Shown: positions 1 to 46,423 of the stretch, piece after piece
How positions within the stretch are numbered: position 1 is the first letter of the stretch
Layout of the letters: every line of letters begins with the position of its first letter
Origin: a virus
Virus genome (UHGV): UHGV-0336137
DNA length: 46,423 bases
Reading direction: 5' to 3' (one strand)
The notes under the pieces: generated by a model
The model's database searches: none
The model's input: the letters and a program-made list of their open reading frames with translations, nothing else
What the model was told of the DNA's origin: nothing
Translations under genes and position numbers: made by a program

Positions 1-124
1 CACACAAAATCAGATTGGCGATAAACTCAGCGCGTCGCAGGTGAATTGCTATCGCGTAGTTTATATCGATGCGTTGGCCTGCATATGCAGATATCACATC
101 TTCGTCGTCTTTATTGACTGGCAT
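1..124 (-). CDS. small hypothetical protein, N-terminal part only (gene runs past the window start); diverged paralog of the 45907..46059 ORF
   Basis: ATG at 124 on the minus strand; translated start MPVNKDDEDVISAYAGQRIDINYAIAIHLRRAEFIANLIL matches ...DVISAYAGQCIDINYAIAIHLKRSEFMANLIL encoded at 45907..46059; DNA about 70% identical. Confidence 0.3.
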   Translation of the reverse strand, partial: MPVNKDDEDVISAYAGQRIDINYAIAIHLRRAEFIANLILC

Positions 125-126
125 TT

Positions 127-255
127 TTAATCCTCAACCACTACGCCAATCTTAGCCAGTAACAAAATCGCCTTTACGCGGGCCTCATCATAGGTAAACC
201 CGCAATCAACGTACAGGTCGATGTAAAATCTCAAATCAGCATCAGTCTCGTTCAT
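127..255 (-). CDS. hypothetical 42-aa protein
   Basis: small ORF (MNETDADLRFYIDLYVDCGF...) directly downstream of the leftward promoter element at 286-296; no homology recognised. Confidence 0.2.
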   Translation of the reverse strand: MNETDADLRFYIDLYVDCGFTYDEARVKAILLLAKIGVVVED

Positions 256-279
256 ATGTCAAACCCTCAATCACCTTAT

Positions 280-330
280 GCTTTCAATCTACGTCAGCTT
301 TGCACGCCCTGTCAATGGTATAATTACGTC
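280..330. promoter_or_regulatory. divergent promoter region: AATCTACGTCA element (286-296; its reverse complement gives TGACGTAGATT with a -10-like TAGATT pointing leftward) plus extended -10 TGGTATAAT (316-324) for the rightward tail operon
   Basis: same element recurs in about 15 copies in promoter regions; the TGnTATAAT box lies about 28 nt upstream of the ATG at 353, which has an RBS. Confidence 0.45.
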
Positions 331-352
331 ATTATGAAAACAGGATTTAGAC

Positions 353-1060
353 ATGAGACAACGCACACCGCTAACAGAAATCGGAGAAATGCGCATCTCC
401 CTGGATGACAAGTCTTTTTTCTTCAAACCATCATTTGCAGCGATGAATGAGCTTGGCTCACCAAAAGAGATTGTCGAGTTGTACGCTACGCTTAATGGCT
501 ATGAATACGCGGCCATACTCGGCGCCATTCAATCAATGCCATATGGCGCGCAGATTCAGGTGGCAAAAATCCTGTCACGTCCTGCCTATGGTAAGAAGGT
601 GCTCAGCGCCGCCTGCCTCATCATGCAGTCCTGTTGTGATGATAATATCTCGGTGCTCATTGGATCATGGAAGCCGACTCCGCGCGGTGTTAAGTACGTC
701 ACCGGACGAATGCCAGTAAATGACATTATTATTATTGCTCGAAACCTGATGGAGCATGGCATCATCGGCAAGTCTCCGCTCAAGGTTCCTCAGCGCTCGG
801 AAAACCAAAAGCGCACAACCAGTGAGTTGAGAATGTCGGATTACATCATCTCTGCTCGCACTCATTTCGGAATCACCCGCGAGGAAGCCGAAGACCTGAC
901 CATGACCGAGTATCAGCAGATGATAAAATCAAAATACCCGGAACCGGAAGGCATGACGCGCGAGCAGTATGATGCGTCTTATGAGCGGGCTAAGCTGAAT
1001 AAACAGAAAATGAAAGAGAAAGCCGCCAGAAAGGCCGCTAAAAGCAAAGGAGCAAAATAA
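353..1060 (+). CDS. putative tail assembly chaperone (position-based)
   Basis: 235-aa acidic/Lys-rich protein immediately upstream of the tape measure gene; stop overlaps the tape measure start (TAATGG); no frameshift site identified. Confidence 0.35.
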   Translation: MRQRTPLTEIGEMRISLDDKSFFFKPSFAAMNELGSPKEIVELYATLNGYEYAAILGAIQSMPYGAQIQVAKILSRPAYGKKVLSAACLIMQSCCDDNISVLIGSWKPTPRGVKYVTGRMPVNDIIIIARNLMEHGIIGKSPLKVPQRSENQKRTTSELRMSDYIISARTHFGITREEAEDLTMTEYQQMIKSKYPEPEGMTREQYDASYERAKLNKQKMKEKAARKAAKSKGAK

Positions 1061-4000
1061 TGGCAGAAACAGTTGGCGGCATTATCTATGAGGTTGGCAT
1101 TGACACATCTCAGTTAGCAGCTGGTAGTCGTGAATTGCAGTCAATGCTAAATGGCCTTAGCGGGAGCATGGGGCGACTTGAGGCCAGTGTAAACAGGACA
1201 GAGCGCTCTATTGGATCGATGGAACGAACAATGTCCAGCCTTTCTGGCGTTGCCAAGGGATTGTTCGCGGCGCTTTCTGTGCAACAGGTTGCGAGTTACG
1301 CCGATGCCTGGACTGAACTAAATAACAAGGTAGCTAACTCGGTTCGTACTGGAGAGACGCAGACCGAAGTTATGCAGCGGATCTTTGATGTTTCACAAGC
1401 AACCCAGTCATCCCTTAACGGCACGGCGACTCTTTACGCCAGGCTTGAGCGAGGAACCAGGGCGTACAACACCAGCGCGGAAGATTTAGTCCGCCTGACC
1501 ACTATTATCAATCAGGGGTTTGCAGTATCCGGTGCAACAGCTCAGGAAGCTGAGAACGCAATCATTCAGCTATCACAGGGTATCGCTTCCGGCGTTCTGC
1601 GCGGCGAGGAGTTTAACTCAGTGTCAGAGCAAGGCAGCCGCCTCATGGTAGCTCTGGCTGATTCGATGGGTGTTTCTATCGGTCAGTTGAGGGCTATGGC
1701 CGCTCAGGGGCAGCTAACAACAGACGTTGTAGTTAAGGGGCTTCTGTCACAAGGGGATGCCATCGGCAAAGAATTTGCCAACACCACCGTCTCAATCGCC
1801 AAGGGATTGCAGGTAGCCGGCAACAACGTAACGAAGTTCTTTGGCGAAAACTCGACGGTTAAATCATTTGCAGCAGGGTTCCGAGACTCTGTCATCACAA
1901 TAAGTGAGAACCTTGAGACGCTGAGCGGCGCCCTTATCATTGTAGCTGGCATAATGGGAAGTCGGTATGTTGGCGCGCTGGCAATGTCCACTGCCGCGAA
2001 AATATCAGATATAGCGGCATCAAGACAGCAATTAATAGCTGAGAATCAGCAGGCACAATCTGCACTCTTTGCCGCCAATGCCACCCAGAGAAAAGCTTTC
2101 GCTGATAAAGAGGCGGCACTATCATCTGTCGCACTTGCCCAGGCTGAATATAACGTAGCAAAAGGCAGTGCAGCCGAGGCGCTGGCTCTTGATGCTCTTA
2201 TAGCTGCAAAGTCCAGAGCGAGCGCCGCATCATTGTCTTTGGCGCAAGCTGAAAACGCACAGGCCGCGGCATCAGCGAGAGCGGCATCTGCGGCCAGAGC
2301 AGCTTCGGTAGGGGTTGGCCTTGCCAGAGGGGCGCTTTCATTGATAGGCGGCCCAGCAGGAGCGGCGACGTTAGCGGCGGGGGCAATTTTCTACTTCTGG
2401 CAAAAAGCGCAGCAGGCCAGAGAAGAATCCATTCGCTTTGCTGATAGCTTGGATCAAGTTAACGAGTCAATGAAGGCGATGAATAACACCCAGCTAAGGG
2501 GGGTAATTGCCGACGCTAATAAGTCTATTCAGGCACAAGAGGAATATGTAAGGGATCTTGAAGACAGCATTGATAAACTTAAAGGTGAGATTGATGACTA
2601 TACCGCAAGAGGAAAGCTGTTCGGAACAACAATAGAGCAAGGAAACGGGTTACTAAAAATCGCATCAGATAAAACTGATGAACTGAATCAAAAATCGCGC
2701 GACCTTGCGAACGCCAAGGAAAAACTAGCAAGAACTCAGGAAGCCGCATCTGAAGCACGCAGAACCCTTACAAACAACATGCTCACGTCTATGGGTGTGC
2801 ATGACAGCCTGATTGAGAAGGGATCAACGCTTGAAAGGGTGCAGGGCGCTGTAGCAAGAGCATTTGGCCTGACTGCCGATGAGATAAACCGAGCAAATCA
2901 GGCAGGCCAAAACTTCAACCCAAAATCCTTGCAAGTGTCGCCCCCAACAGAAGAAGCTGACAAGATAATCCTCAATCTTGAGGAGCAAAACCAACTTTTA
3001 AAAATACAGGATGAAAGACAAAGGGCAGTAACAAAGGCGAGAATGGAGGCAGCTAAGATAACTGATAACCCCAATCAGATAGCCAGAGCTGCTGAGCTTG
3101 CAGGTCAGATATATGATTTAACTGAGGCTGAGAAAGCAAGAGAAAAAGCGCAAAATGATTCTCAATCAGCGGCCCAAAAAGCCGCCACAGAGCAGGAGAA
3201 TATCGCCAACAAACTTGAGCAACTGCGGCAAGAATCATTGCTAACAGCAGATAGCACAAGAGAGCTAAGTCGAGAGCAAGCAATACTACAGGCACAACAA
3301 TCATTAGGAAAAGGCGCCACAGAGGAGCAAATAAGGCTCGCTGGAGAGTACAAGGCTAAGGCATGGGATAATGCCAACGCGATAAAGGCTCAGGCAGAGG
3401 CGGAGAAACAAAGGGTCGAAGCTGTAAAAGGATTCGCTGCATTAAAATCGCAGACATCACCAATGTTTGCCGTTGAAACAAACTATCAGAAGGATTTAGC
3501 AGCGCTTAATGCTTACGCAGTAGCTTACCCGCAAAAGATAGCGGAGGTTGAGCAGGCCAGAGCAGCAATTGAGGAGCAATACCGCCAGCAGCGCCTTGAT
3601 GCCATGTGGCAGGAGTGGAGTCAGCAGAATGCGGCTACGCAGGCGGCTGCTGCTGCATTTGATGCTTTTGGACAAACTGCAAGTAATGCCTTAACTGGCA
3701 TCCTGACTGGTTCAATGTCTGTTAGCGAGGCGCTACAGTCAATTGGCAGCACTGTGTTAAACGCCGTGATTAACTCATTCGTTCAGATGGGCGTGGAGTG
3801 GCTTAAATCAGTAATCATGGGACAGGCAGGAATGGCAGCGGCATCTGCCGCAACCGCCGCTCAGGCGGCAGGAATAGCAGCGGCTATGGCGCCAGCAGCA
3901 GCGATGACCTCGCTTGCTACATCTGGAGCTAACGCAATCCCAGCTCAGGCTGGTATTGCTTCTACGGTTGGTGTGGCTAAAGCAATGTCTGTTGCCGGGG

Positions 4001-4341
4001 CGTTAAAGAATGGTGGCCCTGCGCAGGCTGGATCAATGTACAGAGTTGGCGAGAACAACCTACCTGAGATATTCCAGGCTTCAAATGGACATCAATACAT
4101 GATTCCTGGAGATTCAGGGAGGGTTATCAGCAACAAAGACCTTACCGGCAGCGGCGGTGGTATTGTGATTAATAATAATGTCATCAATAACAGCAGCGGA
4201 GCAACAGCATCATCAACAGCGAGAGATAATGGTGACGGGTCTGTTACAATTGAGACGATTGTGGCAGATATCGAGGCTGGAGGCCCGATCTCAAACGCGA
4301 TTACCAGTCACACCACTGCAACCAGAAGGGCGACAGAATAA
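1060..4341 (+). CDS. tail tape measure protein
   Basis: 1093 aa, Ala/Gln-rich low-complexity, long coiled-coil stretches, TM-like hydrophobic segments; canonical position between chaperone and minor tail genes; RBS AAGGAG. Confidence 0.85.
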   Translation: MAETVGGIIYEVGIDTSQLAAGSRELQSMLNGLSGSMGRLEASVNRTERSIGSMERTMSSLSGVAKGLFAALSVQQVASYADAWTELNNKVANSVRTGETQTEVMQRIFDVSQATQSSLNGTATLYARLERGTRAYNTSAEDLVRLTTIINQGFAVSGATAQEAENAIIQLSQGIASGVLRGEEFNSVSEQGSRLMVALADSMGVSIGQLRAMAAQGQLTTDVVVKGLLSQGDAIGKEFANTTVSIAKGLQVAGNNVTKFFGENSTVKSFAAGFRDSVITISENLETLSGALIIVAGIMGSRYVGALAMSTAAKISDIAASRQQLIAENQQAQSALFAANATQRKAFADKEAALSSVALAQAEYNVAKGSAAEALALDALIAAKSRASAASLSLAQAENAQAAASARAASAARAASVGVGLARGALSLIGGPAGAATLAAGAIFYFWQKAQQAREESIRFADSLDQVNESMKAMNNTQLRGVIADANKSIQAQEEYVRDLEDSIDKLKGEIDDYTARGKLFGTTIEQGNGLLKIASDKTDELNQKSRDLANAKEKLARTQEAASEARRTLTNNMLTSMGVHDSLIEKGSTLERVQGAVARAFGLTADEINRANQAGQNFNPKSLQVSPPTEEADKIILNLEEQNQLLKIQDERQRAVTKARMEAAKITDNPNQIARAAELAGQIYDLTEAEKAREKAQNDSQSAAQKAATEQENIANKLEQLRQESLLTADSTRELSREQAILQAQQSLGKGATEEQIRLAGEYKAKAWDNANAIKAQAEAEKQRVEAVKGFAALKSQTSPMFAVETNYQKDLAALNAYAVAYPQKIAEVEQARAAIEEQYRQQRLDAMWQEWSQQNAATQAAAAAFDAFGQTASNALTGILTGSMSVSEALQSIGSTVLNAVINSFVQMGVEWLKSVIMGQAGMAAASAATAAQAAGIAAAMAPAAAMTSLATSGANAIPAQAGIASTVGVAKAMSVAGALKNGGPAQAGSMYRVGENNLPEIFQASNGHQYMIPGDSGRVISNKDLTGSGGGIVINNNVINNSSGATASSTARDNGDGSVTIETIVADIEAGGPISNAITSHTTATRRATE

Positions 4342-4811
4342 TGGCTATAGCTTACCCATCATGGCTTCCGCTGGCGCAGCGGGCCAGCAAGAACATGACG
4401 ACTCAAACCCCATTCCGCAGCGATCAGCCTGCGGTTGGGGCGCCAATATTTCAAAAGTTAACTACCGATGTTGCAGTAACATGGAGTTTGACGTGGGTTT
4501 TTACTCTGGAGCAAGACCGGGCTTTCATGCAGTGGTTAAGGAGTCCCAAGTATCTCAATAAATGCAACGAATGGTTTACAATGGATGTTGATCTTGGGGG
4601 TAGTGGAAGACAAAACCAGACATTGCATTTTACTGACTATCCCGTTCAAACCAGCATCAATGGTGGCGTCGTAACATGGACAGGAAACGTGATAGCAAAA
4701 ACGTTAAATAATAGTGATGATGGCTCTGATGATATTATCGTTGAATATCCACCAAGCCAAAGATTGTGGCTCGATGAAATTGTTAACAGAGACTGGCCGG
4801 AGTATCCATAA
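4341..4811 (+). CDS. minor tail protein
   Basis: 156 aa, ATGA-coupled to the tape measure stop; first gene after tape measure in siphovirus order. Confidence 0.5.
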
Positions 4812-5281
4812 TGCCAACATTGCGTGAATACCAGTCGAAAAGACCAAACTGGAAACTGTATGACACCATAACCTTTTATCATTCTTCATTTGGTTATGTC
4901 CGGCTAGTTGGCAATGAGTTTTCTGATATTGTACTTGGCGGTCATACTTACCAGCCAGTGCGCATGGATGTAACCAGAAGCCAGCAATCGAACACACCGG
5001 TAATCAATGCCACGCTGAAGTTTGCGCGACTGGCTAATGACTTTAAGCAATATTTAAAGTTATGGTCAGGTTCTGGACGCATTGAGCCTATCACTGCGTT
5101 ATACCAGCGTTTTGACGAGACCGACAAAGACACACCATTAAAACCATATACGCTTTATGTGAACGATGTGACGCTTGATCAGTCTGATGTAACTGTCTCC
5201 ATCTCCATAAAAAACCCAATTAATGGCAACGTGGCAAAACTTTATGACATCACAGAATTTCCCGGACTGCGTACCGTTTGA
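4811..5281 (+). CDS. minor tail protein
   Basis: 156 aa, translationally coupled (TAATG) to the upstream gene; position. Confidence 0.5.
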
Positions 5282-5294
5282 CGATTTTGAAAGG

Positions 5295-5702
5295 ATGATG
5301 CTTGGAAAGCCATACGTCGACAGATGTTGTCACGTTGATGCAGTGGACTGCTGGGGTTTGGTGGTGCTGTTCTATCGCCTGTGCATGAATGCTAATGTCC
5401 ATCATGATGATTCATATTCAAATGGCGGCGATTTTGCCACTTGTTTCAATGGAGAAGTTTCATTCTGGAAAGACACCGATCATCCAAAAATTGGCGACGT
5501 GGTGGTTGCTTATCGCGGGAGCCATCCGGTACACGTCGCGTTGTGGTGGGGTCGTGATAAAATACTGCATGCGCGAGAGAAAACGGCAGTCAAGACAGAC
5601 CGCCTTAAAACACTCGAAAAATTATCAACAAAATTAAGGTTCCTGACTTATGCCGGTTATTCACATTCAGAAGATACCAGGAGTTCCAAAAGAGACGGGT
5701 AA
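5295..5702 (+). CDS. tail assembly protein with NlpC/P60-like (gpK-like) cysteine peptidase fold
   Basis: start moved to the ATG with RBS GAAAGGA; Cys...His arrangement (..[11 protein letters not shown].. / ..[10 protein letters not shown]..) typical of NlpC/P60 domains found in lambda K-like tail proteins. Confidence 0.5.
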
Positions 5703-8130
5703 TGTTCCTGCTGGCACTAATCTGTGGAGATGGCTGGAGAATTCCGGCCTTCCATCTGATATCAGGATTGCACTGAATGGCCGCATTTTTGGCCCTGATG
5801 ATGAATTGTCGATATCGTTAAAGCAAAACGATATTGTTAACATTTACTGTCAGCCTCGCGGCGCCATTGGCGACCTTATCAGCACGATACTAAAGCCTGT
5901 AACTAAGGTTCTTTCTTTTCTGCTTCCAAAAGCATCAACGCCATCAACCAGCACCGGCACGACTGTTGAATCACCCAATAACAGCCTGAAATCGCAAACC
6001 AATATTGCGCGAAACGGAGAGGCAAGACCTGACAACTTCGGTCAGGTAAGGGCATTTCCAGACCTGATTCAGGAATCGCTTTTTGAATACATTGACGATC
6101 TGAAGTACGTCACCGAGTTCATGAATTTTGGCCTTGGGAAATATACCATTTCATCGGTTCGCTATGCGGAAACTAACCTTGGCTCTCTGCCAGGCGCCAC
6201 TCATGTCATCTACAATCCAGGTGATGTGATTGGACAAATCATTGAGCCTTATCAGTTCGACGGGCTTGATGGTCAGGAGGTTCCAGGGCTAAACGAATCG
6301 GATACAACTCCTGTTGAGTCTGCAACAACAACATCTGTTACCAGCGGTGATTATGCTGGCGGTCAGCTGTTAATGGTCATACCAAAAAATACTGATTTTG
6401 ATTACTTTATGGGGCTATCTTTGCCACACTCAGTAACATTAACAATAAATATTACTTACAATACAACATCTGGCCCTGTAACAAAAAATATCGAACTCAG
6501 CGGCAACATCATTTCAGCTGAGGAAACTGAGACAGGCGTCATTCCTGATATTCAGTATTTTTATAATTTCACCTTCAATAACCTGACTGGCGCAAATCTT
6601 GGCAACCTGACAGGTGCAACCATCAACAACACTTATTTCCAGATTGTGGATAATGAGGCGCTTGTTGTTGGCCCATATGTTGGAGCTGTGGAATCAACAC
6701 AGGTTTGGGTTCACGTTCAATCTGAGCTTGGGCCCACCAGTGGTACGGCAGATTATCTGATCAAGGTATGGGCAGTTGATCATAATGGGGATGCCATTCC
6801 AGGAACCGAGGAGCAGCTTGCAGACAGTATTGACAATCCATTCAATCAGACAACCAAAAACTATTATCGCACGTATAAGTTAACTCCTGCTTATGGGCTG
6901 GCTAAGTATGCCATCAGCATTGAAAGGACAAACAACTCAAACTCTGGCAACCGCGTAACGTTGCAGGCGGCGCACGCTATCAACATCCGCGAGAATGTGG
7001 TTTATCCTGATGACACTCTTGTTAAAGTGACAGTGAAGGCTACGCTTCAGCCAACATCAGTTACTGAGCGCAAATATAATGCGCTGATCACCCGCTGGAC
7101 TATTGGATACAACAGAACAGCCGGGACAGTCGACTATACGTTAAGTCCATCAAGAAGTTTCGCAGATTCAGTGCTGCATAACTGGCTCATTACCGCTGGT
7201 CAGCCTGAAAGCACCATTGACGTGGGAAGGCTCTATAAAATAGCTGATGCGCTGCCTGATGAGCGCCTTGGGTATTTTGATTACACCTTTGACGATGAGG
7301 ATAAGTCCATTGGTGAGCGAATTCAGACCATCTGTGATGCAGCTCGCGTAACGGTTTTTTGGGATGATGGTGTCTTGTCTTTCTCAAGGGATGAGGAAAA
7401 ATCAACTCCTGAAACCATATTCAATACCAGAAACACAAAGGCCGATGGCTATAAAATGTCTTATGACATGACTTTGCCGGGGTCATATGATGGCGTAAGT
7501 GTTCAGTACCGCGACCCAAACACCAACAAACAGGCTTATGTTTATTATAAAGTTGGCACTTCTGGTATCGAACCGGGAGAGCCAACTAAGCCGAAAAAAT
7601 TCGACATGCTATATGTTCGAAACCTGTATCAGGCAACAGACCGGGCCATGCTTGAGTGCAACCGTCTCATGTACTCACGCCGTGGAATGGAGATAAAAGC
7701 GCTTGCTGATGGTGAGTGGGTAAACGTTGGCGATATGATTTCCGTTGTTGACATTTATGATTCTGTACAGCAAACAGGCGTTATCCGTTCAAGGTCTGGA
7801 AACGTATTTACCACCAGTGAACAGCTCACGGCGGGAGGCGGCCTGTTTGTAGTTATAACTGGCGCCAATGGAAATGTGTCAGATCGATTGGCTTGTACCG
7901 TTACTGGATTGAATACATTCGAGTGCGCATTACCATCTGACTTCGAGTTAAACATTTTTGACGGTGTTAACGTTCAGTCAGAATCAAGATATGCCATCTC
8001 AACAGAGGTTGAGCTTGACTCAACTTTATGGACAGTCAGCCAGAAAACTCCAGGTACAGATGGCACAGTGTCTCTTACAGTAACTGAGTACAATGACGCC
8101 ATGTACGCCTACACCAACCCTGTTGCATGA
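5650..8130 (+). CDS. tail tip / central tail fibre protein (J-like) with N-terminal gpI-like ubiquitin-type segment
   Basis: 826 aa; N-terminal ..[22 protein letters not shown].. resembles lambda-I-type tail assembly domain; Thr/Ser/Asn-rich repeats; position after K-like gene. Confidence 0.55.
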
Positions 8131-8168
8131 TACAATAGGGCAATCAATGATTACGGAGATTGCAGCCA

Positions 8169-10622
8169 ATGGCTACCACCCCAACTAACAAGCCAGTCCC
8201 GTCTAACGACCTGAATGATTTTAGATACAACTGTGAAAAAGTTGACGAGATTGTAAACTCAGGTAGTGAGACGTACACTGATAGATTCGGCGTGGAAAGA
8301 TATACCATTGATGGGGTAAGAAAAAATCTTATTCCTCTTGGTAAGCAATATATGACACTTTCTGATGCACAGGCTGATATTGCTAATATACCGGTCAACT
8401 CTTACACATACGTGCGCGATGCTTCGGGTACATCTCTGGCGCTGGAATATCAAAATGTAGCTGGTACTCTAACAGCAACTGGTCGTGCAATGCCGTCACA
8501 ACAATCAGTAGACAAAGCATCAAAAGCCGTTGATTCAGGTTTGAATGTTTTGTTTGATCCGCTATTTGAGGTATTGCTATCCAATCCTACCGTGGGAAGC
8601 AAAACACACATTGTTAGCGGAACGTTAACCGCGGCTTTGTCGACCAATGCTAAATTAGGCTTCCCGGCTATTGTGGCCGGACCCGATGCGGGCGCAATTG
8701 CCGCTCGCAGATTATGGCTCGCCGATTGTGCCGTGGATGTCGGGGATACCATATCTTTAAATGTTATCGCATGGTACGCCAATGCTGGTGGGCGCGTTGC
8801 TTTTGTTTTTCGTAATGCGTCTGGTACTGCTATAGGGACACAGTATTTATTATACGCCACCGGAACAGGGTTCAATCGGTATTTGCGCACTCTAACAGTC
8901 CCATCTGGTGCGGTTATGCTGGATGTGCGGGTCGAAAACACCGCTAATGCTGGTACGGTAGAGCTGGACGCAGTGTTTTTGATGTCTGCTACATCCGAAG
9001 CACATCCAACTGTGCCTGGTAGACCCGTGGCCCCCTATGCAGTGCCTCTGAAAAACAACGTTGTGACTACTTCTTCAATTCAAAAGGCCGCCGTCACAGT
9101 GGATAAAGCATCATTTTTCATTCCAGGAGTTAACCTTTTTGATAAAGCTGCCGTCACATCGGGGTATTATGTTAACTATAAGACCGGTAATTTAATCACT
9201 AACGCTTCGTATTCTGCATCTGATTATATCCCTGTAACAGCGGGTCAGAATTACACGCAAAGTTTTTCGCATCAAACAGCCTTCTACGATGCAAATAAAA
9301 CTTATATTTCTGGCGTTGATGCTCTTGTATCTCCATCAACAGCGAGGACTTTAACTATTCCTGCTGGGGCAGCTTATGTACGAATGTCAGTCGCAAATAC
9401 CGCACTCGATACGATGCAATTCGAAAAAGGTAATGAATCCACAAGTTACCAGCCATATGCATTACAGCTGGACCCGTCTTTAATACCAACTACAGCAGCC
9501 CCAGTCGTCGATTATGTAGAGAGAGCCTATCAGCTTCGCGTTACTCGGATGAAATTGGGGCAACTAGAAGCCGGTGTATCGGCCATTCTTAATGTTGGTA
9601 TTTTTGGCGATTCATGGGGAACATTAACCGAAAGATTCGCGAAACCTTTAGCAAAAGCGATTCGTGCTAAATATGGATCCGGCCCTGGTGTTGGCTGGGT
9701 ATCATTCGGCCGTCACAGCACATCCGCATCAATAATTAACGGCAACATTTTCTCAGTCAGCAGAGACCTGCCAACGCAATTCACATGGACAGGATCATGG
9801 TTGTTTAGTTATAGCGGCAAGAAAAACCCAACCAACTCCAGTCCAGATACTGCTGTTGTTACGTCCTCTACACCAGGGGATGCACTGAAGGCTACGGTCC
9901 CTGGCACCTCGGACGGCGGGTGGTCAACCTGCAGGCTGGGCTTTGTGGGTACAAGTGACGGTGTTATTCGATATAACTGGGATGGAGGGGCATGGACGAC
10001 GCTCAACGTGCAAGGTAGCGGACTGCTGTTTGTTGATATTAACCCACCGGCTACTGTAAATGCCTCTAATGTGATTAACGTTGAGGTTGTATCTGGCACG
10101 GTATCGTTATGTGGGATAAAGCCGATTGGCACTGGCTCTGGTGTGCGCGTTCATAAGCTAGGTGCGTCTGGCTCAAGTCTTGCATCATGGTTATCTATGG
10201 ACGCTACTGATTTTGGCAAGGCTTTAACAGAATTAGCTCTTGATACGGTGATTATTATTACCGGCACAAATGACCAGAGGATAACTGGTGGCGCTACTGC
10301 ATTTGAAGCTAACCTGCGCGCTTTTATTGCTCGTATCCGGGAGGCGTTGCCCGGCGCTGATATCCTGTTTGTCATGCCATGCGAGAATGAGCGGACTGAC
10401 AACCCGGTAACGATGGCATCAATGGCAGCCAGGGCCAGGACTGTAGCCTCAGATCTGAATTGCGCGTTTATAAACCTGCAATATATCTTCGGCGAAAACC
10501 CTGCAGATTATGCCTATGGTTCGATACACCCCTGGTTTGCTTCTGACGGTATCCACCCCGACCCGGCAACTGGAGGGTATTTAATAAAAGATGCAATATA
10601 TCGTGTAATGACAATGAGATAA
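8169..10622 (+). CDS. tail fibre / tailspike protein with C-terminal SGNH (GDSL) hydrolase domain
   Basis: ORF-track start 8160 is TTG, ATG at 8169 with GGAG upstream; C-terminal third carries SGNH blocks GIFGDSWG (I), ITGTNDQ (III) and DGIHPD (V). Confidence 0.7.
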   Translation: MATTPTNKPVPSNDLNDFRYNCEKVDEIVNSGSETYTDRFGVERYTIDGVRKNLIPLGKQYMTLSDAQADIANIPVNSYTYVRDASGTSLALEYQNVAGTLTATGRAMPSQQSVDKASKAVDSGLNVLFDPLFEVLLSNPTVGSKTHIVSGTLTAALSTNAKLGFPAIVAGPDAGAIAARRLWLADCAVDVGDTISLNVIAWYANAGGRVAFVFRNASGTAIGTQYLLYATGTGFNRYLRTLTVPSGAVMLDVRVENTANAGTVELDAVFLMSATSEAHPTVPGRPVAPYAVPLKNNVVTTSSIQKAAVTVDKASFFIPGVNLFDKAAVTSGYYVNYKTGNLITNASYSASDYIPVTAGQNYTQSFSHQTAFYDANKTYISGVDALVSPSTARTLTIPAGAAYVRMSVANTALDTMQFEKGNESTSYQPYALQLDPSLIPTTAAPVVDYVERAYQLRVTRMKLGQLEAGVSAILNVGIFGDSWGTLTERFAKPLAKAIRAKYGSGPGVGWVSFGRHSTSASIINGNIFSVSRDLPTQFTWTGSWLFSYSGKKNPTNSSPDTAVVTSSTPGDALKATVPGTSDGGWSTCRLGFVGTSDGVIRYNWDGGAWTTLNVQGSGLLFVDINPPATVNASNVINVEVVSGTVSLCGIKPIGTGSGVRVHKLGASGSSLASWLSMDATDFGKALTELALDTVIIITGTNDQRITGGATAFEANLRAFIARIREALPGADILFVMPCENERTDNPVTMASMAARARTVASDLNCAFINLQYIFGENPADYAYGSIHPWFASDGIHPDPATGGYLIKDAIYRVMTMR

Positions 10623-10624
10623 CA

Positions 10625-10648
10625 AAAAGGGCCATTCGGCCCTTTCTT
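10625..10648. terminator. bidirectional rho-independent terminator
   Basis: AAAAAGGGCC-ATTC-GGCCCTTTCTT hairpin flanked by A/T runs between convergent genes. Confidence 0.55.
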
Positions 10649-10650
10649 CA

Positions 10651-11154
10651 TCAAAACGGAATATCATCATCAAAATCCATCGGCGGCTCGTTTACCGGTG
10701 GTTTTTGTGTATTTGATGGTTGCTGCGGTTTACCCCACCCTGATTGCTGATTACTTCCTGACTGTTGCCGCTGCTGTGATTGTTGGTTTCCATTATCACT
10801 TGATTTACCACCAATCATTTGCATAACGCCGTTCATAGGCTGCAAGACGATTTCAGTAGTGTATTTTTCAACACCGCTTTGATCTGTCCATTTTCGAGTG
10901 CGTAATTTACCTTCTACATACACCTGAGAGCCTTTGCGCAGGTGTTCTCCAGCTACCTCTGCCAGCTTTCCGAAGATAACCACGCGATGCCATTCAGTTT
11001 GCTCTTTCTTTTCACCTGTGGCCTTGTCATTCCACTGTTCTGATGTTGCCAGAGACAGATTGCACACAGCGCCGCCAGATGGCATATATTTAACTTCCGG
11101 GTCTTGGCCGAGTGTGCCCAAAATGATTACTTTGTTGATTCCGCGAGATGCCAT
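10651..11154 (-). CDS. ssb: single-stranded DNA-binding protein
   Basis: 167 aa; OB-fold N-terminus [13 protein letters not shown]..., Gly/Gln-rich linker, acidic C-terminal tip DFDDDIPF typical of SSB. Confidence 0.9.
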
Positions 11155-11163
11155 AATTTACCC

Positions 11164-12201
11164 TTAAAAGTTTTCGATGTTCTGTTGAGATGTTGATGGC
11201 TTCTCTTCGTTTGCAGATGACGCAGGCGCATCTGCTTTCTGGAGTTTTGCCGGGTTGAAATCGTCCTGCGGTGTGATAGTTACCGCCGCTGGCGATTCAT
11301 CATTAATGAATGATTCAATGCGCTCATACTCTTCTGCTGATGCCTTCAATGTAGGCCAGATTGCACGAATTTTTGCTTTCACTGAATCAGGCAAGTTAAC
11401 TGCCTCGGCAGTTAGCGCAGCAATGCCTTTTGACGCCGTCATTTGAAGTTTAGAGCGCCAGTGCTCAAACTCTTCGTCGACCTTGACACCTGAATCTACC
11501 CATTTAATTAAACCACGACCATGAGCCTCGCCTAAGTATCCTTCGTGCACACTATCACGGCCTGAATCAAAGAAAATTGGACGCAACTCTTCTGGTAGCT
11601 TGGTAAATTCCTGAATTTTCCCATTATCATACATCATCATGCTTACTGTCATTTCAAACATAAAATCTTTTTCGCATACAGCATGCAATCCGAGGGATTC
11701 AGGTTTCTTGGGGTTTTTAAAGCTCGTTTTCTCTCTGGCGCGTAAACATACAATGATATGCATATTGCTCTGCAAAAGAGCGCTCATGAATTTTTTATGT
11801 TCAGACTTAGCTCGCTTCCAGTCTGCCATTGCCTTACCCTGCAATAGTGGTTGCTCTGCAATATCATTGCATCCGCCTTCACCTTCCCATTCGTGCGATC
11901 CTGAATCAATAACCAGAACCTTAACGCCTGCCTCCTGAAATTCCTCGATAGCCTGGCGGTAACGAGCTGGACTAAATGGCGCATACAAATCAGCGTGCAT
12001 AAATGGACCGTCAAGCTCTCCAGAATAAAGCCTGCCACGACCATTTTCAGAGTCAAGAAATCCAATTTCTTCTGGTTTATCGACCATACCTCGCGCCATC
12101 TTTAGTGCCGTAAGCGTCTTACCGCTACCAGACTGACCTGAAATGCCAATCACTACGCGTGAACCAGAGCGCTCTGCTGGCTTAATGTTTAAAATACCCA
12201 T
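11164..12201 (-). CDS. RecA-fold ATPase (AAA_24 / Sak4-like recombination-associated protein)
   Basis: Walker A GISGQSGSGKT near the N-terminus; ORF-track start is GTG, ATG at 12201 has an AGGTGA RBS; sits between SSB and exonuclease as in phage recombination modules. Confidence 0.55.
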   Translation of the reverse strand: MGILNIKPAERSGSRVVIGISGQSGSGKTLTALKMARGMVDKPEEIGFLDSENGRGRLYSGELDGPFMHADLYAPFSPARYRQAIEEFQEAGVKVLVIDSGSHEWEGEGGCNDIAEQPLLQGKAMADWKRAKSEHKKFMSALLQSNMHIIVCLRAREKTSFKNPKKPESLGLHAVCEKDFMFEMTVSMMMYDNGKIQEFTKLPEELRPIFFDSGRDSVHEGYLGEAHGRGLIKWVDSGVKVDEEFEHWRSKLQMTASKGIAALTAEAVNLPDSVKAKIRAIWPTLKASAEEYERIESFINDESPAAVTITPQDDFNPAKLQKADAPASSANEEKPSTSQQNIENF

Positions 12202-12224
12202 CACTTCACCTCATTTACTATAAA

Positions 12225-13181
12225 TTACAGGTTAAATTGCTTTTTGAACCATTCTGGCGTTTCCATTTCGATGACCGGATTACCCATTGAGTAACCGGGC
12301 CATGAATTGGCTTTTTTGCATGCCTTATAGATTTCCATCGCGCTGCGCAGCTGAATGCGACCAATGCGTAACTGCTCATCCGTCAGGCGAATCAACGCAG
12401 GGATGAATGGAGATTTTTTCTCCTGCACCAGGAGGTTTACCGAGCGAGGCGCATGCCCATAAGCCTCTACAAACATGTCGTGCTGCATTGCCATCTTCAT
12501 AAAGTACCCGAGCCGCGCTGCATGGCGGAAAAACTCATCAGGCTTGGCGCTCACTGCTGTTTTGTAGTCTATGATGTCGCCGCCGCGAGTAAGGCAGTCA
12601 AAGCGTACTTTTGATGGCTCGCCAAGCAACTTACCGAGAATTGACACCTCTGAATAAGCACCAGAAAGCAGGCTGCTGTAATAGCTGTTTGCATGGATTA
12701 CGGCGCGCATCTGCATGATGGCGTCATAATCATCACCTTCCAGCATTGATTTACCAGTAGCAGCCTTCTCTGCCTCTTCACGGATAACATCGTAAATTTG
12801 TACTGGCTCGCCAGTGGCCTGAATGATTTTTATCACATCAGCTTTCGACTTCCCTGAAATACCTTTGATGCCGCGCTCTTTTGCCCATGAGTTCATGTCA
12901 GAAGCAGTTACCAGCACCGTGCGATTGCCATCTTTGTCTCTTGGAAAATCTTCGACAACTGGTATGCGGGCATATTCTGATTCGAATCGCTCAGGCTCAA
13001 GCAGCGCGGTATGGCTACCAGTTCCAAATATCAGAGCCTTTGATTGCTCATCTTCTTCGTCTTTGTAGCGCCACGCTGCCGGGCAGCGATCATAGATGTT
13101 CCACAGGCCAGAGCCGTTGATGTGCTCTGTGTCAGCATGATATTGGTCATTACTGAGTTCGTTGTTTAAATAAACTTTCAT
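12225..13181 (-). CDS. PD-(D/E)xK family exonuclease (YqaJ/Cas4-like, recombination-associated)
   Basis: 318 aa with ..GGDIIDYKT.. nuclease motif; RBS GAGGTG; adjacent to Sak4-like ATPase and SSB. Confidence 0.55.
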   Translation of the reverse strand: MKVYLNNELSNDQYHADTEHINGSGLWNIYDRCPAAWRYKDEEDEQSKALIFGTGSHTALLEPERFESEYARIPVVEDFPRDKDGNRTVLVTASDMNSWAKERGIKGISGKSKADVIKIIQATGEPVQIYDVIREEAEKAATGKSMLEGDDYDAIMQMRAVIHANSYYSSLLSGAYSEVSILGKLLGEPSKVRFDCLTRGGDIIDYKTAVSAKPDEFFRHAARLGYFMKMAMQHDMFVEAYGHAPRSVNLLVQEKKSPFIPALIRLTDEQLRIGRIQLRSAMEIYKACKKANSWPGYSMGNPVIEMETPEWFKKQFNL

Positions 13182-13204
13182 CCATCACCTCTTTTTATTG
13201 TTAA

Positions 13205-13230
13205 ATCAATCTACATCAAACCACGTCATT
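13205..13230. promoter_or_regulatory. promoter element CAATCTACATCA..CCACGTCA (leftward); reverse complement gives TTGATG-17nt-TAGATT
   Basis: same element family as at 286; about 25 nt upstream of the ATG at 13181; the VRR-NUC stop codon lies inside the second half-site. Confidence 0.4.
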
Positions 13231-13654
13231 CATCAAGCCCAAAATAGAATAACGTCGCTCTTTTTATCTCTTCAAGACCATAAGCAATGGCGCCAAAGTG
13301 ACCCTCTGCAATGGCGCACTCAAGAACCTCAATCTGCGATGGCGATACTTTTGATTTTGTCTTGTCACGTCTCTTCAACTCAATCAGGCCGCATTTATGA
13401 TTAATGCCGTGAGTTAGTATCACATTGTCGCTTACACCGCTCCTGACGCCCATCTTTCGGCGCTTCTCCACGAATTGCGGCCCACTCTTTGTGCCTGTCT
13501 CATTAGGGACATGAAACCACAGGACATCAGGAAATCGGTGTTGCATCCAAAGGCCATATCCCATCTGGTCAGTCTCTTCTTTAGGGCACTCTCCACGATA
13601 ACCACTGTCGAATACCCATATCCCGCTATCAAGCTGCTTCAATTTGTTCTCCAA
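13226..13654 (-). CDS. VRR-NUC domain nuclease
   Basis: 142 aa; ..HKCGLIELKRRDKTKSKVSPSQIEVLE.. matches the VRR-NUC PD-(D/E)xK signature; non-ATG (TTG) start in the ORF track, so the start is uncertain; overlaps the helicase 3' end, a typical helicase + VRR-NUC pairing. Confidence 0.5.
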   Translation of the reverse strand: MENKLKQLDSGIWVFDSGYRGECPKEETDQMGYGLWMQHRFPDVLWFHVPNETGTKSGPQFVEKRRKMGVRSGVSDNVILTHGINHKCGLIELKRRDKTKSKVSPSQIEVLECAIAEGHFGAIAYGLEEIKRATLFYFGLDE

Positions 13655-15545
13655 TGAAATCCTTGCGGTGGATGATATCTCGGCCTTTATTGTTAAAACG
13701 ATGCGTGATGCGTTTAGGTGCGCGGATTAAACCGGCGTAATGCATGAAAGTCTTCGCATCATGGCATTCCATCATTTTCTTCAGCATGGACTTGTCTTCA
13801 AGGTGCGGAAGCAGAGCCTTCATTTTAAACATGTCGCGCAGGTGCTTTGGCTTTCCTCCGAACGGATAAAACACCTCATTTGCCCAGCCGATCTTTCCAT
13901 CAGCTTTTACCACCAGATAACGATAAAGAACCCCCTCAGCGTCTTTAGTCAACTCGACTTTAAAATCTTGCACATCTGTCCATTCTTTATCCGTGTAGGC
14001 TCGCTCATTAAGCGCCGCATTAGGGTCGCGCAAAACGTGATCGCACTGACGGCAATAACGAGCTGTCGGGTCGTTCTTTGTGCCGCAACCATCATCAAAA
14101 ATACGGATGCCGTGCTTGTCGAAACCACAGCGAATGAAGCTGAAAAACTCTTCGCAACGACCATCTGGCGACATTGAGTCTTTACCGATGCAACGCCGTG
14201 CATATGGGCTGTTCATCGTCTGGCATTTAGGGCATGGAATTTGCTCTCCGCTGCGCTTGGCGCGCTGTGCTTCTGCTTCCTCAAGAATAGGGTCTTCGTA
14301 CAGACCGCCAAGCTCAAACATGGTTCCGGTGAAGTCAAGGCAAAGGTGGTTTTCTTTCACCAGACCTGCGGCAATCTGGTCAGGCTTCAACAGGCGCATT
14401 GGTCTGCCAAGCAACTGCGTCAGAAGAGTCAGGGACATGATTTTTCTCAGGATGACAGACGTGTCCCAATATGGGATGTTGACGCCAGTCGTCAGGCAAC
14501 CTATTTGCAGCGTGTATTTTTTGCGCCCGGTTGCCGCATCTTTCAGCGCTTTCCGTCTGGCTTTCTGCCCCATATCCTCGGTAACAATGGAATAACTGCC
14601 TTCTGGTAAATATTTTGCAGCCTCCTTGCAATGTTTCTTACCGGCGCAGGTAATGAGTACACCGAGTCTGTCGCGCGTAAGCTCCATGACTTTGAGCATT
14701 ATTTTTTGCGTCAATGTACCCTGCTTGAGAATTTCTTCCTGCATCTCTTTTAGCTGGCTATCAGTAAAGTCCTGCACTCCGTCAACGTCACTACTGGCAA
14801 AATCATGCAGATCGTATTGCAAGTCCTCGATATCCTGCCCACCAAAGATGGTAGGAACAAGAAACCCAAGATCGACAAGGTATTTCGTGCTGATGTTGAC
14901 GATTTCGTGTTTCCAGTAAGCCCCCTTGATCGACTCAACGCCGCGAAATGGGCTGCCGGTGTAGCCAATGACAATCACCTCATGCCCATACTTCGCTTTA
15001 CAGCGCCGGTTAAGTTCATTCATGATGACACCGTATTGCGTCTCTGGATGCTCTGATATTATGTCCTGCCAGTTAACCTGGTGACATTCGTCGACAAGTA
15101 TGTAGCGAGGGGTAAAGTCCGAAAGCAAAGATTTTGTCACTGTGCCATCATCGGCTGTCTTATCAAAAAGACCATTTATTATTGTGCCCTCCGTTCCCGC
15201 GATAAGCGGATACGCATATGCCTTGCGCCCAAGGGACGCGCTAAACAGAGAGTTTTTTACGCTCAGATTCCAGAGTTCCTCTGCATCCTGCTCAATAATT
15301 TCGCCTTGTCGCGCGATGACAAGCCCCTCCCACCCCATATCCTGGAAACGACGGGCAATCATGGCTATCATGATGGTCTTACCGGCGCCAACTGAAGCGG
15401 TAACATAACTTGGCTTTGGCTGCTTACCAAACTTGCGGATAACCTCTGCTGTCTTTTCATATACCAGCCACTGATAGGGTCGCGGTTCAATTTCCCCGGT
15501 ATGGATGCTGGAACGCAGCTTATCCATATCCAGCTCAGCAATCAT
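13629..15545 (-). CDS. SF2 DNA helicase (DEAH/SNF2-like) with C-terminal zinc-ribbon cluster
   Basis: Walker A SVGAGKT, motif II LVDECHQ, motif III GYTGSPFR, C-terminal helicase motifs; Cys-rich C-terminal tail (CPKCQ...C...C); start taken at ATG 15545 because the TTG at 15587 lies inside the promoter element. Confidence 0.7.
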   Translation of the reverse strand: MIAELDMDKLRSSIHTGEIEPRPYQWLVYEKTAEVIRKFGKQPKPSYVTASVGAGKTIMIAMIARRFQDMGWEGLVIARQGEIIEQDAEELWNLSVKNSLFSASLGRKAYAYPLIAGTEGTIINGLFDKTADDGTVTKSLLSDFTPRYILVDECHQVNWQDIISEHPETQYGVIMNELNRRCKAKYGHEVIVIGYTGSPFRGVESIKGAYWKHEIVNISTKYLVDLGFLVPTIFGGQDIEDLQYDLHDFASSDVDGVQDFTDSQLKEMQEEILKQGTLTQKIMLKVMELTRDRLGVLITCAGKKHCKEAAKYLPEGSYSIVTEDMGQKARRKALKDAATGRKKYTLQIGCLTTGVNIPYWDTSVILRKIMSLTLLTQLLGRPMRLLKPDQIAAGLVKENHLCLDFTGTMFELGGLYEDPILEEAEAQRAKRSGEQIPCPKCQTMNSPYARRCIGKDSMSPDGRCEEFFSFIRCGFDKHGIRIFDDGCGTKNDPTARYCRQCDHVLRDPNAALNERAYTDKEWTDVQDFKVELTKDAEGVLYRYLVVKADGKIGWANEVFYPFGGKPKHLRDMFKMKALLPHLEDKSMLKKMMECHDAKTFMHYAGLIRAPKRITHRFNNKGRDIIHRKDFIGEQIEAA

Positions 15546-15585
15546 TGCATCAATTTTTTGCACTTCATCCACCTTTGTGTTGCTC

Positions 15586-15630
15586 AATCTACGTCACAAT
15601 AGTAGACTGAATCTACGGCAATAATCAAGG
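15586..15630. promoter_or_regulatory. divergent promoter region with two tandem copies of the element (CAATCTACGTCA 15586-15597, GAATCTACGGCA 15609-15620)
   Basis: lies between the divergently transcribed helicase (-) and primase (+) genes. Confidence 0.45.
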
Positions 15631-15637
15631 TTAAATT

Positions 15638-16531
15638 ATGCGATACGACTGGAATGATATAGAGCCTTTAATGGTGGGAAACTGGCAGGCTGCAATCATG
15701 TCGATAGTTAATGTCGACATGAGAATTTTCAATGGCAAGCATCAGCCATGCCCGAGCTGTGGCGGCAATGATCGGTTCAGATTTGATGACCACCTTGACT
15801 ACAAAGGTGACGGCGGCGCCATCTGCAACCAGTGCGGAAACGGGAGCGGAATCACATGGCTAATGAAGCTGTCAGGAATGACGTTCCCAGAGTCAATGGA
15901 GGCACTGGCCGGATTTCTTAACATGCACCCACGCGAAAAACTTGAGGCGATTAGAAAGCAACTTCCGAAGGTCAACCATGCTTCTGACTACCTGACAGAG
16001 GCAGAAGTGGCGGTCATCATGGAAAAAGCAGGAGGCGATACCATAACCGGCAAAACCGGTGAACTGGTGGCGATACCGCTCTATATGGCTGGAACCATGA
16101 CGCCATGCAATGTGGCTTTTCTGGCAGAAGATGAAAGCGTGTCATTTCGCGCGGGTTTTAGCCATGAGTACACTCGCGGAAGACTTACGCGCGGTGCTGT
16201 TACACCCATCGGCGATAAGACAGAATGGACATACCTGGTTGCGGATTACTTCGATGCCTGGCGAGCACACCGGCTTACCGGCGCACATGTCTGGTGTTGC
16301 TGGTCGCCGGAAAATATGTGGGAAGTTGTGCGCAATGTGGGCGATGAGCAGCGAGCCAAACTACGCTGTATCATTAATAATAATTTCGATGAGGTATGCG
16401 CAGCCGAGAATGCCGGCCTGCCAATACTGATTACTGATGACGGGCGGGATATTCGTTACAGTGGCGCCATCAGAAAAAGGCTGTATAAACCAGAAGAGCT
16501 ATTTGAAGCACTAAAAAACAAACCCTCCTGA
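15638..16531 (+). CDS. DNA primase (zinc-ribbon + TOPRIM type)
   Basis: N-terminal CPSCGGNDRFRFDD...CNQCGNG zinc-binding motif typical of P4-alpha/primase Zn-ribbon domains, followed by an acidic TOPRIM-like region; RBS AAGG. Confidence 0.65.
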   Translation: MRYDWNDIEPLMVGNWQAAIMSIVNVDMRIFNGKHQPCPSCGGNDRFRFDDHLDYKGDGGAICNQCGNGSGITWLMKLSGMTFPESMEALAGFLNMHPREKLEAIRKQLPKVNHASDYLTEAEVAVIMEKAGGDTITGKTGELVAIPLYMAGTMTPCNVAFLAEDESVSFRAGFSHEYTRGRLTRGAVTPIGDKTEWTYLVADYFDAWRAHRLTGAHVWCCWSPENMWEVVRNVGDEQRAKLRCIINNNFDEVCAAENAGLPILITDDGRDIRYSGAIRKRLYKPEELFEALKNKPS

Positions 16532-16546
16532 TGGAGGGTTTTTGTT
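16513..16546. terminator. bidirectional rho-independent terminator
   Basis: AAAAAACAAACCCTCC-TGAT-GGAGGGTTTTTGTT; the primase stop codon sits in the loop. Confidence 0.55.
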
Positions 16547-16736
16547 ATCGTATCATCAATTTTCTTATATCCACACTTCCATAAAGGTGACGATGCCAGT
16601 AACTATCAATAACATGATAGCTTGATATTAACCAGCAGCCGTGAAATTTACTCCAGAAAAACCAAACACTCCAACCATAAGGCCTAAAATGATATGCGCC
16701 TTCTGACCTTACTAAGTAACCTTTTATCTTCATCAT
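16545..16736 (-). CDS. hypothetical 63-aa protein (W/H/Y-rich)
   Basis: ATGA-coupled to the upstream gene's stop, GAGG RBS; unusual composition, no homology recognised. Confidence 0.25.
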   Translation of the reverse strand: MMKIKGYLVRSEGAYHFRPYGWSVWFFWSKFHGCWLISSYHVIDSYWHRHLYGSVDIRKLMIR

Positions 16737-18286
16737 TTAAGCCTCGGATTCAGGTAAACAGTATTATTGAGGAATACGCAATATCCATCCTCTTCAAGAG
16801 ACGGCAAAACGTTTGACTTGAGCCTGTCATATATATGCGGTATACCTTTGAATGGTCTGACGTTTTTTAGTGAATCATACAGCCATTTCACGGTGACGTT
16901 TGTCTTTCCTTTTTGCGCAGCTGTGCGCAATTTTTCAGCAACGACATCAATTTCTGATTTCTCGCCAGCGTATCCATTTGACTCAACGGCATCGGTAAAT
17001 GTTTTTGTTAGTGCATCATAAACGCTTATGGCGCGGCTTATATGCTCCTCACCAATAATTTTTGAGCGACGCCCGCCATCGCACCAGTTTTCAGCGGCAT
17101 GGAATATTGCTGAAAGCCTGATTATCTGTTTGTCAGCCTTACCCATGGCGCCACGAAGCAAAACATGATCCCATTTTCCACCAGGAAGAAAATTCTTTTC
17201 CCACTGGTTTCGTAAAAGTCCAATCATACGCTGCGATTCTTTAGCGAGGGAGAAAACAACCTTCTCAGAAGCCACAAGGTTATGCACAAACCTGGCATAT
17301 TCTGCCTTTAGTTCTTTAGGCATTGGCTTACTTACCGGGCAATCATTTTCCACATCCCAATGCTCACGATAACCCAACATCGACTGTTCACGAAGCATCA
17401 GGAATCGCTCTGACAATCCATTACCCCTGTCGCCAGCAGACAGAATGGCATCAATACTTTCATCCTGCGCAATGACGCTGATGTTACCGAGTACGTAGCC
17501 AGATGAAACACCACGACCAACGCGAGCTGAGCCAACAAACCCGCCATCCCAACCCTTCAGGATGACCTCGGCGTTAGACTTGCCTCCATCCTTGCCATAC
17601 GAAAGGCCAAGACAGGTATTTAAAACGCTTGCCTCATCACTTATCAGGTTGAAAAAACCACCCTCATGAATTGCCTGGTGCTGCACAGCTTCTGGCGTTG
17701 CATCGGTTAACGGGTAGGTGATGGTGTAAAGACTTTCCAGCTTTTCCTTCTCTTTCGCAATGTCATCTCCAATGATGGCCTTCGCGTTCTGATTCGTCGC
17801 TTCCTTGTAAGCCTTCATCAGGTCTTCAATGCGAATGTTTATCTTTACAATTTCCTTCTCCATCTTTTTTGACAGGTTGTCATACTCAATTTTTATCGGG
17901 TTCATGTGCATTGAGTTGATGGCTGTCTTGCCAGCTGATGGCGGCTGCGACGTCACCACATACAAGGAAACAGGCAATTCAGAACCGTAGTATTCAACGC
18001 TAAAATTTCGCGTCATGGCACTTGCTACGCAGCCAAGCAGGTGCATGAATGATGTGCTAACAGGGAATTGCACAGCCCTCGCCGCCGCAACTGAGTAGCG
18101 CGTTATCAGGTCTTTCCTGTTGTCGCTGGTAAGCTCTATCTCCGAGTATGTTACATCCTTCTCCTGTCCTTCCTTGATTTCCGGCCACATGTTATGGCTT
18201 GGTGTCATGCCATGATGAATGGCTACGCGCGCCGCAGAGGTGTGCGCCTCTCTTGCCTGATTGAAGATTTCCTGTGCTGTAATCAT
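16733..18286 (-). CDS. DUF3987-like protein (primase/helicase-associated C-terminal domain family)
   Basis: 517 aa; ..VVTSQPPSAGKTAINSM.. P-loop-like motif as seen in DUF3987 proteins of phage/plasmid primase-helicase systems; sits in the replication operon. Confidence 0.4.
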   Translation of the reverse strand: MITAQEIFNQAREAHTSAARVAIHHGMTPSHNMWPEIKEGQEKDVTYSEIELTSDNRKDLITRYSVAAARAVQFPVSTSFMHLLGCVASAMTRNFSVEYYGSELPVSLYVVTSQPPSAGKTAINSMHMNPIKIEYDNLSKKMEKEIVKINIRIEDLMKAYKEATNQNAKAIIGDDIAKEKEKLESLYTITYPLTDATPEAVQHQAIHEGGFFNLISDEASVLNTCLGLSYGKDGGKSNAEVILKGWDGGFVGSARVGRGVSSGYVLGNISVIAQDESIDAILSAGDRGNGLSERFLMLREQSMLGYREHWDVENDCPVSKPMPKELKAEYARFVHNLVASEKVVFSLAKESQRMIGLLRNQWEKNFLPGGKWDHVLLRGAMGKADKQIIRLSAIFHAAENWCDGGRRSKIIGEEHISRAISVYDALTKTFTDAVESNGYAGEKSEIDVVAEKLRTAAQKGKTNVTVKWLYDSLKNVRPFKGIPHIYDRLKSNVLPSLEEDGYCVFLNNTVYLNPRLK

Positions 18287-18544
18287 TTAAACCTCATACT
18301 CGGTTGCAAATGATTCGTGTGGGTTCTCTGATAGCCACTGCTTAGCTTTAAGTACGGCTGCGTTTGCCTCCTCTGCCGTTTCAAACCTGCCAAGCTCATA
18401 CCTTAGTCGGTTAACAACAATCCTAGCCCTGAAATATCCAGAGTGCTTATGGAAGTCAACCCCTCTAAACCCGGTAGATGATGGCCTTCCGCCACCGGAT
18501 GATGAAAGTCTTTTTTTCTTAAGTAGCTTTCCATGTGCAGACAT
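18287..18544 (-). CDS. AP2-domain DNA-binding protein (stand-alone; no nuclease motif)
   Basis: 85 aa; ..FRGVDFHKHSGYFRARIVVNRLRYELGRFETAEEA.. AP2-type strand-strand-strand-helix signature normally attached to HNH homing endonucleases. Confidence 0.5.
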   Translation of the reverse strand: MSAHGKLLKKKRLSSSGGGRPSSTGFRGVDFHKHSGYFRARIVVNRLRYELGRFETAEEANAAVLKAKQWLSENPHESFATEYEV

Positions 18545-19003
18545 AATTTACCCTCGCTAACGACTTTTAACCATGATACCCCATAAATTACCCTCCGTAA
18601 AGCGTCCGCAAACAAACTTTGTTTAGGGTTAGCTGGGTTAACTGTGGGGAAGGCCATCTTCCCCAAGATTTTTTACTGTAAGTGTATGTATTATAATAAT
18701 AGTAGTAGTAGTTGGGTTAATTGGGTATATTATTATTCATATTATAGATTTTATTATAACAATAAATTAACAAATGAATTATATGGGTTATATATAAGGG
18801 GATATGAGTGAAAACATACCCTGCTGCCCCTAAATTGTTAAATTACAATATTAACATTAACTTACCGCGAAAAATCTGGGGCAATTAACCTGCCCCAGCA
18901 CCTTACCCACAGGGGTAAATTTTACCCCAGGCGGATTTATTTTCACCATCATATTGACGTAGATTGAGCGCCATCGTATAGTTACCACACCAACAACAAA
19001 GAG
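18545..19003. promoter_or_regulatory. AT-rich early control region: hairpins, (T)TGGGTTA / GGGGTAA half-site repeats (at least 8), a 17-bp palindrome GGGGTAAATTTTACCCC (18912-18928), and the promoter element TTGACGTAGATT (18954-18965)
   Basis: 460 bp without credible ORFs between the replication operon start and the early rightward operon; repeat positions about 18625, 18634, 18712, 18721, 18784, 18903, 18912, 18921. Confidence 0.45.
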
Positions 19004-19012
19004 GTGATGAAA

Positions 19013-19198
19013 ATGACCAAAGCAATCTACACGCGCACTCAACTGGAACCAGAAATGGGCGCAGTGAAAGCGCAAAACTTTATGATGGCGCAGGCGATGC
19101 ATGCATACAGCAACGGTAAGAGAGTCTGTCGCGTTTTTAGTGGCGAAGGCAAGAAGAGAGTGCTTGAGCAGGTCATAGTGTCATCTGGTGGAAACTAA
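19013..19198 (+). CDS. hypothetical early protein (61 aa)
   Basis: ATG 8 nt after AAAGAGG; first gene downstream of the promoter element at 18954-18965. Confidence 0.4.
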   Translation: MTKAIYTRTQLEPEMGAVKAQNFMMAQAMHAYSNGKRVCRVFSGEGKKRVLEQVIVSSGGN

Positions 19199-19213
19199 AC
19201 CGGTTTAGCAACA

Positions 19214-19492
19214 ATGAATAAATTACTGGCAGTGGTTTTACTGGTTATCGCTAACGCGGCAATCGCTGAGACTATATGGGTCACGAAGTATGCGCTGACC
19301 CGTGGCATTCAGAAGTACGAAAGCGCACAGCTGTTTGCCGATGGTCAGGTGGCTGTGGTTGGCGATGTTTACTTTAAACGTGGTGAGTACTGGCTTGATG
19401 AGCGGCAGGCAAAAGAGCATGCAGAAACTTTGCGGCAACGCCGTGTATCTGCACTGATGCGTGAGCTTGAACGTTTACAGGCGGTTAAGTGA
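19214..19492 (+). CDS. small secreted/periplasmic protein
   Basis: 92 aa with N-terminal signal peptide MNKLLAVVLLVIANAAIA-ET. Confidence 0.45.
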   Translation: MNKLLAVVLLVIANAAIAETIWVTKYALTRGIQKYESAQLFADGQVAVVGDVYFKRGEYWLDERQAKEHAETLRQRRVSALMRELERLQAVK

Positions 19493-19498
19493 GGATTT

Positions 19499-19903
19499 AT
19501 GGATATCGAAATTAACGAAGTTCATGAAATTATTAAAAACCTTGAGAGCGTTGGTGAAATCTCAATCAAAGAGGGAAAATACCTCAAGGTGGCAAAGCTG
19601 TGCGTGCAGCTGGCTGCGGAGAATATAGCGCTGAAGGCGACGAGCGATGATCGCCGCATGTTCATCATGAACGGGGTGCAGTTAGGTTATATCAAGGTGC
19701 CAACAGTTGAAACTGACCCGGCACTAGAAACCATTCGTATTGCTGTATCTCCGCAAGAAACGACCCCAGCCTCAGATCGCATCGTAGCCGGTATTAAGGC
19801 TGATGGGGTGGAGGAGTGGGTTTCCAGTAGGGGCGGCCGCTGGAATGGCACGACCGAAGAGGCGCTTAAGTTCGCCAAGCAGCTGCGCGAGGGGGCCAAA
19901 TGA
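19499..19903 (+). CDS. hypothetical protein
   Basis: 134 aa, coupled to neighbours (stop/start overlap ATGA at 19900). Confidence 0.4.
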   Translation: MDIEINEVHEIIKNLESVGEISIKEGKYLKVAKLCVQLAAENIALKATSDDRRMFIMNGVQLGYIKVPTVETDPALETIRIAVSPQETTPASDRIVAGIKADGVEEWVSSRGGRWNGTTEEALKFAKQLREGAK

Positions 19904-20550
19904 GCAAGGCAAACCACAGCATCGCCAAAGCTCTGAAAATGGCATCACGACAGACAGCATTCGAAAGCGCGCGCGAAGAAATATTGGCTGACCTGCAGCT
20001 TGCTGAACTGGCGCTGTCCGCAATGGACAGCGAGCCGGTGGCAGAAGTGGTTTCAATTTATGGTGACCACGAAGATTTTGGGGAGCGAGAGATTAGACCG
20101 CTTGTCGGCATTCAGCAAATGCCATACGGGACGAAGCTATATCGTCACGCGCAGCCAGCACCGGTATCTCCGGAGGAAATGACACCAGAGCAGGCATATG
20201 AAATAGGTGATTACCACGGAGACCCGGTAGACGTGTTTGCACGTGGAGCTAACTGGATGCGCCAGTATATCATCGACTCCACGTTAGCAGCTGGCCAGCA
20301 GTCACCCGTCATCGAGCCGGCCACCGTGCCGGGCAAATGGATTCCGGTAAGCGAGCGGATGCCATTGACCCCTTCTGCTGATTGCGAATACAGCGACATT
20401 GAAGTGAATGTATTTGATGGAGAACGCGTATTCACTGCTCACTACGCAACTGGTTCGCAGCCTCAACCTTGGGGTTACTGGGTAGATACATACGCAAAGA
20501 TAACCCACTGGCAACCTCTGCCATCAGCTCCGCAGGAGGATAAACCATGA
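19900..20550 (+). CDS. DUF551-domain protein
   Basis: 216 aa; C-terminal ..GKWIPVSERMP...KITHWQPLPSAPQ.. matches the DUF551 signature common in enterobacterial phage early genes. Confidence 0.5.
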   Translation: MSKANHSIAKALKMASRQTAFESAREEILADLQLAELALSAMDSEPVAEVVSIYGDHEDFGEREIRPLVGIQQMPYGTKLYRHAQPAPVSPEEMTPEQAYEIGDYHGDPVDVFARGANWMRQYIIDSTLAAGQQSPVIEPATVPGKWIPVSERMPLTPSADCEYSDIEVNVFDGERVFTAHYATGSQPQPWGYWVDTYAKITHWQPLPSAPQEDKP

Positions 20551-20642
20551 AACCATACATCATCCGCAGGCTAATTGCAGTATCACTGCTGGCATTCTGA
20601 ATTGCCGTTGCACTGGCTATATACTTTATCGTGAGGTGAATC

Positions 20643-20801
20643 ATGTTGTGGAGCGACATTCAGGCGGCGTGCGAAGAGGCTGATTTTCTTTATGAGGAGA
20701 CTGGTAAGCATCATGCAGTCATTCAGGTTGGCAGCATGATGATGGTGGTTGAGCATAACGGCATGCTTCGGCATATGTACTCAACGACGAGGTATCAGTA
20801 A
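20643..20801 (+). CDS. hypothetical small protein (52 aa)
   Basis: GAGGTGA RBS 4 nt upstream; below the ORF-track size cutoff. Confidence 0.3.
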   Translation: MLWSDIQAACEEADFLYEETGKHHAVIQVGSMMMVVEHNGMLRHMYSTTRYQ

Positions 20802-20974
20802 TGCCGCAAAAATCAAAGCAGGAGGTGTGGAAGGAGGCTCAGCTCGAAGGCGTCGACCACTTCATAGCAGCAATCGCAAAAGTCTTTCCTGATGCGATTG
20901 AGGTGGTTCACGTTCAAAGCAATAACTGTAATGTTTGGTGTTATGCGAAAACTGATGTACAATCATCTCATTAA
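20801..20974 (+). CDS. hypothetical small protein (57 aa)
   Basis: TAATG-coupled to the previous ORF; followed by a terminator. Confidence 0.3.
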   Translation: MPQKSKQEVWKEAQLEGVDHFIAAIAKVFPDAIEVVHVQSNNCNVWCYAKTDVQSSH

Positions 20975-20993
20975 TCATCACCCACCACCCTTT

Positions 20994-21019
20994 AACCCGC
21001 CTTGTGCGGGTTCTTTTTT
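20994..21019 (+). terminator. rho-independent terminator
   Basis: AACCCGC-CTTGT-GCGGGTT followed by CTTTTTTA. Confidence 0.6.
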
Positions 21020-21066
21020 ATCTGTGCTAAACTAACCATATCGAAATACGAGAAGACGAAAACGAC

Positions 21067-21510
21067 ATGGCAAATCCAAACCCTGTTATGAAATTTTCCT
21101 CTGAGTACCAGCCTGCTGGAAGAGGATTAAGCTACAGAAACAGGCTTATTGAAGCATTAAAGCGCTGCGGGCTTGGAGAAGAGGAGTTCCTTGACGCATT
21201 CATCAGGACGTCAATCAGGATGACGGAGGAAAACCCGACTCAGGGTGTGCAAATGTTGAAGGAGATATTCCTGCGCATCAGTCCTGTACAAAAAAGTATG
21301 GCACCTCCGGTTAATTTTAAATACCGCAAGGATGCCACTCCAGTTGAGCAGATAGAGGATGTCATTCAATCCGTTTCCAGTGGAGAGCTCCCAATCGATG
21401 TGGCGTCGCAGGTTGTATCTATGATTAAGGTTGGTCTTGACGTGAAAGAGTTAACCGAACTCGCCGCACGCCTTGAGCGACTGGAGAAATTACTGGAGCA
21501 GCAACAGTAA
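21067..21510 (+). CDS. putative terminase small subunit (position-based)
   Basis: 147 aa, directly upstream of the terminase large subunit; preceded by a TGCTAAACT extended -10-like box; no motif recognised. Confidence 0.4.
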   Translation: MANPNPVMKFSSEYQPAGRGLSYRNRLIEALKRCGLGEEEFLDAFIRTSIRMTEENPTQGVQMLKEIFLRISPVQKSMAPPVNFKYRKDATPVEQIEDVIQSVSSGELPIDVASQVVSMIKVGLDVKELTELAARLERLEKLLEQQQ

Positions 21511-21613
21511 CTGATTTATAATAATTAATGCGGCAAAGGGTAGCTCCCTGCCCGGATTGGTCTCCGGGCTGCTGCATCCAATCAATAGACCGCCTGTAAC
21601 CGAGGATTCAAGA

Positions 21614-22126
21614 ATGCCATCATTAAAAGAGCTCGCTCTCACTCAGGAAAGACTTAAGCATCTACTGCATTACAATCCAGATACTGGTGTTTTCACATGG
21701 GTTCAGCGCGCCTCAAAAAGCGTAAGAGTTGGTAATTCAGCGGGCAGTAAGAATAAGTCAGGCTATATAGATATACGCATCGATAAGTCTTTACACAAAG
21801 CTCATCGGCTTGCGTGGCTTTACATTTATGGTGTGTGGCCCAATGGGAAAATAGATCACATCAATAACGTGAAGACAGATAACAGAATCTGCAACCTGAG
21901 AGAAGCAAGTAATAATGAAAACGGATGGAATGTTGGTAAACCATCGACAAATACGTCAGGAGTAAAAGGTGTGAGTTGGGATGCAGAGAAAAATAAATGG
22001 AAGGCGCATTGCAGGGTTTTTGGGAAAAAATATACGGTAGGTAGGTCTTCGTCAAAAGAAGATGCTGAGAGAGCTGTGGCGGAGTTCAGAAATAAACATC
22101 ACGGGGAGTTTTGTAATCATGGCTAG
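21614..22126 (+). CDS. HNH homing endonuclease with C-terminal AP2 domain
   Basis: start moved to ATG with GAGGA RBS (ORF-track start is TTG); ..HKAHRLAWLYIYGVWPNGKIDHINNVKTDNRICNLREASNNEN.. HNH_3 motif; ..GVKGVSWDAEKNKWKAHCRVFGKKYTVG.. AP2 motif; inserted between terminase subunits. Confidence 0.7.
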   Translation: MPSLKELALTQERLKHLLHYNPDTGVFTWVQRASKSVRVGNSAGSKNKSGYIDIRIDKSLHKAHRLAWLYIYGVWPNGKIDHINNVKTDNRICNLREASNNENGWNVGKPSTNTSGVKGVSWDAEKNKWKAHCRVFGKKYTVGRSSSKEDAERAVAEFRNKHHGEFCNHG

Positions 22127-23543
22127 AAAAAGACTCTCAAGTGTGGCAATCGAAAAACTTGAACAGGTAGTTGGCAACTCAACTGCAAAGCCAGAATCAG
22201 CAGTTTTTGGGCTTGTAGATAACTTACTCCAGGATGGCGCTCCAAATGTCGTAAAGCGCCTTAAGATGACAGCCACCGGAGTATCTGAAACTGATGAAGA
22301 GCCAACAATATTAATTCCTGAGCGGATGGAGCTACTACTTTATCCTCGCCGCTTTAAAGTGTTCTATGGTGGCAGGGGGTCAGCAAAATCGAGGTCGTGT
22401 ATATCCTACCTTATCGAAAAAGCAAGATTCCGCAACAGTCGCGTTGGTTGTTTCCGTGAGATACAGAACTCGATCAAAGAGTCAAGCTATGCCGAGCTGG
22501 TCGATGAGATAAGCAGGAAGGGGCACACTCAGGAATACCGTTGCGTTGATGGTGAGATAACCCACCATTCAACGAGGTCAAAGTTTGTTTTTCGTGGTCT
22601 TTGGCGAAACATAACCGCCATCAAAGGTATGGCTGGCCTTACTGATGTGTTCTGTGAAGAATCCGAAAATATCAGTCAGGTGTCATGGGATACATTAATC
22701 CCGACAGTCCGCGCTGCTGGTTCTGAAATTATTATTGTTTTTAACCCGAACAAAGAGACGGACCCGACATGGACTAACTTTGTTGAGCCTTACATCGACA
22801 AGATGGTAGATGGCATATATCAGGATGATGACATCGTTGTTGTCAATGTTAACTACGTCCACAACCCGTGGTTCACTGAAGAACTGAAGCAGCACATGAA
22901 CCAGATGAAGGCGGTAGATTATGACCGCTATCTATGGGTTTATGAGGGGTTGTTTAACAGGCGATCAGATGAGGCCGTACTTGGTGGTAAGTGGCAGACT
23001 CTTGATTTCGAGCCATCGCCAGATTGGGGCGGGCCTTACTATGGTATTGATTTTGGTTTCTCGCAGGATGCTACGGCAGCAACTGAATCTTATGTCGAGG
23101 ATTTGGGCGGCGGAAGAAGAAACCTGTATATCTACCGCGACTTTGCAAAGGTTGGTCTTGAGATAACTGATACGCCAGAGGCTATGCGACTGGCATTCCC
23201 CGGCTCCGAAAAATACAGATGGTATGGTGACTGCGCAAGGCCAGAAACAATAAGCCATATAAAGCGCTCAGGTTTTGATATCCACCCGTGCGCAAAGTGG
23301 CCTGGAAGCATTGAGGACGGAATTACATGGCTCAGGGGTTGTGACAGGATTTTTGTTCACGAAAGATGTAAGACTGTCATTGAGGAGTTTACTCTTTACA
23401 GCTACAAAGTGGACAAGCTCACGGGAAATATACTTCCTGATATCATCGACAAGCACAACCACGCCACAGATAGTTTGCGCTATGGCCTTGGCGATCACAT
23501 CGTACAGCGCGGCTCTGGATGGATTAGAAGGAGCAGGAGATAA
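22119..23543 (+). CDS. terminase large subunit
   Basis: start MARKRLSS overlaps the HNH stop by 8 nt; Walker A YGGRGSAKS; C-terminal acidic nuclease-domain residues; about 475 aa. Confidence 0.8.
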   Translation: MARKRLSSVAIEKLEQVVGNSTAKPESAVFGLVDNLLQDGAPNVVKRLKMTATGVSETDEEPTILIPERMELLLYPRRFKVFYGGRGSAKSRSCISYLIEKARFRNSRVGCFREIQNSIKESSYAELVDEISRKGHTQEYRCVDGEITHHSTRSKFVFRGLWRNITAIKGMAGLTDVFCEESENISQVSWDTLIPTVRAAGSEIIIVFNPNKETDPTWTNFVEPYIDKMVDGIYQDDDIVVVNVNYVHNPWFTEELKQHMNQMKAVDYDRYLWVYEGLFNRRSDEAVLGGKWQTLDFEPSPDWGGPYYGIDFGFSQDATAATESYVEDLGGGRRNLYIYRDFAKVGLEITDTPEAMRLAFPGSEKYRWYGDCARPETISHIKRSGFDIHPCAKWPGSIEDGITWLRGCDRIFVHERCKTVIEEFTLYSYKVDKLTGNILPDIIDKHNHATDSLRYGLGDHIVQRGSGWIRRSRR

Positions 23544-23547
23544 GAAG

Positions 23548-23571
23548 GCTCCCTCATGAGAGGGAGCTTTA
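23548..23571. terminator. bidirectional rho-independent terminator
   Basis: GCTCCCTC-ATGA-GAGGGAGC then TTTAT, between convergent genes. Confidence 0.6.
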
Positions 23572-23763
23572 TCAGTGTGGTACTGAGTGTTCAGGTAATT
23601 GAGGTATTGGCATTTGACCTACTGGTGTTTTTTCACACCTAATACACTGGTAGCGCCAGTAGGGTTGCCCATCACGAAAACGATACCAGTCTTTTGTTTC
23701 TCCGCATCTTGTGCATGTGTAAAATCTATTTTTGTTGTCAGAAAAAACCATTTTACGTCCCAT
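23572..23763 (-). CDS. small zinc-ribbon protein
   Basis: CTRCGETKDW...YQCIRCEKT CxxC...CxxC; start placed at the internal ATG with RBS because the TTG at 23802 abuts the promoter element. Confidence 0.4.
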   Translation of the reverse strand: MGRKMVFSDNKNRFYTCTRCGETKDWYRFRDGQPYWRYQCIRCEKTPVGQMPIPQLPEHSVPH

Positions 23764-23804
23764 ATCCTTTCCCCTTATAGCCGCATTACCTCGCCACCTC
23801 AATG

Positions 23805-23840
23805 ATTACAATCTACATCAACCACGAATCCACGTCAACA
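23805..23840. promoter_or_regulatory. promoter element CAATCTACATCAACCACGAATCCACGTCAACA (reverse complement: TTGACG-17nt-TAGATT, leftward)
   Basis: member of the recurrent AATCTACGTCA family; near-duplicate of the site at 13205. Confidence 0.4.
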
Positions 23841-23851
23841 TTTATAATAAA

Positions 23852-24142
23852 TTATTTGTAAAGCCAGCAATGAATCCCTGCGTTGCGCATGGCGGCATAA
23901 ATCACGTCATTAGACACGACCGCAATCGCCACCCTTTCTGCATCAATCTGCTGGTGCGAAGCCATGATGTCATCATAGAATACATCGTTAGCATGCAGCC
24001 ATTCATACGCATGCTTTGCCCTCATGATAAGCACGTCATGCCCGGCAGAGTAGAGCGACTTAGCCAGCGCAACGTTGCCAGCAATGGCATTACCCTCAGC
24101 ATCGCGCAGCACGCCATCAAGCTCGAAAATGACACATTTCAT
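23852..24142 (-). CDS. hypothetical protein (96 aa)
   Basis: ATG with GGAGA RBS; N-terminal ..FELDGVL.. faintly HAD-like; no confident assignment. Confidence 0.4.
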   Translation of the reverse strand: MKCVIFELDGVLRDAEGNAIAGNVALAKSLYSAGHDVLIMRAKHAYEWLHANDVFYDDIMASHQQIDAERVAIAVVSNDVIYAAMRNAGIHCWLYK

Positions 24143-24159
24143 AAGATTTCTCCGAGAGG

Positions 24160-24215
24160 TTTCATTTTAATCTACGCCATGCTAGAATCTACGTCAAGGC
24201 GCATTGACATAACTA
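24160..24215. promoter_or_regulatory. divergent promoter region with two element copies (AATCTACGCCA about 24169, AATCTACGTCA about 24186) and a TTGACA box
   Basis: between genes 23852..24142 (-) and 24232..24471 (+). Confidence 0.4.
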
Positions 24216-24231
24216 CATCACCGGGGGCATC

Positions 24232-24471
24232 ATGAAGGCATACTCATCTTTTTCGTGGGAGCAGAAGGAAAAAATATACTCACTCGCAAGAGCTGGCGTG
24301 TCTGATGAAGCACTGTGCGAAAGGTACGATGTTGATGAGGCTATTCTTCTGCGCATGTATGATGAAGTGCTGTGTGAGTTGCAGCGGCGTCGTGGTTACA
24401 GCGGGCTGAAGACGATTAATGATTTCTTTCGGAATGTTGAGTTAAATAACGATGAGGGTGGTGATTTATGA
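24232..24471 (+). CDS. hypothetical protein (79 aa)
   Basis: ORF in accessory island; no homology recognised. Confidence 0.4.
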   Translation: MKAYSSFSWEQKEKIYSLARAGVSDEALCERYDVDEAILLRMYDEVLCELQRRRGYSGLKTINDFFRNVELNNDEGGDL

Positions 24472-24629
24472 TTATTGAAGAAACACATGAATGCAACGCA
24501 ATAACAGTTAAGGCGGATAGAAACGCAGATTTAAGGCAGTTTGGGGACTGGATTCAACTTGACAAACACCAGGCCGCGCAGCTTATCGAAGTCCTGCAAC
24601 GCTTGGTTTATGGCGAGGAGATTGAGTGA
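24468..24629 (+). CDS. hypothetical small protein (53 aa)
   Basis: ATGA start/stop overlap with the upstream gene; below ORF-track cutoff. Confidence 0.3.
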   Translation: MIIEETHECNAITVKADRNADLRQFGDWIQLDKHQAAQLIEVLQRLVYGEEIE

Positions 24630-24700
24630 TGAGAGTTTGCATGCGTCATTTTGCATGCCAAATTAATATTTGTAAATTGACTCCAGCCATTTATCAAATT

Positions 24701-25072
24701 TTATGCCTCAACCCAGTCGCCATCTTCGTTTTTAACGACCTCGACAAGGGTGTCGAACTGGCGTTTGCATTCTGCCGGGTCATCGCCCCAGGTTGGCATT
24801 TCAGCCAGCCAGTTTTTATCCGTGTCGACTGAACCGGTAAAGGGGTTCATCAGGAATTTTTCAGTAGTCATTTTGAGAGCCTCGTTAATTTCGCTTATGC
24901 GGGAATGAAGCACACGCTGCACATCCGCACCTATGGTTGATGGCAGTGCATACTTTCCTGTGACCCAGTGCCGGACCGTTCGGTCGCTGACGGAAAGTCT
25001 TTCCGCCATCTCGGTGACGAAGTGATTCCCGAACGCAGCCTTTCCAGCGGCGATAAAAGCTTCGATGTTCAT
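24701..25072 (-). CDS. helix-turn-helix DNA-binding protein
   Basis: HTH ..VTEMAERLSVSDRTVRHWVTGKYALPS..; start taken at the internal ATG (MNIEAF) with AAAGG RBS. Confidence 0.5.
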   Translation of the reverse strand: MNIEAFIAAGKAAFGNHFVTEMAERLSVSDRTVRHWVTGKYALPSTIGADVQRVLHSRISEINEALKMTTEKFLMNPFTGSVDTDKNWLAEMPTWGDDPAECKRQFDTLVEVVKNEDGDWVEA

Positions 25073-25073
25073 A

Positions 25074-25280
25074 TTACGCCTTTGCGAGATTCCAGGTTGA
25101 TTTAAGGGCGGCAGCAAAGAATTCACAAGCTTTACGACCCGCATTTTGGGGAAGAGATGCGAAGCCTTTTGCTTCTGCCCATGCTGCGCGCATGATTGCT
25201 GCTTTGTCGAATTTGCCGTTGACGATCAGCGTTGCTTTAGTGGCTGCCTGGTTTTTTTTGAAAGAGTTGAGAATGCGCAT
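25074..25280 (-). CDS. hypothetical protein (68 aa)
   Basis: ORF immediately upstream of, and same strand as, the HTH gene. Confidence 0.3.
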   Translation of the reverse strand: MRILNSFKKNQAATKATLIVNGKFDKAAIMRAAWAEAKGFASLPQNAGRKACEFFAAALKSTWNLAKA

Positions 25281-25548
25281 TTGGAATCACCTTTGTGATA
25301 TTGGCTGGGGCTTATCCCCTTGCCTATGTAAGTAATATACACATTCCGATAATCGGAAGCAAGGTTTTTATGAGATTTATATCGAAAGGTGGCAAAGATA
25401 TTCGGTCTTGCGTGTCACGAATTGGGGGAGTGCAGCACGGCGGGATACCAAGTGGTGTCATGTGTGACCTTGCTTCTCATCGCTAACAAGGCCATACATG
25501 AAGAGGTTCCTTTTTCGCATCAATATCACGCAGGCATGACCATGCTAT

Positions 25549-25577
25549 AATCCCATCACTACCGATGGGATTTTTTT
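25549..25577 (+). terminator. strong hairpin plus T-run (terminator/attenuator) overlapping an extended -10-like TGCTATAAT (25543-25551)
   Basis: AATCCCATC-ACTACC-GATGGGATT then TTTTTTT, 12 nt before the portal start. Confidence 0.45.
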
Positions 25578-25588
25578 ATGGTGACGAA

Positions 25589-26983
25589 ATGTCAAAGTTA
25601 GAGGCGGTGAACGCCTATATTCAGCAGCGAGTGGCGAACAATAACAGACTCATCGAGCGGCAGCGCCGGGAGTTTAGCGGGAAGAACCTTGACCAAAAGC
25701 ACGACAGGCTTTGGTCGGAGTGTGGTTACAGCCAGGAGATTACAGCAGCAGATTTCCGCTTTGCCTACGAGCGATATCCGTTAGCTACAGCGGCGGTTAA
25801 CCTTGTGCTCAATAAGTCGTGGCAAGGTATGCCCACCGTTCTTGAGCACAATGCTGATGACGAGGCAACATCCAAATGGGAAGTTTCGGTAAACAAAATC
25901 CTCAAGAAGTCAGCTCCATTTATCAAAGATGCTGATAAGCGCAACCTGATCAACCGCTACTCAGGCTTGCTGCTTCAGATAAATGATGGCGGCCAATGGA
26001 GTGATCCTGTTAATGTGACCAAAACAGGCAGAATTAAAGATGCGGCAATCGTTAGGCTAATCCCATGCTGGGAGGAGCAGTTGCGCGTTTCTCAGTGGCA
26101 AAATGACGAGTCAAAGGAGGACTACGGACAGCCTTTGATGTTCGAGTACCAGGAAAGCGCCGTTGATGATTTTGATAACGATGGTAAGCCAAAGCGATCG
26201 GTTAAAATCCACCCTGACCGCATTATTACTCTCGCAGAGGGTGGTTTCGATGGGAGCATATTCTCTGGCATTCCTCTGCTTCGAGCTGGATTTAACGCTT
26301 TAATAGACTGCGCCAAAATTACCGGAAGTTCAGCGGAAGGGCTTCTCAAAAACTCATCACGTCAATTATCTATATCCTTCAACAAAGATAATGTATCTGT
26401 GCAATCCCTTGCGCAGCAAATGGCCGTTACGGTAGAGGAGCTGCCAGATATCCTTAATGAAGATATAGAAAGAATAAATAGCGGGATTGACGCTGCGATG
26501 TTTGGGTTTGGCAATGATGTGGATGTGCTGTCAGTAACCATGAACGACCCTGAACCGTTCATGTACGTAGCGGCCAGCCAATTTGCTTCATCCGTAAATA
26601 TTCCTCTTAACTCATTGCTCGGTAGTCGCAGCGGCGTACTTGCGTCCGCAAATGATGAGCAGTCACTTGCCATGATGGCAATGCAGCGTCGTGACGGGTG
26701 GCTCGATTATCTTATTTCTGTGTTCGTCGAGCGTTTAATTAAATTCGGCATCATCGACAAAGCGCCAGAGGCCGGATATTACTGCAAGTGGAATGACTTG
26801 CTGGAGCCTACGCAGAACGACAAGGCAGAATTGATTGTCAAGCTGGCGCAAGCTGCGCAGAGCGCTGCGAATGCAGGTTTGGACCCAATCCTGACGGCAG
26901 ATGAAATTCGCTCATTCCTTGGCCTTGATCCAATAAAATTACCAGGCGGCATGAGTGAGGATGACCCATCACAAGAGGAGTGA
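25589..26983 (+). CDS. portal protein (putative)
   Basis: about 465 aa directly upstream of a MuF-like gene; start moved to MSKLEAV (GGTGA RBS); size/position and acidic C-terminus fit portal; no motif-level proof. Confidence 0.55.
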
Positions 26984-27077
26984 TGATATAATAAATGTGC
27001 AGCTAGGGGGCGCCCGAAAAGATGAACGTAGACATCCTGCTGCATCCTCAGTCTACGAACCTACTACGAGGTTAATC

Positions 27078-27983
27078 ATGGCAAAAAGACTCACCACGGA
27101 AGACTTCATTTCTCGCGCCAGGCAAAAACATGGCGATAAATACATTTATGATAAGTCTGTGTTTTCTGGAACGAAAAAACAAGTAACGATAACCTGCAAA
27201 AAACATGGCGATTTTACTCAAAAAGCGGAATGCCATCTTGCTGGTTACGGCTGCGAACTTTGCGCCAGAGATGTTCGGGCAAGAAAGTTAATGACATCAA
27301 ATGATGAATTTATCTCTAAAGCTAAAATGGTTCATGGTGATAAATACTCATATGACAAGTGCATATACTCAGGAAATCACAGGAAGGTGTTGGTAACATG
27401 TCAAAAGCATGGTGACTTTTCACAACAACCGGCAAACCATCTATCAGGAAATGGCTGTCCATCATGCAAACTTGAGCTCCTGTCTGAAAAGTTCAGCGAT
27501 AATAAAGCCTCATTCATAACAAAAGCAAGAGCAATTCACGGAAGAAGATACTCATACGAGAAAGTTAATTACATGAAAAGTTCAATAAAAGTGTGTATTA
27601 CGTGTCATATCCATGGCGATTTCTATCAGACACCTAACTCGCACTTGTGGGGGGCCGGTTGCAATAAATGCACAGCTTATGGGTTTAAACCTGCAAGTGT
27701 ATATGTGGCTGAAATGGATGGGGCGTGCAAGATAGGTGTAAGCAACAACACTGAAAGAAGAATGAAAAGCATATCAAAATCAGCAGGGAAAACTGTCGCT
27801 GTGGTTGCTGAGTACTCATTCCCATCATGGGCTGACGCGAGAAAGGCTGAATCAATGATACACAAAGAAATAAAACATAAAAATGCAGGGTTAACCGGAT
27901 TTGATGGGTCGAGAGAATTTTTCAATATATCAACCCATGAGGCGGCAGAATTGGTTTTAAAGCATGGAGGAAGAGTGAAATGA
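27078..27983 (+). CDS. T5orf172 (GIY-YIG-related) domain protein with four tandem zinc-binding modules; homing-endonuclease-like
   Basis: four repeats of about 60 aa (..KHGDKY.YDK..Y.G....V...C.KHGDF.Q....HL.G.GC..C); C-terminal ..VYVAEMDGACKIGVSNNTERRMKSISK.. T5orf172-type motif; inserted between portal and MuF-like genes. Confidence 0.55.
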   Translation: MAKRLTTEDFISRARQKHGDKYIYDKSVFSGTKKQVTITCKKHGDFTQKAECHLAGYGCELCARDVRARKLMTSNDEFISKAKMVHGDKYSYDKCIYSGNHRKVLVTCQKHGDFSQQPANHLSGNGCPSCKLELLSEKFSDNKASFITKARAIHGRRYSYEKVNYMKSSIKVCITCHIHGDFYQTPNSHLWGAGCNKCTAYGFKPASVYVAEMDGACKIGVSNNTERRMKSISKSAGKTVAVVAEYSFPSWADARKAESMIHKEIKHKNAGLTGFDGSREFFNISTHEAAELVLKHGGRVK

Positions 27984-28927
27984 AAATCCTCAGACTTAAC
28001 GCCCGCCTGCCACAGCCAAGGGTGTCGCAAAGCCTGACTGACCCGTTAGGATCAGCGCCACGGCTTAATAAGATGGATAAGGATATCGCCTCCAGATACA
28101 AACGCATTCGCGCGGCTCTTCTTGAGCTGTTCCGCAGCATTCCAGTAAGCGAAAGGAATGCTGAATCAAGTGGTAATTATTATTATGATTTCAGCGCCTC
28201 GCGTGCTGCGTCGTTCATGGATGAACTGCAACGCCTGCTTGACCAGTTTTTGCTTGAGGGCGATACATTCGACCATGGGCAGATGTGGGCCAATATTCAT
28301 ATTGGCGACGCATGGGCCGCCGGAACTCAAAAAGCAAACTCAGAACTGTCAAGCCTGTCAAGTCTCTACGCTGAACAGCGACCTATGGCAGCCATCCTGT
28401 ATAGCGAGCCATACCTTAACCGTCTGCAACTGGCGTACACTCAGGGGTACTCAGACTGGTCTGGGCTGAGTGACTACACCAGGCAGCAGGTTGCATCGGT
28501 TGTAATGGAGGGCATTGCCCGCGGTGCCAACCCTCGTGACATTGAAGACGATATCGTCAAGCGCGCCGACGTATCTCATAGTTACGCACGTTCTATCGCG
28601 CAGACCGAGATAACTGGCGTACTGCGTGAGTCAAATCGCAAGGAAGTGATTGAGGCACGCGAGACGCTTGGCATTGAAACCATTATGCTCTGGCAGTCGG
28701 CGCTGATGAAGACAACTCGCGTTACTCATGCCGCGCGTCATGGGAAATATTACACCCCGGAAGAGATTGATGAGTTCTACAGCGAAGGCGCAAACCGCAG
28801 GAATTGTCACTGCGCTCAGATACCTGCATTAGTGATGGATGGCAAGCCGGTGATACTTGAGAGGACGCAGGAAAAGCTCGATAAGCAGCGTGAAGCATGG
28901 CAGGATACACACAAGAAAGCCACCTGA
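27980..28927 (+). CDS. MuF-like minor head (head morphogenesis) protein
   Basis: 315 aa following the portal; ATGA overlap with upstream gene; typical SPP1 gp7/Mu F position. Confidence 0.55.
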   Translation: MKILRLNARLPQPRVSQSLTDPLGSAPRLNKMDKDIASRYKRIRAALLELFRSIPVSERNAESSGNYYYDFSASRAASFMDELQRLLDQFLLEGDTFDHGQMWANIHIGDAWAAGTQKANSELSSLSSLYAEQRPMAAILYSEPYLNRLQLAYTQGYSDWSGLSDYTRQQVASVVMEGIARGANPRDIEDDIVKRADVSHSYARSIAQTEITGVLRESNRKEVIEARETLGIETIMLWQSALMKTTRVTHAARHGKYYTPEEIDEFYSEGANRRNCHCAQIPALVMDGKPVILERTQEKLDKQREAWQDTHKKAT

Positions 28928-29010
28928 TGGCGGCTTTTTATTCTCATGGCGATTAATGAATCAGAAATATAACGCCAAGCAGCATTCCGAAAAGCACCCA
29001 TACATCCATC

Positions 29011-29859
29011 TTATACCTCCAGCTTCACGCCAGGAATTTTACCTGCTGCGATGGCGTCGTACACGTCAAACCAGCAAGAGCCATAACCTGCCTTCTCATC
29101 AACTTTTCCATTACCTCCGCCTGCATCGCATAACGCCTGTACAGCATCATCGCGCTTCCGCTCTGCTTCTGAGAGGATGGGGCGGAAAATCCAGTTATTA
29201 TTTTGAAATTCTTCCGTGAAGTTGCCAATTTCAATTAGCCACGCGCCATTCTTCTCATTTATCGCTCTGTATGTACACCATGAGCGTCCGCCATCCACTG
29301 ACACTTCACACTCATAACCAACCGGCGGCAAGCCTTCGCCATTCCAAACCGGCGCGACACTATGCCCGACGCACTCATTCAGGTCGGCTTCGTCATCCGC
29401 TTTGGCCTGCTCTGCTTCCTGCGGCTGGTGCAGGCGGTAGGCGATGATGTTGGAATATGCCCATTCGTGCTCCCATGAATACTCACCAGCGGGGTATCCT
29501 GATTGCACATTTCCATTCTTAAATTTGACATCCACAGCTGTGTTTGTGCTAACTGGCGGGTGTTTGCCACCACCCCACTCAATCCAGCCGTCATCCTTCG
29601 CAGCCAGCGCGGCTTCGTACTGTTCGCGGGTGATGATGGCGGTTTCGTAGTCACTCGCCAAAACATCAGCAATGAAACAGTCAATTCTAGAACCATTAAG
29701 AAACCACCGATTAAAACTAACCTCAAATTTAGCAACGCATGGCTGGCATGTTGCCGGCATGATTTCTCTGTCGCGGTCCTGCGTGATGCAATTGGCACGC
29801 TCCGGCCATGACCATCCGTTTTCAATGGTTTCCTCAACCAAAATATCAATCAGCTTCAT
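29011..29859 (-). CDS. hypothetical protein (282 aa), moron
   Basis: opposite orientation inside the structural region; Trp/Cys-rich; no homology recognised. Confidence 0.4.
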   Translation of the reverse strand: MKLIDILVEETIENGWSWPERANCITQDRDREIMPATCQPCVAKFEVSFNRWFLNGSRIDCFIADVLASDYETAIITREQYEAALAAKDDGWIEWGGGKHPPVSTNTAVDVKFKNGNVQSGYPAGEYSWEHEWAYSNIIAYRLHQPQEAEQAKADDEADLNECVGHSVAPVWNGEGLPPVGYECEVSVDGGRSWCTYRAINEKNGAWLIEIGNFTEEFQNNNWIFRPILSEAERKRDDAVQALCDAGGGNGKVDEKAGYGSCWFDVYDAIAAGKIPGVKLEV

Positions 29860-29986
29860 TTCTTCTCTCCGTTATAAATGCTTTTCAGTTCGCCCATCAC
29901 ATTCAGCCATGCTGCATGCTCATCCATGCCGCGCATCACCAGCTTAACGTAGCGATTGCGAGCCTTAAACATCAGTAGCGGGCACA

Positions 29987-30277
29987 TTATTTGTCGCCCA
30001 CCGTTGACAGGCAGACTTCACGGGCGACAGCGGCCACTTCTTTCGGTGTCTTGTCTGTCATTTTGTATGCCCCATCAACGATGGCCTTGCTGAGTTGGTT
30101 AAATTCAGCGCTATACTGGCCTCCAAAAGAAACAATCAGCGCGAGCTGCTTTGATACGCCAGCATCACGGGCTTCTGCTGCCGCTTCACCGAACTCACCA
30201 ACTGCATTGCAAAACTCGCCAGCCGACGCACCAAGTGAAGCCATTGCGAATACTGCTGCTGCGATTAATTTTTTCAT
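29987..30277 (-). CDS. small secreted protein (moron)
   Basis: 96 aa; signal peptide MKKLIAAAVFAMASLGASA; AGGAGAG RBS; driven by the leftward promoter elements at 30300-30363. Confidence 0.45.
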   Translation of the reverse strand: MKKLIAAAVFAMASLGASAGEFCNAVGEFGEAAAEARDAGVSKQLALIVSFGGQYSAEFNQLSKAIVDGAYKMTDKTPKEVAAVAREVCLSTVGDK

Positions 30278-30289
30278 TTTTTACTCTCC

Positions 30290-30365
30290 TGTGTTTGTGT
30301 ATCTACATCATCGCTTACGATTCAATCTACGTCAAGACTATTGTGATAAAATAATCTGCATCACC
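30290..30365. promoter_or_regulatory. divergent promoter region: three element copies (TATCTACATCA 30300, AATCTACGTCA 30324, AATCTGCATCA 30353) and extended -10 TGATAAAAT (30344-30352) for the lysis operon
   Basis: between the secreted-protein gene (-) and the endolysin gene (+). Confidence 0.45.
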
Positions 30366-30375
30366 GGAGGTAAAA

Positions 30376-30810
30376 ATGAAACTATCGCAGCGTGGCATTG
30401 ATTTAATTAAACAATTCGAGGGTTACAGCTCGAAGGCATATCCAGACCCGGCAACTGGCGGAGCGCCGTGGACTATCGGATATGGCACAACCAATGGCGT
30501 TAAGCCAGGCATGGTTATCACCGCAGAGAAAGCTGAAAAGATGCTGCGTGACGACGTGGCAAAGTTTGAAAGCGGCGTCTCGTCACTCGTCACTGCCCCA
30601 ACCACTCAGGGCCAGTTTGATGCAATGGTGTCGCTGGCCTACAACATTGGCCTTGGTAACTTTGGTAAATCAACTCTGCTGAAAAAGCATAATGCCCGCT
30701 GCTACACCTGCGCCGCCGACCAGTTCCGGGTATGGAATCGCGCCAATGGCAAGGTCATGAACGGACTCACAAAGCGCCGCGCAGCTGAACGTCAGGTCTA
30801 CATGTCATGA
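30376..30810 (+). CDS. endolysin, phage lysozyme (GH24, T4/lambda-R type)
   Basis: MKLSQRGIDLIKQFEGY...YPDPATGG..WTIGYGTT canonical lysozyme motif with catalytic Glu; GGAGG RBS. Confidence 0.85.
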   Translation: MKLSQRGIDLIKQFEGYSSKAYPDPATGGAPWTIGYGTTNGVKPGMVITAEKAEKMLRDDVAKFESGVSSLVTAPTTQGQFDAMVSLAYNIGLGNFGKSTLLKKHNARCYTCAADQFRVWNRANGKVMNGLTKRRAAERQVYMS

Positions 30811-31052
30811 TGCGCCTAACTAACTGGCTTATCGGTATCTGGATGGCAATATGCTCTGCCCTCCAGGTATTCCCTGATGTGGCGATGCAGGTCTGGATGA
30901 TGATGCCTGACGACCTCAAGAGCGCATTGCCACCATTTACGGTTAAGGCAATCAGCTACTCCGTGCTGGTCATCTCCATGCTTGCGAAGATGCGCGGCAT
31001 GAAGAAAGAGAATAAGGCGCTGAAAAATGATTCTGCAAATCCTCAAGGCTAA
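30807..31052 (+). CDS. putative holin (two TM segments, charged C-terminus)
   Basis: 81 aa, ATGA-coupled to the endolysin; hydrophobic stretches WLIGIWMAICSALQVF and AISYSVLVISMLAKM; basic tail. Confidence 0.45.
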   Translation: MMRLTNWLIGIWMAICSALQVFPDVAMQVWMMMPDDLKSALPPFTVKAISYSVLVISMLAKMRGMKKENKALKNDSANPQG

Positions 31053-31521
31053 ATGGAAAGTTGTTGCCGCTATCATTGGCGTCGCACTTCTGGCTCTGAT
31101 TGTCTACGGAAAGTGGGTCAATTACGGGAAGGAGAAATATCACTCTGGATATCTGGCCGCCGTAGAGGCGCAGAAGGTCAAAGACAAAGAGGCAAGCGAA
31201 CGGCATGAGCAAGACAAAAAGACCATCGAGCAGGAAGCGCAAAACCGCATTGATGCCGCGCGTGCTGATGCTTCCGCTGCTGCTGTTAAGTCTGGCAGGT
31301 TGCAGCAACAGCTCGCCACAATCAGAAAGCAGCTCCTCGATTATTCCGGAACTGAGTCCATTGGCAATCCAGCCGCCAGTACCGGAGTTTTGCTCTCCCA
31401 ACTGCTCAGCGAATCTGTCGAAAGAAATCGACAACTGGCAGAATATGCTGACTCAGCAAGAGAAGCAGGATTGACTTGTCAGGCACAATACAATTCCCTG
31501 CGCAACAAAAAAGCCCCGTAA
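31027..31521 (+). CDS. i-spanin (Rz-like)
   Basis: N-terminal TM (VVAAIIGVALLALIVYG) followed by coiled-coil periplasmic domain; directly after endolysin/holin. Confidence 0.6.
   Translation: MILQILKAKWKVVAAIIGVALLALIVYGKWVNYGKEKYHSGYLAAVEAQKVKDKEASERHEQDKKTIEQEAQNRIDAARADASAAAVKSGRLQQQLATIRKQLLDYSGTESIGNPAASTGVLLSQLLSESVERNRQLAEYADSAREAGLTCQAQYNSLRNKKAP
31253..31474 (+). CDS. o-spanin (Rz1-like lipoprotein) embedded in the +1 frame of the i-spanin gene
   Basis: lipobox LSLAGC followed by a Pro/Ser-rich mature region; entirely within 31027..31521; start ATG uncertain (31205/31253/31268). Confidence 0.55.
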   Translation: MPRVLMLPLLLLSLAGCSNSSPQSESSSSIIPELSPLAIQPPVPEFCSPNCSANLSKEIDNWQNMLTQQEKQD

Positions 31522-31531
31522 GGGGCTTTGC
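31507..31531. terminator. bidirectional rho-independent terminator
   Basis: AAAAAGCCCC-GTAA-GGGGCTTTG; the i-spanin stop sits in the loop. Confidence 0.55.
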
Positions 31532-31544
31532 TTGGCTTGGTAGA

Positions 31545-31760
31545 CTAAACAACGAAGCCGATATTTTCGCCGTCGAGTTTTGCGGCAATTTCAACCTCAA
31601 TAATCATGGTGGCAATCTTTCCTCTCGATTGCGTGCTGGTGTCAGTTTTCACCACGCCGCCAACAATTCTTCCATCCTGGTCTACCACTTGCAGGCGCCC
31701 GTCAATAATCTCCTGATGTAGCCAGATTTTCCCAGGGTCTTTCGCTGCTTGTACTGTCAT
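31545..31760 (-). CDS. hypothetical protein (71 aa)
   Basis: last gene of a four-gene minus-strand operon with 4-nt overlaps. Confidence 0.4.
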   Translation of the reverse strand: MTVQAAKDPGKIWLHQEIIDGRLQVVDQDGRIVGGVVKTDTSTQSRGKIATMIIEVEIAAKLDGENIGFVV

Positions 31761-31981
31761 TTTAAATCCTCATAGAGTGGTTTCATTTCATAGCCAAACA
31801 TTACCGCGTTCTGATGCTCAACACTACCAGCAAACGCCAGATAGCGGCGACCACGATTGCTGGTGATGATGTAGGCTGCTGGTTCTGCAAGCCTCGGGAC
31901 ATGATAATCTCGCCGGGCAGGTTCGTGTAACTCTACCATGTCATTTTCAATGCGTAGCGCGGGGTCTTGCGTTGCCATCAC
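31757..31981 (-). CDS. hypothetical protein (74 aa)
   Basis: ATGA-coupled operon member. Confidence 0.4.
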   Translation of the reverse strand: MMATQDPALRIENDMVELHEPARRDYHVPRLAEPAAYIITSNRGRRYLAFAGSVEHQNAVMFGYEMKPLYEDLK

Positions 31982-32451
31982 TTTACCTCCCCGCTTAGCT
32001 CATTAACAATTAATGTTGCATAGCCAGCAATGTCTTTCCAGCTATCGTCGTATGTCGGGTCGCCATTCAGGATTCTACCGATTTTATGCTGAATCATGTC
32101 CAGCGCCTCACGTTGGCTTGGGGTGAGGTTATGCCACCCGTCAACCTCGTGCATGACGAATTTCAACTCCTGCATGATGGCTGCGCCGTCTTTGAATTTC
32201 CCGTAGCGGCTGCCGCGCTCGGTGATAAGGGCTTCTGTGGAACTGGTGCGCCCATTCAAGTCATCATCAGTTACTGGCTCACGATGGGCGATAACAATAT
32301 CGCCAGCCTTTTCGATATCCTTATCTCGCCCTGCGTAATCCAAGCCAAGATGGTATACCCTGCCACTGATCGCTGACTTCACAACAAGAATGGCGCCAGG
32401 ATGGTCGTAAAAATCCGCTTCACTTCCTTTATGGTATTTGTATTTCATCAC
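31978..32451 (-). CDS. hypothetical protein; C-terminal half possibly all-alpha NTP-pyrophosphohydrolase (MazG/HisE-like)
   Basis: ..TPSQREALDMIQHKIGRIL...DSWKDIAGYATLIVNEL.. resembles the paired acidic helices of MazG-like domains; weak assignment. Confidence 0.35.
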   Translation of the reverse strand: MMKYKYHKGSEADFYDHPGAILVVKSAISGRVYHLGLDYAGRDKDIEKAGDIVIAHREPVTDDDLNGRTSSTEALITERGSRYGKFKDGAAIMQELKFVMHEVDGWHNLTPSQREALDMIQHKIGRILNGDPTYDDSWKDIAGYATLIVNELSGEVK

Positions 32452-32648
32452 TCACCTCTCAACGTAACTTTGTTTTTCTCATCCACGCTGAAGTGTTCGC
32501 GCACAAACGCATACATTTCTTCAGCACTCCATTCACGCATTGCTACATAGCAGTGCGCGTAATATCTGACATCTCGCAGGCTTAACGGCTGGCGCTTAGC
32601 GATAATCTCAGTCAGTACTTCCAGTGGTTCTTTGCGTTGTCTCGCCAT
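32448..32648 (-). CDS. hypothetical protein (66 aa)
   Basis: first gene of the minus operon; AGGAGAG RBS. Confidence 0.4.
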   Translation of the reverse strand: MARQRKEPLEVLTEIIAKRQPLSLRDVRYYAHCYVAMREWSAEEMYAFVREHFSVDEKNKVTLRGE

Positions 32649-32654
32649 TGTCGC

Positions 32655-32740
32655 TCTCCTGTGAAAATCATCTTGACGAATCTACGTCAATTAGTCAATA
32701 CTTGCTGGTGTAGATTGTAACATAAATAGATAAGGTGGTG
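32655..32740. promoter_or_regulatory. symmetric divergent promoter: AATCTACGTCA (about 32679-32689) and inverted copy TGGTGTAGATT (about 32706-32716), each positioned so the other copy's TAGATT falls about 33 nt downstream
   Basis: 96-bp intergenic region between genes starting at 32648 (-) and 32745 (+); TTGACG box at 32674. Confidence 0.5.
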
Positions 32741-32744
32741 TGGA

Positions 32745-32960
32745 ATGAAAAAGTGGCAGGAGGTGACAGAAGTTCATAAGCGCGATTGCAGGGAGACTCT
32801 GCAAATGCTTAATGTGCCAGAGTCAATCATTAAATCTATCGAGCAGCGCATTGATCTGGCTGCTATGGAGGCCGCCCATGAAGCCGAGGAAGCGCAAATG
32901 TTGTCATGGATGGACAGAACTCTACCGGGCGTTTTACATCGTGGTAAGACTACCGATTGA
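32745..32960 (+). CDS. hypothetical early protein (71 aa)
   Basis: AAGGTGG RBS. Confidence 0.4.
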   Translation: MKKWQEVTEVHKRDCRETLQMLNVPESIIKSIEQRIDLAAMEAAHEAEEAQMLSWMDRTLPGVLHRGKTTD

Positions 32961-33043
32961 AGATGATGACGGGTATCTGCACAACCATAGTCAGCTGCTC
33001 AAATATTATGGCGTTCACTACAAAGTGCTGATGGAGAGAAAAA

Positions 33044-33235
33044 ATGAATACTGATCAGGTGTACGAAAAAGAGTTGTTGAACAAGCTGGAGGAACTCGAC
33101 CGTACTCGCGCCTGGGTTGAAAGCGAATTGCGCGAAGTTCGCAACCGCATGCAGCGGCAGGTTAATCGCGAAATTATCGAATGGCGCGAAGGGCGCCCGC
33201 ATTTCAGCAATATTGGTGAATGGGTGGCGAAATGA
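33044..33235 (+). CDS. hypothetical coiled-coil protein (63 aa)
   Basis: GGAGAG RBS; charged heptad-like sequence. Confidence 0.4.
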   Translation: MNTDQVYEKELLNKLEELDRTRAWVESELREVRNRMQRQVNREIIEWREGRPHFSNIGEWVAK

Positions 33236-33456
33236 GCAGGGCCAGCACGTTGCTTCAGTTAATAATGGCTGATGTCAGGGAGGATAATGCAAGGCATGAG
33301 TGGCAGAAAAACCAGCCTGACCGCCGAACATTGAAACAGATGCTACGCGCCAGTTTCGGGCGACCTGGCATAAAGCGCGATTATCGCAGGGATAGGGTGC
33401 TGAGAAAGCTATGCAACATTCAGGTTAAATACATGATGGAAAAGGTGGCCAAATGA
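33232..33456 (+). CDS. hypothetical basic protein (74 aa)
   Basis: ATGA-coupled; start moved to MSRAST (GGTGG RBS). Confidence 0.35.
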   Translation: MSRASTLLQLIMADVREDNARHEWQKNQPDRRTLKQMLRASFGRPGIKRDYRRDRVLRKLCNIQVKYMMEKVAK

Positions 33457-33689
33457 AACCAATGATGAGCAGTAGTGGATTACTTGAGTGCCGTGATTGC
33501 GGGAGCCTTAATATTTTTGCTTGCGTAAATGATTCCAAGTGGATTATTGAGTGCAATGATTGCGGAAAGAAAGGTGATAAGTACGTCCGCCTTTGCTCTG
33601 CTGTAAGGTCATGGAATACCAGAAATGGCTTCCTATATACAGTTAGCGACTACAAACAGGATGCACTGGAGCGCGCAAATGGACTTTAA
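33453..33689 (+). CDS. Lar-like restriction alleviation protein (zinc ribbon)
   Basis: 78 aa; CRDCGS...C...CNDCGKKGDKY...AVRSWNTRNG matches the Lar family CxxC...CxxC plus WNTR signature; AAAGGTGG RBS. Confidence 0.55.
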   Translation: MKPMMSSSGLLECRDCGSLNIFACVNDSKWIIECNDCGKKGDKYVRLCSAVRSWNTRNGFLYTVSDYKQDALERANGL

Positions 33690-34149
33690 AACGCAAATAC
33701 TAACGGTGATAGAGCGCTGCGGCGGCGCAACCAATGCCATGATACGCAAGCAGACTGGCATGACAAACCGAGCCAGCGTTACAGGTTATCTGATTGAGCT
33801 GGAGGGTATGGGATTTATTATTAAAGAGGAAAGCGTCAGCTATGGCAGGCGCTGCTTTAAGTATTTCCTCAATCCCGATAATACTGCGCTTGACCTGGCA
33901 ATTCAGACCTATCTTGAGGCGAACCCGGGACGCAAGAGCAAGCAGATAGCAGGGGCTGTAGGCGTCAATTACACCATCCTCAAGGCACGCATGCGCTATC
34001 TGGCAAGCATTGGTCAGGTTGACCGCGAAATGCTTCCCGGCGGAGCGTGGAAATATTACTGGCAGGAGGTCATTCCGTTTGGCATGAACCGTGACAGGAT
34101 GATGTTTGAAAAGCTGCTTGCCGGGGCGCGTCAGTCATGTGGGCGGTAA
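33679..34149 (+). CDS. tandem winged-helix DNA-binding protein
   Basis: two wHTH-like repeats (..ILTVIERCGGATNAMIRKQTGMTNRASVTGYLIELEGMGFI.. and ..AIQTYLEANPGRKSKQIAGAVGVNYTILKARMRYLASIGQV..); GGAG RBS. Confidence 0.45.
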   Translation: MDFKTQILTVIERCGGATNAMIRKQTGMTNRASVTGYLIELEGMGFIIKEESVSYGRRCFKYFLNPDNTALDLAIQTYLEANPGRKSKQIAGAVGVNYTILKARMRYLASIGQVDREMLPGGAWKYYWQEVIPFGMNRDRMMFEKLLAGARQSCGR

Positions 34150-34427
34150 AGCATAAATCAGGAACCGTGCTGTTTGTCACCAACCGTGAACGCACGGCCA
34201 ATAATCGCAGAGAGATGGGGTGGATAGTGGAGGAAGTGGATGTGAGCAAACCAAAAAGCGCATTAATTAAAATTACATGGCATGACGACACGGTTAGCCA
34301 GTGGCATGCAGATTCATTCAGAGAGGGTGAGCACTCCATTGAAATGAATATTGGTGGATGCATCGTTTGCATCCCCTGGGGGTTATACAAAGATGGCGAA
34401 GTTAAACATTTGGATGTGGAGTCGTAA
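34137..34427 (+). CDS. hypothetical protein (96 aa)
   Basis: operon member, overlapping start. Confidence 0.35.
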   Translation: MWAVKHKSGTVLFVTNRERTANNRREMGWIVEEVDVSKPKSALIKITWHDDTVSQWHADSFREGEHSIEMNIGGCIVCIPWGLYKDGEVKHLDVES

Positions 34428-34772
34428 ATGAAACTACAACTTAGCGAAATAATGGAAGCAACAGTCAGTGAACTGGAGGATATCGACATGACGCTTGCCT
34501 TTGAGATTGAGGCTATTGAGCGCCAGCTTTCCGGGAATCATGATGCGGGCAGAGTATGGAAGGAGAAGGCAATGAAAGCGCGCGACCATATGAAGCGCAC
34601 CCGCGCGCTGGTTCGCACTCGCCTTGATAAGCTCTACTACGGCGAAGAAAGAATGTTGCACGGCGCCATTCTGGCTGAAATCCGCAAAACGATGCCTGTC
34701 GGGAAATTCATGGATGCCGTAAACCGCGCAAAAGTTAACTGCGGAATGTTAAATAAGAATAGTCCTCAATAA
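34428..34772 (+). CDS. hypothetical protein (114 aa)
   Basis: operon member; helical, charged. Confidence 0.4.
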   Translation: MKLQLSEIMEATVSELEDIDMTLAFEIEAIERQLSGNHDAGRVWKEKAMKARDHMKRTRALVRTRLDKLYYGEERMLHGAILAEIRKTMPVGKFMDAVNRAKVNCGMLNKNSPQ

Positions 34773-34816
34773 ATTCTCTTCCGTGGCTGTTACCTTGCAT
34801 TCAGGAGGTAGCAGCC

Positions 34817-34939
34817 ATGCCAATCATACTGATATCATTCTTTGCTACTCTTTTCGCTTTTACCGCATCTCCGCTTTACCTTCTCGCGTCCGTTTCGTGG
34901 TGCATATTCATGGTGTGTTATAATCCGGGCATAAAGTAA
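34817..34939 (+). CDS. 40-aa hydrophobic membrane peptide
   Basis: AGGAGG RBS 8 nt upstream of ATG; MPIILISFFATLFAFTASPLYLLASVSWCIFMVCYNPGIK; overlaps the TGTTATAAT promoter of the head operon. Confidence 0.3.
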   Translation: MPIILISFFATLFAFTASPLYLLASVSWCIFMVCYNPGIK

Positions 34940-34954
34940 GCGCGGAGAAAGGTC

Positions 34955-36355
34955 ATGATTGTCAAAATTGGCGACAAGTGGGTCGTTAAATCTAAGGATG
35001 GCTCGCACCAGTTTGGCGAGTACGACACCGAAGAGGCGGCGAAAAAGCGCCTTGCTGAGGTTGAGGCATTCAAGCACATGAATAATAAATTACAGGTTAA
35101 CATCCTGTATACCATCAATTCGGCCAGCAACATCAGTGAAAAAATCATTGATGGCGACCAGCACTACGTCATCAAGAATGTCGTGCCGGTGGTAGATGAT
35201 ATTGTCATGAATGGCGGTCTGTACCCTGGCGATGAGATTAAAAAATCATTCCATGGGCTTGACGGGAAACCAGCGCCGTATGACCACCCGAAGATTGACG
35301 GTAAATATGTGTCGGCCAACATGACGCGAGCGGCCAATCAGTTCAGTGTTGGTGCATGGATTGAGAACTCATCTCATGACGGCAGCAAGGCGCTGGTAGA
35401 CCTTTATATTAACAAGGTGGTAGCTGAGCGATCTGATAAAGGCAGGGAGTTACTATCGCGTATTGATGGACTCAAAATTAACAGCGCCGATGCTGAACCT
35501 GTTCAGGTGTCTACCGGTCTGTTACTCAACCGCGAGCAGGCATCAGGAACCTCTAAGGGTAAAAAATATTCCTGGATTGCCCGAAAAATGGAGTGGGACC
35601 ACCTCGCCATTCTTCCTCCAGGGGTCCCAGGGGCTGGAACACCAGAAGATGGTGTTGGCATTTTTGCCACCAATGGCGAAGACATTGAGCGCGTCGTGGT
35701 TAACCTTGAGGAATCGGCTATTCCAGACGAAAGTGCAAACAAAATCAAATGGTGGCAGCGCGCCATCAATCGCCTGACTGGCAATCAGCTATCATTCACT
35801 GATATTACCGAGCAGCTCCGCAATATCATCAAGGCAGAGACTCAGGCTGATGTATGGCCCTATATCGTCGCCGTTTATGATAATTACTTCGGCGTTGAGA
35901 TTGACGGCACCATTTATATGCAGTCCTACATCGTCCGTGAGGATATGGTAGAATTAGTCGGTGAACGGGTTAAGGCTGTTTATAAGACAGAGCTTGAACC
36001 GGTAAAAACAACTCAAGGGGAAATCTCAATGACTAACGAGGAATTACAGGCTGCATTAGCCGATGCCCTCAAACCGGTTCAGGAATCGTTGACCGCAGTC
36101 AACCAGAAACTGGCCGATGTGGAGGCGCAAAACAAAACCCTACGCGACCAGCTGCAAGCCAATGCCGCACAGGAAGAAACCGCAATGCGCGCCGCCATTA
36201 TGGCTGAGCTGAAGTTGCCGGAATCTGCTGTTAATGCGCTGACTGGCGAAGCACTGCGTGAAACCTATGCACTCACCAGTAAAGCGGCTCCGATTTCCGG
36301 CGGGTTCCAGCCGAACCGCGCCGAAGAAGATTTTGATATGGAGGCACCTGAATAA
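34955..36355 (+). CDS. prohead protease / scaffold fusion protein (putative)
   Basis: 466 aa directly upstream of decoration and capsid genes; C-terminal third is coiled-coil (scaffold-like); extended -10 TGTTATAAT and GGAGAAAGG RBS upstream. Confidence 0.5.
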
Positions 36356-36828
36356 TGGCTACTATCCGTTATGGCACCATCATCGGCGGCCCGGCCCGCA
36401 AAAATGACCCGCAGATTCGTGAAGGCATCATGAAGGCAGCGTTGAAGCCGGGCGCACTGGTTGACTTCGATACTGCCGATGACAAAATCATCGCACACGC
36501 TACCGCTGGTGGTCAGGGTTTCCCTTATGTGCTCCAGCATAACTACCTCGGTGGTGGTGATGTATCTGAAGATGTTCCCGCTGGCGCTACTGGCATGGCT
36601 GTGCAGTGTGAATTTGGCGTCACCTATCACGCACTGGTTGCTAAAAACTCCCAATTGAAGAAAGGCACTCCGCTGGCAAGTGATGGCACTGGTGCGCTGA
36701 AAGTTGCCGCTAATAAGGAAAATATCCTGTTCTATTCCGATGAAACTTATACCGTTGCCTCTGATGGCGCTGAGCTGGTTGCAGTTCGTCGCGCTGGCAA
36801 TGCTTCCATTCCTGCTGGAGAAGTGTAA
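36355..36828 (+). CDS. head decoration protein (putative)
   Basis: 157 aa between scaffold and major capsid gene (lambda D position); TAATG coupling. Confidence 0.5.
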
Positions 36829-37901
36829 TGGAAAAGATTATTTTTACCAAAGACTTGGTAGCCAACTCCGCAGTAGTGGCTGACCAGTGGAAACATCTGA
36901 CCATCGACCGCAAGATGTTCTGCAATGCAGAGGCTGAGCTGGCGAAAACCTACGGTGTGAACGCCACCGCGCTGGTAACGAAAGATTACTGGCGCGACGT
37001 GGATAACGTCACCACCCGCGTTTTCCGCAACGAAGCTGGTCAGGATATGATGGCTGACCTGATGGGTATCGCGGCAAACATCAATATCGGTAAGACTGTG
37101 GCAATCAGCCGCATTGCTTCCGATGCTGGTAAGGTTGTCCGCACTCTGTCCGGTCAGGAACCGGAAGATTTGGATAAAACTCGCTACGATTACACTGGCG
37201 ATGTGATTCCAATCTTCAAAACTGGCTACAGCCGCGAATGGCGTGAACTGCTGGGTATGCAATCTGAAGGCTTCGACCCGCTGCTGGACGATCAGGCTAA
37301 CGTCACCTTCAACCTGCGTTCCGATATGGCGCAGTACCTGCTGACTGGCGACCAGACTCTGAACGTGAACGGCGTGTACACTGGTTACGGTATCACCAAC
37401 CACCCGAACACCATTCAGGTTAACCTGAGCACCGATTCCCCCGGCCTGAATATCGACCTGCAAACCGCAACGCCAGATGAAATCGTGACCTTCTTCAATC
37501 AGGTTTTCCAGGCTATTCTGGATGCGCAGAACGTATTTGAGCAGGTGACTCTGTGGGTTTCCCCGGCAGTGCGCCGCAGCTTCATGCGTCCGTATTCTGA
37601 TGCTGCTGGCTTTAAAGGTGGCACCGTTGAGCAGTACATCACTCAGTTCGGCAATGGTCGCATCGGTAAGATTGGCACCAACTTCCTGCTGACTGGCAAC
37701 CATTTCGTTGGTTACGTTCGCAACGACATGTACATCCGTCCGCGTGTTGCTCAACCTGTTTCCACCTACGCAGCAGCCCGTACCAACCCGCACGATAACT
37801 TTAACTTCCTCGTGTGGTCAGCTTTTGGCCTGCAAATCCGTAAGGATTTCAATGGTCGAAGCAAAGTTTTCAACGGCTACGGCACGCAAACCGCGCTGTA
37901 A
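36828..37901 (+). CDS. major capsid protein
   Basis: 357 aa, high-expression codon usage, position after decoration protein, followed by a strong terminator; lambda E-like size. Confidence 0.75.
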   Translation: MEKIIFTKDLVANSAVVADQWKHLTIDRKMFCNAEAELAKTYGVNATALVTKDYWRDVDNVTTRVFRNEAGQDMMADLMGIAANINIGKTVAISRIASDAGKVVRTLSGQEPEDLDKTRYDYTGDVIPIFKTGYSREWRELLGMQSEGFDPLLDDQANVTFNLRSDMAQYLLTGDQTLNVNGVYTGYGITNHPNTIQVNLSTDSPGLNIDLQTATPDEIVTFFNQVFQAILDAQNVFEQVTLWVSPAVRRSFMRPYSDAAGFKGGTVEQYITQFGNGRIGKIGTNFLLTGNHFVGYVRNDMYIRPRVAQPVSTYAAARTNPHDNFNFLVWSAFGLQIRKDFNGRSKVFNGYGTQTAL

Positions 37902-37905
37902 AAAT

Positions 37906-37927
37906 AAAGGGGCGAAAGCCCCTTTTA
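37906..37927 (+). terminator. rho-independent terminator
   Basis: AAAGGGGC-GAAA-GCCCCTTTT. Confidence 0.6.
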
Positions 37928-37943
37928 ACTATCAGAGGTTATC

Positions 37944-38138
37944 ATGGCTAAATACGAAGTTATCGCCAGCGGAATCTTTGTCAAGGATAAAGACGGTCGC
38001 CTGCGTGAGCTTGCTATTGGCGATATCATTGACGAATCAAGCCCGCACATTGAGTCAAAACTTCGCCCGGTTAGTGAGAAGATTCTGGAAGTGGCAACCC
38101 CACAAGAATCGCAGCCAAAGGCGAAGAAAACTAAATAG
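37944..38138 (+). CDS. hypothetical protein (64 aa)
   Basis: AGAGGT RBS; lies between two terminators after the capsid gene. Confidence 0.4.
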   Translation: MAKYEVIASGIFVKDKDGRLRELAIGDIIDESSPHIESKLRPVSEKILEVATPQESQPKAKKTK

Positions 38139-38168
38139 AAAAGCCCCGCGAGGGGCTTTGGTTTATTT
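38139..38168. terminator. bidirectional rho-independent terminator
   Basis: AAAAGCCCC-GCGA-GGGGCTTTGGTTTATTTT. Confidence 0.55.
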
Positions 38169-38303
38169 TAGCGTGAACCAAACCTTATCTTCTTTTTCAT
38201 GCAAGTGGTCGCGCTCTTTTGGTTCTGGAAAATCCTTTGGGTCTAACCCCATCTCGCAAGCAGTATCAAAAGAAACATCATCTTCGTCAATGCTGTCACT
38301 CAT
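38163..38303 (-). CDS. small acidic hypothetical protein (46 aa)
   Basis: MSDSIDEDDVSFDTACEMGLDPKDFPEPKE...; starts 3 nt after the clamp-like gene stop; low support. Confidence 0.2.
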   Translation of the reverse strand: MSDSIDEDDVSFDTACEMGLDPKDFPEPKERDHLHEKEDKVWFTLK

Positions 38304-38305
38304 CA

Positions 38306-38842
38306 CTAAATCCTCATTGGCATAACGATAACTTTTGCAGTCTCTCCAGTAGGCGCACTGATGTTTGCGACGGCGGCGCTGGTGTTGCCATTCAACTCAA
38401 ATAGCACCGCTTCAAATTTCGGGTTAAACAACTTCGCCAGCTTCTCAACATCGGCAAGATATTTGGCATTGAAGCCAATCTGTTCTGCTGGCGCGGCCTG
38501 CTTAGGAATGATGCGATCAATATCAGGGTAATTGCCATCAATCTCTTCGCAGATACCAGCGCCAACCATCACGCCCGCTTTATCATGATACGTTGCAATT
38601 TTCGACTTTGTATCAATGATGGCGTACTCATAACGTTTTGTTGGTGACTTGCCAATCTTGATAATCACATTTTCTGTCAGATTATTGTCATGGCTGCCAC
38701 CAATGAATGCTCGATGACCGTCAGTTGATGTAATGCGACCATCTGGCATAAAGCAGATACCGTTCAGGTAGTAACGAACATCATTGCGCGCCTGAAATAT
38801 TAACGCTGATTCAAGTAATAGTTTGCTGATTTTTAGTTTCAT
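38306..38842 (-). CDS. DnaN-like miniature sliding-clamp protein
   Basis: N-terminus MKLKISKLLLESALIF...LNGICF...TSTDGHRAF resembles the start of beta-clamp domain I; ..IDGNYPDIDRIIPK.. resembles IDGRFPDYRRVLP; ..QIGFNAKYLADV.. and C-terminal ..KVIVMPMRI match the beta-clamp C-terminus (..VVMPMRL); only 178 aa. Confidence 0.5.
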   Translation of the reverse strand: MKLKISKLLLESALIFQARNDVRYYLNGICFMPDGRITSTDGHRAFIGGSHDNNLTENVIIKIGKSPTKRYEYAIIDTKSKIATYHDKAGVMVGAGICEEIDGNYPDIDRIIPKQAAPAEQIGFNAKYLADVEKLAKLFNPKFEAVLFELNGNTSAAVANISAPTGETAKVIVMPMRI

Positions 38843-39015
38843 CACTTCACCTTAATCATGTGCTGTTTTGCAACCTTCAGGCATTCTTCAAAAATGCCAC
38901 CCTTCTTTGCGCTCTGATTGCGCTTGTAATACTGAATCGCCGCATCAACTGCCATCTGGTCAATGTCAGACAGCTTGGCGCGAAGTTGTTTTTCGATGAA
39001 TTGTTCTGGGTTCAT
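38842..39015 (-). CDS. hypothetical protein (58 aa)
   Basis: start at internal ATG with GGAG RBS; between the HNH and clamp-like genes. Confidence 0.3.
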   Translation of the reverse strand: MNPEQFIEKQLRAKLSDIDQMAVDAAIQYYKRNQSAKKGGIFEECLKVAKQHMIKVK

Positions 39016-39037
39016 TTTATTGACTCCATGAATGCTT

Positions 39038-39538
39038 TCACGAATTCCGCTGCGACTTGCGTAGATATTCCACTGCTTTAAAAAGCAACACTTCATCGTC
39101 CTTGATTACTCCAAGCATATGGTTGCATCCCCGACACAGTAACCCCCTGACCTTACCTGAAGCGTGACAGTGGTCAACGTGCAGTTGATGAGAATATCTT
39201 TCACCAGGTTCATCTCCGCATATGGCGCATCTGCCTCCTTGAGAATCCAGCATCTCGACATATTCTTCTTTGCTAATCCCGTACTTTCTTTTTATGTGTC
39301 TCCACCTATCTCTATCTTCATTAACGCCGTACCTCTCCTTTTCGTAATTCGGATTTTTATCTCGCCATTCCTTTGTTTTCTTCGTTCTGCACTTAGTACA
39401 TTTTGAGGTGTAACTTCCCCTGCGCTTATCAAACGTAAACTCGGAAATAGGTTTTTCTTCGGCGCACTCAGAACAAGTCTTCAATAGCCCCTCTGAAAGC
39501 GGCGATGAATTCGGCAGCGCACTGGGGTACGATTGCAT
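39038..39538 (-). CDS. endonuclease VII-family HNH endonuclease
   Basis: ..GISKEEYVEMLDSQGGRCAICGDE...LHVDHCHASGKVRGLLCRGCN.. matches the Endonuclease_7 signature; ATG with AGAGGA RBS lies 71 nt inside the Dcm 3' end, so the start is uncertain. Confidence 0.55.
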   Translation of the reverse strand: MQSYPSALPNSSPLSEGLLKTCSECAEEKPISEFTFDKRRGSYTSKCTKCRTKKTKEWRDKNPNYEKERYGVNEDRDRWRHIKRKYGISKEEYVEMLDSQGGRCAICGDEPGERYSHQLHVDHCHASGKVRGLLCRGCNHMLGVIKDDEVLLFKAVEYLRKSQRNS

Positions 39539-40490
39539 TGCCGTATCCTCTGAGGCGGGCAACGCGCGCCGGGATGTCTCTTCCAAGCGGGAATCCGATT
39601 TCTTCAAAGGCTGCTGCAACGCACGGATCGCCGCTATGTCCCATTCCGCCGGGAACCCCATCAACCATCTGCTGTGTCCAGGCCTCAACTGGCCTGAACT
39701 TTCCATCCCGGCATCCGATCCAGTCAGCATCTGACCAGAAGCCGTGATGCGGATTGGTTGCGTTATCGCTGCAAAATCCTGCAGACGCTGTTGTATCTTG
39801 CTCCCGTCCTTCCGATACATAGTTAGTGCGTTTTCTGGTGCAGCAGCCCTGTCGTTGCTGTTCGCAGTTGGGCTGGGCAATGCGGCCAGCTTCGCCTGTC
39901 CGGGTAGCTTCAGGCATATCTTTCTGTCCTTCCCGCTGTAGCAATGCGTGCTGCCAGTTGTATCGTTCACTATTGGTGTCGCCCAGTTGCATCGCGCCGA
40001 AGAAAAGTCTGTCGCGTTTGTGTGGTGCACCGACGCTGCACGCTGGCAATACTGCCGACCCGCAGGCGTAGCCTTTGTCTTCCAGGTTAAGGAATACAAA
40101 ATCGAGCCAGTGCTTTCCAATTGCTGCCGCAACCTGCTCTCCAAACAGCAATTGAGGCTTGCACTCTCTGATGAGCCTGAGAAATGCTGGGGCAAGGTGC
40201 CGCTCGTCGTCAAATCCGAGAGACTTACCGGCAACGCTAAACGGCTGGCAAGGTGGTGATCCTGTCCAGAGCTGAGTGCTTGCTGGTATTCCAGCCAACT
40301 GGAGTGCAAGGGGCCACCCTCCGATTCCGGCAAAGAAGTGACACTGTGTAAATCCTTCCAGGTCTGAAGGGGTGACTTCGGTGATTGATCGTTCATCGAC
40401 ATATCCGTAAGGAATTAGTTTATTGTTAATTAACTCTCGCAGCCACGCCGCTGCACTTGCGTCCCATTCGTTGTAGTAGCTGGCTGTCAT
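39468..40490 (-). CDS. DNA (cytosine-5)-methyltransferase
   Basis: motif I FFAGIGG, motif IV GSPPCQPFSVAGK (catalytic PCQ), motif X-like GNAIVP; ATGA-coupled to the ParB-like gene stop. Confidence 0.8.
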   Translation of the reverse strand: MTASYYNEWDASAAAWLRELINNKLIPYGYVDERSITEVTPSDLEGFTQCHFFAGIGGWPLALQLAGIPASTQLWTGSPPCQPFSVAGKSLGFDDERHLAPAFLRLIRECKPQLLFGEQVAAAIGKHWLDFVFLNLEDKGYACGSAVLPACSVGAPHKRDRLFFGAMQLGDTNSERYNWQHALLQREGQKDMPEATRTGEAGRIAQPNCEQQRQGCCTRKRTNYVSEGREQDTTASAGFCSDNATNPHHGFWSDADWIGCRDGKFRPVEAWTQQMVDGVPGGMGHSGDPCVAAAFEEIGFPLGRDIPARVARLRGYGNAIVPQCAAEFIAAFRGAIEDLF

Positions 40491-41305
40491 CACAGCTTCT
40501 CCAGAATAGCCAGAACTTCACCCAACTCAGCGGAAGGAAGGCGCAAAAATTCTTCTGTCTCCTGTGCCACATGACCCTCAGCGACAACCATATGGTCTGC
40601 TTCTTTCAGCAACTGAATCAGGCGGTCAATCGGCTTAACTTTTTTGGCCTTGAGCGTTTTAGCCGTCACCTTATCTTTGCCCTGCGCTTTCGCTTCCTCA
40701 ACGGCGGCATCAATAACGTTAACGGCATCATCGCCATGCTCACGTGCGACCGCAACGGCGTTGGCATAGCTGATTTGGCCTGCATTGATACGCTGCTTGA
40801 TGGCATCAGGTACATCACCAAGTGACAGGTGCATTTGCACATCAGACACAGAGCGCCCGACCTTCTTGGCGATTTCTTCATTCGTCCACCCGAACCCTTT
40901 GAGGCGCACATAAGCCTTTGCACGCTCAAGCGGGTCGAGTTGCTTGCCCTGACTTGAAGACACCATGAAGGCGATTTTATCCGCCTCATCGCCGGTGAAG
41001 TCTTTGCACTCAATTCGCGCAATTGGCACGCCGCGCTCAATGGCACGCAGTGCTCCAAGGTAACGATGCTGGCCGTCAAGAATCTTGATGCGCTTTCCGT
41101 CGGCATCAGGAATAACAGTTAACGCCGGGATTGGCTGTCCTGATTCCCAACACTGCGCGAAGTATTCAACGTGCTGCTCATCGGCTTCGCGGATGTTGTA
41201 CCCCGGCTCAAGGTAAAGCTGGTCGACAGGGACCTGATAACCTTTGTTGACCACGATTCCGCCGCGAGTTTCTTTGTCTGAGTAAATTTTTCCGAGAGAT
41301 GTCAT
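40490..41305 (-). CDS. ParB/Sulfiredoxin-domain protein (ParB-like nuclease domain)
   Basis: ..KRIKILDGQHRYLGALRA.. ParB N-terminal box; start moved to ATG (MTSLGK) with GAGGGA RBS. Confidence 0.6.
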   Translation of the reverse strand: MTSLGKIYSDKETRGGIVVNKGYQVPVDQLYLEPGYNIREADEQHVEYFAQCWESGQPIPALTVIPDADGKRIKILDGQHRYLGALRAIERGVPIARIECKDFTGDEADKIAFMVSSSQGKQLDPLERAKAYVRLKGFGWTNEEIAKKVGRSVSDVQMHLSLGDVPDAIKQRINAGQISYANAVAVAREHGDDAVNVIDAAVEEAKAQGKDKVTAKTLKAKKVKPIDRLIQLLKEADHMVVAEGHVAQETEEFLRLPSAELGEVLAILEKL

Positions 41306-41313
41306 CTTTCCCT

Positions 41314-41429
41314 CACTTTGATAAACAGATTGCACTGGCAATGGCGAATCCGATAACGATTAACGCCAGCTTGATTTTGAACTTATCCCACGCCTTCAGG
41401 TCTTCTTTTCGTATTTCGTGGCGGATCAT
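41314..41429 (-). CDS. 38-aa membrane peptide
   Basis: ATGA-coupled to the upstream gene; single TM LALIVIGFAIASAICL. Confidence 0.25.
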
Positions 41430-41719
41430 TGGGGTTCTCCGAGTGCTTTTGCGATTGCGGCATAGGCCTTGCTCAAGGCAGTGGCATTCCTTTTTGTTGG
41501 CGTAGTGAAGACTACAAGCATCTCCAGAGCCTCCAGCAATTCCGGCGCAGCGGCCATCATTCGTTGGTTGGCAATTTGAACCTCAACCTCAGGGTCAAAC
41601 TCAACCCAGCCGACAGGAATAATCACTCCATAAGACTGGTCGTCATCTGTTGATTTTGGCCCTATTGCCCTGCTGTTATCTCCAAACCACGGCCCCGGCG
41701 TACCTTTGAATTCATTCAT
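41426..41719 (-). CDS. hypothetical protein
   Basis: first gene of the ParB/Dcm operon; start placed at the third in-frame Met (GAGGTGA RBS). Confidence 0.4.
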   Translation of the reverse strand: MNEFKGTPGPWFGDNSRAIGPKSTDDDQSYGVIIPVGWVEFDPEVEVQIANQRMMAAAPELLEALEMLVVFTTPTKRNATALSKAYAAIAKALGEPQ

Positions 41720-41744
41720 CCTCATCACCTCTAACATTTATTGT

Positions 41745-41805
41745 TGTTTCTACGTCATCACTATAGCGACACCCTCAATCTGCGTCAACACTTTATGATA
41801 AAATT
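41745..41805. promoter_or_regulatory. divergent promoter region: element variants TTTCTACGTCA (about 41747) and AATCTGCGTCA (about 41777) leftward; extended -10 TGATAAAAT (41796-41804) rightward
   Basis: between the ParB operon (-) and the head-tail joining operon (+); TGATAAAAT is identical to the lysis-operon promoter box. Confidence 0.45.
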
Positions 41806-41949
41806 AAACCAACAACACTCAACCCGCGCTGTTCCGTGCTGAAAAACGTAAGGCGGCGAAATTGGATATAGCAATCGGCGTTATCGTCATGGCGCTTTCG
41901 CTGGTTCAGGTGTACAGATGCTGGAAGTTCATCATTCGGAGAATAATTA

Positions 41950-42237
41950 ATGAGAGACGCGCTTCAGCACGCCGCAAACCAGATAATTAGTGGCACTGTC
42001 GGCCAGGTAATCGACAAAGCCGGTTATACCTCCATCGGCACGGGTCTTGGCCTGAAGGTGGCAGAGCAGACGCCGGTCGCACAATCATACATTGCCTCAA
42101 TGATCCCCCATTCGATTACCGAGTGGGCAGCGGTAGCCTCTATACTTGGCGCGCTGTCACTGGCGGCAAAAAACCTTTTTGAGATGTGGTGGAAGATTCG
42201 GGAGAGCAAAAAGAATGGCAGCACCGACAGCAAGTGA
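41950..42237 (+). CDS. hypothetical protein with one C-terminal hydrophobic segment
   Basis: 95 aa; CGGAGA RBS; about 140-nt leader from the promoter at 41796. Confidence 0.4.
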   Translation: MRDALQHAANQIISGTVGQVIDKAGYTSIGTGLGLKVAEQTPVAQSYIASMIPHSITEWAAVASILGALSLAAKNLFEMWWKIRESKKNGSTDSK

Positions 42238-42607
42238 ACTTGTCGCCGCCATGGCGTCAAGAGGCGTGACTATCACCACAGCAGACGCAACGGGAATCCT
42301 GTGTCTGGTGGCGAGCATCACAGAGTGTCTTGAGCTTAATTACCCTGAAGACACATGTAGGCAGGATGCAATTCTGCTATGGGCCTCAATCCTTATCGCC
42401 TCAAATACAGCCGGAAGATACATAACCAGCCACCGGGCGCCATCTGGTGCGTCGCAGTCATTTGGCTATGGCAGTAAGCCGTGGATGGCCCTTTACAATC
42501 AGATGAAGCTACTCGATACGGCAGACTGCACAGGCGACCTTGTAGAAGAGCCTGATGGGGCAGCAAAGCCGTGGTTTCGGGTTGTTACCGGGAGTAACTG
42601 TAGATGA
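42215..42607 (+). CDS. putative head-tail connector / head completion protein (position-based)
   Basis: 130 aa; first of four small genes between head and tail modules. Confidence 0.3.
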   Translation: MAAPTASELVAAMASRGVTITTADATGILCLVASITECLELNYPEDTCRQDAILLWASILIASNTAGRYITSHRAPSGASQSFGYGSKPWMALYNQMKLLDTADCTGDLVEEPDGAAKPWFRVVTGSNCR

Positions 42608-42725
42608 AAACGTCAATATTAACTGTAAATATCGCAATCCGTAAATGGTGCATGCCGTTGCTGGTTATTCTGGTATTGCTGCGCCTTCCTGTTCCGCGCT
42701 GGATTTATACTCTTGAGGCCGCACC

Positions 42726-43070
42726 ATGTCAGCGATAGCTAGATGGTGCTATACGCAGCCATGCACAATCTGGCGGCTTACTGGCAAGGATAAGTATGGC
42801 AAGCCAACATTCGCCGCGCCAGAGTCCATCGTGTGTGATTATGGCTTCGATAAGAATCTGACCACCGGCACAGTTGGCAATGAGATTGCACAGAAAAACA
42901 CATTCTGGACGGAATATCAGAATGCGTCTGTTGGCGACTTCATCATGCTTGGCATCATTACCAGCGCTGACCCGCTGACCGCCGGAGCTGACCAGATTAG
43001 AAACGTCGTGAATTACGGCGACACACTAAATCGCAACGACCTGCCTGATTTTGCGCTGGTAACGGGGTAA
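42726..43070 (+). CDS. putative head-tail adaptor protein (position-based)
   Basis: 114 aa. Confidence 0.3.
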   Translation: MSAIARWCYTQPCTIWRLTGKDKYGKPTFAAPESIVCDYGFDKNLTTGTVGNEIAQKNTFWTEYQNASVGDFIMLGIITSADPLTAGADQIRNVVNYGDTLNRNDLPDFALVTG

Positions 43071-43174
43071 TGTATGAGCAGAAGAGAGAGACTTTTGAAG
43101 TGCGCGCAGCTTAATCTTGACTTGATGCGGTTAGGCGTCAAACCCATCTGGCAACTGCATTACTGGATGAAATA

Positions 43175-43591
43175 ATGGCCGCCAAAATGCGAGGTATCCA
43201 GCAGGCGATCAAGCGCACTCAGCAGATTGTAGGCGAGATTACTGGTGAGAAGGCGGTATCAGCAATAAAAGCCGCCAACTACATCATCAGGACTGAATCG
43301 GCCTCCATGACGCCAGTGGCCACGTCAGCTCTGATAAACAGCCAGTATGATACTGTTGAGGTTAATGGCACTCGCATAACTGGCAAGATTGGGTATTCCG
43401 CTAATTACGCCCTGTATGTCCATAATGCACCAGGTAAATTGCTTGGCACGAATACTCCGCGCACAGGGAGACTTAAAGGAAAGGGAAATGTATGGGATAA
43501 GAGCGGCGAGCCTAAATTCCTTCTCAAGGCTGGCGAAAACACACGCGAGCTTGTCGATCAGGTAATTAAAAAAGAGATGACGCTAAAATGA
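43175..43591 (+). CDS. putative neck / tail completion protein (position-based)
   Basis: 138 aa. Confidence 0.35.
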   Translation: MAAKMRGIQQAIKRTQQIVGEITGEKAVSAIKAANYIIRTESASMTPVATSALINSQYDTVEVNGTRITGKIGYSANYALYVHNAPGKLLGTNTPRTGRLKGKGNVWDKSGEPKFLLKAGENTRELVDQVIKKEMTLK

Positions 43592-43971
43592 GAGATATGC
43601 TTGAGCTTGTTGGCCAGTACCTTAGCGATGCCGGTCTTTATGATGGGTGGACTTCTCAGCTTGAGTTCTGGAACGATACCGAAGTTGGCACAGACCGGTT
43701 TATGGTGCTGCAATCCAATGGTGGTACGAACGTAAGCAAAGACCTCAGCAATGATTATTATTTTTCGCTCTATGTTGTCGGCCAGCGGGGTCAGTACAAC
43801 ATCGAGGAGACAAAAGCAAAAGCGCTTGATGTCATCGCATACATCAAGGAGCATCCCGTTGATAGTTGCATTGGCATGATTCAGTTGCAGGCTCCGCTTG
43901 GACGCCCGACGCTCACAACGGAACAGAGACCGGTTTATGAATTGTTGCTGAGGGTTGTTTTTGGTGAATAA
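43588..43971 (+). CDS. putative tail terminator / tail completion protein (position-based)
   Basis: 127 aa, ATGA-coupled; last gene before terminator. Confidence 0.35.
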   Translation: MRDMLELVGQYLSDAGLYDGWTSQLEFWNDTEVGTDRFMVLQSNGGTNVSKDLSNDYYFSLYVVGQRGQYNIEETKAKALDVIAYIKEHPVDSCIGMIQLQAPLGRPTLTTEQRPVYELLLRVVFGE

Positions 43972-43997
43972 AAAAAGGCCGCTAATGAGCGGCTTTT
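43972..43997. terminator. bidirectional rho-independent terminator
   Basis: AAAAAAAGGCCGCT-AATG-AGCGGCTTTT. Confidence 0.55.
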
Positions 43998-44181
43998 AAT
44001 AGTCATTACTACATAATAAATAATCAATGGCATCGCCAAGAGATTCGAATCTGGCATCATATCTCCCGGCAGGATTTGCAACAATATACCACTTCCCGAC
44101 CTTTGATATACCAGCAATCCTACTGTTATTTTGGTCAGCTATGCGCCAGTAATCATCGTGGATTTTTTGGATTTGTATCAT
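43996..44181 (-). CDS. hypothetical protein (61 aa) co-transcribed with the tRNA cassette
   Basis: ATG with GGTGAG RBS 16 nt downstream of the last tRNA. Confidence 0.35.
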   Translation of the reverse strand: MIQIQKIHDDYWRIADQNNSRIAGISKVGKWYIVANPAGRYDARFESLGDAIDYLLCSNDY

Positions 44182-44196
44182 TGCGCTCACCGAATA

Positions 44197-44274
44197 TGGT
44201 TCCCGCGACAGGATTCGAACCTGTACTCATCCGATTATGAGTAGGGTGCTTTAACCAGTTAAGCTAAACGGGAA
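44197..44274 (-). tRNA. tRNA-like sequence, possibly degenerate tRNA-Met/Ile2 (CAT anticodon)
   Basis: canonical T-arm ACAGGTTCGAATCCTGT, D-arm GCTT/AAGC, 3' CCA and loop CTCATAA, but the anticodon stem pairs poorly and the acceptor has a 7:66 mismatch. Confidence 0.4.
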
Positions 44275-44276
44275 TT

Positions 44277-44353
44277 TGGCGCACCATACTGGATTCGAAC
44301 CAGTTACCGATTGCTTAGAAGGCAATTGCTCTATCCTGATGAGCTAATGGTGC
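44277..44353 (-). tRNA. tRNA-Arg (anticodon TCT)
   Basis: 77 nt; acceptor GCACCAT/ATGGTGC, D-stem GCTC/GAGC, anticodon arm ATTGC-CTTCTAA-GCAAT, T-arm ACTGGTTCGAATCCAGT, encoded CCA. Confidence 0.85.
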
Positions 44354-44359
44354 TGAATG

Positions 44360-44447
44360 TGGCGGATAGTACAGGATTCGAACCTGTGAACCGTTTCCGG
44401 TTTATCGGTTAGCAACCGACTGCTTTCGGCCTCTCAGCCAACTATCC
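44360..44447 (-). tRNA. tRNA-Ser (anticodon GCT), type II
   Basis: 88 nt; acceptor GGATAGT/ACTATCC, anticodon arm GTCGG-TTGCTAA-CCGAT, long variable arm AAACCGGAAACGGTTC, T-arm ACAGGTTCGAATCCTGT, CCA. Confidence 0.8.
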
Positions 44448-44858
44448 GTGGTGTTGTGGTGTCCGGTGCTGGCATCCGGCATAAGGCGCTTATTCGGCGG
44501 CGTCGAGCTTGCTTATTCGCTTGAGCCATCCTCGTGAGTCAGCCACGTCCCACTGCGCATCAGCCTGCGCATTGACCACAACGGAAAGAGCACTCCAGGA
44601 CTTACCACACGTACTTTTGCGCATAGGTCGTCACCAGTGCGGGCGTGTCCCCTGAAGCTACCTGACAATGCTCTTACCTGTTGTGTGCCCATTATTAATC
44701 ACACCGGGCCAGTGCGCCGAATTCATTGACAAGGAGTCGGAAGACCTTGCTGGTGTTTAGCCGTTAGGCTACTGCCAGATACATTTCTTCGTTTGCATTT
44801 ATCTTTGTGGTCAGTTTCTAAAAACCCGCAAAGTCGCACCGAAAACTATCTGCCATTA
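44448..44858 (-). other. about 410-nt non-coding leader between the leftward promoter element and the tRNA cassette (candidate structured RNA, cos/pac or origin)
   Basis: no ORF of 60 aa or more on either strand; GC-rich with direct repeat CTGCGCAT x2. Confidence 0.3.
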
Positions 44859-44900
44859 AATCTACACCACCAATCAAAACCTGTCAACATGATATAATGC
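44855..44900. promoter_or_regulatory. divergent promoter region: AATCTACACCA (44859-44869; leftward TGGTGTAGATT for tRNAs) plus extended -10 TGATATAAT (44890-44898) for the major tail gene
   Basis: same spacing (element to -10, 33-34 nt) as at 286-324; GAGAGGA RBS before ATG 44933. Confidence 0.5.
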
Positions 44901-44932
44901 GATTGTTTAGCTAAACAGAGAGGATTCTAAAC

Positions 44933-45685
44933 ATGGCTATTTGTGCAAATGATAACGGCATCATCACAGGTCGCCAGTCGCTCATCGAGCTGGCTGATGG
45001 CTGCTGGGATGCTGTACCAGCAGAGGAAGATTGGAAGTTTTTTGCTCCAATGACCTCAAAAGGCGTCGACTTCAGCCCAAGCACCACTACCTCAGAGGCT
45101 GATGATGGCGATGGCTTTGTTGCGACGCTGGTCACTACCGCAGACCTCACCATTTCTGGTGATTTTGAGGTTCGCAAGGCTGATAAGGCTGATGAGTATG
45201 GCGTACATAACCTCATCAAATACTTTGTCACCGAAGTAAAAGCTCGTCGTCAGCCTTCGCTGTGGGTGCGTCAGACCACCGGTAATACCGTTGTTGTTGC
45301 CTACTGCAACATTACCGCTCTGAGCTACGATGGCGGCACCAACGACATTATCACCGGCTCAGTTGAATTCAAGCCTTATGATGGCTCTACCGTTGATGTG
45401 TCCAGCATCGAAGATTTAACGCCGACTACTGATATCGGCAAAACCAAAAACGTTGCTACTGGCGAAACTCTGACGCTCGGCCCGGTAGTTGCGGATGGCG
45501 GTGTCGAGCCTTATACCTACCAATGGTATAAAGGCACTTCGCCGATTAGCGACGCAACTTCTGCCACGTATACCAAGGGCGATGCTGCCGCAGGTGATGC
45601 TGGTACGTACTTCTGCCGCGTGATGGATTCGGCAACCAGTCCTGATTACGTTGACTCCACCAAGTGTGTTGTTACCGTTGGGTGA
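44933..45685 (+). CDS. major tail protein with C-terminal Ig-like domain
   Basis: 250 aa from a strong promoter and RBS; C-terminal ..TLTLGPVVADGGVEPYTYQWYKGTSPI...GDAGTYFCRVMD.. immunoglobulin-like signature; closes the tail module if the window wraps. Confidence 0.6.
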   Translation: MAICANDNGIITGRQSLIELADGCWDAVPAEEDWKFFAPMTSKGVDFSPSTTTSEADDGDGFVATLVTTADLTISGDFEVRKADKADEYGVHNLIKYFVTEVKARRQPSLWVRQTTGNTVVVAYCNITALSYDGGTNDIITGSVEFKPYDGSTVDVSSIEDLTPTTDIGKTKNVATGETLTLGPVVADGGVEPYTYQWYKGTSPISDATSATYTKGDAAAGDAGTYFCRVMDSATSPDYVDSTKCVVTVG

Positions 45686-45690
45686 TAAAG

Positions 45691-45712
45691 AAAACCCCCG
45701 AAAGGGGGTTTA
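45691..45712. terminator. bidirectional rho-independent terminator
   Basis: AAAACCCCC-GAAA-GGGGGTTTATT. Confidence 0.6.
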
Positions 45713-45904
45713 TTCTGTTCTGACATATCTAAAAAACAACTTATCTTGAGATATCATCTTTAATTTGCCATCTCGCTCCATTCTTCTTGCTATCCTCCGC
45801 ATGTTACCATGCGAAGATTTAAATTTATGGACATAAATCCAGCCGTAATATTCAATCATTTCGTTCACATGGCTTTCTTTTTTTATTTTATGAATGGCTC
45901 TCAT
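45710..45904 (-). CDS. hypothetical basic protein (64 aa)
   Basis: moron between the major tail gene and the duplicated small gene. Confidence 0.3.
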   Translation of the reverse strand: MRAIHKIKKESHVNEMIEYYGWIYVHKFKSSHGNMRRIARRMERDGKLKMISQDKLFFRYVRTE

Positions 45905-45906
45905 TA

Positions 45907-46059
45907 TCACGCCTTCCTCGTCTTATTTTTAATCGCCCACAAAATCAGATTAGCCATAAACTCAGATCGCTTTAAGTGAATGGCAATCGCGTAATTAATG
46001 TCAATGCACTGTCCGGCATAGGCGGATATGACATCAGCATCTGTTTGGTCAACCACCAT
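45907..46059 (-). CDS. small hypothetical protein (50 aa); paralog of the ORF at 1..124
   Basis: MVVDQTDADVISAYAGQCIDINYAIAIHLKRSEFMANLILWAIKNKTRKA; about 70% DNA identity to window positions 1-124. Confidence 0.35.
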   Translation of the reverse strand: MVVDQTDADVISAYAGQCIDINYAIAIHLKRSEFMANLILWAIKNKTRKA

Positions 46060-46077
46060 TGGTTTTCTCCCGCAACA

Positions 46078-46398
46078 TCATACACACTCATCAAGCTGAC
46101 GGCGCAACATGCACAGCGCGCCATGCGGCATAAACTGATTAGCCATGCCATCGAATATCTGGCGGTTTAATTTATTATCAATTCGCGGCCTGATTGCTGA
46201 CCAGCACGCGCGTATTGATTTGTTAACCTGGCGAGACTCCATCATGGCAAACTTAGTTGCTAGTTCAATTGTTACCAAGGCGTCAATGTATTGCTCGCAT
46301 GCATAGCGGTTCTCATCGTCCGCTGACTCCCTCAAGCCTGTAAATTCACCATCAGAATGATCGCCATCATCTTCACCTACATATTCAATATCCATCAA
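46078..46398 (-). CDS. hypothetical acidic protein (106 aa)
   Basis: MMDIEYVGEDDGDHSDGEF...; minus-strand moron upstream of the duplicated small gene. Confidence 0.35.
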   Translation of the reverse strand: MMDIEYVGEDDGDHSDGEFTGLRESADDENRYACEQYIDALVTIELATKFAMMESRQVNKSIRACWSAIRPRIDNKLNRQIFDGMANQFMPHGALCMLRRQLDECV

Positions 46399-46423
46399 GC
46401 TCTCCTGGTTTTATTCTTTATAC

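Follow-up and report, generated by a model that had tools for sequence, protein, structure and literature searches.

In the genome of a virulent Klebsiella siphovirus approximately 97% identical to vB_KpnS_ZX4 (the window, that is, the whole 46,423-nt stretch that was analyzed), we propose with moderate confidence that the 11-mer TGRYGTAGATT serves as an operator for a clade-specific phage DNA-binding protein, probably monomeric, that would act by repression in approximately 12 promoters, putatively early or middle. The operator would be built into the core of host-type (sigma-70) promoters, with the regulator reading the whole 11-mer and RNA polymerase using either half as a hexamer, depending on the site. 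No published description of the element was found, and it appears to be previously undescribed.

The preliminary description of this DNA had counted about 15 copies, and the enrichment was confirmed: TGACGTAGATT occurred exactly six times versus 0.01 expected, TGRYGTAGATT was matched exactly 11 times versus 0.07 expected, and 16 matches with at most one mismatch were found versus 2.8 expected, all of them intergenic. At the PWM cut-off, 17 sites scored at least 14.6, with the background at 13 or below; the sole exception was a match at 9328 within a tail-fibre gene, which is not kept in ZX4. All 17 sites lie in the non-coding DNA, which makes up 7.2% of the genome (P ~4e-20), and each of the 17 points the same way as the gene that comes next in its reading direction. 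Exclusively intergenic placement and orientation toward a gene had both been claimed and both held, whereas the claimed distance of 20-45 nt did not: the gene-nearest copies are 22-47 nt from the start codon, the distal copies of tandem arrays 43-75 nt, and the copy at 44859 lies 411 nt upstream of tRNA genes rather than a protein gene. The reported positions were off by 1 nt at most (15586 for the reported 15587), and an additional weak copy at 13218 overlaps that at 13208. The 11-mer is asymmetric, without dyad symmetry and with T1, G2, G5, G8 and A9 invariant, and its 17 copies are spread over 10 loci; two copies are on the plus strand, so that an assignment of the element promoters to the minus strand is only approximate. 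Only the copies at 13208 and 23810/23827 lie between co-directional genes, and most copies are at operon starts. The loci are as follows.

286..296, minus strand: one copy (TGACGTAGATT), the -10 box of TTGACA(315-310)-N18-TAGATT, 30 nt upstream of gp46 (leftward from 255).
13208..13228, minus strand: two overlapping copies offset by 10 bp; the proximal TGATGTAGATT (13208-13218) is the -10 box of TTGATG-N17-TAGATT before the exoVIII/recombinase/SSB operon, and the weaker TGACGTGGTTT occupies 13218-13228.
15586..15620, minus strand: two copies before the DEAD-helicase operon; TGCCGTAGATT (15610-15620) lies wholly within the spacer of TTGATT(15628-15623)-N18-TACTAT(15604-15599), and TGACGTAGATT (15586-15596) spans about -2 to +9.
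18955..18965, plus strand: one copy (TGACGTAGATT), the -35 box of TTGACG(18954-18959)-N17-TATAGT(18977-18982), preceding gp65 and the genes after it.
23810..23837, minus strand: two tandem copies spaced by 17 bp; upstream, TGACGTGGATT at 23827 contributes its TTGACG as -35 box to the TAGATT of TGATGTAGATT at 23810, and the pair drives a small leftward ORF (from about 23763).
24169..24196, minus strand: two tandem copies spaced by 17 bp, TGACGTAGATT at 24186 and TGGCGTAGATT at 24169, forming TTGACG-N17-TAGATT before gp01 and overlapping the opposite-strand extended -10 box TGCTAGAAT (24180-24188) of gp02.
30300..30363, minus strand: three copies before the gp09 cluster, TGATGTAGATA at 30300, TGACGTAGATT at 30324 and TGATGCAGATT at 30353, interleaved with the opposite-strand extended -10 box TGATAAAAT (30344-30352) of the endolysin.
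32679..32716, both strands: two inverted copies between the divergent gp15 and gp16, TGACGTAGATT on the minus strand (32679-32689) toward gp15 and TGGTGTAGATT on the plus strand (32706-32716) toward gp16; the latter overlaps the minus-strand extended -10 box TGTTACAAT (32722-32714).
41747..41787, minus strand: pair before the gp33-ParB-methylase-RusA operon; TGACGCAGATT at 41777 is the -35 box of TTGACG-N17-TATAGT (41788-41760), and TGACGTAGAAA at 41747 lies at about +1 and ends in TAGAAA, lacking the essential final T of a -10 box and non-functional as a hexamer.
44859..44869, minus strand: one copy (TGGTGTAGATT), the -10 box of TTGACA(44887-44882)-N17-TAGATT; this promoter opens a leftward unit made up of a conserved leader of ~400 nt and three tRNA genes (44197-44447).

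The 11-mer holds both a -35-like (T)TGACG and a -10-like TAGATT, so that RNA polymerase uses one or the other half. The element is the -10 box at 286, 13208, 23810, 24169 and 44859 and the -35 box at 18955, 41777, 24186 and 23827, and in the 17-bp tandems it supplies both. In a survey of 113 unique sites, in which a partner box had to match at least five of six positions at a distance of 16-18 nt, a -35 box was found upstream of TAGATT at 20% of sites versus 1.7% of random positions, and a -10 box downstream of TTGACG at 15% versus 1.4%, each roughly a tenfold enrichment. The TGACG variant was associated with -35 use (26/57 sites) and the TGATG, TGGTG and TGGCG variants with -10 use (16/52 sites); about half of the copies had no good partner hexamer, and the essential DEAD-helicase, gp15 and gp16 units had only weak sigma-70 hexamers near the element. 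The earlier suggestion that TAGATT acts as a -10 hexamer therefore stood for some copies and not for those at 18955 and 41777 (-35 box), 15610 (spacer) and 41747 (about +1, TAGAAA). The boxes TTGATG and TTGACG reported 17 nt upstream of TAGATT at 13208 and 23810, respectively, and the inverted pair 32679/32706 were all found to be present. The 11-mer is not itself an extended -10 (TGn) element, with an invariant TG at -17/-16, a G at -13, and R and Y rather than TG at -15/-14. Extended -10 boxes are found elsewhere in the window, those at 316, 25543, 30344, 34916, 41796, 44890, 18761 and 32722 being of the true TGnTAnAAT type.

316..324, plus strand: extended -10 box TGGTATAAT, the tail operon promoter, back-to-back with the 286 promoter (TGTCAA adjoining TGGTATAAT).
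24180, 25543, 30344, 34916, 41796 and 44890, plus strand: other extended -10 boxes.
18761, minus strand: extended -10 box TGTTATAAT, before the helicase cluster.
32722, minus strand: extended -10 box TGTTACAAT.

Extended -10 boxes had been described for plus-strand late operons; those at 316, 25543, 30344, 34916, 41796 and 44890 are there, and a restriction to the plus strand fails at 18761 and 32722.

Occurrence in related phages had been put forward as a test of the element, and the 11-mer was present at the same intergenic positions in Roufvirus, Skatevirus, Akiravirus and Macdonaldcampvirus, four other genera-level lineages, with orthologous sites, in the same orientation to the downstream gene, in nine other genomes of phages of Klebsiella, Salmonella and E. 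coli; it was absent from the four outgroups Jersey, Webervirus, Veterinaerplatzvirus and Avpd1. Between genera, both halves of the orthologous sites were 92-93% identical and their flanks 43-48%. At the gp46 site, TTGACA and the 11-mer are kept and the 12-13 nt spacer between them is fully scrambled; at exoVIII, the upstream copy offset by 10 bp is kept in all genera, with the Akira version nearer the consensus than that of the window; the helicase/primase layout (-35 box, 1-2 nt, 11-mer, 5 nt, -10 box) is kept in nine genomes; and the central gp09 copy has, in distant genera, a CATAGT partner at exactly 17 nt. Conservation extends to copies where neither half can serve as a hexamer. Judged from these alignments, the half not used as a hexamer is under selection beyond sigma-70 needs, in line with the earlier statement that the TGACG half is more than sigma-70 requires.

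The preliminary description had offered two options, a binding site for a phage regulator, which fits best, and a phage-specific promoter class, which we favor less. In the latter case, a MotA/AsiA-like appropriator, or a small sigma-like protein that reads a -10-type element alone, would direct host RNA polymerase to the 11-mer, and every copy would be a middle promoter or activator site, with the sigma-70 hexamers giving only initial expression. We regard such positive control as unlikely, while noting that it would account for the strict co-orientation with transcription, for the roughly one-half of sites without a good partner hexamer, and for the 22-47 nt between proximal copies and start codons, a normal promoter-to-start distance; the weak canonical promoters at the DEAD-helicase, gp15 and gp16 units would fit it equally well. 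In T4 middle promoters, a MotA box (TGCTTtA) at a fixed position, centred near -30 and about 12 bp from the -10 box, acts together with AsiA-remodelled sigma-70. The copies in -35 use (18955, 41777, 24186 and 23827), which span -34 to -24 with a centre near -29, resemble it as a phage word in the -35 region about 11-12 bp from a TAnnnT -10 box. The 11-mer is nevertheless unrelated to the MotA box in sequence and also occurs at -10, in the spacer and at about +1, a variation in position relative to the other hexamer and the likely start site that is hard to square with a factor held rigidly on RNA polymerase, and some conserved copies end in TAGAAA, without the final T required of a -10 box. 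Pfam and PHROGs yielded no sigma-, MotA- or AsiA-like protein, and the match of gp15 to the MotA N-terminal domain (E = 0.6) is non-significant and of a generic winged-helix kind; variable position and the lack of a MotA/AsiA family match distinguish these promoters from the T4 MotA-dependent type. The operator reading has difficulties of its own, since simple steric repression needs no fixed orientation, whereas orientation was fixed at 17 of 17 sites, perhaps because a reversed word would create antisense promoter hexamers; the lack of consistent helical phasing among the tandem spacings (10, 17, 24 and 29-31 bp) also counts against it.

That the copies are ordinary strong sigma-70 promoters working without an extra factor, with the 11-mer kept through promoter strength or cassette copying, seems to us improbable. 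Extended promoter consensus sequences particular to a clade are frequent in these siphoviruses, both halves resemble canonical hexamers and are used at exact spacings of 17-18 nt, and the outgroups have over-represented promoter-like 10-mers of their own (AAAAAGTGCTAT in nine copies in Webervirus, for example, and TAGTTGACAC in Avpd1). Yet sigma-70 makes no base-specific contacts that would fix TAGATT (-29 to -24) or TGRYG (-17 to -13). The TG stands two positions off the extended -10 position, and neither the G at -10 nor the T at -8 fits the consensus, yet G8 is invariant; the spacer, 10-bp-offset and +1 copies are kept across genera amid scrambled neighbouring bases, 11 bases are too few to be copied by homologous exchange, and the flanks show no similarity to one another. 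We give somewhat less credence still to a site for a conserved host protein, such as an Enterobacteriaceae global regulator or nucleoid protein, exploited by the phage, in spite of a word that does not vary among phages of Klebsiella, Salmonella, E. coli and Shigella, whereas identity of the candidate phage proteins between genera is only 52-67%, and of the finding that no phage DNA-binding domain was detected by sequence. In a comparison with consensus sequences alone, the 11-mer is unlike the sites of CRP, FNR, Fur, LexA, PhoB and OmpR, shares only the WATC core with IHF, has 3-4 mismatches to DnaA including the critical CACA, and is unlike sigma-28, -32, -38, -54 and -E promoters; moreover, the element is limited to one phage clade, and related phages of the same hosts lack it. 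An RNA-level signal in the 5' leader (a translational operator or processing site) is very improbable: co-orientation with genes, positions 22-75 nt upstream of start codons and a 41747 copy that begins a 35-nt leader conserved across genera would suit it, but a conserved sigma-70 promoter takes its -10 or -35 box from the element at five or more loci, where the element is therefore largely untranscribed. One unit consists of tRNA genes only, so that the element acts on transcription and not on translation. The Rfam scan of the window matched the three tRNAs alone, with no significant match for the 44400-44900 leader and no family overlapping the element at gathering score.

Several known systems are comparable with a dispersed operator. 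An L5-type repressor acts as a monomer on more than 20 asymmetric 13-mers, the orientation of which tracks transcription (PMC9283540). Like these operators and stoperators of cluster A mycobacteriophages (L5 gp71/TipsytheTRex), the element is a short asymmetric word (13 bp there, 11 here) with more than 15 dispersed copies in promoters or short intergenic gaps, oriented with transcription. The L5 word also contains a -35-like TTGACA. In contrast, L5 is temperate and its protein is an immunity repressor, whereas this clade is virulent, with no integrase or repressor annotated, and here the copies mostly stand at the head of operons, where they also serve as -35 or -10 boxes, rather than lying between co-directional genes. 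Among the window ORFs, Pfam and PHROGs revealed no homologue of the gp71-type two-domain repressor of 183 aa for the conserved candidates; any relationship to L5 would be one of analogy, not homology. The operators of P1 C1, asymmetric 17-bp words at many promoters under one repressor, are similarly scattered, and several overlap promoter hexamers; P1 is, however, a temperate plasmid-prophage, its operator is unrelated in sequence, and no C1 homologue is present here. The cluster K mycobacteriophage SAS, which reportedly adjoin start codons and are thought to act in translation, share with the element a repeated asymmetric intergenic word (~13 bp) oriented with the downstream gene and without a known binder, but the copies here form promoter hexamers, and one unit is tRNA-only. 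RK2 KorB controls many promoters through dispersed operators (PMC11790492); the window likewise encodes a ParB-family protein and has a KorB-operator-like palindrome at one late promoter, whereas OB is palindromic, 13 bp long and read by a dimer.

For the binder, the following proteins were considered.

32448..32648, minus strand: gp15, 66 aa, whose gene is the first one after a promoter with the element.
24232..24471, plus strand: gp02, 79 aa, with a modelled three-helix HTH-like domain, acidic.
40493..41305, minus strand: a true member of the ParB/Spo0J/KorB family.

The regulators named in the preliminary description made poor candidates: the HTH protein (147 aa, 24701-25144) was confined to this phage and ZX4, the MarR-like protein was present in 6 of the 10 element-bearing genomes, and the ParB-like gene is deleted in VLCpiS13a. 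The ParB-like protein more likely pairs with a separate conserved KorB-operator-like palindrome at 44904-44917, present once per genome, than with the 11-mer, which is not a 13-16 bp palindrome of the parS or OB type for a dimer. In contrast, gp15, gp02, gp22 and gp46 co-occur perfectly with the element (10/10 bearing genomes versus 0/4 others) and are retained in the smallest viable seszw mutant, along with all 13 of its copies. Together with the selection on non-hexamer positions, these co-occurring proteins lend indirect support to a cognate phage repressor. The leading, unproven candidate is gp15, predicted to have a winged-helix fold and a basic N-terminal arm, with one of five models confident; the helix that would serve in recognition is acidic and variable, and winged helices also mediate protein-protein contacts. 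The second candidate, gp02, has the same phyletic pattern as gp15, and its fold matches are weak (E above 0.5).

As an operator, the element would serve small host-takeover-like genes, the recombination, helicase, methylase and resolvase operons, and the tRNA unit. RNA polymerase covers the DNA between the -35 box and about +10, and every copy falls in that footprint, so that occupancy should shut these promoters off, and with them the one ahead of the operon that encodes the candidate regulator. Five element promoters overlap, back-to-back, the opposite-strand extended -10 promoters of structural and lysis genes; thus, we propose that repression of those five would also free the structural and lysis promoters, giving an early-to-late switch.

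The window (46.4 kb) is essentially the complete genome, circularly permuted, of a virulent Klebsiella siphovirus; vB_KpnS_ZX4 is ~97% identical to it, and KpV2811, BUCT541, pYD38-A and pIS4-A are also related (Roufvirus-like group). Its rightward structural and lysis modules alternate with leftward modules of DNA-metabolism genes and small genes of unknown function, and the module boundaries are bidirectional terminators. The preliminary description reported that an 11-bp element recurs in the promoter regions of this genome and nowhere else, and our analysis bore this out: the degenerate form TGRYGTAGATT occurred 11 times (0.07 expected), the exact word TGACGTAGATT 6 times (0.01 expected), and all 16 matches with at most one mismatch (2.8 expected) were intergenic. 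A PWM cut of at least 14.6, with the background at or below 13, defined 17 sites; the sole exception was a match at 9328, which lies within the tail-fibre gene and is not conserved. All 17 sites fell in non-coding DNA, which makes up only 7.2% of the genome (P ~4e-20), and every one read toward the next gene. No other 10-mer or 11-mer of the genome was more over-represented. Its consensus, T-G-R-Y-G-T-A-G-A-T-T, often continues with (G/C)-A; T1, G2, G5 and G8 never varied at the 17 sites of the window and hardly varied among 113 unique sites taken from nine genomes, and conservation was lost sharply at the edges of the 11-mer, with the exception of an A at +12.

The same word was found at the same intergenic positions in ZX4, KpV2811, pYD38-A, VLCpiS13a and ZCKp20p. 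It was also unchanged, at orthologous intergenic positions, in the distant genera represented by Akiravirus, Macdonaldcampvirus Vi II-E1 and the Skatevirus-like phages Bas78 and seszw (a Salmonella relative), which share only about 75% nucleotide identity with the window even across conserved genes; each carried 13-20 copies, and the word was again the top 10-mer. The scanned genomes of Jersey, Webervirus PKP126, Veterinaerplatzvirus 26020II and Aeromonas phage Avpd1 lacked it, and the last three have a replication module in common with the window at 35-40% protein identity. The element, kept across the genera of its clade and absent from these four outgroups, is thus clade-specific. Each of three outgroups had a different over-represented word of its own (TTAACAAAAAGTGCTAT, ~9 times, in PKP126; TAGTTGACAC, ~7 times, in Avpd1; AGTGCTATTT, ~7 times, in 26020II), and extended promoter or operator words peculiar to one clade may be a common feature of these siphoviruses. 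An exact 14-mer scan of IMG/VR returned at least 120 loci, many on contigs of 44-49 kb, a size typical of the clade; matches on contigs outside this range were taken to be chance.

We addressed the promoter use of the two halves of the element, TGRYG and TAGATT, by their geometry at individual sites, among them the following.

Site 286: TTGACA-N18-TAGATT, element as the -10 box
Site 44859: TTGACA-N17-TAGATT, element as the -10 box
Site 13208: TTGATG-N17-TAGATT, element as the -10 box
Site 18955: TTGACG-N17-TATAGT, element as the -35 box
Site 41777: TTGACG-N17-TATAGT, element as the -35 box

The proposal that TAGATT is a -10 box held at some sites, such as 286, 44859 and 13208, but not at all of them; at 18955 and 41777 the element supplies the -35 box instead. 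Many copies read TTGACGTAGATT, and among these the first half serves as a -35 box; in the tandems 24186/24169 and 23827/23810, 17 bp apart, the -35 box comes from the upstream copy and the -10 box from its downstream partner. Among the 113 unique sites, 20% had a -35 box with at least 5 of 6 matching positions 16-18 nt upstream of TAGATT, compared with 1.7% of random positions, and 15% had a comparably good -10 box 16-18 nt downstream of TTGACG, compared with 1.4%. The variants divided accordingly: TGACG went with -35 use (26 of 57 copies), and TGATG, TGGTG and TGGCG went with -10 use (16 of 52), a downstream -10 box following only 2 of these 52. From this site-anchored geometry and these counts, the hexamers are almost certainly used by the host sigma-70 polymerase. 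A generic whole-genome promoter scan showed no enrichment over shuffles (31 versus 30.8, 24 versus 24.1 and 19 versus 14.5), and only the site-anchored geometry was an informative test. Neither the spacing of tandem copies nor that between copies and extended -10 boxes showed a consistent pattern of helical phasing.

Sigma-70 use does not account for all of the conservation. At orthologous sites between genera, both halves were 92-93% identical, compared with 43-48% for the 14 nt on either side, and a half that is not used would not be held constant by sigma-70 alone. At the gp46 promoter, TTGACA and the 11-mer were kept while the intervening 12-13 nt were completely scrambled. The helicase/primase locus had the same order in all nine genomes, namely a -35 box (TTGACG, TTGACT or TTGATT), 1-2 nt, the 11-mer, 5 nt and a -10 box (TAATTT, TAATCT, TACTAT or TAAGCT), so that the word lies wholly within the spacer and forms neither hexamer. 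In every genus, the spacer of the exoVIII promoter is filled by a second copy at a 10 bp offset, and the gp33-ParB operon has at about +1 a copy whose second half, TAGAAA, lacks the final T needed for a -10 box. An extended -10 reading was rejected, the invariant TG lying at -17/-16, two positions off the extended -10 TG. A role at the RNA level was likewise rejected: three tRNAs are the sole recognisable genes of the unit headed by site 44859, which argues that the element works on transcription and not on translation, and the leader of this unit had no Rfam match. The simplest account of the sequence evidence would be a protein that reads the whole asymmetric word. Because all copies lie within the polymerase footprint and in variable register, repression by occlusion would be the most natural mode of action, more so than a factor rigidly held on the polymerase. 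We regard the element as a probable dispersed asymmetric phage operator that doubles as promoter hexamers; both its regulator and the direction of control are inferred.

Looser likenesses are seen in the P1 C1 operators and the start-associated sequences of cluster K. Among known systems, the operators and stoperators of cluster A mycobacteriophages come nearest. More than 20 asymmetric 13-mers, placed in promoters and short intergenic gaps, are recognised there by a repressor monomer, and their orientation follows that of transcription (PMC9283540). The two systems are alike in mechanism and not by descent: the present clade is virulent and infects Gram-negative hosts, no homologue of the cluster A repressor was found here, and most copies lie at operon starts and serve as promoter hexamers too. 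In geometry, the copies in -35 use are similar to T4 MotA boxes; the latter, however, are fixed in position and require MotA and AsiA, neither of which was detected in the window. To our knowledge, the element fits none of the consensuses of CRP, FNR, Fur, LexA, IHF, DnaA, PhoB, OmpR or sigma-28, -32, -38, -54 and -E. Literature searches with the element and its variants as strings returned only primers and unrelated sequences, no description of it was found in the searchable literature, and promoters are not a topic of the papers on ZX4-like, Roufvirus and Skatevirus phages.

The observation in the preliminary description was confirmed and extended. Its interpretation was in part of the right kind but mistaken in several details, and the regulators it named are poor candidates. 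The 147-aa HTH protein occurred only in the window and ZX4, and the MarR-like protein in 6 of the 10 element-bearing genomes. The ParB-like protein is a genuine member of the ParB/Spo0J/KorB family (Pfam HTH_ParB 4e-11 and KorB 2e-6; PDB Spo0J 1e-11) and is well conserved between genera (81% identity). It is missing from VLCpiS13a, where a remnant with 96% identity marks the loss as recent; all that this loss indicates is that the phage can do without the protein. We down-weighted it as the reader of the 11-mer because its family reads palindromes and a palindrome like the KorB operator, a better match for this protein, is present. Exactly one such palindrome is conserved in each genome, located 5-7 nt past the extended -10 box of the major-tail promoter. 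Its sequence is TGTTTAGCTAAACA for the Klebsiella subclade and G-TTAGC-A-GCTAA-C for the Salmonella/E. coli subclade, and it resembles the RK2 KorB operator TTTAGC(G/C)GCTAAA (PMC11790492, PMC5577506).

Window, 44904-44917: palindrome
Akira, 19215: palindrome
Bas78, 23067: palindrome
Vi II-E1, 18437: palindrome
seszw, 12484: palindrome

Judged from sequence, the palindrome and the ParB/KorB-family protein may form a KorB-like control point on the late promoter.

Four small proteins, gp46, gp02, gp15 and gp22, co-occurred perfectly with the element (all 10 bearing genomes, none of 4 others). The smallest viable genome-reduced seszw mutant keeps all four together with 13 of 13 element copies, and has lost gp69, gp17 and gp28, the other universally conserved small proteins (PMC9825161). 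Over 300 transfers of seszw, gp15 and gp02 were retained throughout, which suggests that both are important. Searches of the universally conserved small proteins against Pfam, PHROGs and PDB sequences found no DNA-binding family. For gp15 (66 aa), a winged-helix-like fold was predicted confidently in only one of five models, the third helix varies and is acidic, Foldseek gave no significant match, and sequence-family searches gave none at all. The gp02 protein resembles a three-helix HTH, although it is acidic, and a fold search gave weak HTH-like matches only. With 79 aa, the gp02 of the window appears to be C-terminally truncated: most homologues span 94-100 aa and end in an additional acidic tail.

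The extended -10 boxes named in the preliminary description are real, and further ones were found.

316, 25543, 30344, 34916, 41796 and 44890: extended -10 boxes named previously
24180: additional extended -10 box
18761 and 32722, minus strand: additional extended -10 boxes
310-324: TGTCAA then TGGTATAAT, leftward -35 directly abutting a rightward extended -10 box
44882-44898: TGTCAAca then TGATATAAT, leftward -35 directly abutting a rightward extended -10 box

Five extended -10 boxes are interleaved with element-bearing promoters of the opposite strand, and twice, at 24180 and 32722, the reverse complement of the element gives the final AAT of the opposite-strand box. Since the polymerase-binding sites overlap, silencing an element-bearing promoter should free the opposite one, and we proposed that this overlap could form an early-to-late switch: an occupied element would silence the early promoters and lift occlusion at the back-to-back sites, and the extended -10 late promoters would then turn on. 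It is a speculative and rather improbable extension that a single tiny DNA-binding monomer from a new protein family, such as gp15, runs the whole early and middle programme (~12 units) of a strictly virulent siphovirus clade of Gram-negative hosts, through an 11-bp asymmetric site that evolved to double as either sigma-70 hexamer, the same protein silencing early and switching on late transcription. In a more radical version of this reading, the protein could enable RNA polymerase to accept the word as a substitute for a -35 or -10 box that is missing.

Several further features of the genome were observed. A degenerate element-like word, TGGTGCATATT (34898-34908, plus strand), precedes the extended -10 box of the coat gene (34916) by 7 nt; the five close relatives carry it unchanged, but its score of 10.3 is under the site threshold. 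Directly 3' of the extended -10 box TGCTATAAT (25543), a terminator-like hairpin, AATCCCATCACTACCGATGGGATT, followed by a T run (25549-25572), overlaps the annotated portal start; translation of the portal gene may really begin at an ATG further downstream, or the hairpin may have a regulatory role. From the 44859 promoter, a leader of ~400 nt (44448-44858, minus strand) runs to the three tRNA genes, and its first ~60 nt (cagatagttttcg...gcgactttgcgggtttttagaaactgaccacaaagata) show strong conservation in Akira and Bas78; with neither an Rfam match nor a clade-wide conserved ORF, this leader may act as a non-coding RNA or serve in processing. A 35-nt leader, TGACGTAGAAACAACAATAAATGTTAGAGGTGATG (41719-41757, minus strand), ahead of the gp33 and ParB operon is almost invariant across genera, and the intergenic DNA around it has diverged. 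Compared with ZX4, a module swap at 11164-12204 (minus strand) places a 346-aa protein, annotated as P-loop NTPase/AAA in ZCKp20p, where the Erf-like annealing protein would be. A 342-aa ORF between the portal and head-morphogenesis genes (26955-27983, plus strand) is not in ZX4; the seszw version is 84% identical and is deleted in the minimal seszw mutant. The AT-rich, gene-free region 18545-18955, which separates the helicase cluster from gp65, is a candidate for the origin of replication, and Vi II-E1 has annotated repeats at the equivalent place.

18645-18665 and 18876-18898: GC-rich hairpins
18761, minus strand: extended -10 box
18912-18928: 17-bp palindrome GGGGTAAATTTTACCCC

The element is robust, conserved and experimentally tractable, and it occurs in phages of applied importance: ZX4, BUCT541, KlebP_265 and ZCKp20p are under development against multidrug-resistant and hypervirulent Klebsiella, and seszw is already a genome-minimisation chassis. 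One conserved word at every presumed early or middle promoter gives an immediate map of transcription units, a simple route to the regulator, and an engineering handle in the form of promoter parts, a switchable operator and safe insertion points. A word that serves as -35 box, -10 box, spacer or +1 operator depending on the locus is mechanistically unusual, and if the early and the back-to-back extended -10 promoters truly compete, these phages would possess a compact lytic temporal switch unlike the T4, T7 and lambda models.

Follow-up and report, generated by a model that had tools for sequence, protein, structure and literature searches.

The gene at 27078..27983 (+ strand) of the 46,423-nt viral DNA analyzed here (the whole stretch is referred to as the window) is most probably a free-standing homing endonuclease gene (HEG) of the T5orf172 type, within the GIY-YIG superfamily, that moves by homing. 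The initial annotation had described it as a mobile GIY-YIG-related gene interrupting the portal-MuF synteny, and this description is borne out by domain matches, polymorphism of the site, discordant synonymous divergence (dS), and a mosaic tract around the gene. Given that both the architecture and the placement of such genes were published by Barth et al. (PMC10448857), the window gene is a further example of a described HEG type.

Gene and junction anatomy

The ORF claimed at 27078-27983 is real; it lies on the + strand and encodes 301 amino acids (aa) followed by a stop codon that ends at 27983. The whole protein matched PHROG 681 ("endonuclease"; E = 9e-62), and its C-terminal domain matched Pfam T5orf172 (see below). 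A database search returned >2,200 homologs at an E value of ≤1e-5, and 910 phage records gave a tblastn match. No NCBIfam family was found for the protein, and no paralogs were found elsewhere in the window. A packaging-associated HNH protein of the HK97 gp74 type was considered for the HEG and rejected, as the Pfam search of the protein gave no HNH match and the gene is sporadic at the locus.

Translation probably starts at the ATG at 27078, with the sequence GAGG (27068-27071) located six nucleotides upstream; the RefSeq starts in VSt472 and Skate are equivalent to this ATG. The longest version of the ORF, from a possible start at GTG 26955, would carry a 41-aa N-terminal extension. Only two database proteins, P0001 and P0002, both of the window type, shared this extension, and more distant homologs lacked it.

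The left flank is the portal gene (25565..26983, + strand; Phage_portal_3, E = 9.8e-19; PHROG 146, E = 1.5e-82), and the right flank is a MuF-like head morphogenesis gene (27980..28927, + strand; Phage_Mu_F, E = 2e-10; PHROG 758, E = 2e-113). The Pfam and PHROG matches thus agree with the flanks that had been claimed. The HEG is an ORF of its own, outside any intron or intein, and has its own ribosome-binding site (RBS); it follows the portal stop (26983), and its TGA overlaps the MuF ATG (ATGA at 27980-27983).

The 94 nt upstream of the HEG (26984..27077, + strand) form a leader that is part of the inserted cassette. It was absent from the empty alleles of K1M, Segz_1, BUCT541, and ZX4 and was present, at 85 to 99% conservation, wherever the site was occupied, even with a different HEG allele. 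The leader contains the RBS (GAGG, 27068-27071) and, as a sequence observation only, TGATATAAT at 26984-26992. A consensus scan of the cassette and its surroundings detected neither a promoter nor a terminator, and a search for structured RNA in the leader yielded a fold that was no better than those of shuffled sequences (z = -0.14).

Where the site is empty, the MuF ATG falls within the last ~20 nt of the portal gene, and the annotated overlaps are ~20 nt. In occupied alleles, the 94-nt leader and the ORF come after the end of the portal gene, and the stop codon of the HEG overlaps the start codon of MuF; both essential genes are therefore intact. At the 3' ends of the portal genes of HEG-bearing Salmonella phages, the former overlap region persists as a diverged copy. 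The 5' end of MuF is almost identical between occupied and empty alleles, and this conserved segment is a natural candidate for a portion of the putative recognition site.

C-terminal nuclease domain

The nuclease domain (27690..27962, + strand; aa 205-295) was delimited from the Pfam match, the invariant alignment columns, and an AF2 model. Pfam T5orf172 (PF10544) matched aa 208-293 (E = 1.4e-11; 45.2 bits versus a cutoff of 20) and was covered from position 3 to position 97 of its 101 positions. MUG113 also matched this domain (E = 2.5e-10), and all 23 aligned relatives had a T5orf172 match. The C-terminal motif that had been assigned to this family, VYVAEMDGACKIGVSNNTERRMKSISK, was located at aa 208-234, inside the Pfam match, and profile searches gave no other fold for the protein.

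Residues Y209, K218, G220, R228, E258, H262, G274, F275, G277, and E280 were invariant in the 23 sequences, with conserved core motifs at K218-I-G220 and G274-F-x-G277. The pattern of core residues comprises a Tyr in strand 1, [K/Y]-I-G in strand 2, an Arg in helix 1, and a catalytic-type Glu, which corresponds to E258. This last residue aligns with E180 of Odn (ICP1 gp88), for which an E180A substitution resulted in no cleavage in vitro and a nonfunctional protein in vivo (PMC8263062). These features suggest that the HEG protein would cleave DNA.

Odn was the sole T5orf172 nuclease with biochemical data found in our literature search (PMC8263062). It likewise carries the T5orf172 domain at its C terminus, and the core (Y...K-[IV]-G...R...E-x3-H) aligns with that of the window protein, although the two are only 20% identical over this domain. 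The DNA-binding part of Odn, in contrast, is a RepA_N domain derived from the PLE satellite that targets the satellite origin, and Odn is an anti-parasite weapon rather than a homing element.

The AF2 model of the C-terminal domain (pLDDT, 90.6; pTM, 0.80) exhibited a β-β-α-β-α-α order, which is typical of GIY-YIG domains. The full-length model had a pLDDT of 91.7 and a pTM of 0.47, the latter being expected for a beads-on-a-string protein. With such a flexible multidomain model, it was also expected that a Foldseek search of the full-length structure against the PDB would return only noise, as it did. For the domain by itself, the best Foldseek match in the PDB was weak (1zg2, a UPF0213 protein of the GIY-YIG type; E = 0.13; probability, 0.51; TM score, 0.37 to 0.39), and no PDB relatives were found by sequence or profile searches. 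Among predicted viral structures (BFVD), there were 258 matches at an E value of ≤1e-3, including proteins described as T5 Orf172 domain, GIY-YIG nuclease, CapR-homology, and Hef-like homing endonuclease, as well as giant-virus proteins. The match to the Hef-like protein had an E value of 2.4e-15, and the link to Hef of phage U5 is one of database annotation only; Hef has been mentioned in the literature as a free-standing, nrdB-cleaving endonuclease of T4-like phages.

Putative zinc-module repeats at the N terminus

Self-alignment resolved the N-terminal part of the protein into three repeats (aa 5-66, 73-134, and 141-202) with a period of 68 aa, where the initial annotation had counted four. 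The repeats were 39 to 47% identical to one another at the aa level, with global alignment scores 12 to 20 standard deviations above those of shuffled sequences. As candidates for a fourth repeat, the C-terminal 99 aa and the GTG extension were tried and failed to align to the unit (local scores, 16 to 20). At the DNA level, TRF detected no tandem repeat, and the in-register identity between repeats was 47 to 56%.

The repeat unit can be written as F-I-x-K-A-x3-H-G-x-K/R-Y-x-Y-x5-Y-x5-K-V-x-I/V-x-C-x2-H-G-x-F-x-Q-x4-H-L-x-G-x-G-C-x2-C. All three modules contain the same candidate metal ligands, spaced C-x2-H ... C-x2-C and not CxH...CxxC as had been proposed. They are C40, H43, C59, and C62 in repeat 1 (27090..27275, + strand; aa 5-66), C108, H111, C127, and C130 in repeat 2 (27294..27479, + strand; aa 73-134), and C176, H179, C195, and C198 in repeat 3 (27498..27683, + strand; aa 141-202), the last of which was delimited with the homolog alignment in addition to the self-alignment. 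In two homolog alignments, with 23 and 62 sequences, the ligand positions were either invariant or ≥90% conserved, and those of repeat 2 were invariant in one of these alignments (alignment A3). Repeat 1 was modeled by AF2 with a pLDDT of >90 as a helix, a β-hairpin, and a second helix. The modules would be expected to bind zinc.

Pfam scores of the window repeats fell slightly under the cutoffs. DUF723 matched repeat 1 (aa 3-48; E = 9e-4; 19.6 bits versus a cutoff of 20.9), and DUF4379 ("treble clef zinc finger") matched repeat 2 (aa 96-131; E = 2.7e-4; 21.5 bits versus a cutoff of 24.5). The full description of DUF4379 is "probable treble clef zinc finger." At an E value of ≤1e-3, DUF4379 was matched by 23 of the 23 aligned relatives; DUF723 was matched by 12 and CapR by 4 of them. 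The window protein itself did not match the Pfam CapR model. A regular-expression count gave 2 to 6 modules per protein among the 120 best database homologs, which places the three modules of the window protein at the low end.

The same arrangement of N-terminal tandem zinc fingers and a C-terminal T5orf172 domain is found in the T5orf172 HEGs of ICP1 and diverse other phages. In the survey of Barth, Dunham, and Seed (2023), CapR, DUF723, or DUF4379 zinc-finger domains, often in tandem, were present in 200 of 229 T5orf172 HEGs and were interpreted as "beads on a string," i.e., recognition modules that recombine (PMC10448857). In places, DUF4379 is printed as DUF4397 in that publication. Zinc binding and sequence-specific DNA binding have been reported for CapR only (PMC10448857). 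By analogy with this published work on related proteins, the zinc modules of the window protein may constitute a DNA-recognition array.

CapR, the capsid repressor of the PLE satellite, belongs to a related family of zinc-finger DNA-binding modules, and many of the BFVD matches of the window protein carried the CapR homology domain label. The CapR module is of the CxxC...CxC type, in contrast to the three DUF723/DUF4379-type modules (C-x2-H...C-x2-C) of the window protein. In addition, CapR is a repressor that arose as a domesticated endonuclease (PMC8096241 and PMC10448857), whereas the window protein retains catalytic-type residues. Precedents of this kind raise the question of whether the HEG product is mainly a sequence-specific DNA-binding regulator that binds near the portal/MuF junction, tunes the expression of late genes, and cleaves little if at all. 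The CapR repressor arose by co-option of related zinc-finger modules, I-TevI doubles as an (auto)repressor, and the overlap of the HEG stop with the MuF start suggests that the gene is integrated into late-operon expression. We nevertheless consider a regulatory role very improbable, given that the T5orf172 domain has invariant catalytic-type residues, among them the counterpart of Odn E180, that an ortholog is dispensable and the gene is sporadic (see below), and that its dS discordance would be left unexplained.

Other nuclease-like genes in the window

The HEG had been grouped with two further genes as one of three HEG-type elements in the window. The first of these, an ORF with HNH_3 and AP2 domains (21557..22126), is present directly upstream of TerL; the second, an AP2-only ORF (18287..18544, - strand), scored below the Pfam cutoff. 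The HNH-AP2 gene was 99.7% conserved in BUCT541 and 98.7% conserved in YX3973, and the region consisting of the HNH gene and TerL was 99.7% identical to that of BUCT541. This gene may thus encode a packaging-associated HNH protein instead of being mobile.

Distribution at the portal/MuF junction

Using the portal C terminus and the MuF N terminus as tblastn queries, we obtained the coordinates of both genes in many phage records and regarded a site as empty where the two genes abut or overlap. The junction was empty in K1M, Segz_1, BUCT541, ZX4, DS8, swi2, Akira, VLCpiS13a/b/f, KpV2811, EI_sp1, and Lewi and also in less closely related phages of Mannheimia, Erwinia, and Klebsiella. The same gene (86 to 98% aa identity) occupied the junction in YX3973, VSt472, BS5, Seszw_1, NX263, and PHA46_2; several Salmonella skateviruses are among these carriers. 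Different T5orf172 alleles were present at the same position in ZCKP8/ZC2 (two zinc modules) and in Skate/VLCpiS13c (43% aa identity). Judged from coordinates only, a 41%-identical homolog apparently lies on the far side of MuF in EI_sp1 and LPST10. The HEG is thus sporadic, and not universally conserved, at the portal/MuF junction.

The allele types (i.e., the three-module type of the window, the two-module type of ZCKP8, and the three-module type of Skate) share the leader and the first ~100 to 145 nt of module 1, beyond which they differ from one another. T5orf172 HEGs have been reported to be clustered next to essential genes, such as those for terminase and capsid, and to lie at boundaries of genetic exchange (PMC10448857), and the window gene exhibits the same siting next to essential structural and packaging genes and the same association with an exchange boundary. 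It differs from the HEGs described by Barth et al. in its occurrence in Klebsiella/Salmonella Skatevirus-like siphoviruses and in its location at the portal/MuF junction.

Divergence of the HEG and the surrounding mosaic tract

Relative to YX3973, dS was 0.306 for the portal gene and 0.293 for MuF and was 0.033 for the HEG (i.e., ~10-fold lower than for the flanks). Relative to VSt472, dS was saturated for the portal gene and MuF and was 0.43 for the HEG. Sliding windows gave nucleotide identities to Salmonella phages of 83 to 94% for the cassette versus 55 to 80% for the flanks. Judged from these comparisons, the HEG is evidently much younger than its flanks at this locus. The dN/dS ratio of the HEG was 0.09 to 0.17, indicating that the protein is under purifying selection.

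The copy in YX3973 carries a nonsense mutation (TGC to TGA) at the codon for Cys59 (window positions 27252-27254), and two ORFs are annotated there in RefSeq. The window copy might accordingly be viewed as an inactive relic of a past invasion, kept only because its deletion would disturb MuF translation. HEGs cycle through invasion, decay, and loss, the YX3973 copy is already broken, and the MuF start does overlap the HEG stop. The window ORF, however, is unbroken and retains every zinc ligand and every core nuclease residue; its dN/dS of about 0.1 and a dS of 0.033 relative to YX3973, against ~0.30 for the flanks, which implies very recent transfer, also argue against decay. A relic therefore appears highly unlikely.

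The window was 96 to 99.7% identical to BUCT541 over most of the genome. An ~3-kb mosaic tract centered on the HEG (25700..28700), delimited from sliding-window identities, was 51 to 70% identical to BUCT541, versus 97 to 100% on both sides. The breakpoints of the tract lie inside genes, ~135 nt into the portal gene and ~230 nt before the MuF stop, with identity returning to 99 to 100% beyond them. The tract was ~94% identical to YX3973, and the adjacent DNA of YX3973 (24,500-25,500 and 28,900-29,800) was unrelated to the window. This pattern fits that expected if an HEG-bearing portal/MuF segment had been copied into a BUCT541-like backbone, which is one possible direction of exchange for the genomes compared; coconversion would then have extended about 1.3 kb to the left and 0.7 kb to the right. 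About eight other segments of the window are not collinear with BUCT541, and since mosaicism is common in these genomes, the tract alone is no proof of HEG-driven conversion.

Dispensability and possible benefit to the phage

Genome-reduced mutants of seszw have been produced by CRISPR-based iterative deletion (PMC9825161). Those that lack the 88%-identical ortholog of the HEG were recovered and sequenced as plaque isolates; in MZ375353 ("seszw_300L"), the ortholog is gone, and MuF begins 92 nt after the portal gene. The ortholog is thus dispensable, and the window copy may be so as well.

These mutants bear on the view that the nuclease has been domesticated for the benefit of the phage, either to exclude or degrade coinfecting competitor phages or satellites, in the manner of Odn, or to aid packaging beside the portal. 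Selection on the protein (dN/dS, 0.09 to 0.17) and the position of the gene within the packaging/head module are in line with domestication, for which there are precedents in the nonhoming T5orf172 proteins Odn and CapR and in the packaging HNH proteins of HK97-type terminases. Domestication nonetheless seems unlikely to us: many close relatives with the same portal/MuF architecture lack the gene, the YX3973 copy has acquired a nonsense mutation, and engineered seszw mutants without the ortholog still formed plaques. Furthermore, Odn has a RepA_N domain and no zinc-finger repeats, and the mosaic tract and the dS discordance match the prediction for homing. Exclusion of competitors ("marker exclusion") is not a true alternative, because it is a by-product of homing.

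Proposed mechanism of homing

Free-standing GIY-YIG HEGs of T4 undergo homing with coconversion of flanking markers. The Seg proteins of T4 and I-TevI are comparable to the window protein in that their genes are likewise intergenic, free-standing, and located beside conserved genes and in that the proteins combine a nuclease with a DNA-binding region in a modular fashion. In I-TevI, however, the nuclease is N-terminal, so the domain order is opposite to that of the window protein. Moreover, I-TevI binds DNA through a helix-turn-helix and minor-groove elements, and the one zinc finger that it has serves as a linker or ruler and not as a recognition array.

For the window HEG, we propose that the three ~68-aa zinc modules, arranged as beads on a string, would bind a long stretch of DNA located at or close to the portal/MuF junction of a related, HEG-less phage and that the C-terminal T5orf172 domain would cut near the bound site. 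During coinfection, the break would be repaired from the HEG-bearing genome, and the repair would copy the leader and the ORF together with variable lengths of the flanking portal and MuF genes. Insertion would split or alter the junction sequence, so that the carrier would be protected. In the carrier, translation of MuF is probably coupled to the HEG instead of to the portal gene, as suggested by the overlap between the HEG stop and the MuF start. This putative scheme is modeled on free-standing GIY-YIG HEGs and on the published T5orf172 proteins.

Significance of the locus

Taken alone, the locus represents an ordinary selfish element, and its value lies in its use as a model locus. In a single small group of phages, one junction is available in five states, an unusually complete set: empty, occupied by three T5orf172 alleles, freshly invaded, decayed (YX3973), and deleted in a viable phage. 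According to Barth et al., the homing of T5orf172 HEGs has had no experimental verification so far (PMC10448857), and the locus is thus convenient for a first direct demonstration of homing by any HEG of this family.

The locus is also suited to mapping what the zinc modules read. In a more speculative and rather improbable extension, the modules might form an additive code in which each reads a fixed block of base pairs, as in zinc-finger and TALE arrays. If this were true, the locus would be a natural Rosetta stone: three allele types that differ beyond the first part of module 1 occur at one junction, so that differences in target could be mapped to single modules, and the modules could be reassorted into programmable nucleases. 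Finally, the locus is suited to measuring how far portal and head gene alleles are dragged along between Klebsiella and Salmonella phages, and such allele drag bears on how stable therapeutic phage cocktails are.

Mosaicism at the portal/MuF junction

The genome of the Klebsiella phage BUCT541 (L011) is 96 to 99.7% identical to the window nearly end to end, with the exception of positions 25700 to 28700, a tract comprising most of the portal and MuF genes, where identity is just 51 to 70%. The edges of this tract are sharp breakpoints, one within portal and one within MuF. Over the same tract, YX3973 (L012) is approximately 94% identical to the window, whereas the YX3973 DNA beside it is unrelated.

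We compared window positions 26984 to 27221 with the alleles of ZCKP8 (L002, 2942 to 3138) and Skate (L010, 2404 to 2644). The three T5orf172 alleles at this junction have in common the 94-nt leader (26984 to 27077; 85 to 99% nucleotide identity) and the first ~100 to 145 nt of the ORF (80 to 85%), and are otherwise divergent. This pattern suggests either allele swapping via recombination inside module 1 (the first zinc-module repeat) or a conserved leader or N-terminal function. Module 1 of Skate lacks the second Cys of C-x2-C (…GCKRR…). In the YX3973 copy, the codon for the first Cys of this motif in repeat 1 is changed from TGC to TGA (L001, 3212 to 3214; window, 27252 to 27254), and the RefSeq annotation presents two ORFs (gp31 and gp32). 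This copy is either decaying or affected by a sequencing error.

AP2-containing ORFs and tRNA genes

The initial annotation also counted an HNH-AP2 gene as a homing-type element. An ORF of 189 aa with HNH_3 (E = 1.6e-13) and AP2 (E = 5e-4) matches is indeed present (21557-22126, plus strand). This ORF and the beginning of TerL (22062..23543) overlap, and its identity is 99.7% with BUCT541 and 98.7% with YX3973. It may be a packaging-associated HNH gene rather than a mobile HEG. An 84-aa ORF (18287-18544, minus strand) directly upstream of a DUF3987 primase/helicase-type gene (16733..18286) has a subthreshold AP2 match (E = 4.8e-5; 24 bits versus a cutoff of 33.3) and may be an orphan DNA-binding remnant, in line with the earlier reading.

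Three tRNA genes (Met-CAT, Arg-TCT, and Ser-GCT; 44197-44447, minus strand) are common to the window and BUCT541. This cluster falls at an alignment gap with YX3973 (window, 44219-44550).

Other nuclease genes in related phages

BUCT541 carries an annotated HNH endonuclease gene (gp17) between its recombinase and SSB genes. Window positions 11103-12199 do not align to the corresponding BUCT541 segment (L011, 9711-11003), and in the window an AAA_24 recombinase-type ORF (11164..12204) immediately adjoins SSB. By this alignment, the recombinase/SSB interval is a further variable nuclease site among near-identical genomes.

The Salmonella phages EI_sp1 (OP924280) and LPST10 (NC_054645) have an empty portal/MuF junction; on the basis of coordinates alone, a T5orf172 homologue with ~41% identity appears to be located directly beyond MuF. 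This would give the family two insertion sites within one module. In the Salmonella phage Seszw_1, a further gene annotated as an HNH endonuclease (L007, 1189-1665) immediately precedes portal. Portal is thus bracketed by two nuclease genes in this phage, an arrangement like that of an "HEG island."

What the first reader, a model, noticed from the sequence alone, without database searches (positions are those of the whole stretch)
32745..34772. Seven-gene early-type operon inside the structural region, containing a Lar-like anti-restriction zinc-ribbon protein and a tandem winged-helix protein; candidate anti-defence island
The operon is driven from the symmetric promoter at 32655-32740. Its genes are small, tightly coupled and mostly unrecognisable. 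One (33453..33689) has the Lar signature (CxxC...CxxC plus WNTRNG). Another (33679..34149) is a double winged-helix DNA binder. Small uncharacterised genes clustered with a known anti-restriction gene are where new anti-defence proteins are most often found.
Basis: partly seen in the sequence, partly recalled or inferred. Interest (0 to 1): 0.55.

Follow-up and report, generated by a model that had tools for sequence, protein, structure and literature searches.

The report
Phage small-gene cassette with Lar-like gene
A block of nine small, coupled genes between the lysis and head genes of a Klebsiella phage holds a Lar-type zinc-ribbon protein, whose core differs from phage to phage, and a double winged-helix DNA binder; it is a plausible but untested counter-defence and regulatory cassette, and related phages already carry the same labels.

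Summary
The ORFs, the Lar signature and the tandem winged helix are at the stated coordinates. The window is a near-complete Roufvirus-like Klebsiella siphophage genome, 97-99% identical to BUCT541 and ZX4. RefSeq already labels the two genes there as "Lar-like restriction alleviation protein" and "MarR family regulator".

- **Lar:** family membership holds only at profile level. The window copy is below Pfam and NCBIfam cut-offs, but its alleles pass, and hhalign to Rac Lar/RalR gives 96% probability.
- **MarR:** this label is not supported. The protein is a lineage-restricted tandem winged helix.
- **Gene count:** the cluster has nine coding ORFs, not seven. The extra two are an overlapping 58-aa ORF and a 40-aa membrane peptide. 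No terminator separates the cluster from the head genes.
- **Conservation:** the cluster is syntenic across four genera.
- **Variable cassettes:** two sharply bounded hypervariable cassettes sit in a conserved frame. One is DUF7301 plus the Lar zinc-ribbon core (30 variants in 41 relatives, median identity 29%, against 93-95% for the flanking genes). The other is the C-terminal part of g6.

This pattern fits an anti-defence slot next to a conserved regulator, much like acr-aca loci. HNH homing traffic and relaxed constraint are live alternatives. Nothing functional was shown. The finding is moderately interesting and is a new member of a known kind.

The parts
32649..32744 (.). Divergent intergenic control region between m1 (leftward) and g1 (rightward)
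   Evidence: The left two-thirds is nearly invariant in 40 relatives. Short variable patches separate the conserved blocks. The same layout occurs in Sf11 and LPSTLL.
32673..32702 (+). Candidate rightward sigma-70 promoter, TTGACG-18 nt-AATACT
   Evidence: Found by the consensus scan at 9 of 12 matches. TTGAC(G/T) and AATACT are invariant in relatives and across genera. Function is inferred, not shown.
32714..32722 (-). Candidate leftward extended -10 element, TGTTACAAT
   Evidence: It is kept as TGnTAyAAT in all relatives, and the variable bases fall on the 'n' and 'y' positions. LPSTLL has TGATACAAT and Sf11 has TGGTACAAT.
32678..32690 (-). Copy of the recurrent 13-nt motif TTGACGTAGATTC, pointing towards m1
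   Evidence: The exact 10-mer ACGTAGATTG occurs 4 times in the window against 0.03 expected, and all copies are intergenic. With up to 1 mismatch there are 11 sites against 2.3 expected.
32708..32719 (+). Degenerate copy of the same motif (GTGTAGATTGTA), pointing towards g1
   Evidence: Sf11 has the full TTGACGTAGATTG at this position.
32745..32960 (+). g1, 71 aa, function unknown
   Evidence: ORF. Annotated CDS in relatives. Variable sites by codon position are 18/11/40. Two allele groups, 66-73% and 96-100% identical to the window copy.
32878..33054 (+). g1b, 58 aa, an unannotated ORF that overlaps the 3' end of g1 and fills the g1-g2 'gap'
   Evidence: GGAGG lies 6 nt upstream of the ATG. 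Third-position bias of 6/6/17 in the non-overlapped part, with no indels in 23 distinct sequences. The frame is open in every relative and the peptide is conserved in them, including Vi II-E1 and Sf11. phrog_27419 hit at 4e-6. The start codon is inferred.
33044..33235 (+). g2, 63 aa, predicted coiled coil, conserved core gene
   Evidence: phrog_15697 at 1e-33. At least 94% identical to the window copy in relatives. About 50% identical in other genera.
33232..33456 (+). g3, 74 aa, DUF7301, part of variable slot 1
   Evidence: Pfam PF23975 at 1e-24. Absent from about half of the relatives. Homologues come only from contigs of this phage lineage.
33453..33689 (+). g4, 78 aa, Lar-family zinc ribbon with a lineage-specific constant N-terminus (MKPMM) and C-terminal tail, and a hypervariable core
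   Evidence: Core diversity: 30 variants in 41 loci, median identity 29%.
33679..34149 (+). g5, 156 aa, tandem winged-helix protein with a C-terminal helix
34137..34427 (+). g6, 96 aa: a constant N-terminal segment of about 33 aa fused to a replaceable C-terminal module (variable slot 2, about 34220-34400)
   Evidence: Tiling against relatives. At least six different C-terminal modules or extra ORFs occupy this slot in relatives. The N-terminal 36 aa stands alone as an ORF in Vi II-E1. The two halves hit two different PHROGs.
34428..34772 (+). g7, 114 aa, conserved core gene, function unknown
   Evidence: phrog_14549 at 3e-58. 66% identical in three other genera. No PDB relative.
34817..34939 (+). 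p40, an unannotated 40-aa hydrophobic peptide gene
   Evidence: AGGAGG ribosome-binding site. Homologous 40-aa ORFs occur in Sf11 and Vi II-E1. Variable sites by codon position are 12/5/25.
34916..34924 (+). Extended -10 element TGTTATAAT just upstream of the prohead-protease/scaffold gene (34955)
   Evidence: The same type of element precedes other transcription units, at 316, 8128, 25543, 30344, 41796 and 44890.
31545..32648 (-). Divergent leftward small-gene unit: m1 (32448-32648, 66 aa), m2 (31978-32451, DUF6378), m3 (31757-31981), and a 71-aa ORF (31545-31760)
   Evidence: A terminator-like hairpin lies on the - strand at 31529-31510.

Best explanation
This is a lineage-conserved cassette of nine translationally coupled small genes, transcribed rightwards from a conserved divergent control region. 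It has two kinds of component.

**Conserved frame.** g1, g1b, g2, the tandem winged-helix protein g5, the first ~33 aa of g6, g7 and the 40-aa membrane peptide make up the frame.

**Replaceable slots.** Slot 1 holds an optional DUF7301 gene and the zinc-ribbon core of a Lar-family protein. Slot 2 holds the C-terminal modules of g6 or extra ORFs.

**Most likely function (inferred, not shown).**
- The slots carry host-interaction or counter-defence cargo.
- The Lar-family protein acts like Rac Lar and lambda Ral. It binds the host Type I restriction-modification enzyme, so that the incoming unmodified genome is spared or methylated.
- Its exposed core has diversified, or been swapped, to follow different host targets.
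- The conserved winged-helix protein, encoded immediately downstream and coupled to it, is a sequence-specific DNA binder. It probably regulates this promoter region or the neighbouring units, much as an Aca regulator sits downstream of variable anti-CRISPR genes.

**Shown here.**
- The genes are real and under purifying selection.
- Lar-family homology holds at profile level.
- g5 has a tandem winged-helix fold.
- Synteny is conserved across genera.
- The variable slots have sharply defined boundaries.

**Inferred.**
- Promoter use and expression timing.
- Any anti-restriction activity.
- Any regulatory target of g5.
For: **Coding status**
- Third-codon-position bias is seen for g1, g1b, g2, g5, g7, p40 and m1.

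**Lar family**
- 10 of 11 allelic homologues hit PF14354, best E 2.6e-12.
- hhalign to RalR/Lar gives 96% probability, E 2.5e-9, over the CxxC...CxxC...WNxR span.
- The AF2 model is a zinc ribbon plus helices, pLDDT 86.5.
- phrog_599 'Lar-like' hits at 8e-7.

**Known family function**
- Lar alleviates EcoKI restriction and enhances modification (King & Murray 1995, as cited in PMC4041452 and PMC11482910).
- A Lar homologue in phage Bas63 is conditionally essential depending on the host.

**Hypervariability**
- Tiling against 42 relatives shows only 9-21 of 42 retain 33230-33620 and 15 of 42 retain 34220-34400. Flanking DNA is about 90% conserved in 38-42 of 42.
- The Lar core has 30 variants in 41 loci, 13 clusters at 60% identity or more, and median identity 29%. 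The tail is 84%, g2 95% and g5 93%.
- The slot contents are catalogued.

**Conserved pairing with the regulator**
- The Lar-like and WH genes are adjacent in Roufvirus-like, Macdonaldcampvirus, Segzyvirus and Cedarrivervirus phages.

**WH fold**
-.

**Control region**
- It is conserved, with inverted copies of a motif that recurs genome-wide.
Against: - No functional data exist for any gene in this cluster. Papers on these phages only annotate them.
- The window's own Lar copy is below both curated thresholds.
- The Lar-like gene is universal and positionally fixed across four genera. That is more typical of a core function than of sporadic anti-defence cargo.
- Slot 1 and the intergenic region are insertion sites for HNH homing endonucleases in relatives. 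Homing and co-conversion could therefore generate the variability without selection from host defences.
- The most variable part of g5 is its first recognition helix. It varies independently of the intergenic-region type and of the Lar core, so there is no covariation evidence for a regulator-operator or regulator-partner relationship.
- Promoter assignment rests on consensus and conservation only. The scan finds no excess of promoter-like sites.
- No terminator separates the cluster from the head genes, so it may partly be a leader of the head operon.
Confidence: 0.42

Rival explanations
1. **Developmental regulatory module.** The conserved zinc-ribbon protein and the tandem winged-helix protein, with g2 and g7, control phage transcription or head-gene expression, for example by activating or timing the adjacent head operon. 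The 'Lar' resemblance then reflects only a shared small zinc-ribbon fold with a WNxR helix, not anti-restriction.
For: - Synteny and translational coupling of the pair are strict, directly upstream of the head genes, in four genera.
- The pair is universal in 40+ relatives.
- No terminator separates the cluster from the head genes.
- Weak hits of the zinc ribbon to transcription-associated ribbons such as Elf1, TFIIIB and Rpb12.
- The Lar family has only one experimentally characterised member.
Against: - A transcription-factor partner would not be expected to tolerate 29% median identity in its core while its neighbours stay at 93-95%.
- The Lar core shows no covariation with g5.
- The hits to transcription ribbons are not significant. 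Foldseek E-values are 0.06 or worse.
- The head genes have their own conserved extended -10 element at 34916.
Confidence: 0.25
2. **Recombination scar with no dedicated function.** The two variable segments are by-products of homing-endonuclease traffic and illegitimate or homologous recombination at conserved anchor sequences. The cargo consists of dispensable ORFans under weak constraint, and the cluster is ordinary mosaic filler typical of this phage group.
For: - HNH_3 endonuclease genes are inserted in the intergenic region (173 aa) in about 10 relatives.
- At least three different HNH ORFs occur in slot 1. One is fused in frame to the constant Lar tail.
- The variable segments have sharp constant boundaries, which would serve as recombination anchors.
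- Mosaicism and several HNH genes are noted for this group in PMC11769527.
- All cargo families are restricted to this lineage.
Against: - Every relative keeps an intact Lar-type ORF with all four Cys and the WNTR motif, despite extreme core divergence. That argues for selection to keep a functional protein.
- The window allele group of the Lar-like gene, and the g6 modules, recur in several otherwise different genomes.
Confidence: 0.23
3. **RalR-type DNase.** The Lar-like protein is a small non-specific endonuclease, as reported for Rac RalR. It is used to degrade host DNA, or it acts as a toxin.
For: The family prototype RalR cleaves DNA in vitro and is toxic when over-expressed (PMC4041452). 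Homology to RalR holds at profile level.
Against: - RalR K52Q is inactive. The aligned residue here is Thr56, which is invariant in the homologue alignment.
- No antisense RNA or antitoxin-like feature was detected, and Rfam finds nothing in 31000-36000.
- A non-specific DNase would not obviously need a hypervariable core.
Confidence: 0.05

Closest known systems
Lar / RalR of the E. coli Rac prophage (Pfam PF14354 Lar_restr_allev, TIGR03655)
   Same: A small protein of about 64-80 aa with a CxxC...CxxC zinc ribbon followed by a helix carrying A-x-x-x-W-N-x-R. The profile-profile match is 96% probability. Alleles at the same locus pass the Pfam threshold.
   Different: - The window copy itself is sub-threshold.
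- It carries a lineage-specific constant N-terminus (MKPMM) and a 20-aa C-terminal tail (G-x-LYT-x-x-DYKQDA-x-ERANGL) that RalR lacks.
- The RalR residue K52, needed for DNase and toxicity, is Thr here.
- It sits in a virulent-phage small-gene operon, coupled to a winged-helix gene, rather than next to recET with an antisense RNA.
- No function has been tested.
Lambda Ral (restriction alleviation / modification enhancement)
   Same: The proposed mode of action is the same. A ~70-aa phage protein modulates the Type IA methyltransferase so that unmodified DNA is methylated rather than cut (PMC12707154).
   Different: No sequence relationship was tested or expected. This is a functional analogy only.
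MarR-family transcription regulators (the label used by PHROG and RefSeq for g5)
   Same: The protein contains winged helix-turn-helix units. The best PDB fold matches include MarR and PadR proteins.
   Different: - Pfam MarR gives 15 bits against a cut-off of 24.6.
- All Foldseek E-values are above 1e-3, with TM about 0.4, covering a single domain only.
- The architecture is two winged helices in tandem plus one C-terminal helix, not one wHTH flanked by dimerisation helices.
- The family has only 6 representatives among 1.84 billion proteins.
Anti-CRISPR-Aca operons and other phage anti-defence loci
   Same: Variable small genes sit immediately upstream of a conserved (w)HTH gene in one short operon. 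The operon is driven by a conserved promoter region that contains inverted repeats. Cargo turns over between close relatives.
   Different: - The variable gene is always a member of one family (Lar-like), not unrelated genes.
- No anti-defence activity, autorepression or operator binding has been shown.
- The regulator is a tandem winged helix rather than a classical HTH Aca.
- Most of the cluster is conserved core rather than cargo.
Tandem winged-helix proteins (SelB C-terminal WH2-4, RNA polymerase III Rpc34)
   Same: Two consecutive winged-helix units. These entries appear among the fold matches.
   Different: The matches are weak (E 2.7e-3 to 9e-3, TM 0.33-0.41). There is no sequence relationship, and the biology is unrelated.

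Membership tests
Lar restriction-alleviation family (PF14354 / TIGR03655) | Four-cysteine zinc ribbon (CxxC ... CxxC) | tested here: met
   C13, C16, C34 and C37 are invariant in alignment A1. The AF2 model shows a zinc-ribbon beta-hairpin pair, pLDDT 86.5.
Lar restriction-alleviation family (PF14354 / TIGR03655) | C-terminal helix with the A-x-x-x-W-N-x-R motif | tested here: met
   A50, W54, N55 and R57 are invariant. They align with EALERWNKR of RalR.
Lar restriction-alleviation family (PF14354 / TIGR03655) | Score above the curated family threshold | tested here: not met
   Window protein: PF14354 14.3 bits against 28.6, and TIGR03655 17.1 against 39.6. Ten of 11 aligned homologues do match PF14354 at E of 0.01 or better, best 2.6e-12. 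Five of them carry a precomputed PF14354 hit.
Lar restriction-alleviation family (PF14354 / TIGR03655) | Profile-level homology to the prototype (Rac Lar/RalR) | tested here: met
   hhalign of A1 against RalR: probability 96.2%, E 2.5e-9, 51 aligned columns.
Lar restriction-alleviation family (PF14354 / TIGR03655) | Alleviates Type I restriction and enhances modification | not testable with these tools
   This needs plating assays on hosts carrying restriction-modification systems.
RalR type I toxin (DNase) | Lys52 required for DNase activity and toxicity; cis-encoded antitoxin RNA | tested here: not met
   RalR K52Q is inactive. The aligned residue is T56, invariant in the homologue alignment. 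Rfam finds no sRNA in 31000-36000 above chance.
MarR family regulators | Match to the Pfam MarR / MarR_2 model above threshold | tested here: not met
   PF01047 15 bits against 24.6, E 0.023. No NCBIfam hit.
MarR family regulators | One wHTH per ~140-150-aa subunit, flanked by N- and C-terminal dimerisation helices | tested here: not met
   - The AF2 model has WH1 at residues 1-64 and a second three-helix unit at 66-110, followed by a wing and one C-terminal helix.
- The two halves align in register.
- Single-domain relatives match only residues 71-151.
Winged-helix DNA-binding fold (general) | H1-H2-H3 followed by a beta-hairpin wing | tested here: met
   WH1: H3-14, H19-26, H31-43, E47-54, E57-64, pLDDT 80-87. 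Fold matches are to MarR, PadR, ROK and Stf76 winged helices.
Anti-defence locus with associated regulator (acr-aca-like) | Variable small cargo genes next to a conserved (w)HTH gene in one operon | tested here: met
   Lar core median identity is 29% against 93% for g5.
Anti-defence locus with associated regulator (acr-aca-like) | Cargo inhibits a host defence system; regulator represses the operon promoter | not testable with these tools
   No experiment was possible. The computational proxy was covariation of the g5 recognition helix with the intergenic-region type or the Lar core, and it was negative.

The most novel reading that the evidence does not exclude
The Lar-like gene in this phage lineage may be a dedicated 'specificity cassette'. 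A constant N-terminus and a constant 20-aa tail hold it in a conserved operon next to a tandem winged-helix partner. The zinc-ribbon core (13 or more deeply divergent allele families among near-identical phages) is exchanged to match different host restriction or defence variants.

Likewise, the constant 33-aa N-terminal segment of g6 may act as a common adaptor onto which alternative effector modules are fused.

Together these would form a modular, plug-in counter-defence platform in a virulent siphophage, not just a sporadic anti-restriction gene.
Probability: 0.15. Interest if true: 0.7.

Novelty: new member of a known kind. Interest (0 to 1): 0.38.

Why it matters
These Roufvirus-like Klebsiella phages are being developed for therapy (BUCT541, ZX4, ZCKP8 and others). 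Host range in Klebsiella is partly limited by restriction and other defences. If the hypervariable Lar-type core and the swappable g6 modules do determine which defences a phage can overcome, two things follow:
- They would be markers for choosing phages, and handles for engineering phages with wider host range.
- The locus would give a natural allelic series (13 or more core families in an otherwise constant background) for working out how Lar-type proteins recognise their targets. That question has had only one experimental anchor since 1995.

If the variability instead reflects homing-endonuclease traffic, the locus is ordinary phage mosaicism.

Tried and rejected
1. **Natural Lar-WH fusion.** Sf11 'gp46' (232 aa) and several 185-227-aa database homologues looked like fusions. 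Translation shows they are only the WH reading frame left open upstream, and the Lar ORF lies in another frame. Rejected.
2. **g5 as an iteron-binding replication initiator.** No iteron-like repeats occur in or near the cluster. Nothing else pointed to a replication role.
3. **Covariation of the variable first recognition helix of g5 with the intergenic-region type or with the Lar core.** None was found.
4. **The recurrent 13-nt motif as a simple -35 box plus spacer.** The motif (TTGACGTAGATTG) gives good -10 hexamers at 17 nt in about half of the sites. In the other half the start codon is too close. Reading TAGATT as a -10 lacks any -35 or TG. Unresolved.
5. **A clean early (-35/-10) against late (extended -10) promoter dichotomy, implying an AsiA-like switch.** Extended -10 elements also precede non-structural units, for example at 18761 and 32722. 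Dropped.
6. **Function for the other genes.**
   - Pfam, PHROGs, NCBIfam and PADLOC gave only 'unknown function' families.
   - PDB profile searches for g2, g7, the Lar-like protein and g5 gave nothing significant.
   - Foldseek gave only generic zinc ribbons and winged helices.
   - The DUF7301 and g5 families proved restricted to this lineage.
7. **Rfam on 31000-36000.** Nothing above chance.
8. **Literature.** Papers on BUCT541, ZCKp20p and KlebP_265 only annotate these genes.


Full report
**What the window is.** The 46.4-kb window is an almost complete, circularly permuted genome of a virulent Klebsiella siphophage.
- The finding region is 97.5-98.9% identical to BUCT541 and vB_KpnS_ZX4. 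The first 25 kb is 94.5-97.9% identical to them. Nearly all ZX4 genes map onto the window.
- The group includes Roufvirus (pIS4-A, pYD38-A). A recent paper proposes it as a subfamily 'Roufvirinae' and notes its mosaicism and many HNH genes (PMC11769527; taxonomy).
- In this group the structural genes are repeatedly interrupted by clusters of small genes on either strand.
- The finding lies between the lysis cassette (30376-31521) and the prohead-protease/scaffold, decoration and major-capsid genes (34955-37901). The statement 'inside the structural region' is therefore correct.

**The observation.** All seven ORFs are present at the stated coordinates and are annotated CDSs in relatives.
- Their junctions are ATGA overlaps (g2/g3, g3/g4), 11-nt and 13-nt overlaps (g4/g5, g5/g6) and a TAA-ATG abutment (g6/g7). 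The tight coupling is real.
- Substitutions among relatives concentrate on third codon positions for g1, g2, g5 and g7. These are genuine protein-coding genes.

*Two additions.* The 83-nt 'gap' between g1 and g2 is coding in another frame:
- An ORF from ATG 32878 (GGAGG 6 nt upstream) to 33054 encodes 58 aa.
- Its non-overlapped part shows 6/6/17 variable sites by codon position, with no indels.
- The frame is open and the peptide is conserved in all relatives, including the distant Vi II-E1 and Sf11.
- It hits phrog_27419.

Downstream of g7, an unannotated 40-aa hydrophobic ORF (34817-34939, AGGAGG ribosome-binding site) is conserved across genera and shows coding-type substitution. The unit therefore has nine genes.

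*Operon boundary.* No terminator-like site lies on the + strand before two hairpins that follow the capsid gene. The hairpin at 37906-37925 is called on the - strand only. The one at 38140-38159 is called on the + strand. The head genes also have their own extended -10 element (TGTTATAAT, 34916-34924). The 'operon' is therefore not insulated from the head genes.

**The control region.** The 96-bp intergenic region (32649-32744) separates the cluster from a divergent leftward unit. That unit comprises m1, m2 (DUF6378), m3 and a 71-aa ORF, and ends at a terminator-like hairpin at 31529-31510.
- In the window the symmetry rests on short arms: TTGACG/CGTCAA, AATCTAC/GTAGATT and TTGACGAAT/ATTAGTCAA. 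These would not be significant alone.
- The region is nevertheless a clear phylogenetic footprint. TTGAC(G/T)-18 nt-AATACT is invariant in 40 relatives, and in Sf11 and LPSTLL.
- A leftward TGnTAyAAT extended -10 is kept, with variation exactly at the degenerate positions.
- Five relatives (L006, L035, L037, L042, L043) carry a perfect palindrome with 11-nt arms, AGTATTGACTA...TAGTCAATACT.
- The region also holds two inverted copies of a 13-nt motif (TTGAyGTAGATTG) that recurs in the genome. The exact 10-mer occurs 4 times against 0.03 expected, and sites with up to 1 mismatch number 11 against 2.3 expected. Nearly all are intergenic and oriented towards small-gene clusters and replication genes. 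I could not decide whether the motif is a promoter element or an operator.
- Promoter use and 'early' timing are therefore inferences. The consensus scan shows no excess of promoter-like sites. Extended -10 elements precede both structural and non-structural units.

**The Lar-like protein (g4).**
- The window copy is below the curated thresholds: PF14354 14.3 against 28.6 bits, and TIGR03655 17.1 against 39.6 bits.
- Ten of 11 aligned homologues from the same locus hit PF14354, best 2.6e-12.
- The profile of the alignment matches the prototype Rac Lar/RalR at 96% probability over the whole zinc ribbon and the WNxR helix.
- The AF2 model (pLDDT 86.5) is a zinc ribbon followed by two helices.
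- No Lar-type protein turned up among the PDB matches. Only generic ribbons match.
- Beyond the Lar domain, this lineage has a constant N-terminus (MKPMM) and a constant 20-aa tail.
- RalR's Lys52, whose mutation abolishes DNase activity (PMC4041452), is Thr here. This argues against a RalR-type nuclease.

The protein is thus a member of the Lar family in the broad, profile-level sense. The family's function rests on one experiment, King & Murray 1995, cited. There is also a host-dependent essentiality signal for a homologue in phage Bas63 (PMC11482910).

**The winged-helix protein (g5).**
- The AF2 model (pLDDT 74.5) gives a confident first winged helix (residues 1-64). A second three-helix unit follows, with a poorly modelled wing and a C-terminal helix.
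- Weak Pfam wHTH hits fall in both halves.
- The halves align in register, E 0.015.
- Single-domain relatives match only the second half.
- Fold searches return MarR, PadR, SelB and Rpc34 winged helices, all with E above 1e-3.
- In the viral library, only the close homologue, a 125-aa uncharacterised viral protein (39% identity) and the Vi II-E1 homologue match strongly.
- The family has six representatives among 1.84 billion proteins.

The 'double winged helix' reading is supported. The 'MarR family' label used in RefSeq and PHROGs is not.

**Comparative anatomy, the main new result.**
- The whole cluster is syntenic in Vi II-E1 (Macdonaldcampvirus), LPSTLL (Segzyvirus) and Sf11 (Cedarrivervirus), with g5 at 35-44% identity. 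The shared layout is m1 divergent, then g1, g1b, g2, Lar-like, WH, the N-terminus of g6, g7, a small membrane peptide, and the head genes. Most of it is lineage core, not an 'island'.
- Among 42 close relatives, DNA tiling shows two sharply bounded hypervariable segments in a roughly 90%-conserved frame. They are 33230-33620 (g3 plus the Lar core) and 34220-34400 (the C-terminal two-thirds of g6).
- g3 (DUF7301) is present in about half of the phages, and its family is confined to this lineage.
- Every phage has a Lar-type ORF with intact Cys and WNTR motifs.
- The core between them exists in 30 variants in 41 loci. These form 13 clusters at 60% identity or more, with median pairwise identity 29%. 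The tail is 84%, g2 95% and g5 93%.
- g6 consists of a constant 33-aa N-terminus, which stands alone as a 36-aa ORF in Vi II-E1, fused to at least six alternative C-terminal modules or followed by extra ORFs.
- HNH_3 homing endonucleases are inserted in the intergenic region and in slot 1 in some relatives. One is fused in frame to the constant Lar tail.

**Interpretation.** The pattern is a conserved regulator-like gene preceded by a rapidly changing small gene of a family linked to anti-restriction, with a second plug-in slot downstream.
- It resembles anti-defence loci with an associated regulator, such as acr-aca.
- I therefore favour a counter-defence and regulatory cassette in which the Lar-type protein acts on host Type I R-M, as Lar and Ral do (for Ral). 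My confidence is about 0.4.
- Against this, the Lar gene is universal and positionally fixed.
- HNH traffic could create the variability.
- The variable recognition helix of g5 covaries neither with the intergenic-region type nor with the Lar core.
- There are no functional data at all.
- The rivals are a developmental regulatory module (0.25), recombination or homing scars without dedicated function (0.23), and a RalR-type DNase (0.05).

**Novelty and score.** The two labels already exist in the RefSeq annotation of near-identical phages, so the core of the finding is a new member of a known kind. This analysis adds:
- the corrected gene count;
- the cross-genus conservation;
- the rejection of the MarR label;
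- the quantified hypervariable Lar cassette and the modular g6;
- the conserved control region with a motif that recurs genome-wide.

Interest is moderate (0.38). The locus is a good experimental entry point, but nothing surprising has been demonstrated.

Noticed in passing
window 286-297, 13208-13219, 15586-15597, 15610-15621, 18957-18966, 23810-23821, 24169-24197, 30324-30335, 32678-32690, 32708-32719, 41776-41788, 44859-44870: A 13-nt motif, TTGAyGTAGATTG (cAATCTACrTCAa on the other strand), recurs in the genome. The exact 10-mer occurs 4 times against 0.03 expected, and sites with up to 1 mismatch number 11 against 2.3. Nearly all copies are intergenic. They point towards small-gene clusters and replication genes, usually 12-30 nt upstream of a Shine-Dalgarno sequence. 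The motif is also present in the equivalent intergenic regions of Sf11, LPSTLL and Vi II-E1. It could be a phage-specific promoter element or an operator; this is unresolved.
   Followed up: partly
window 316-324, 8128-8136, 25543-25551, 30344-30352, 34916-34924, 41796-41804, 44890-44898 (+); 18753-18761, 32714-32722 (-): Extended -10 elements (TGnTAnAAT, at least 5 of 6 matches) sit just upstream of most transcription units. Several lie 0-20 nt downstream of a GTCAA or AATCTAC motif. They precede both structural and non-structural units.
   Followed up: partly
window 34817-34939 (+): An unannotated 40-aa hydrophobic peptide gene with a strong AGGAGG ribosome-binding site lies between g7 and the head genes. 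It is conserved in Sf11 and Vi II-E1, which also have a second 48-aa membrane peptide upstream of it.
   Followed up: partly
window 32878-33054 (+): An unannotated 58-aa ORF (g1b) overlaps the last 83 nt of g1 in the +1 frame. In the overlap, the g1b frame looks better conserved across genera than the g1 frame. The start codon is inferred, and a frameshift product has not been excluded.
   Followed up: partly
L005:2770-3291 and equivalents in about 10 loci; slot 1 of L008, L030, L032, L033: HNH_3 (some with AP2) homing-endonuclease genes are present or absent in the m1/g1 intergenic region and inside the Lar slot of close relatives. In two loci the HNH ORF ends with the constant Lar tail.
   Followed up: partly
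window 25543-25580: TGCTATAAT is followed directly by a short hairpin (CCCATC...GATGGG) and a run of seven T, then by an ATG at 25579-25581. This lies at the 5' end of the portal ORF (25565-26983). It may be an attenuator-like arrangement, or the portal start may be mis-set.
   Followed up: no
window 44197-44447 (-): Three tRNA genes (Met-CAT, Arg-TCT, Ser-GCT) lie in the otherwise unannotated stretch upstream of the major tail protein gene, as reported for BUCT541.
   Followed up: no
window 31978-32451 (-) and 31757-31981 (-): The leftward unit is also mosaic. Roughly the N-terminal two-thirds of m2 (DUF6378; 32120-32420) and the N-terminal part of m3 (31880-31970) are replaced in many relatives, whereas m1 is 94-100% identical to the window copy.
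   Followed up: no
window 33484-33502 and 33547-33565: The two CxxC knuckles of the Lar-like gene are encoded by a 19-nt direct repeat with 89% identity (LECRDCG / IECNDCG). This suggests an internal duplication in this allele.
   Followed up: no

Follow-up and report, generated by a model that had tools for sequence, protein, structure and literature searches.

Why should a phage without a DNA polymerase gene of its own encode a protein that resembles half of a bacterial sliding clamp? The question is raised by a 178-aa ORF of the UHGV virus genome UHGV-0336137. The window, that is, the whole stretch of 46,423 nucleotides analysed here, represents an essentially complete genome (~46.4 kb) of a phage in the Skatevirus/Roufvirus cluster of small siphoviruses, and across most of its length it shares 96–98% identity with Klebsiella phage vB_KpnS_ZX4. 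A previous sequence-only reading considered the product, referred to below as the half-clamp, to be a mini sliding clamp. The sequence strings that it quoted are all found in the 178-aa product, and its core description, a DnaN derivative of about half the normal length in a polymerase-less phage, was borne out by sequence and profile comparison and by Pfam and PHROGs searches of the ORFs.

The half-clamp gene and its operon

The plus-strand translation of 38306..38842 is full of stops, and the half-clamp is coded on the minus strand (Table 1). Its ORF is counted from the ATG at 38842, with an in-frame GTG at 38845; this ATG and the stop codon of the 57-aa ORF upstream share bases (TGATG), and the Shine–Dalgarno sequence AAGGTG stands before the ATG. 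The half-clamp closes a minus-strand cluster that runs through a 103-aa ORF, ParB-like, Dcm and endonuclease VII genes and the 57-aa ORF. This operon is inserted antisense, with the major capsid gene on one side and the head–tail genes on the other, and a terminator-like hairpin separates it from the convergent genes on the capsid side. The 57-aa ORF is kept beside the half-clamp in ZX4 and in Bas78 (~90% identical). The endonuclease VII gene is missing from the Bas78 operon and is, for this reason, probably a mobile insertion. A PADLOC scan of the half-clamp and of the ParB-like, 103-aa, 57-aa and 46-aa ORFs gave no match, and the candidate role of the half-clamp as a defence or anti-defence component was rejected on the basis of these five proteins, the half-clamp and four operon or adjacent ORFs.

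Table 1. Coordinates of the half-clamp, its segments and the surrounding operon in the window
Feature	Coordinates	Strand	Details
Half-clamp CDS	38306..38842	(-)	178 aa + stop, 19.5 kDa, pI 8.45
Half-clamp residues 1–101, domain II equivalent (β ~126–237)	38540..38842	(-)	hhalign; pocket R23, L26, T40, G42, H43, R44, A45
Half-clamp residues 102–117, interdomain connector IDGNYPDIDRIIPKQAA (β 238–254)	38492..38539	(-)	pocket P106, R110, I111
Half-clamp residues 118–178, last β-α-β-β-β motif of domain III (β 313–366)	38309..38491	(-)	pocket N125, Y128, T154, I172, M174, P175, M176, R177
57-aa ORF	38842..39015	(-)	phrog_4439; translationally coupled, immediately upstream of half-clamp
Endonuclease VII-family gene	39038..39487	(-)	Pfam PF02945, E 6.5e-25
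C-5 cytosine DNA methyltransferase (Dcm-type)	39468..40493	(-)	Pfam PF00145, E 6.4e-22
ParB-like/KorB-like HTH protein	40490..41341	(-)	Pfam PF17762, E 4.6e-11; also PF08535
103-aa ORF, first in operon	41426..41737	(-)	phrog_1273
Sigma70-like promoter candidate, upstream of operon	41760..41788	(-)	TTGACG, 17 nt spacer, TATAGT; 10/12, consensus match only
Bidirectional intrinsic-terminator-like hairpin	38140..38159	(.)	8 bp stem, 5 G-C pairs

Homology and fold

Searched by phmmer against solved structures, the half-clamp matched the β clamps of Enterobacter cloacae (E 7e-11) and E. coli (E 6e-10), and when a family alignment of 87 sequences was compared with E. coli β by hhalign, the probability was 99.45% (E 4.4e-22). 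The E. coli β sequence used in the hhalign, pocket, charge and helix comparisons agrees with the segments printed by HMMER (136–295 and 313–366). As the sequence-only reading had anticipated for a structure prediction, the AlphaFold2 monomer model built with the diverse 87-sequence alignment (pLDDT 96.1, pTM 0.90) displays the clamp fold with its repeated β-α-β-β-β motifs. The depth of the alignment was decisive: with 29 close homologues, pLDDT reached only 41. The DnaN match expected from profile searches was obtained in part. It is significant in hhalign and phmmer but stays below the curated cut-offs, with 36.9 bits against 137.65 for TIGR00663, where the match is confined to model positions 139–252, and 15.7 bits against 27 for each of Pfam PF02767 (DNA_pol3_beta_2) and PF02768 (DNA_pol3_beta_3). 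Because it falls below the thresholds of the curated DnaN models, the half-clamp is best classified as a homologue and not an orthologue of DnaN. It does not have the three-domain, ~366-aa organization of DnaN, being 178 aa long and covered by hhalign only at β 126–254 and 313–366, nor does it have two complete clamp domains per protomer, as PCNA and gp45 do. The half-clamp also matches PHROG 3007 at full length (E 3.9e-62; residues 1–178 on profile positions 1–186 of 190).

Segments kept and lost

The N-terminus had been assigned to domain I, wrongly, as residues 1–117 align to β 126–254, that is, to domain II and the connector, and domain I (β 1–125) has no counterpart in the half-clamp. A single clean deletion of β 255–312 (58 residues) joins the connector straight to the last motif of domain III in the hhalign alignment, with which the two stretches aligned by phmmer agree; in the model, pLDDT is 92–97 across residues 118–178. 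Furthermore, the second inner helix of domain II (β ~197–208) has become a short loop, GKSPTKRYE, and DSSP of the model has no helix between strands 59–63 and 73–77. In the E. coli β ring, I78 and F106 pack on I272 and L273, and K74/R96/R103/R105 pair with E298–E304 (PMC11139829). Every published ring-interface residue falls in the segments missing from the half-clamp (β 1–125 and 255–312). Moreover, the DNA contacts of loaded E. coli β are made by Q15, G23, R24, R73, R80 and Q149 (PMC11139829), and five of these six residues sit in the missing domain I. As aligned, the half-clamp is without both sides of the ring-closing interface and without domain I, and the designation ‘sliding clamp’ is not supported, given the loss of all published ring-closing residues and of most DNA-contact residues. 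The missing parts were not found elsewhere in the window, as a search of the six-frame ORFs (40 aa or longer) with the family HMM recovered the half-clamp alone. The 57-aa upstream ORF was considered as the missing half and rejected: its size fits the deleted 58-residue motif, but the two are not similar, and by eye the ORF sequence looks helical.

Conservation of the clamp-binding-motif pocket

The cleft of the β clamp takes clamp-binding motifs (CBMs) of the Q-φ-x-L-F type from the α, ε and δ subunits of Pol III, Hda, Pol II/IV/V, MutS/MutL and other proteins. To our knowledge, every known β-clamp partner docks in this one pocket. Its subsite I comprises R152, L155, T172, G174, H175, R176, L177, P242, R246, V247, V360 and M362, and subsite II comprises H175, N320, Y323, V344, M362, P363, M364 and R365 (PMC11139829). 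All of these residues map to segments kept in the half-clamp, in which 14 of the 18 positions are identical to E. coli β (including R152, L155, T172, G174, H175, P242, N320, Y323 and M362–R365) and the remaining four are conservative changes, L177A, V247I, V360I and V344T; V344 is variable among β clamps too (PMC11139829). Column conservation, derived from 83 representatives with 28–49% identity to the query, ranks G42, P175, P106, R23, M174, Y25, H43, Y128, D21, R177, L26 and T40 as the twelve most conserved columns of the family, and ten of them are published pocket positions (hypergeometric P=3.9e-10). Judged by these alignments, the pocket is kept intact and strongly conserved across the half-clamp family. 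Some pocket positions do vary family-wide, the R176 equivalent being R in only 24% of the members, M364 being kept in 47% and V344 in 2%, and because of this variation the CBM specificity of half-clamps may differ from that of host β.

Charge and remodelled surfaces

Half-clamps are basic proteins, with a median pI of 8.25 and 65% of the members above 7.5, while E. coli β has a pI of 5.25, and its segments equivalent to the half-clamp one of 5.81. Lys/Arg are conserved at the non-pocket positions 19, 70, 134, 137 and 142, the first of which corresponds to β H148 and adjoins the DNA-contact residue Q149. From the alignment, we infer that these positions lie on the former channel-facing loop and helix. 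On helix 126–139, positions 126, 130, 133 and 136 (V321, L325, L328 and L331 in E. coli) are small or polar family-wide. In β, this helix face presumably packs on the motif that is deleted here, and its small or polar character points to a core remodelled after the deletion. Instead of being exposed to solvent, the small-residue face could be tightly packed or form an oligomer interface.

A large family of half-size phage proteins

A search of 1.84 billion 50%-identity representatives returned 1877 matches at E≤1e-3 and 191 at E≤1e-10. Among the best 150 representatives, 131 are 165–215 aa long, the shorter ones being fragments, and all 150 score at least 60 bits against the query, compared with ~42–45 bits for E. 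coli β. As the best representatives outscore E. coli β, the half-size proteins make up a coherent family apart from full-length DnaN. The C-terminal tail [IV]MPxR[LIV] is nearly universal in this family, and the family motifs DVRYYLNG, T-x-G-H, DG-x-FPD and the C-terminal MP-x-R are present in the query. BFVD models of half-size homologues, for example those of Pantoea LIET2 and Serratia Rovert, superpose over the full length (TMq 0.82–0.89, TMt 0.79–0.82). By tblastn, the gene is found in 301 annotated phage records, whose hosts include Salmonella, Escherichia, Vibrio, Klebsiella, Acinetobacter, Proteus, Pseudomonas, Burkholderia, Pantoea and others. The half-clamp family is large and old among phages.

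In GenBank and RefSeq, the members are labelled ‘DNA polymerase III beta subunit’, ‘DNA polymerase III’ or ‘RusA-like Holliday junction resolvase’. The same names reappear in papers on related phages, where the gene is taken for a sliding clamp or even for the phage DNA polymerase, and in at least one paper it served as a ‘DNA polymerase’ phylogeny marker (PMC9901506). Hundreds of phage genomes carry the wrong or misleading labels ‘RusA-like resolvase’ and ‘DNA polymerase III’. Within an incomplete coverage of the literature, we found no paper that takes up the truncated form, the lost ring interface or the conservation confined to the pocket, or that reports experiments on this gene.

Polymerases and genomic contexts of the carriers

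No DNA polymerase gene was found by Pfam and PHROGs among all sizeable ORFs of the window. The same searches assigned SSB, AAA_24/Sak4-like, PDDEXK exonuclease, SF2 helicase, Zn-ribbon primase and DUF3987 helicase genes, along with genes for terminase, portal, Mu-F-like, capsid and tail proteins. A T5orf172 homing-endonuclease-like insertion is present as well. Although the sequence-only reading was right about the window, its emphasis on the missing polymerase is misleading. Homologues do occur in phages without an annotated polymerase, namely, ZX4 and Shewanella phage 1/41 (by annotation only), but Pfam identifies a family-A polymerase in three other carriers, Dhillonvirus EP23, Kagunavirus phage 26 and Burkholderia phage SBP9, which rules out the absence of a polymerase as the reason for having a half-clamp. 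A homologue was also found in an Autographiviridae phage.

The half-clamp gene is a reverse-oriented insert in the structural module in the Skatevirus/Roufvirus relatives, Dhillonvirus, Kagunavirus and Shewanella 1/41, and is part of replication/recombination modules in Nafs113, SBP9 and PVP-XSN. Dcm and ParB-like genes share its operon in the window and in Bas78. Directly downstream of it are an Nmad5 gene (PF18757, E 2e-58) in Dhillonvirus EP23 and a Dam methyltransferase gene in Vibrio PVP-XSN; in Pantoea Nafs113 it is adjoined by nucleases, with Dam nearby, and in Burkholderia SBP9 Dcm is four genes away. In Kagunavirus phage 26, Shewanella 1/41 and Vibrio 1.046.O, the half-clamp has no modification gene in its vicinity, and the association with modification genes is drawn from ~10 loci without statistical control. 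The contexts are heterogeneous, and no obligate partner emerges among the loci compared. A 2025 study described nmad5 of Dhillonvirus as toxic when cloned, dispensable and the locus of Tmn-escape mutations, and is silent on the adjoining clamp-like gene (PMC11846954).

Canonical CBM patterns are not enriched in the window proteome (2 versus ~4 expected, none of them terminal), and the family-A polymerases encoded by EP23, phage 26 and SBP9 have none. Among 23 neighbour proteins from 8 loci, the only canonical pattern is QMHLSL in ParB, which recurs inside the folded HTH domain and is probably coincidental. Collectively, these results led us to reject a phage-encoded pocket ligand with a canonical CBM.

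Proposed function

On balance, we lean towards the half-clamp being a pocket module derived from the β clamp, that is, an off-ring receptor for host CBM peptides and not a sliding clamp. Given the segments that it keeps, it probably captures host replication proteins instead of sliding on DNA. Domain II, the connector and the last motif of domain III would together build the hydrophobic CBM cleft, and a soluble half-clamp would bind the CBM peptides of host proteins in competition with the host clamp. Host clamp-binding proteins are the most likely ligands, since the pocket appears nearly identical to that of the host and no phage CBM was found. Both the decoy and the adaptor put forward in the sequence-only reading belong to this class of mechanism and are kept, the most conserved residues being those predicted to form the CBM pocket. 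As an adaptor, the half-clamp would keep replisome or repair factors of the host bound to phage DNA or to phage complexes, which would be the most useful outcome in a polymerase-less phage; as a decoy, it would withhold them from the host clamp. We slightly favour an adaptor or tether over a pure decoy, because of the basic surface and the presumed dependence of the phage on host Pol III; a phage that needs host Pol III would harm itself with a strong decoy. According to a recent review, the affinity of a monomeric β mutant for the clamp-loader subunit δ is ~50-fold higher than that of the ring, and the mutant supports no processivity (PMC11139829). A pocket-only protein could, for this reason, be a potent competitor, and the analogy suggests δ as a high-affinity candidate partner.

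Alternative explanations

The recurring methyltransferase, Nmad5 and nuclease neighbours raise another explanation, in which the true ligand could be a phage enzyme with a non-canonical motif. The half-clamp would then be an accessory subunit of phage DNA-modification or -processing enzymes (methyltransferase, Nmad5-type, ParB-like, nuclease), and DNA tethering or access to the fork would let nascent phage DNA be modified ahead of host restriction. The Dcm/ParB-like operon shared with Bas78, Nmad5 in EP23, Dam in PVP-XSN, the nucleases and Dam in Nafs113 and Dcm in SBP9 are consistent with such a role, and the basic charge shift of the family would suit DNA tethering. However, the neighbours lack a canonical CBM, apart from the ParB match within the HTH domain, and phage 26, Shewanella 1/41 and Vibrio 1.046.O have no modification gene beside the half-clamp. 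As methyltransferases are common in early regions of phages, the association may be background, and the near-identity with the host pocket argues for host-type ligands. We regard this explanation as unlikely.

Rather unlikely, too, is a pure dominant-negative shut-off of the host, whereby the half-clamp would sequester clamp-loader δ and/or Pol III without a constructive role in phage replication. The conserved pocket and the tight binding of monomeric β to δ are what such an inhibitor would call for, and carriers with their own polymerases could afford to disable Pol III. By contrast, the phage of the window, ZX4 and Shewanella 1/41 have no polymerase (the last two by annotation) and presumably rely on Pol III. 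Furthermore, the second δ contact, which we take to be a loop near β 274–278 (the review consulted gives no numbers), would fall in the deleted segment, and a decoy has no need of a conserved basic surface.

The higher-order oligomer considered in the sequence-only reading would correspond to a genuine sliding clamp of a new stoichiometry. With three β-α-β-β-β motifs per protomer, such a clamp could be a D2 tetramer forming a ring of 12 motifs, loaded by the host clamp loader and tethering Pol III. Its subunits would pair like with like, two domain-III half-domains completing one domain and two domain-II edges pairing with each other. The motif arithmetic fits (3 x 4 = 12), the pocket for contacts with the loader and the polymerase is predicted to be intact, the small-residue face of helix 126–139 could be an interface, basic residues are conserved on the equivalent of the channel-lining helix, and the window has neither a polymerase nor a clamp of its own. 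If true, this would be a previously unseen clamp stoichiometry, one that would make host Pol III processive on phage DNA with no need for host DnaN. Nevertheless, we find it improbable. The deletions remove every known interface residue, and a loop stands where one of the three expected inner helices should be. A D2 ring would expose pockets on its two faces, for which there is no parallel among known clamp-loader substrates, and some carriers encode family-A polymerases of their own that are without CBMs.

Finally, a RusA-like Holliday junction resolvase, for which the PHROG 3007/RefSeq label alone speaks, is refuted, as there is no RusA Pfam match at E≤10 and sequence, profile and structure comparisons all give the β-clamp fold.

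Relation to known clamps and clamp-binding phage proteins

To return to the off-ring pocket module that we prefer, its nearest counterpart is DnaN itself (E. coli β, PDB 1MMI/2POL; TIGR00663; Pfam PF00712, PF02767 and PF02768), to which the half-clamp is similar in sequence, fold, CBM pocket and the VMPMR[LI] tail. DnaN, however, has 366 aa, is acidic, possesses a dimer interface and keeps the second inner helix of domain II, whereas the half-clamp has 178 aa, is basic, has a loop in place of that helix, and lacks the head-to-tail dimer interface and most DNA contacts. The best functional analogue is the engineered monomeric β (I272A/L273A), which, like the half-clamp, is not a ring and has an intact pocket; it reportedly still binds DNA and confers no processivity (PMC11139829). 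The engineered protein keeps three domains, while the half-clamp is a natural, evolutionarily conserved version with 1.5 domains. Non-ring processivity factors are known from herpesviruses (HSV UL42, HCMV UL44, EBV BMRF1 and KSHV PF-8), but each of these consists of two complete domains and binds the polymerase of its own virus, in contrast to the 1.5 domains, the host-type pocket and the polymerase-less genome found here. T4 gp45 and PCNA, with two full domains per protomer, trimeric rings and a different partner site, are clearly more distant from the half-clamp than bacterial β is. Twort Gp168 and MuC of phage Mu bind the host clamp, in the channel or via a CBM; the half-clamp, which copies the docking pocket of the clamp, would represent the inverse strategy.

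Implications

The β clamp, which is also an antibiotic target, is the central hub of replication and repair in bacteria, and phages are known to attack this hub from outside, by clamp-binding peptides and channel blockers. In our judgement, it is an evenly balanced question whether the half-clamp is a natural stand-alone mimic of the clamp docking pocket with which many phages reroute host clamp-binding proteins, which would be unprecedented. If this is true, the half-clamp would be a portable docking site by which Pol III, the clamp loader, Hda, translesion polymerases or mismatch repair proteins could be redirected or titrated, and phages would be using the clamp hub in a way inverse to the attacks from outside. 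With its 19.5 kDa, and possibly monomeric, it would also be a minimal natural scaffold of the pocket, of use in screens for inhibitors and in studies of CBM hierarchies. More broadly, the half-clamp is relevant to the question of how lytic siphophages that lack a polymerase engage the host replisome.

Neighbours of the half-clamp gene

DNA-modification genes are recurrent neighbours, across phages, of genes for half-clamps, beta-clamp-derived proteins that keep the pocket for clamp-binding motifs (CBMs) without the ring-closing regions. Dcm and a ParB-like protein accompany the half-clamp both in the window and in Bas78, a Skatevirus/Roufvirus relative, the modification gene beside it in Dhillonvirus is Nmad5, Dam is found near it in Vibrio phage PVP-XSN and Pantoea phage Nafs113, and Dcm in Burkholderia phage SBP9. 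Mutations that escape the Tmn defence system map to Dhillonvirus nmad5 (PMC11846954); the clamp-like gene adjoining nmad5 is not mentioned in that paper.

The endonuclease VII gene and the Dcm gene overlap by 20 nt, at the 3' end of the latter. Bas78 lacks the endonuclease VII gene in an operon that is otherwise collinear (ParB, methyltransferase, 57-aa ORF, half-clamp), so this gene resembles a mobile nuclease insertion. Picking the longest ORF mechanically would give one of 454 aa in this region (39038-40402), an artefact that crosses the Dcm gene in a different frame.

In Skatevirus/Roufvirus relatives, the 57-aa ORF just upstream of the half-clamp gene is always translationally coupled to it, and in the window it is ~90% identical to its Bas78 counterpart. 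Its QLRAKL/QLRTKL sequence resembles a hexameric CBM but lacks L/M at position 4; the product is a possible partner. A second hexamer, QMHLSL in the ParB-like protein, fits the hexameric CBM consensus and is kept in Bas78. Since it lies inside the folded HTH region, however, the match is probably coincidental. On the other side of the half-clamp gene, the 46-aa acidic ORF is conserved neither in ZX4 (Klebsiella phage vB_KpnS_ZX4) nor in Bas78, and window positions 37900-38315 gave no megablast match to ZX4. This ORF could be a small gene specific to the strain, or no gene at all.

Features discussed in the text (window coordinates, except for the EP23 locus)
Feature	Position	Strand	Remarks
Tail fibre/tailspike protein, 820 aa	8160-10622	+	C-terminal GDSL/SGNH esterase domain, PF13472, E 3e-14
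AAA_24/Sak4-like protein, 346 aa	11164-12204	-	phrog_1366, phrog_124
342-aa ORF	26955-27983	+	T5orf172/MUG113 (GIY-YIG-like) domain and treble-clef zinc finger
46-aa ORF	38163-38306	-	Highly acidic; start overlaps half-clamp stop codon (TAGTG)
Half-clamp	38306-38842	-	Clamp-fold protein
57-aa ORF	38842-39015	-	phrog_4439; directly upstream of half-clamp
Endonuclease VII gene	39038-39487	-	Half-clamp operon
ParB-like protein gene	40490-41341	-	ParB-HTH and KorB domains
DNA-modification neighbour locus, Shigella phage EP23	5080-5844	-	Compare window 39468-41341

Tail protein and differences from ZX4

The esterase domain of the tail fibre/tailspike protein suggests that it deacetylates capsule or O-antigen instead of acting as a depolymerase of the glycosidase type. 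Most of the ~1 kb by which the window and ZX4 differ in size is explained by the 342-aa ORF, which sits between the genes for the portal and a Mu-F-like head-morphogenesis protein. Since no gene occupies this site in ZX4, the ORF is probably a homing-endonuclease insertion. At the site where the window encodes the Sak4-like protein, the ZX4 annotation lists an Erf-like annealase and a small ORF, suggesting that the recombinase module was swapped between these otherwise 96-98% identical phages.

Annotation of the half-clamp family

PHROG 3007 and many RefSeq phage records, NC_054654 among them, name the half-clamp 'RusA-like Holliday junction resolvase', other records label it 'DNA polymerase III', and in one study its gene served as a 'DNA polymerase' phylogeny marker (PMC9901506). 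The mislabelling of this clamp-fold protein is a systematic annotation error.
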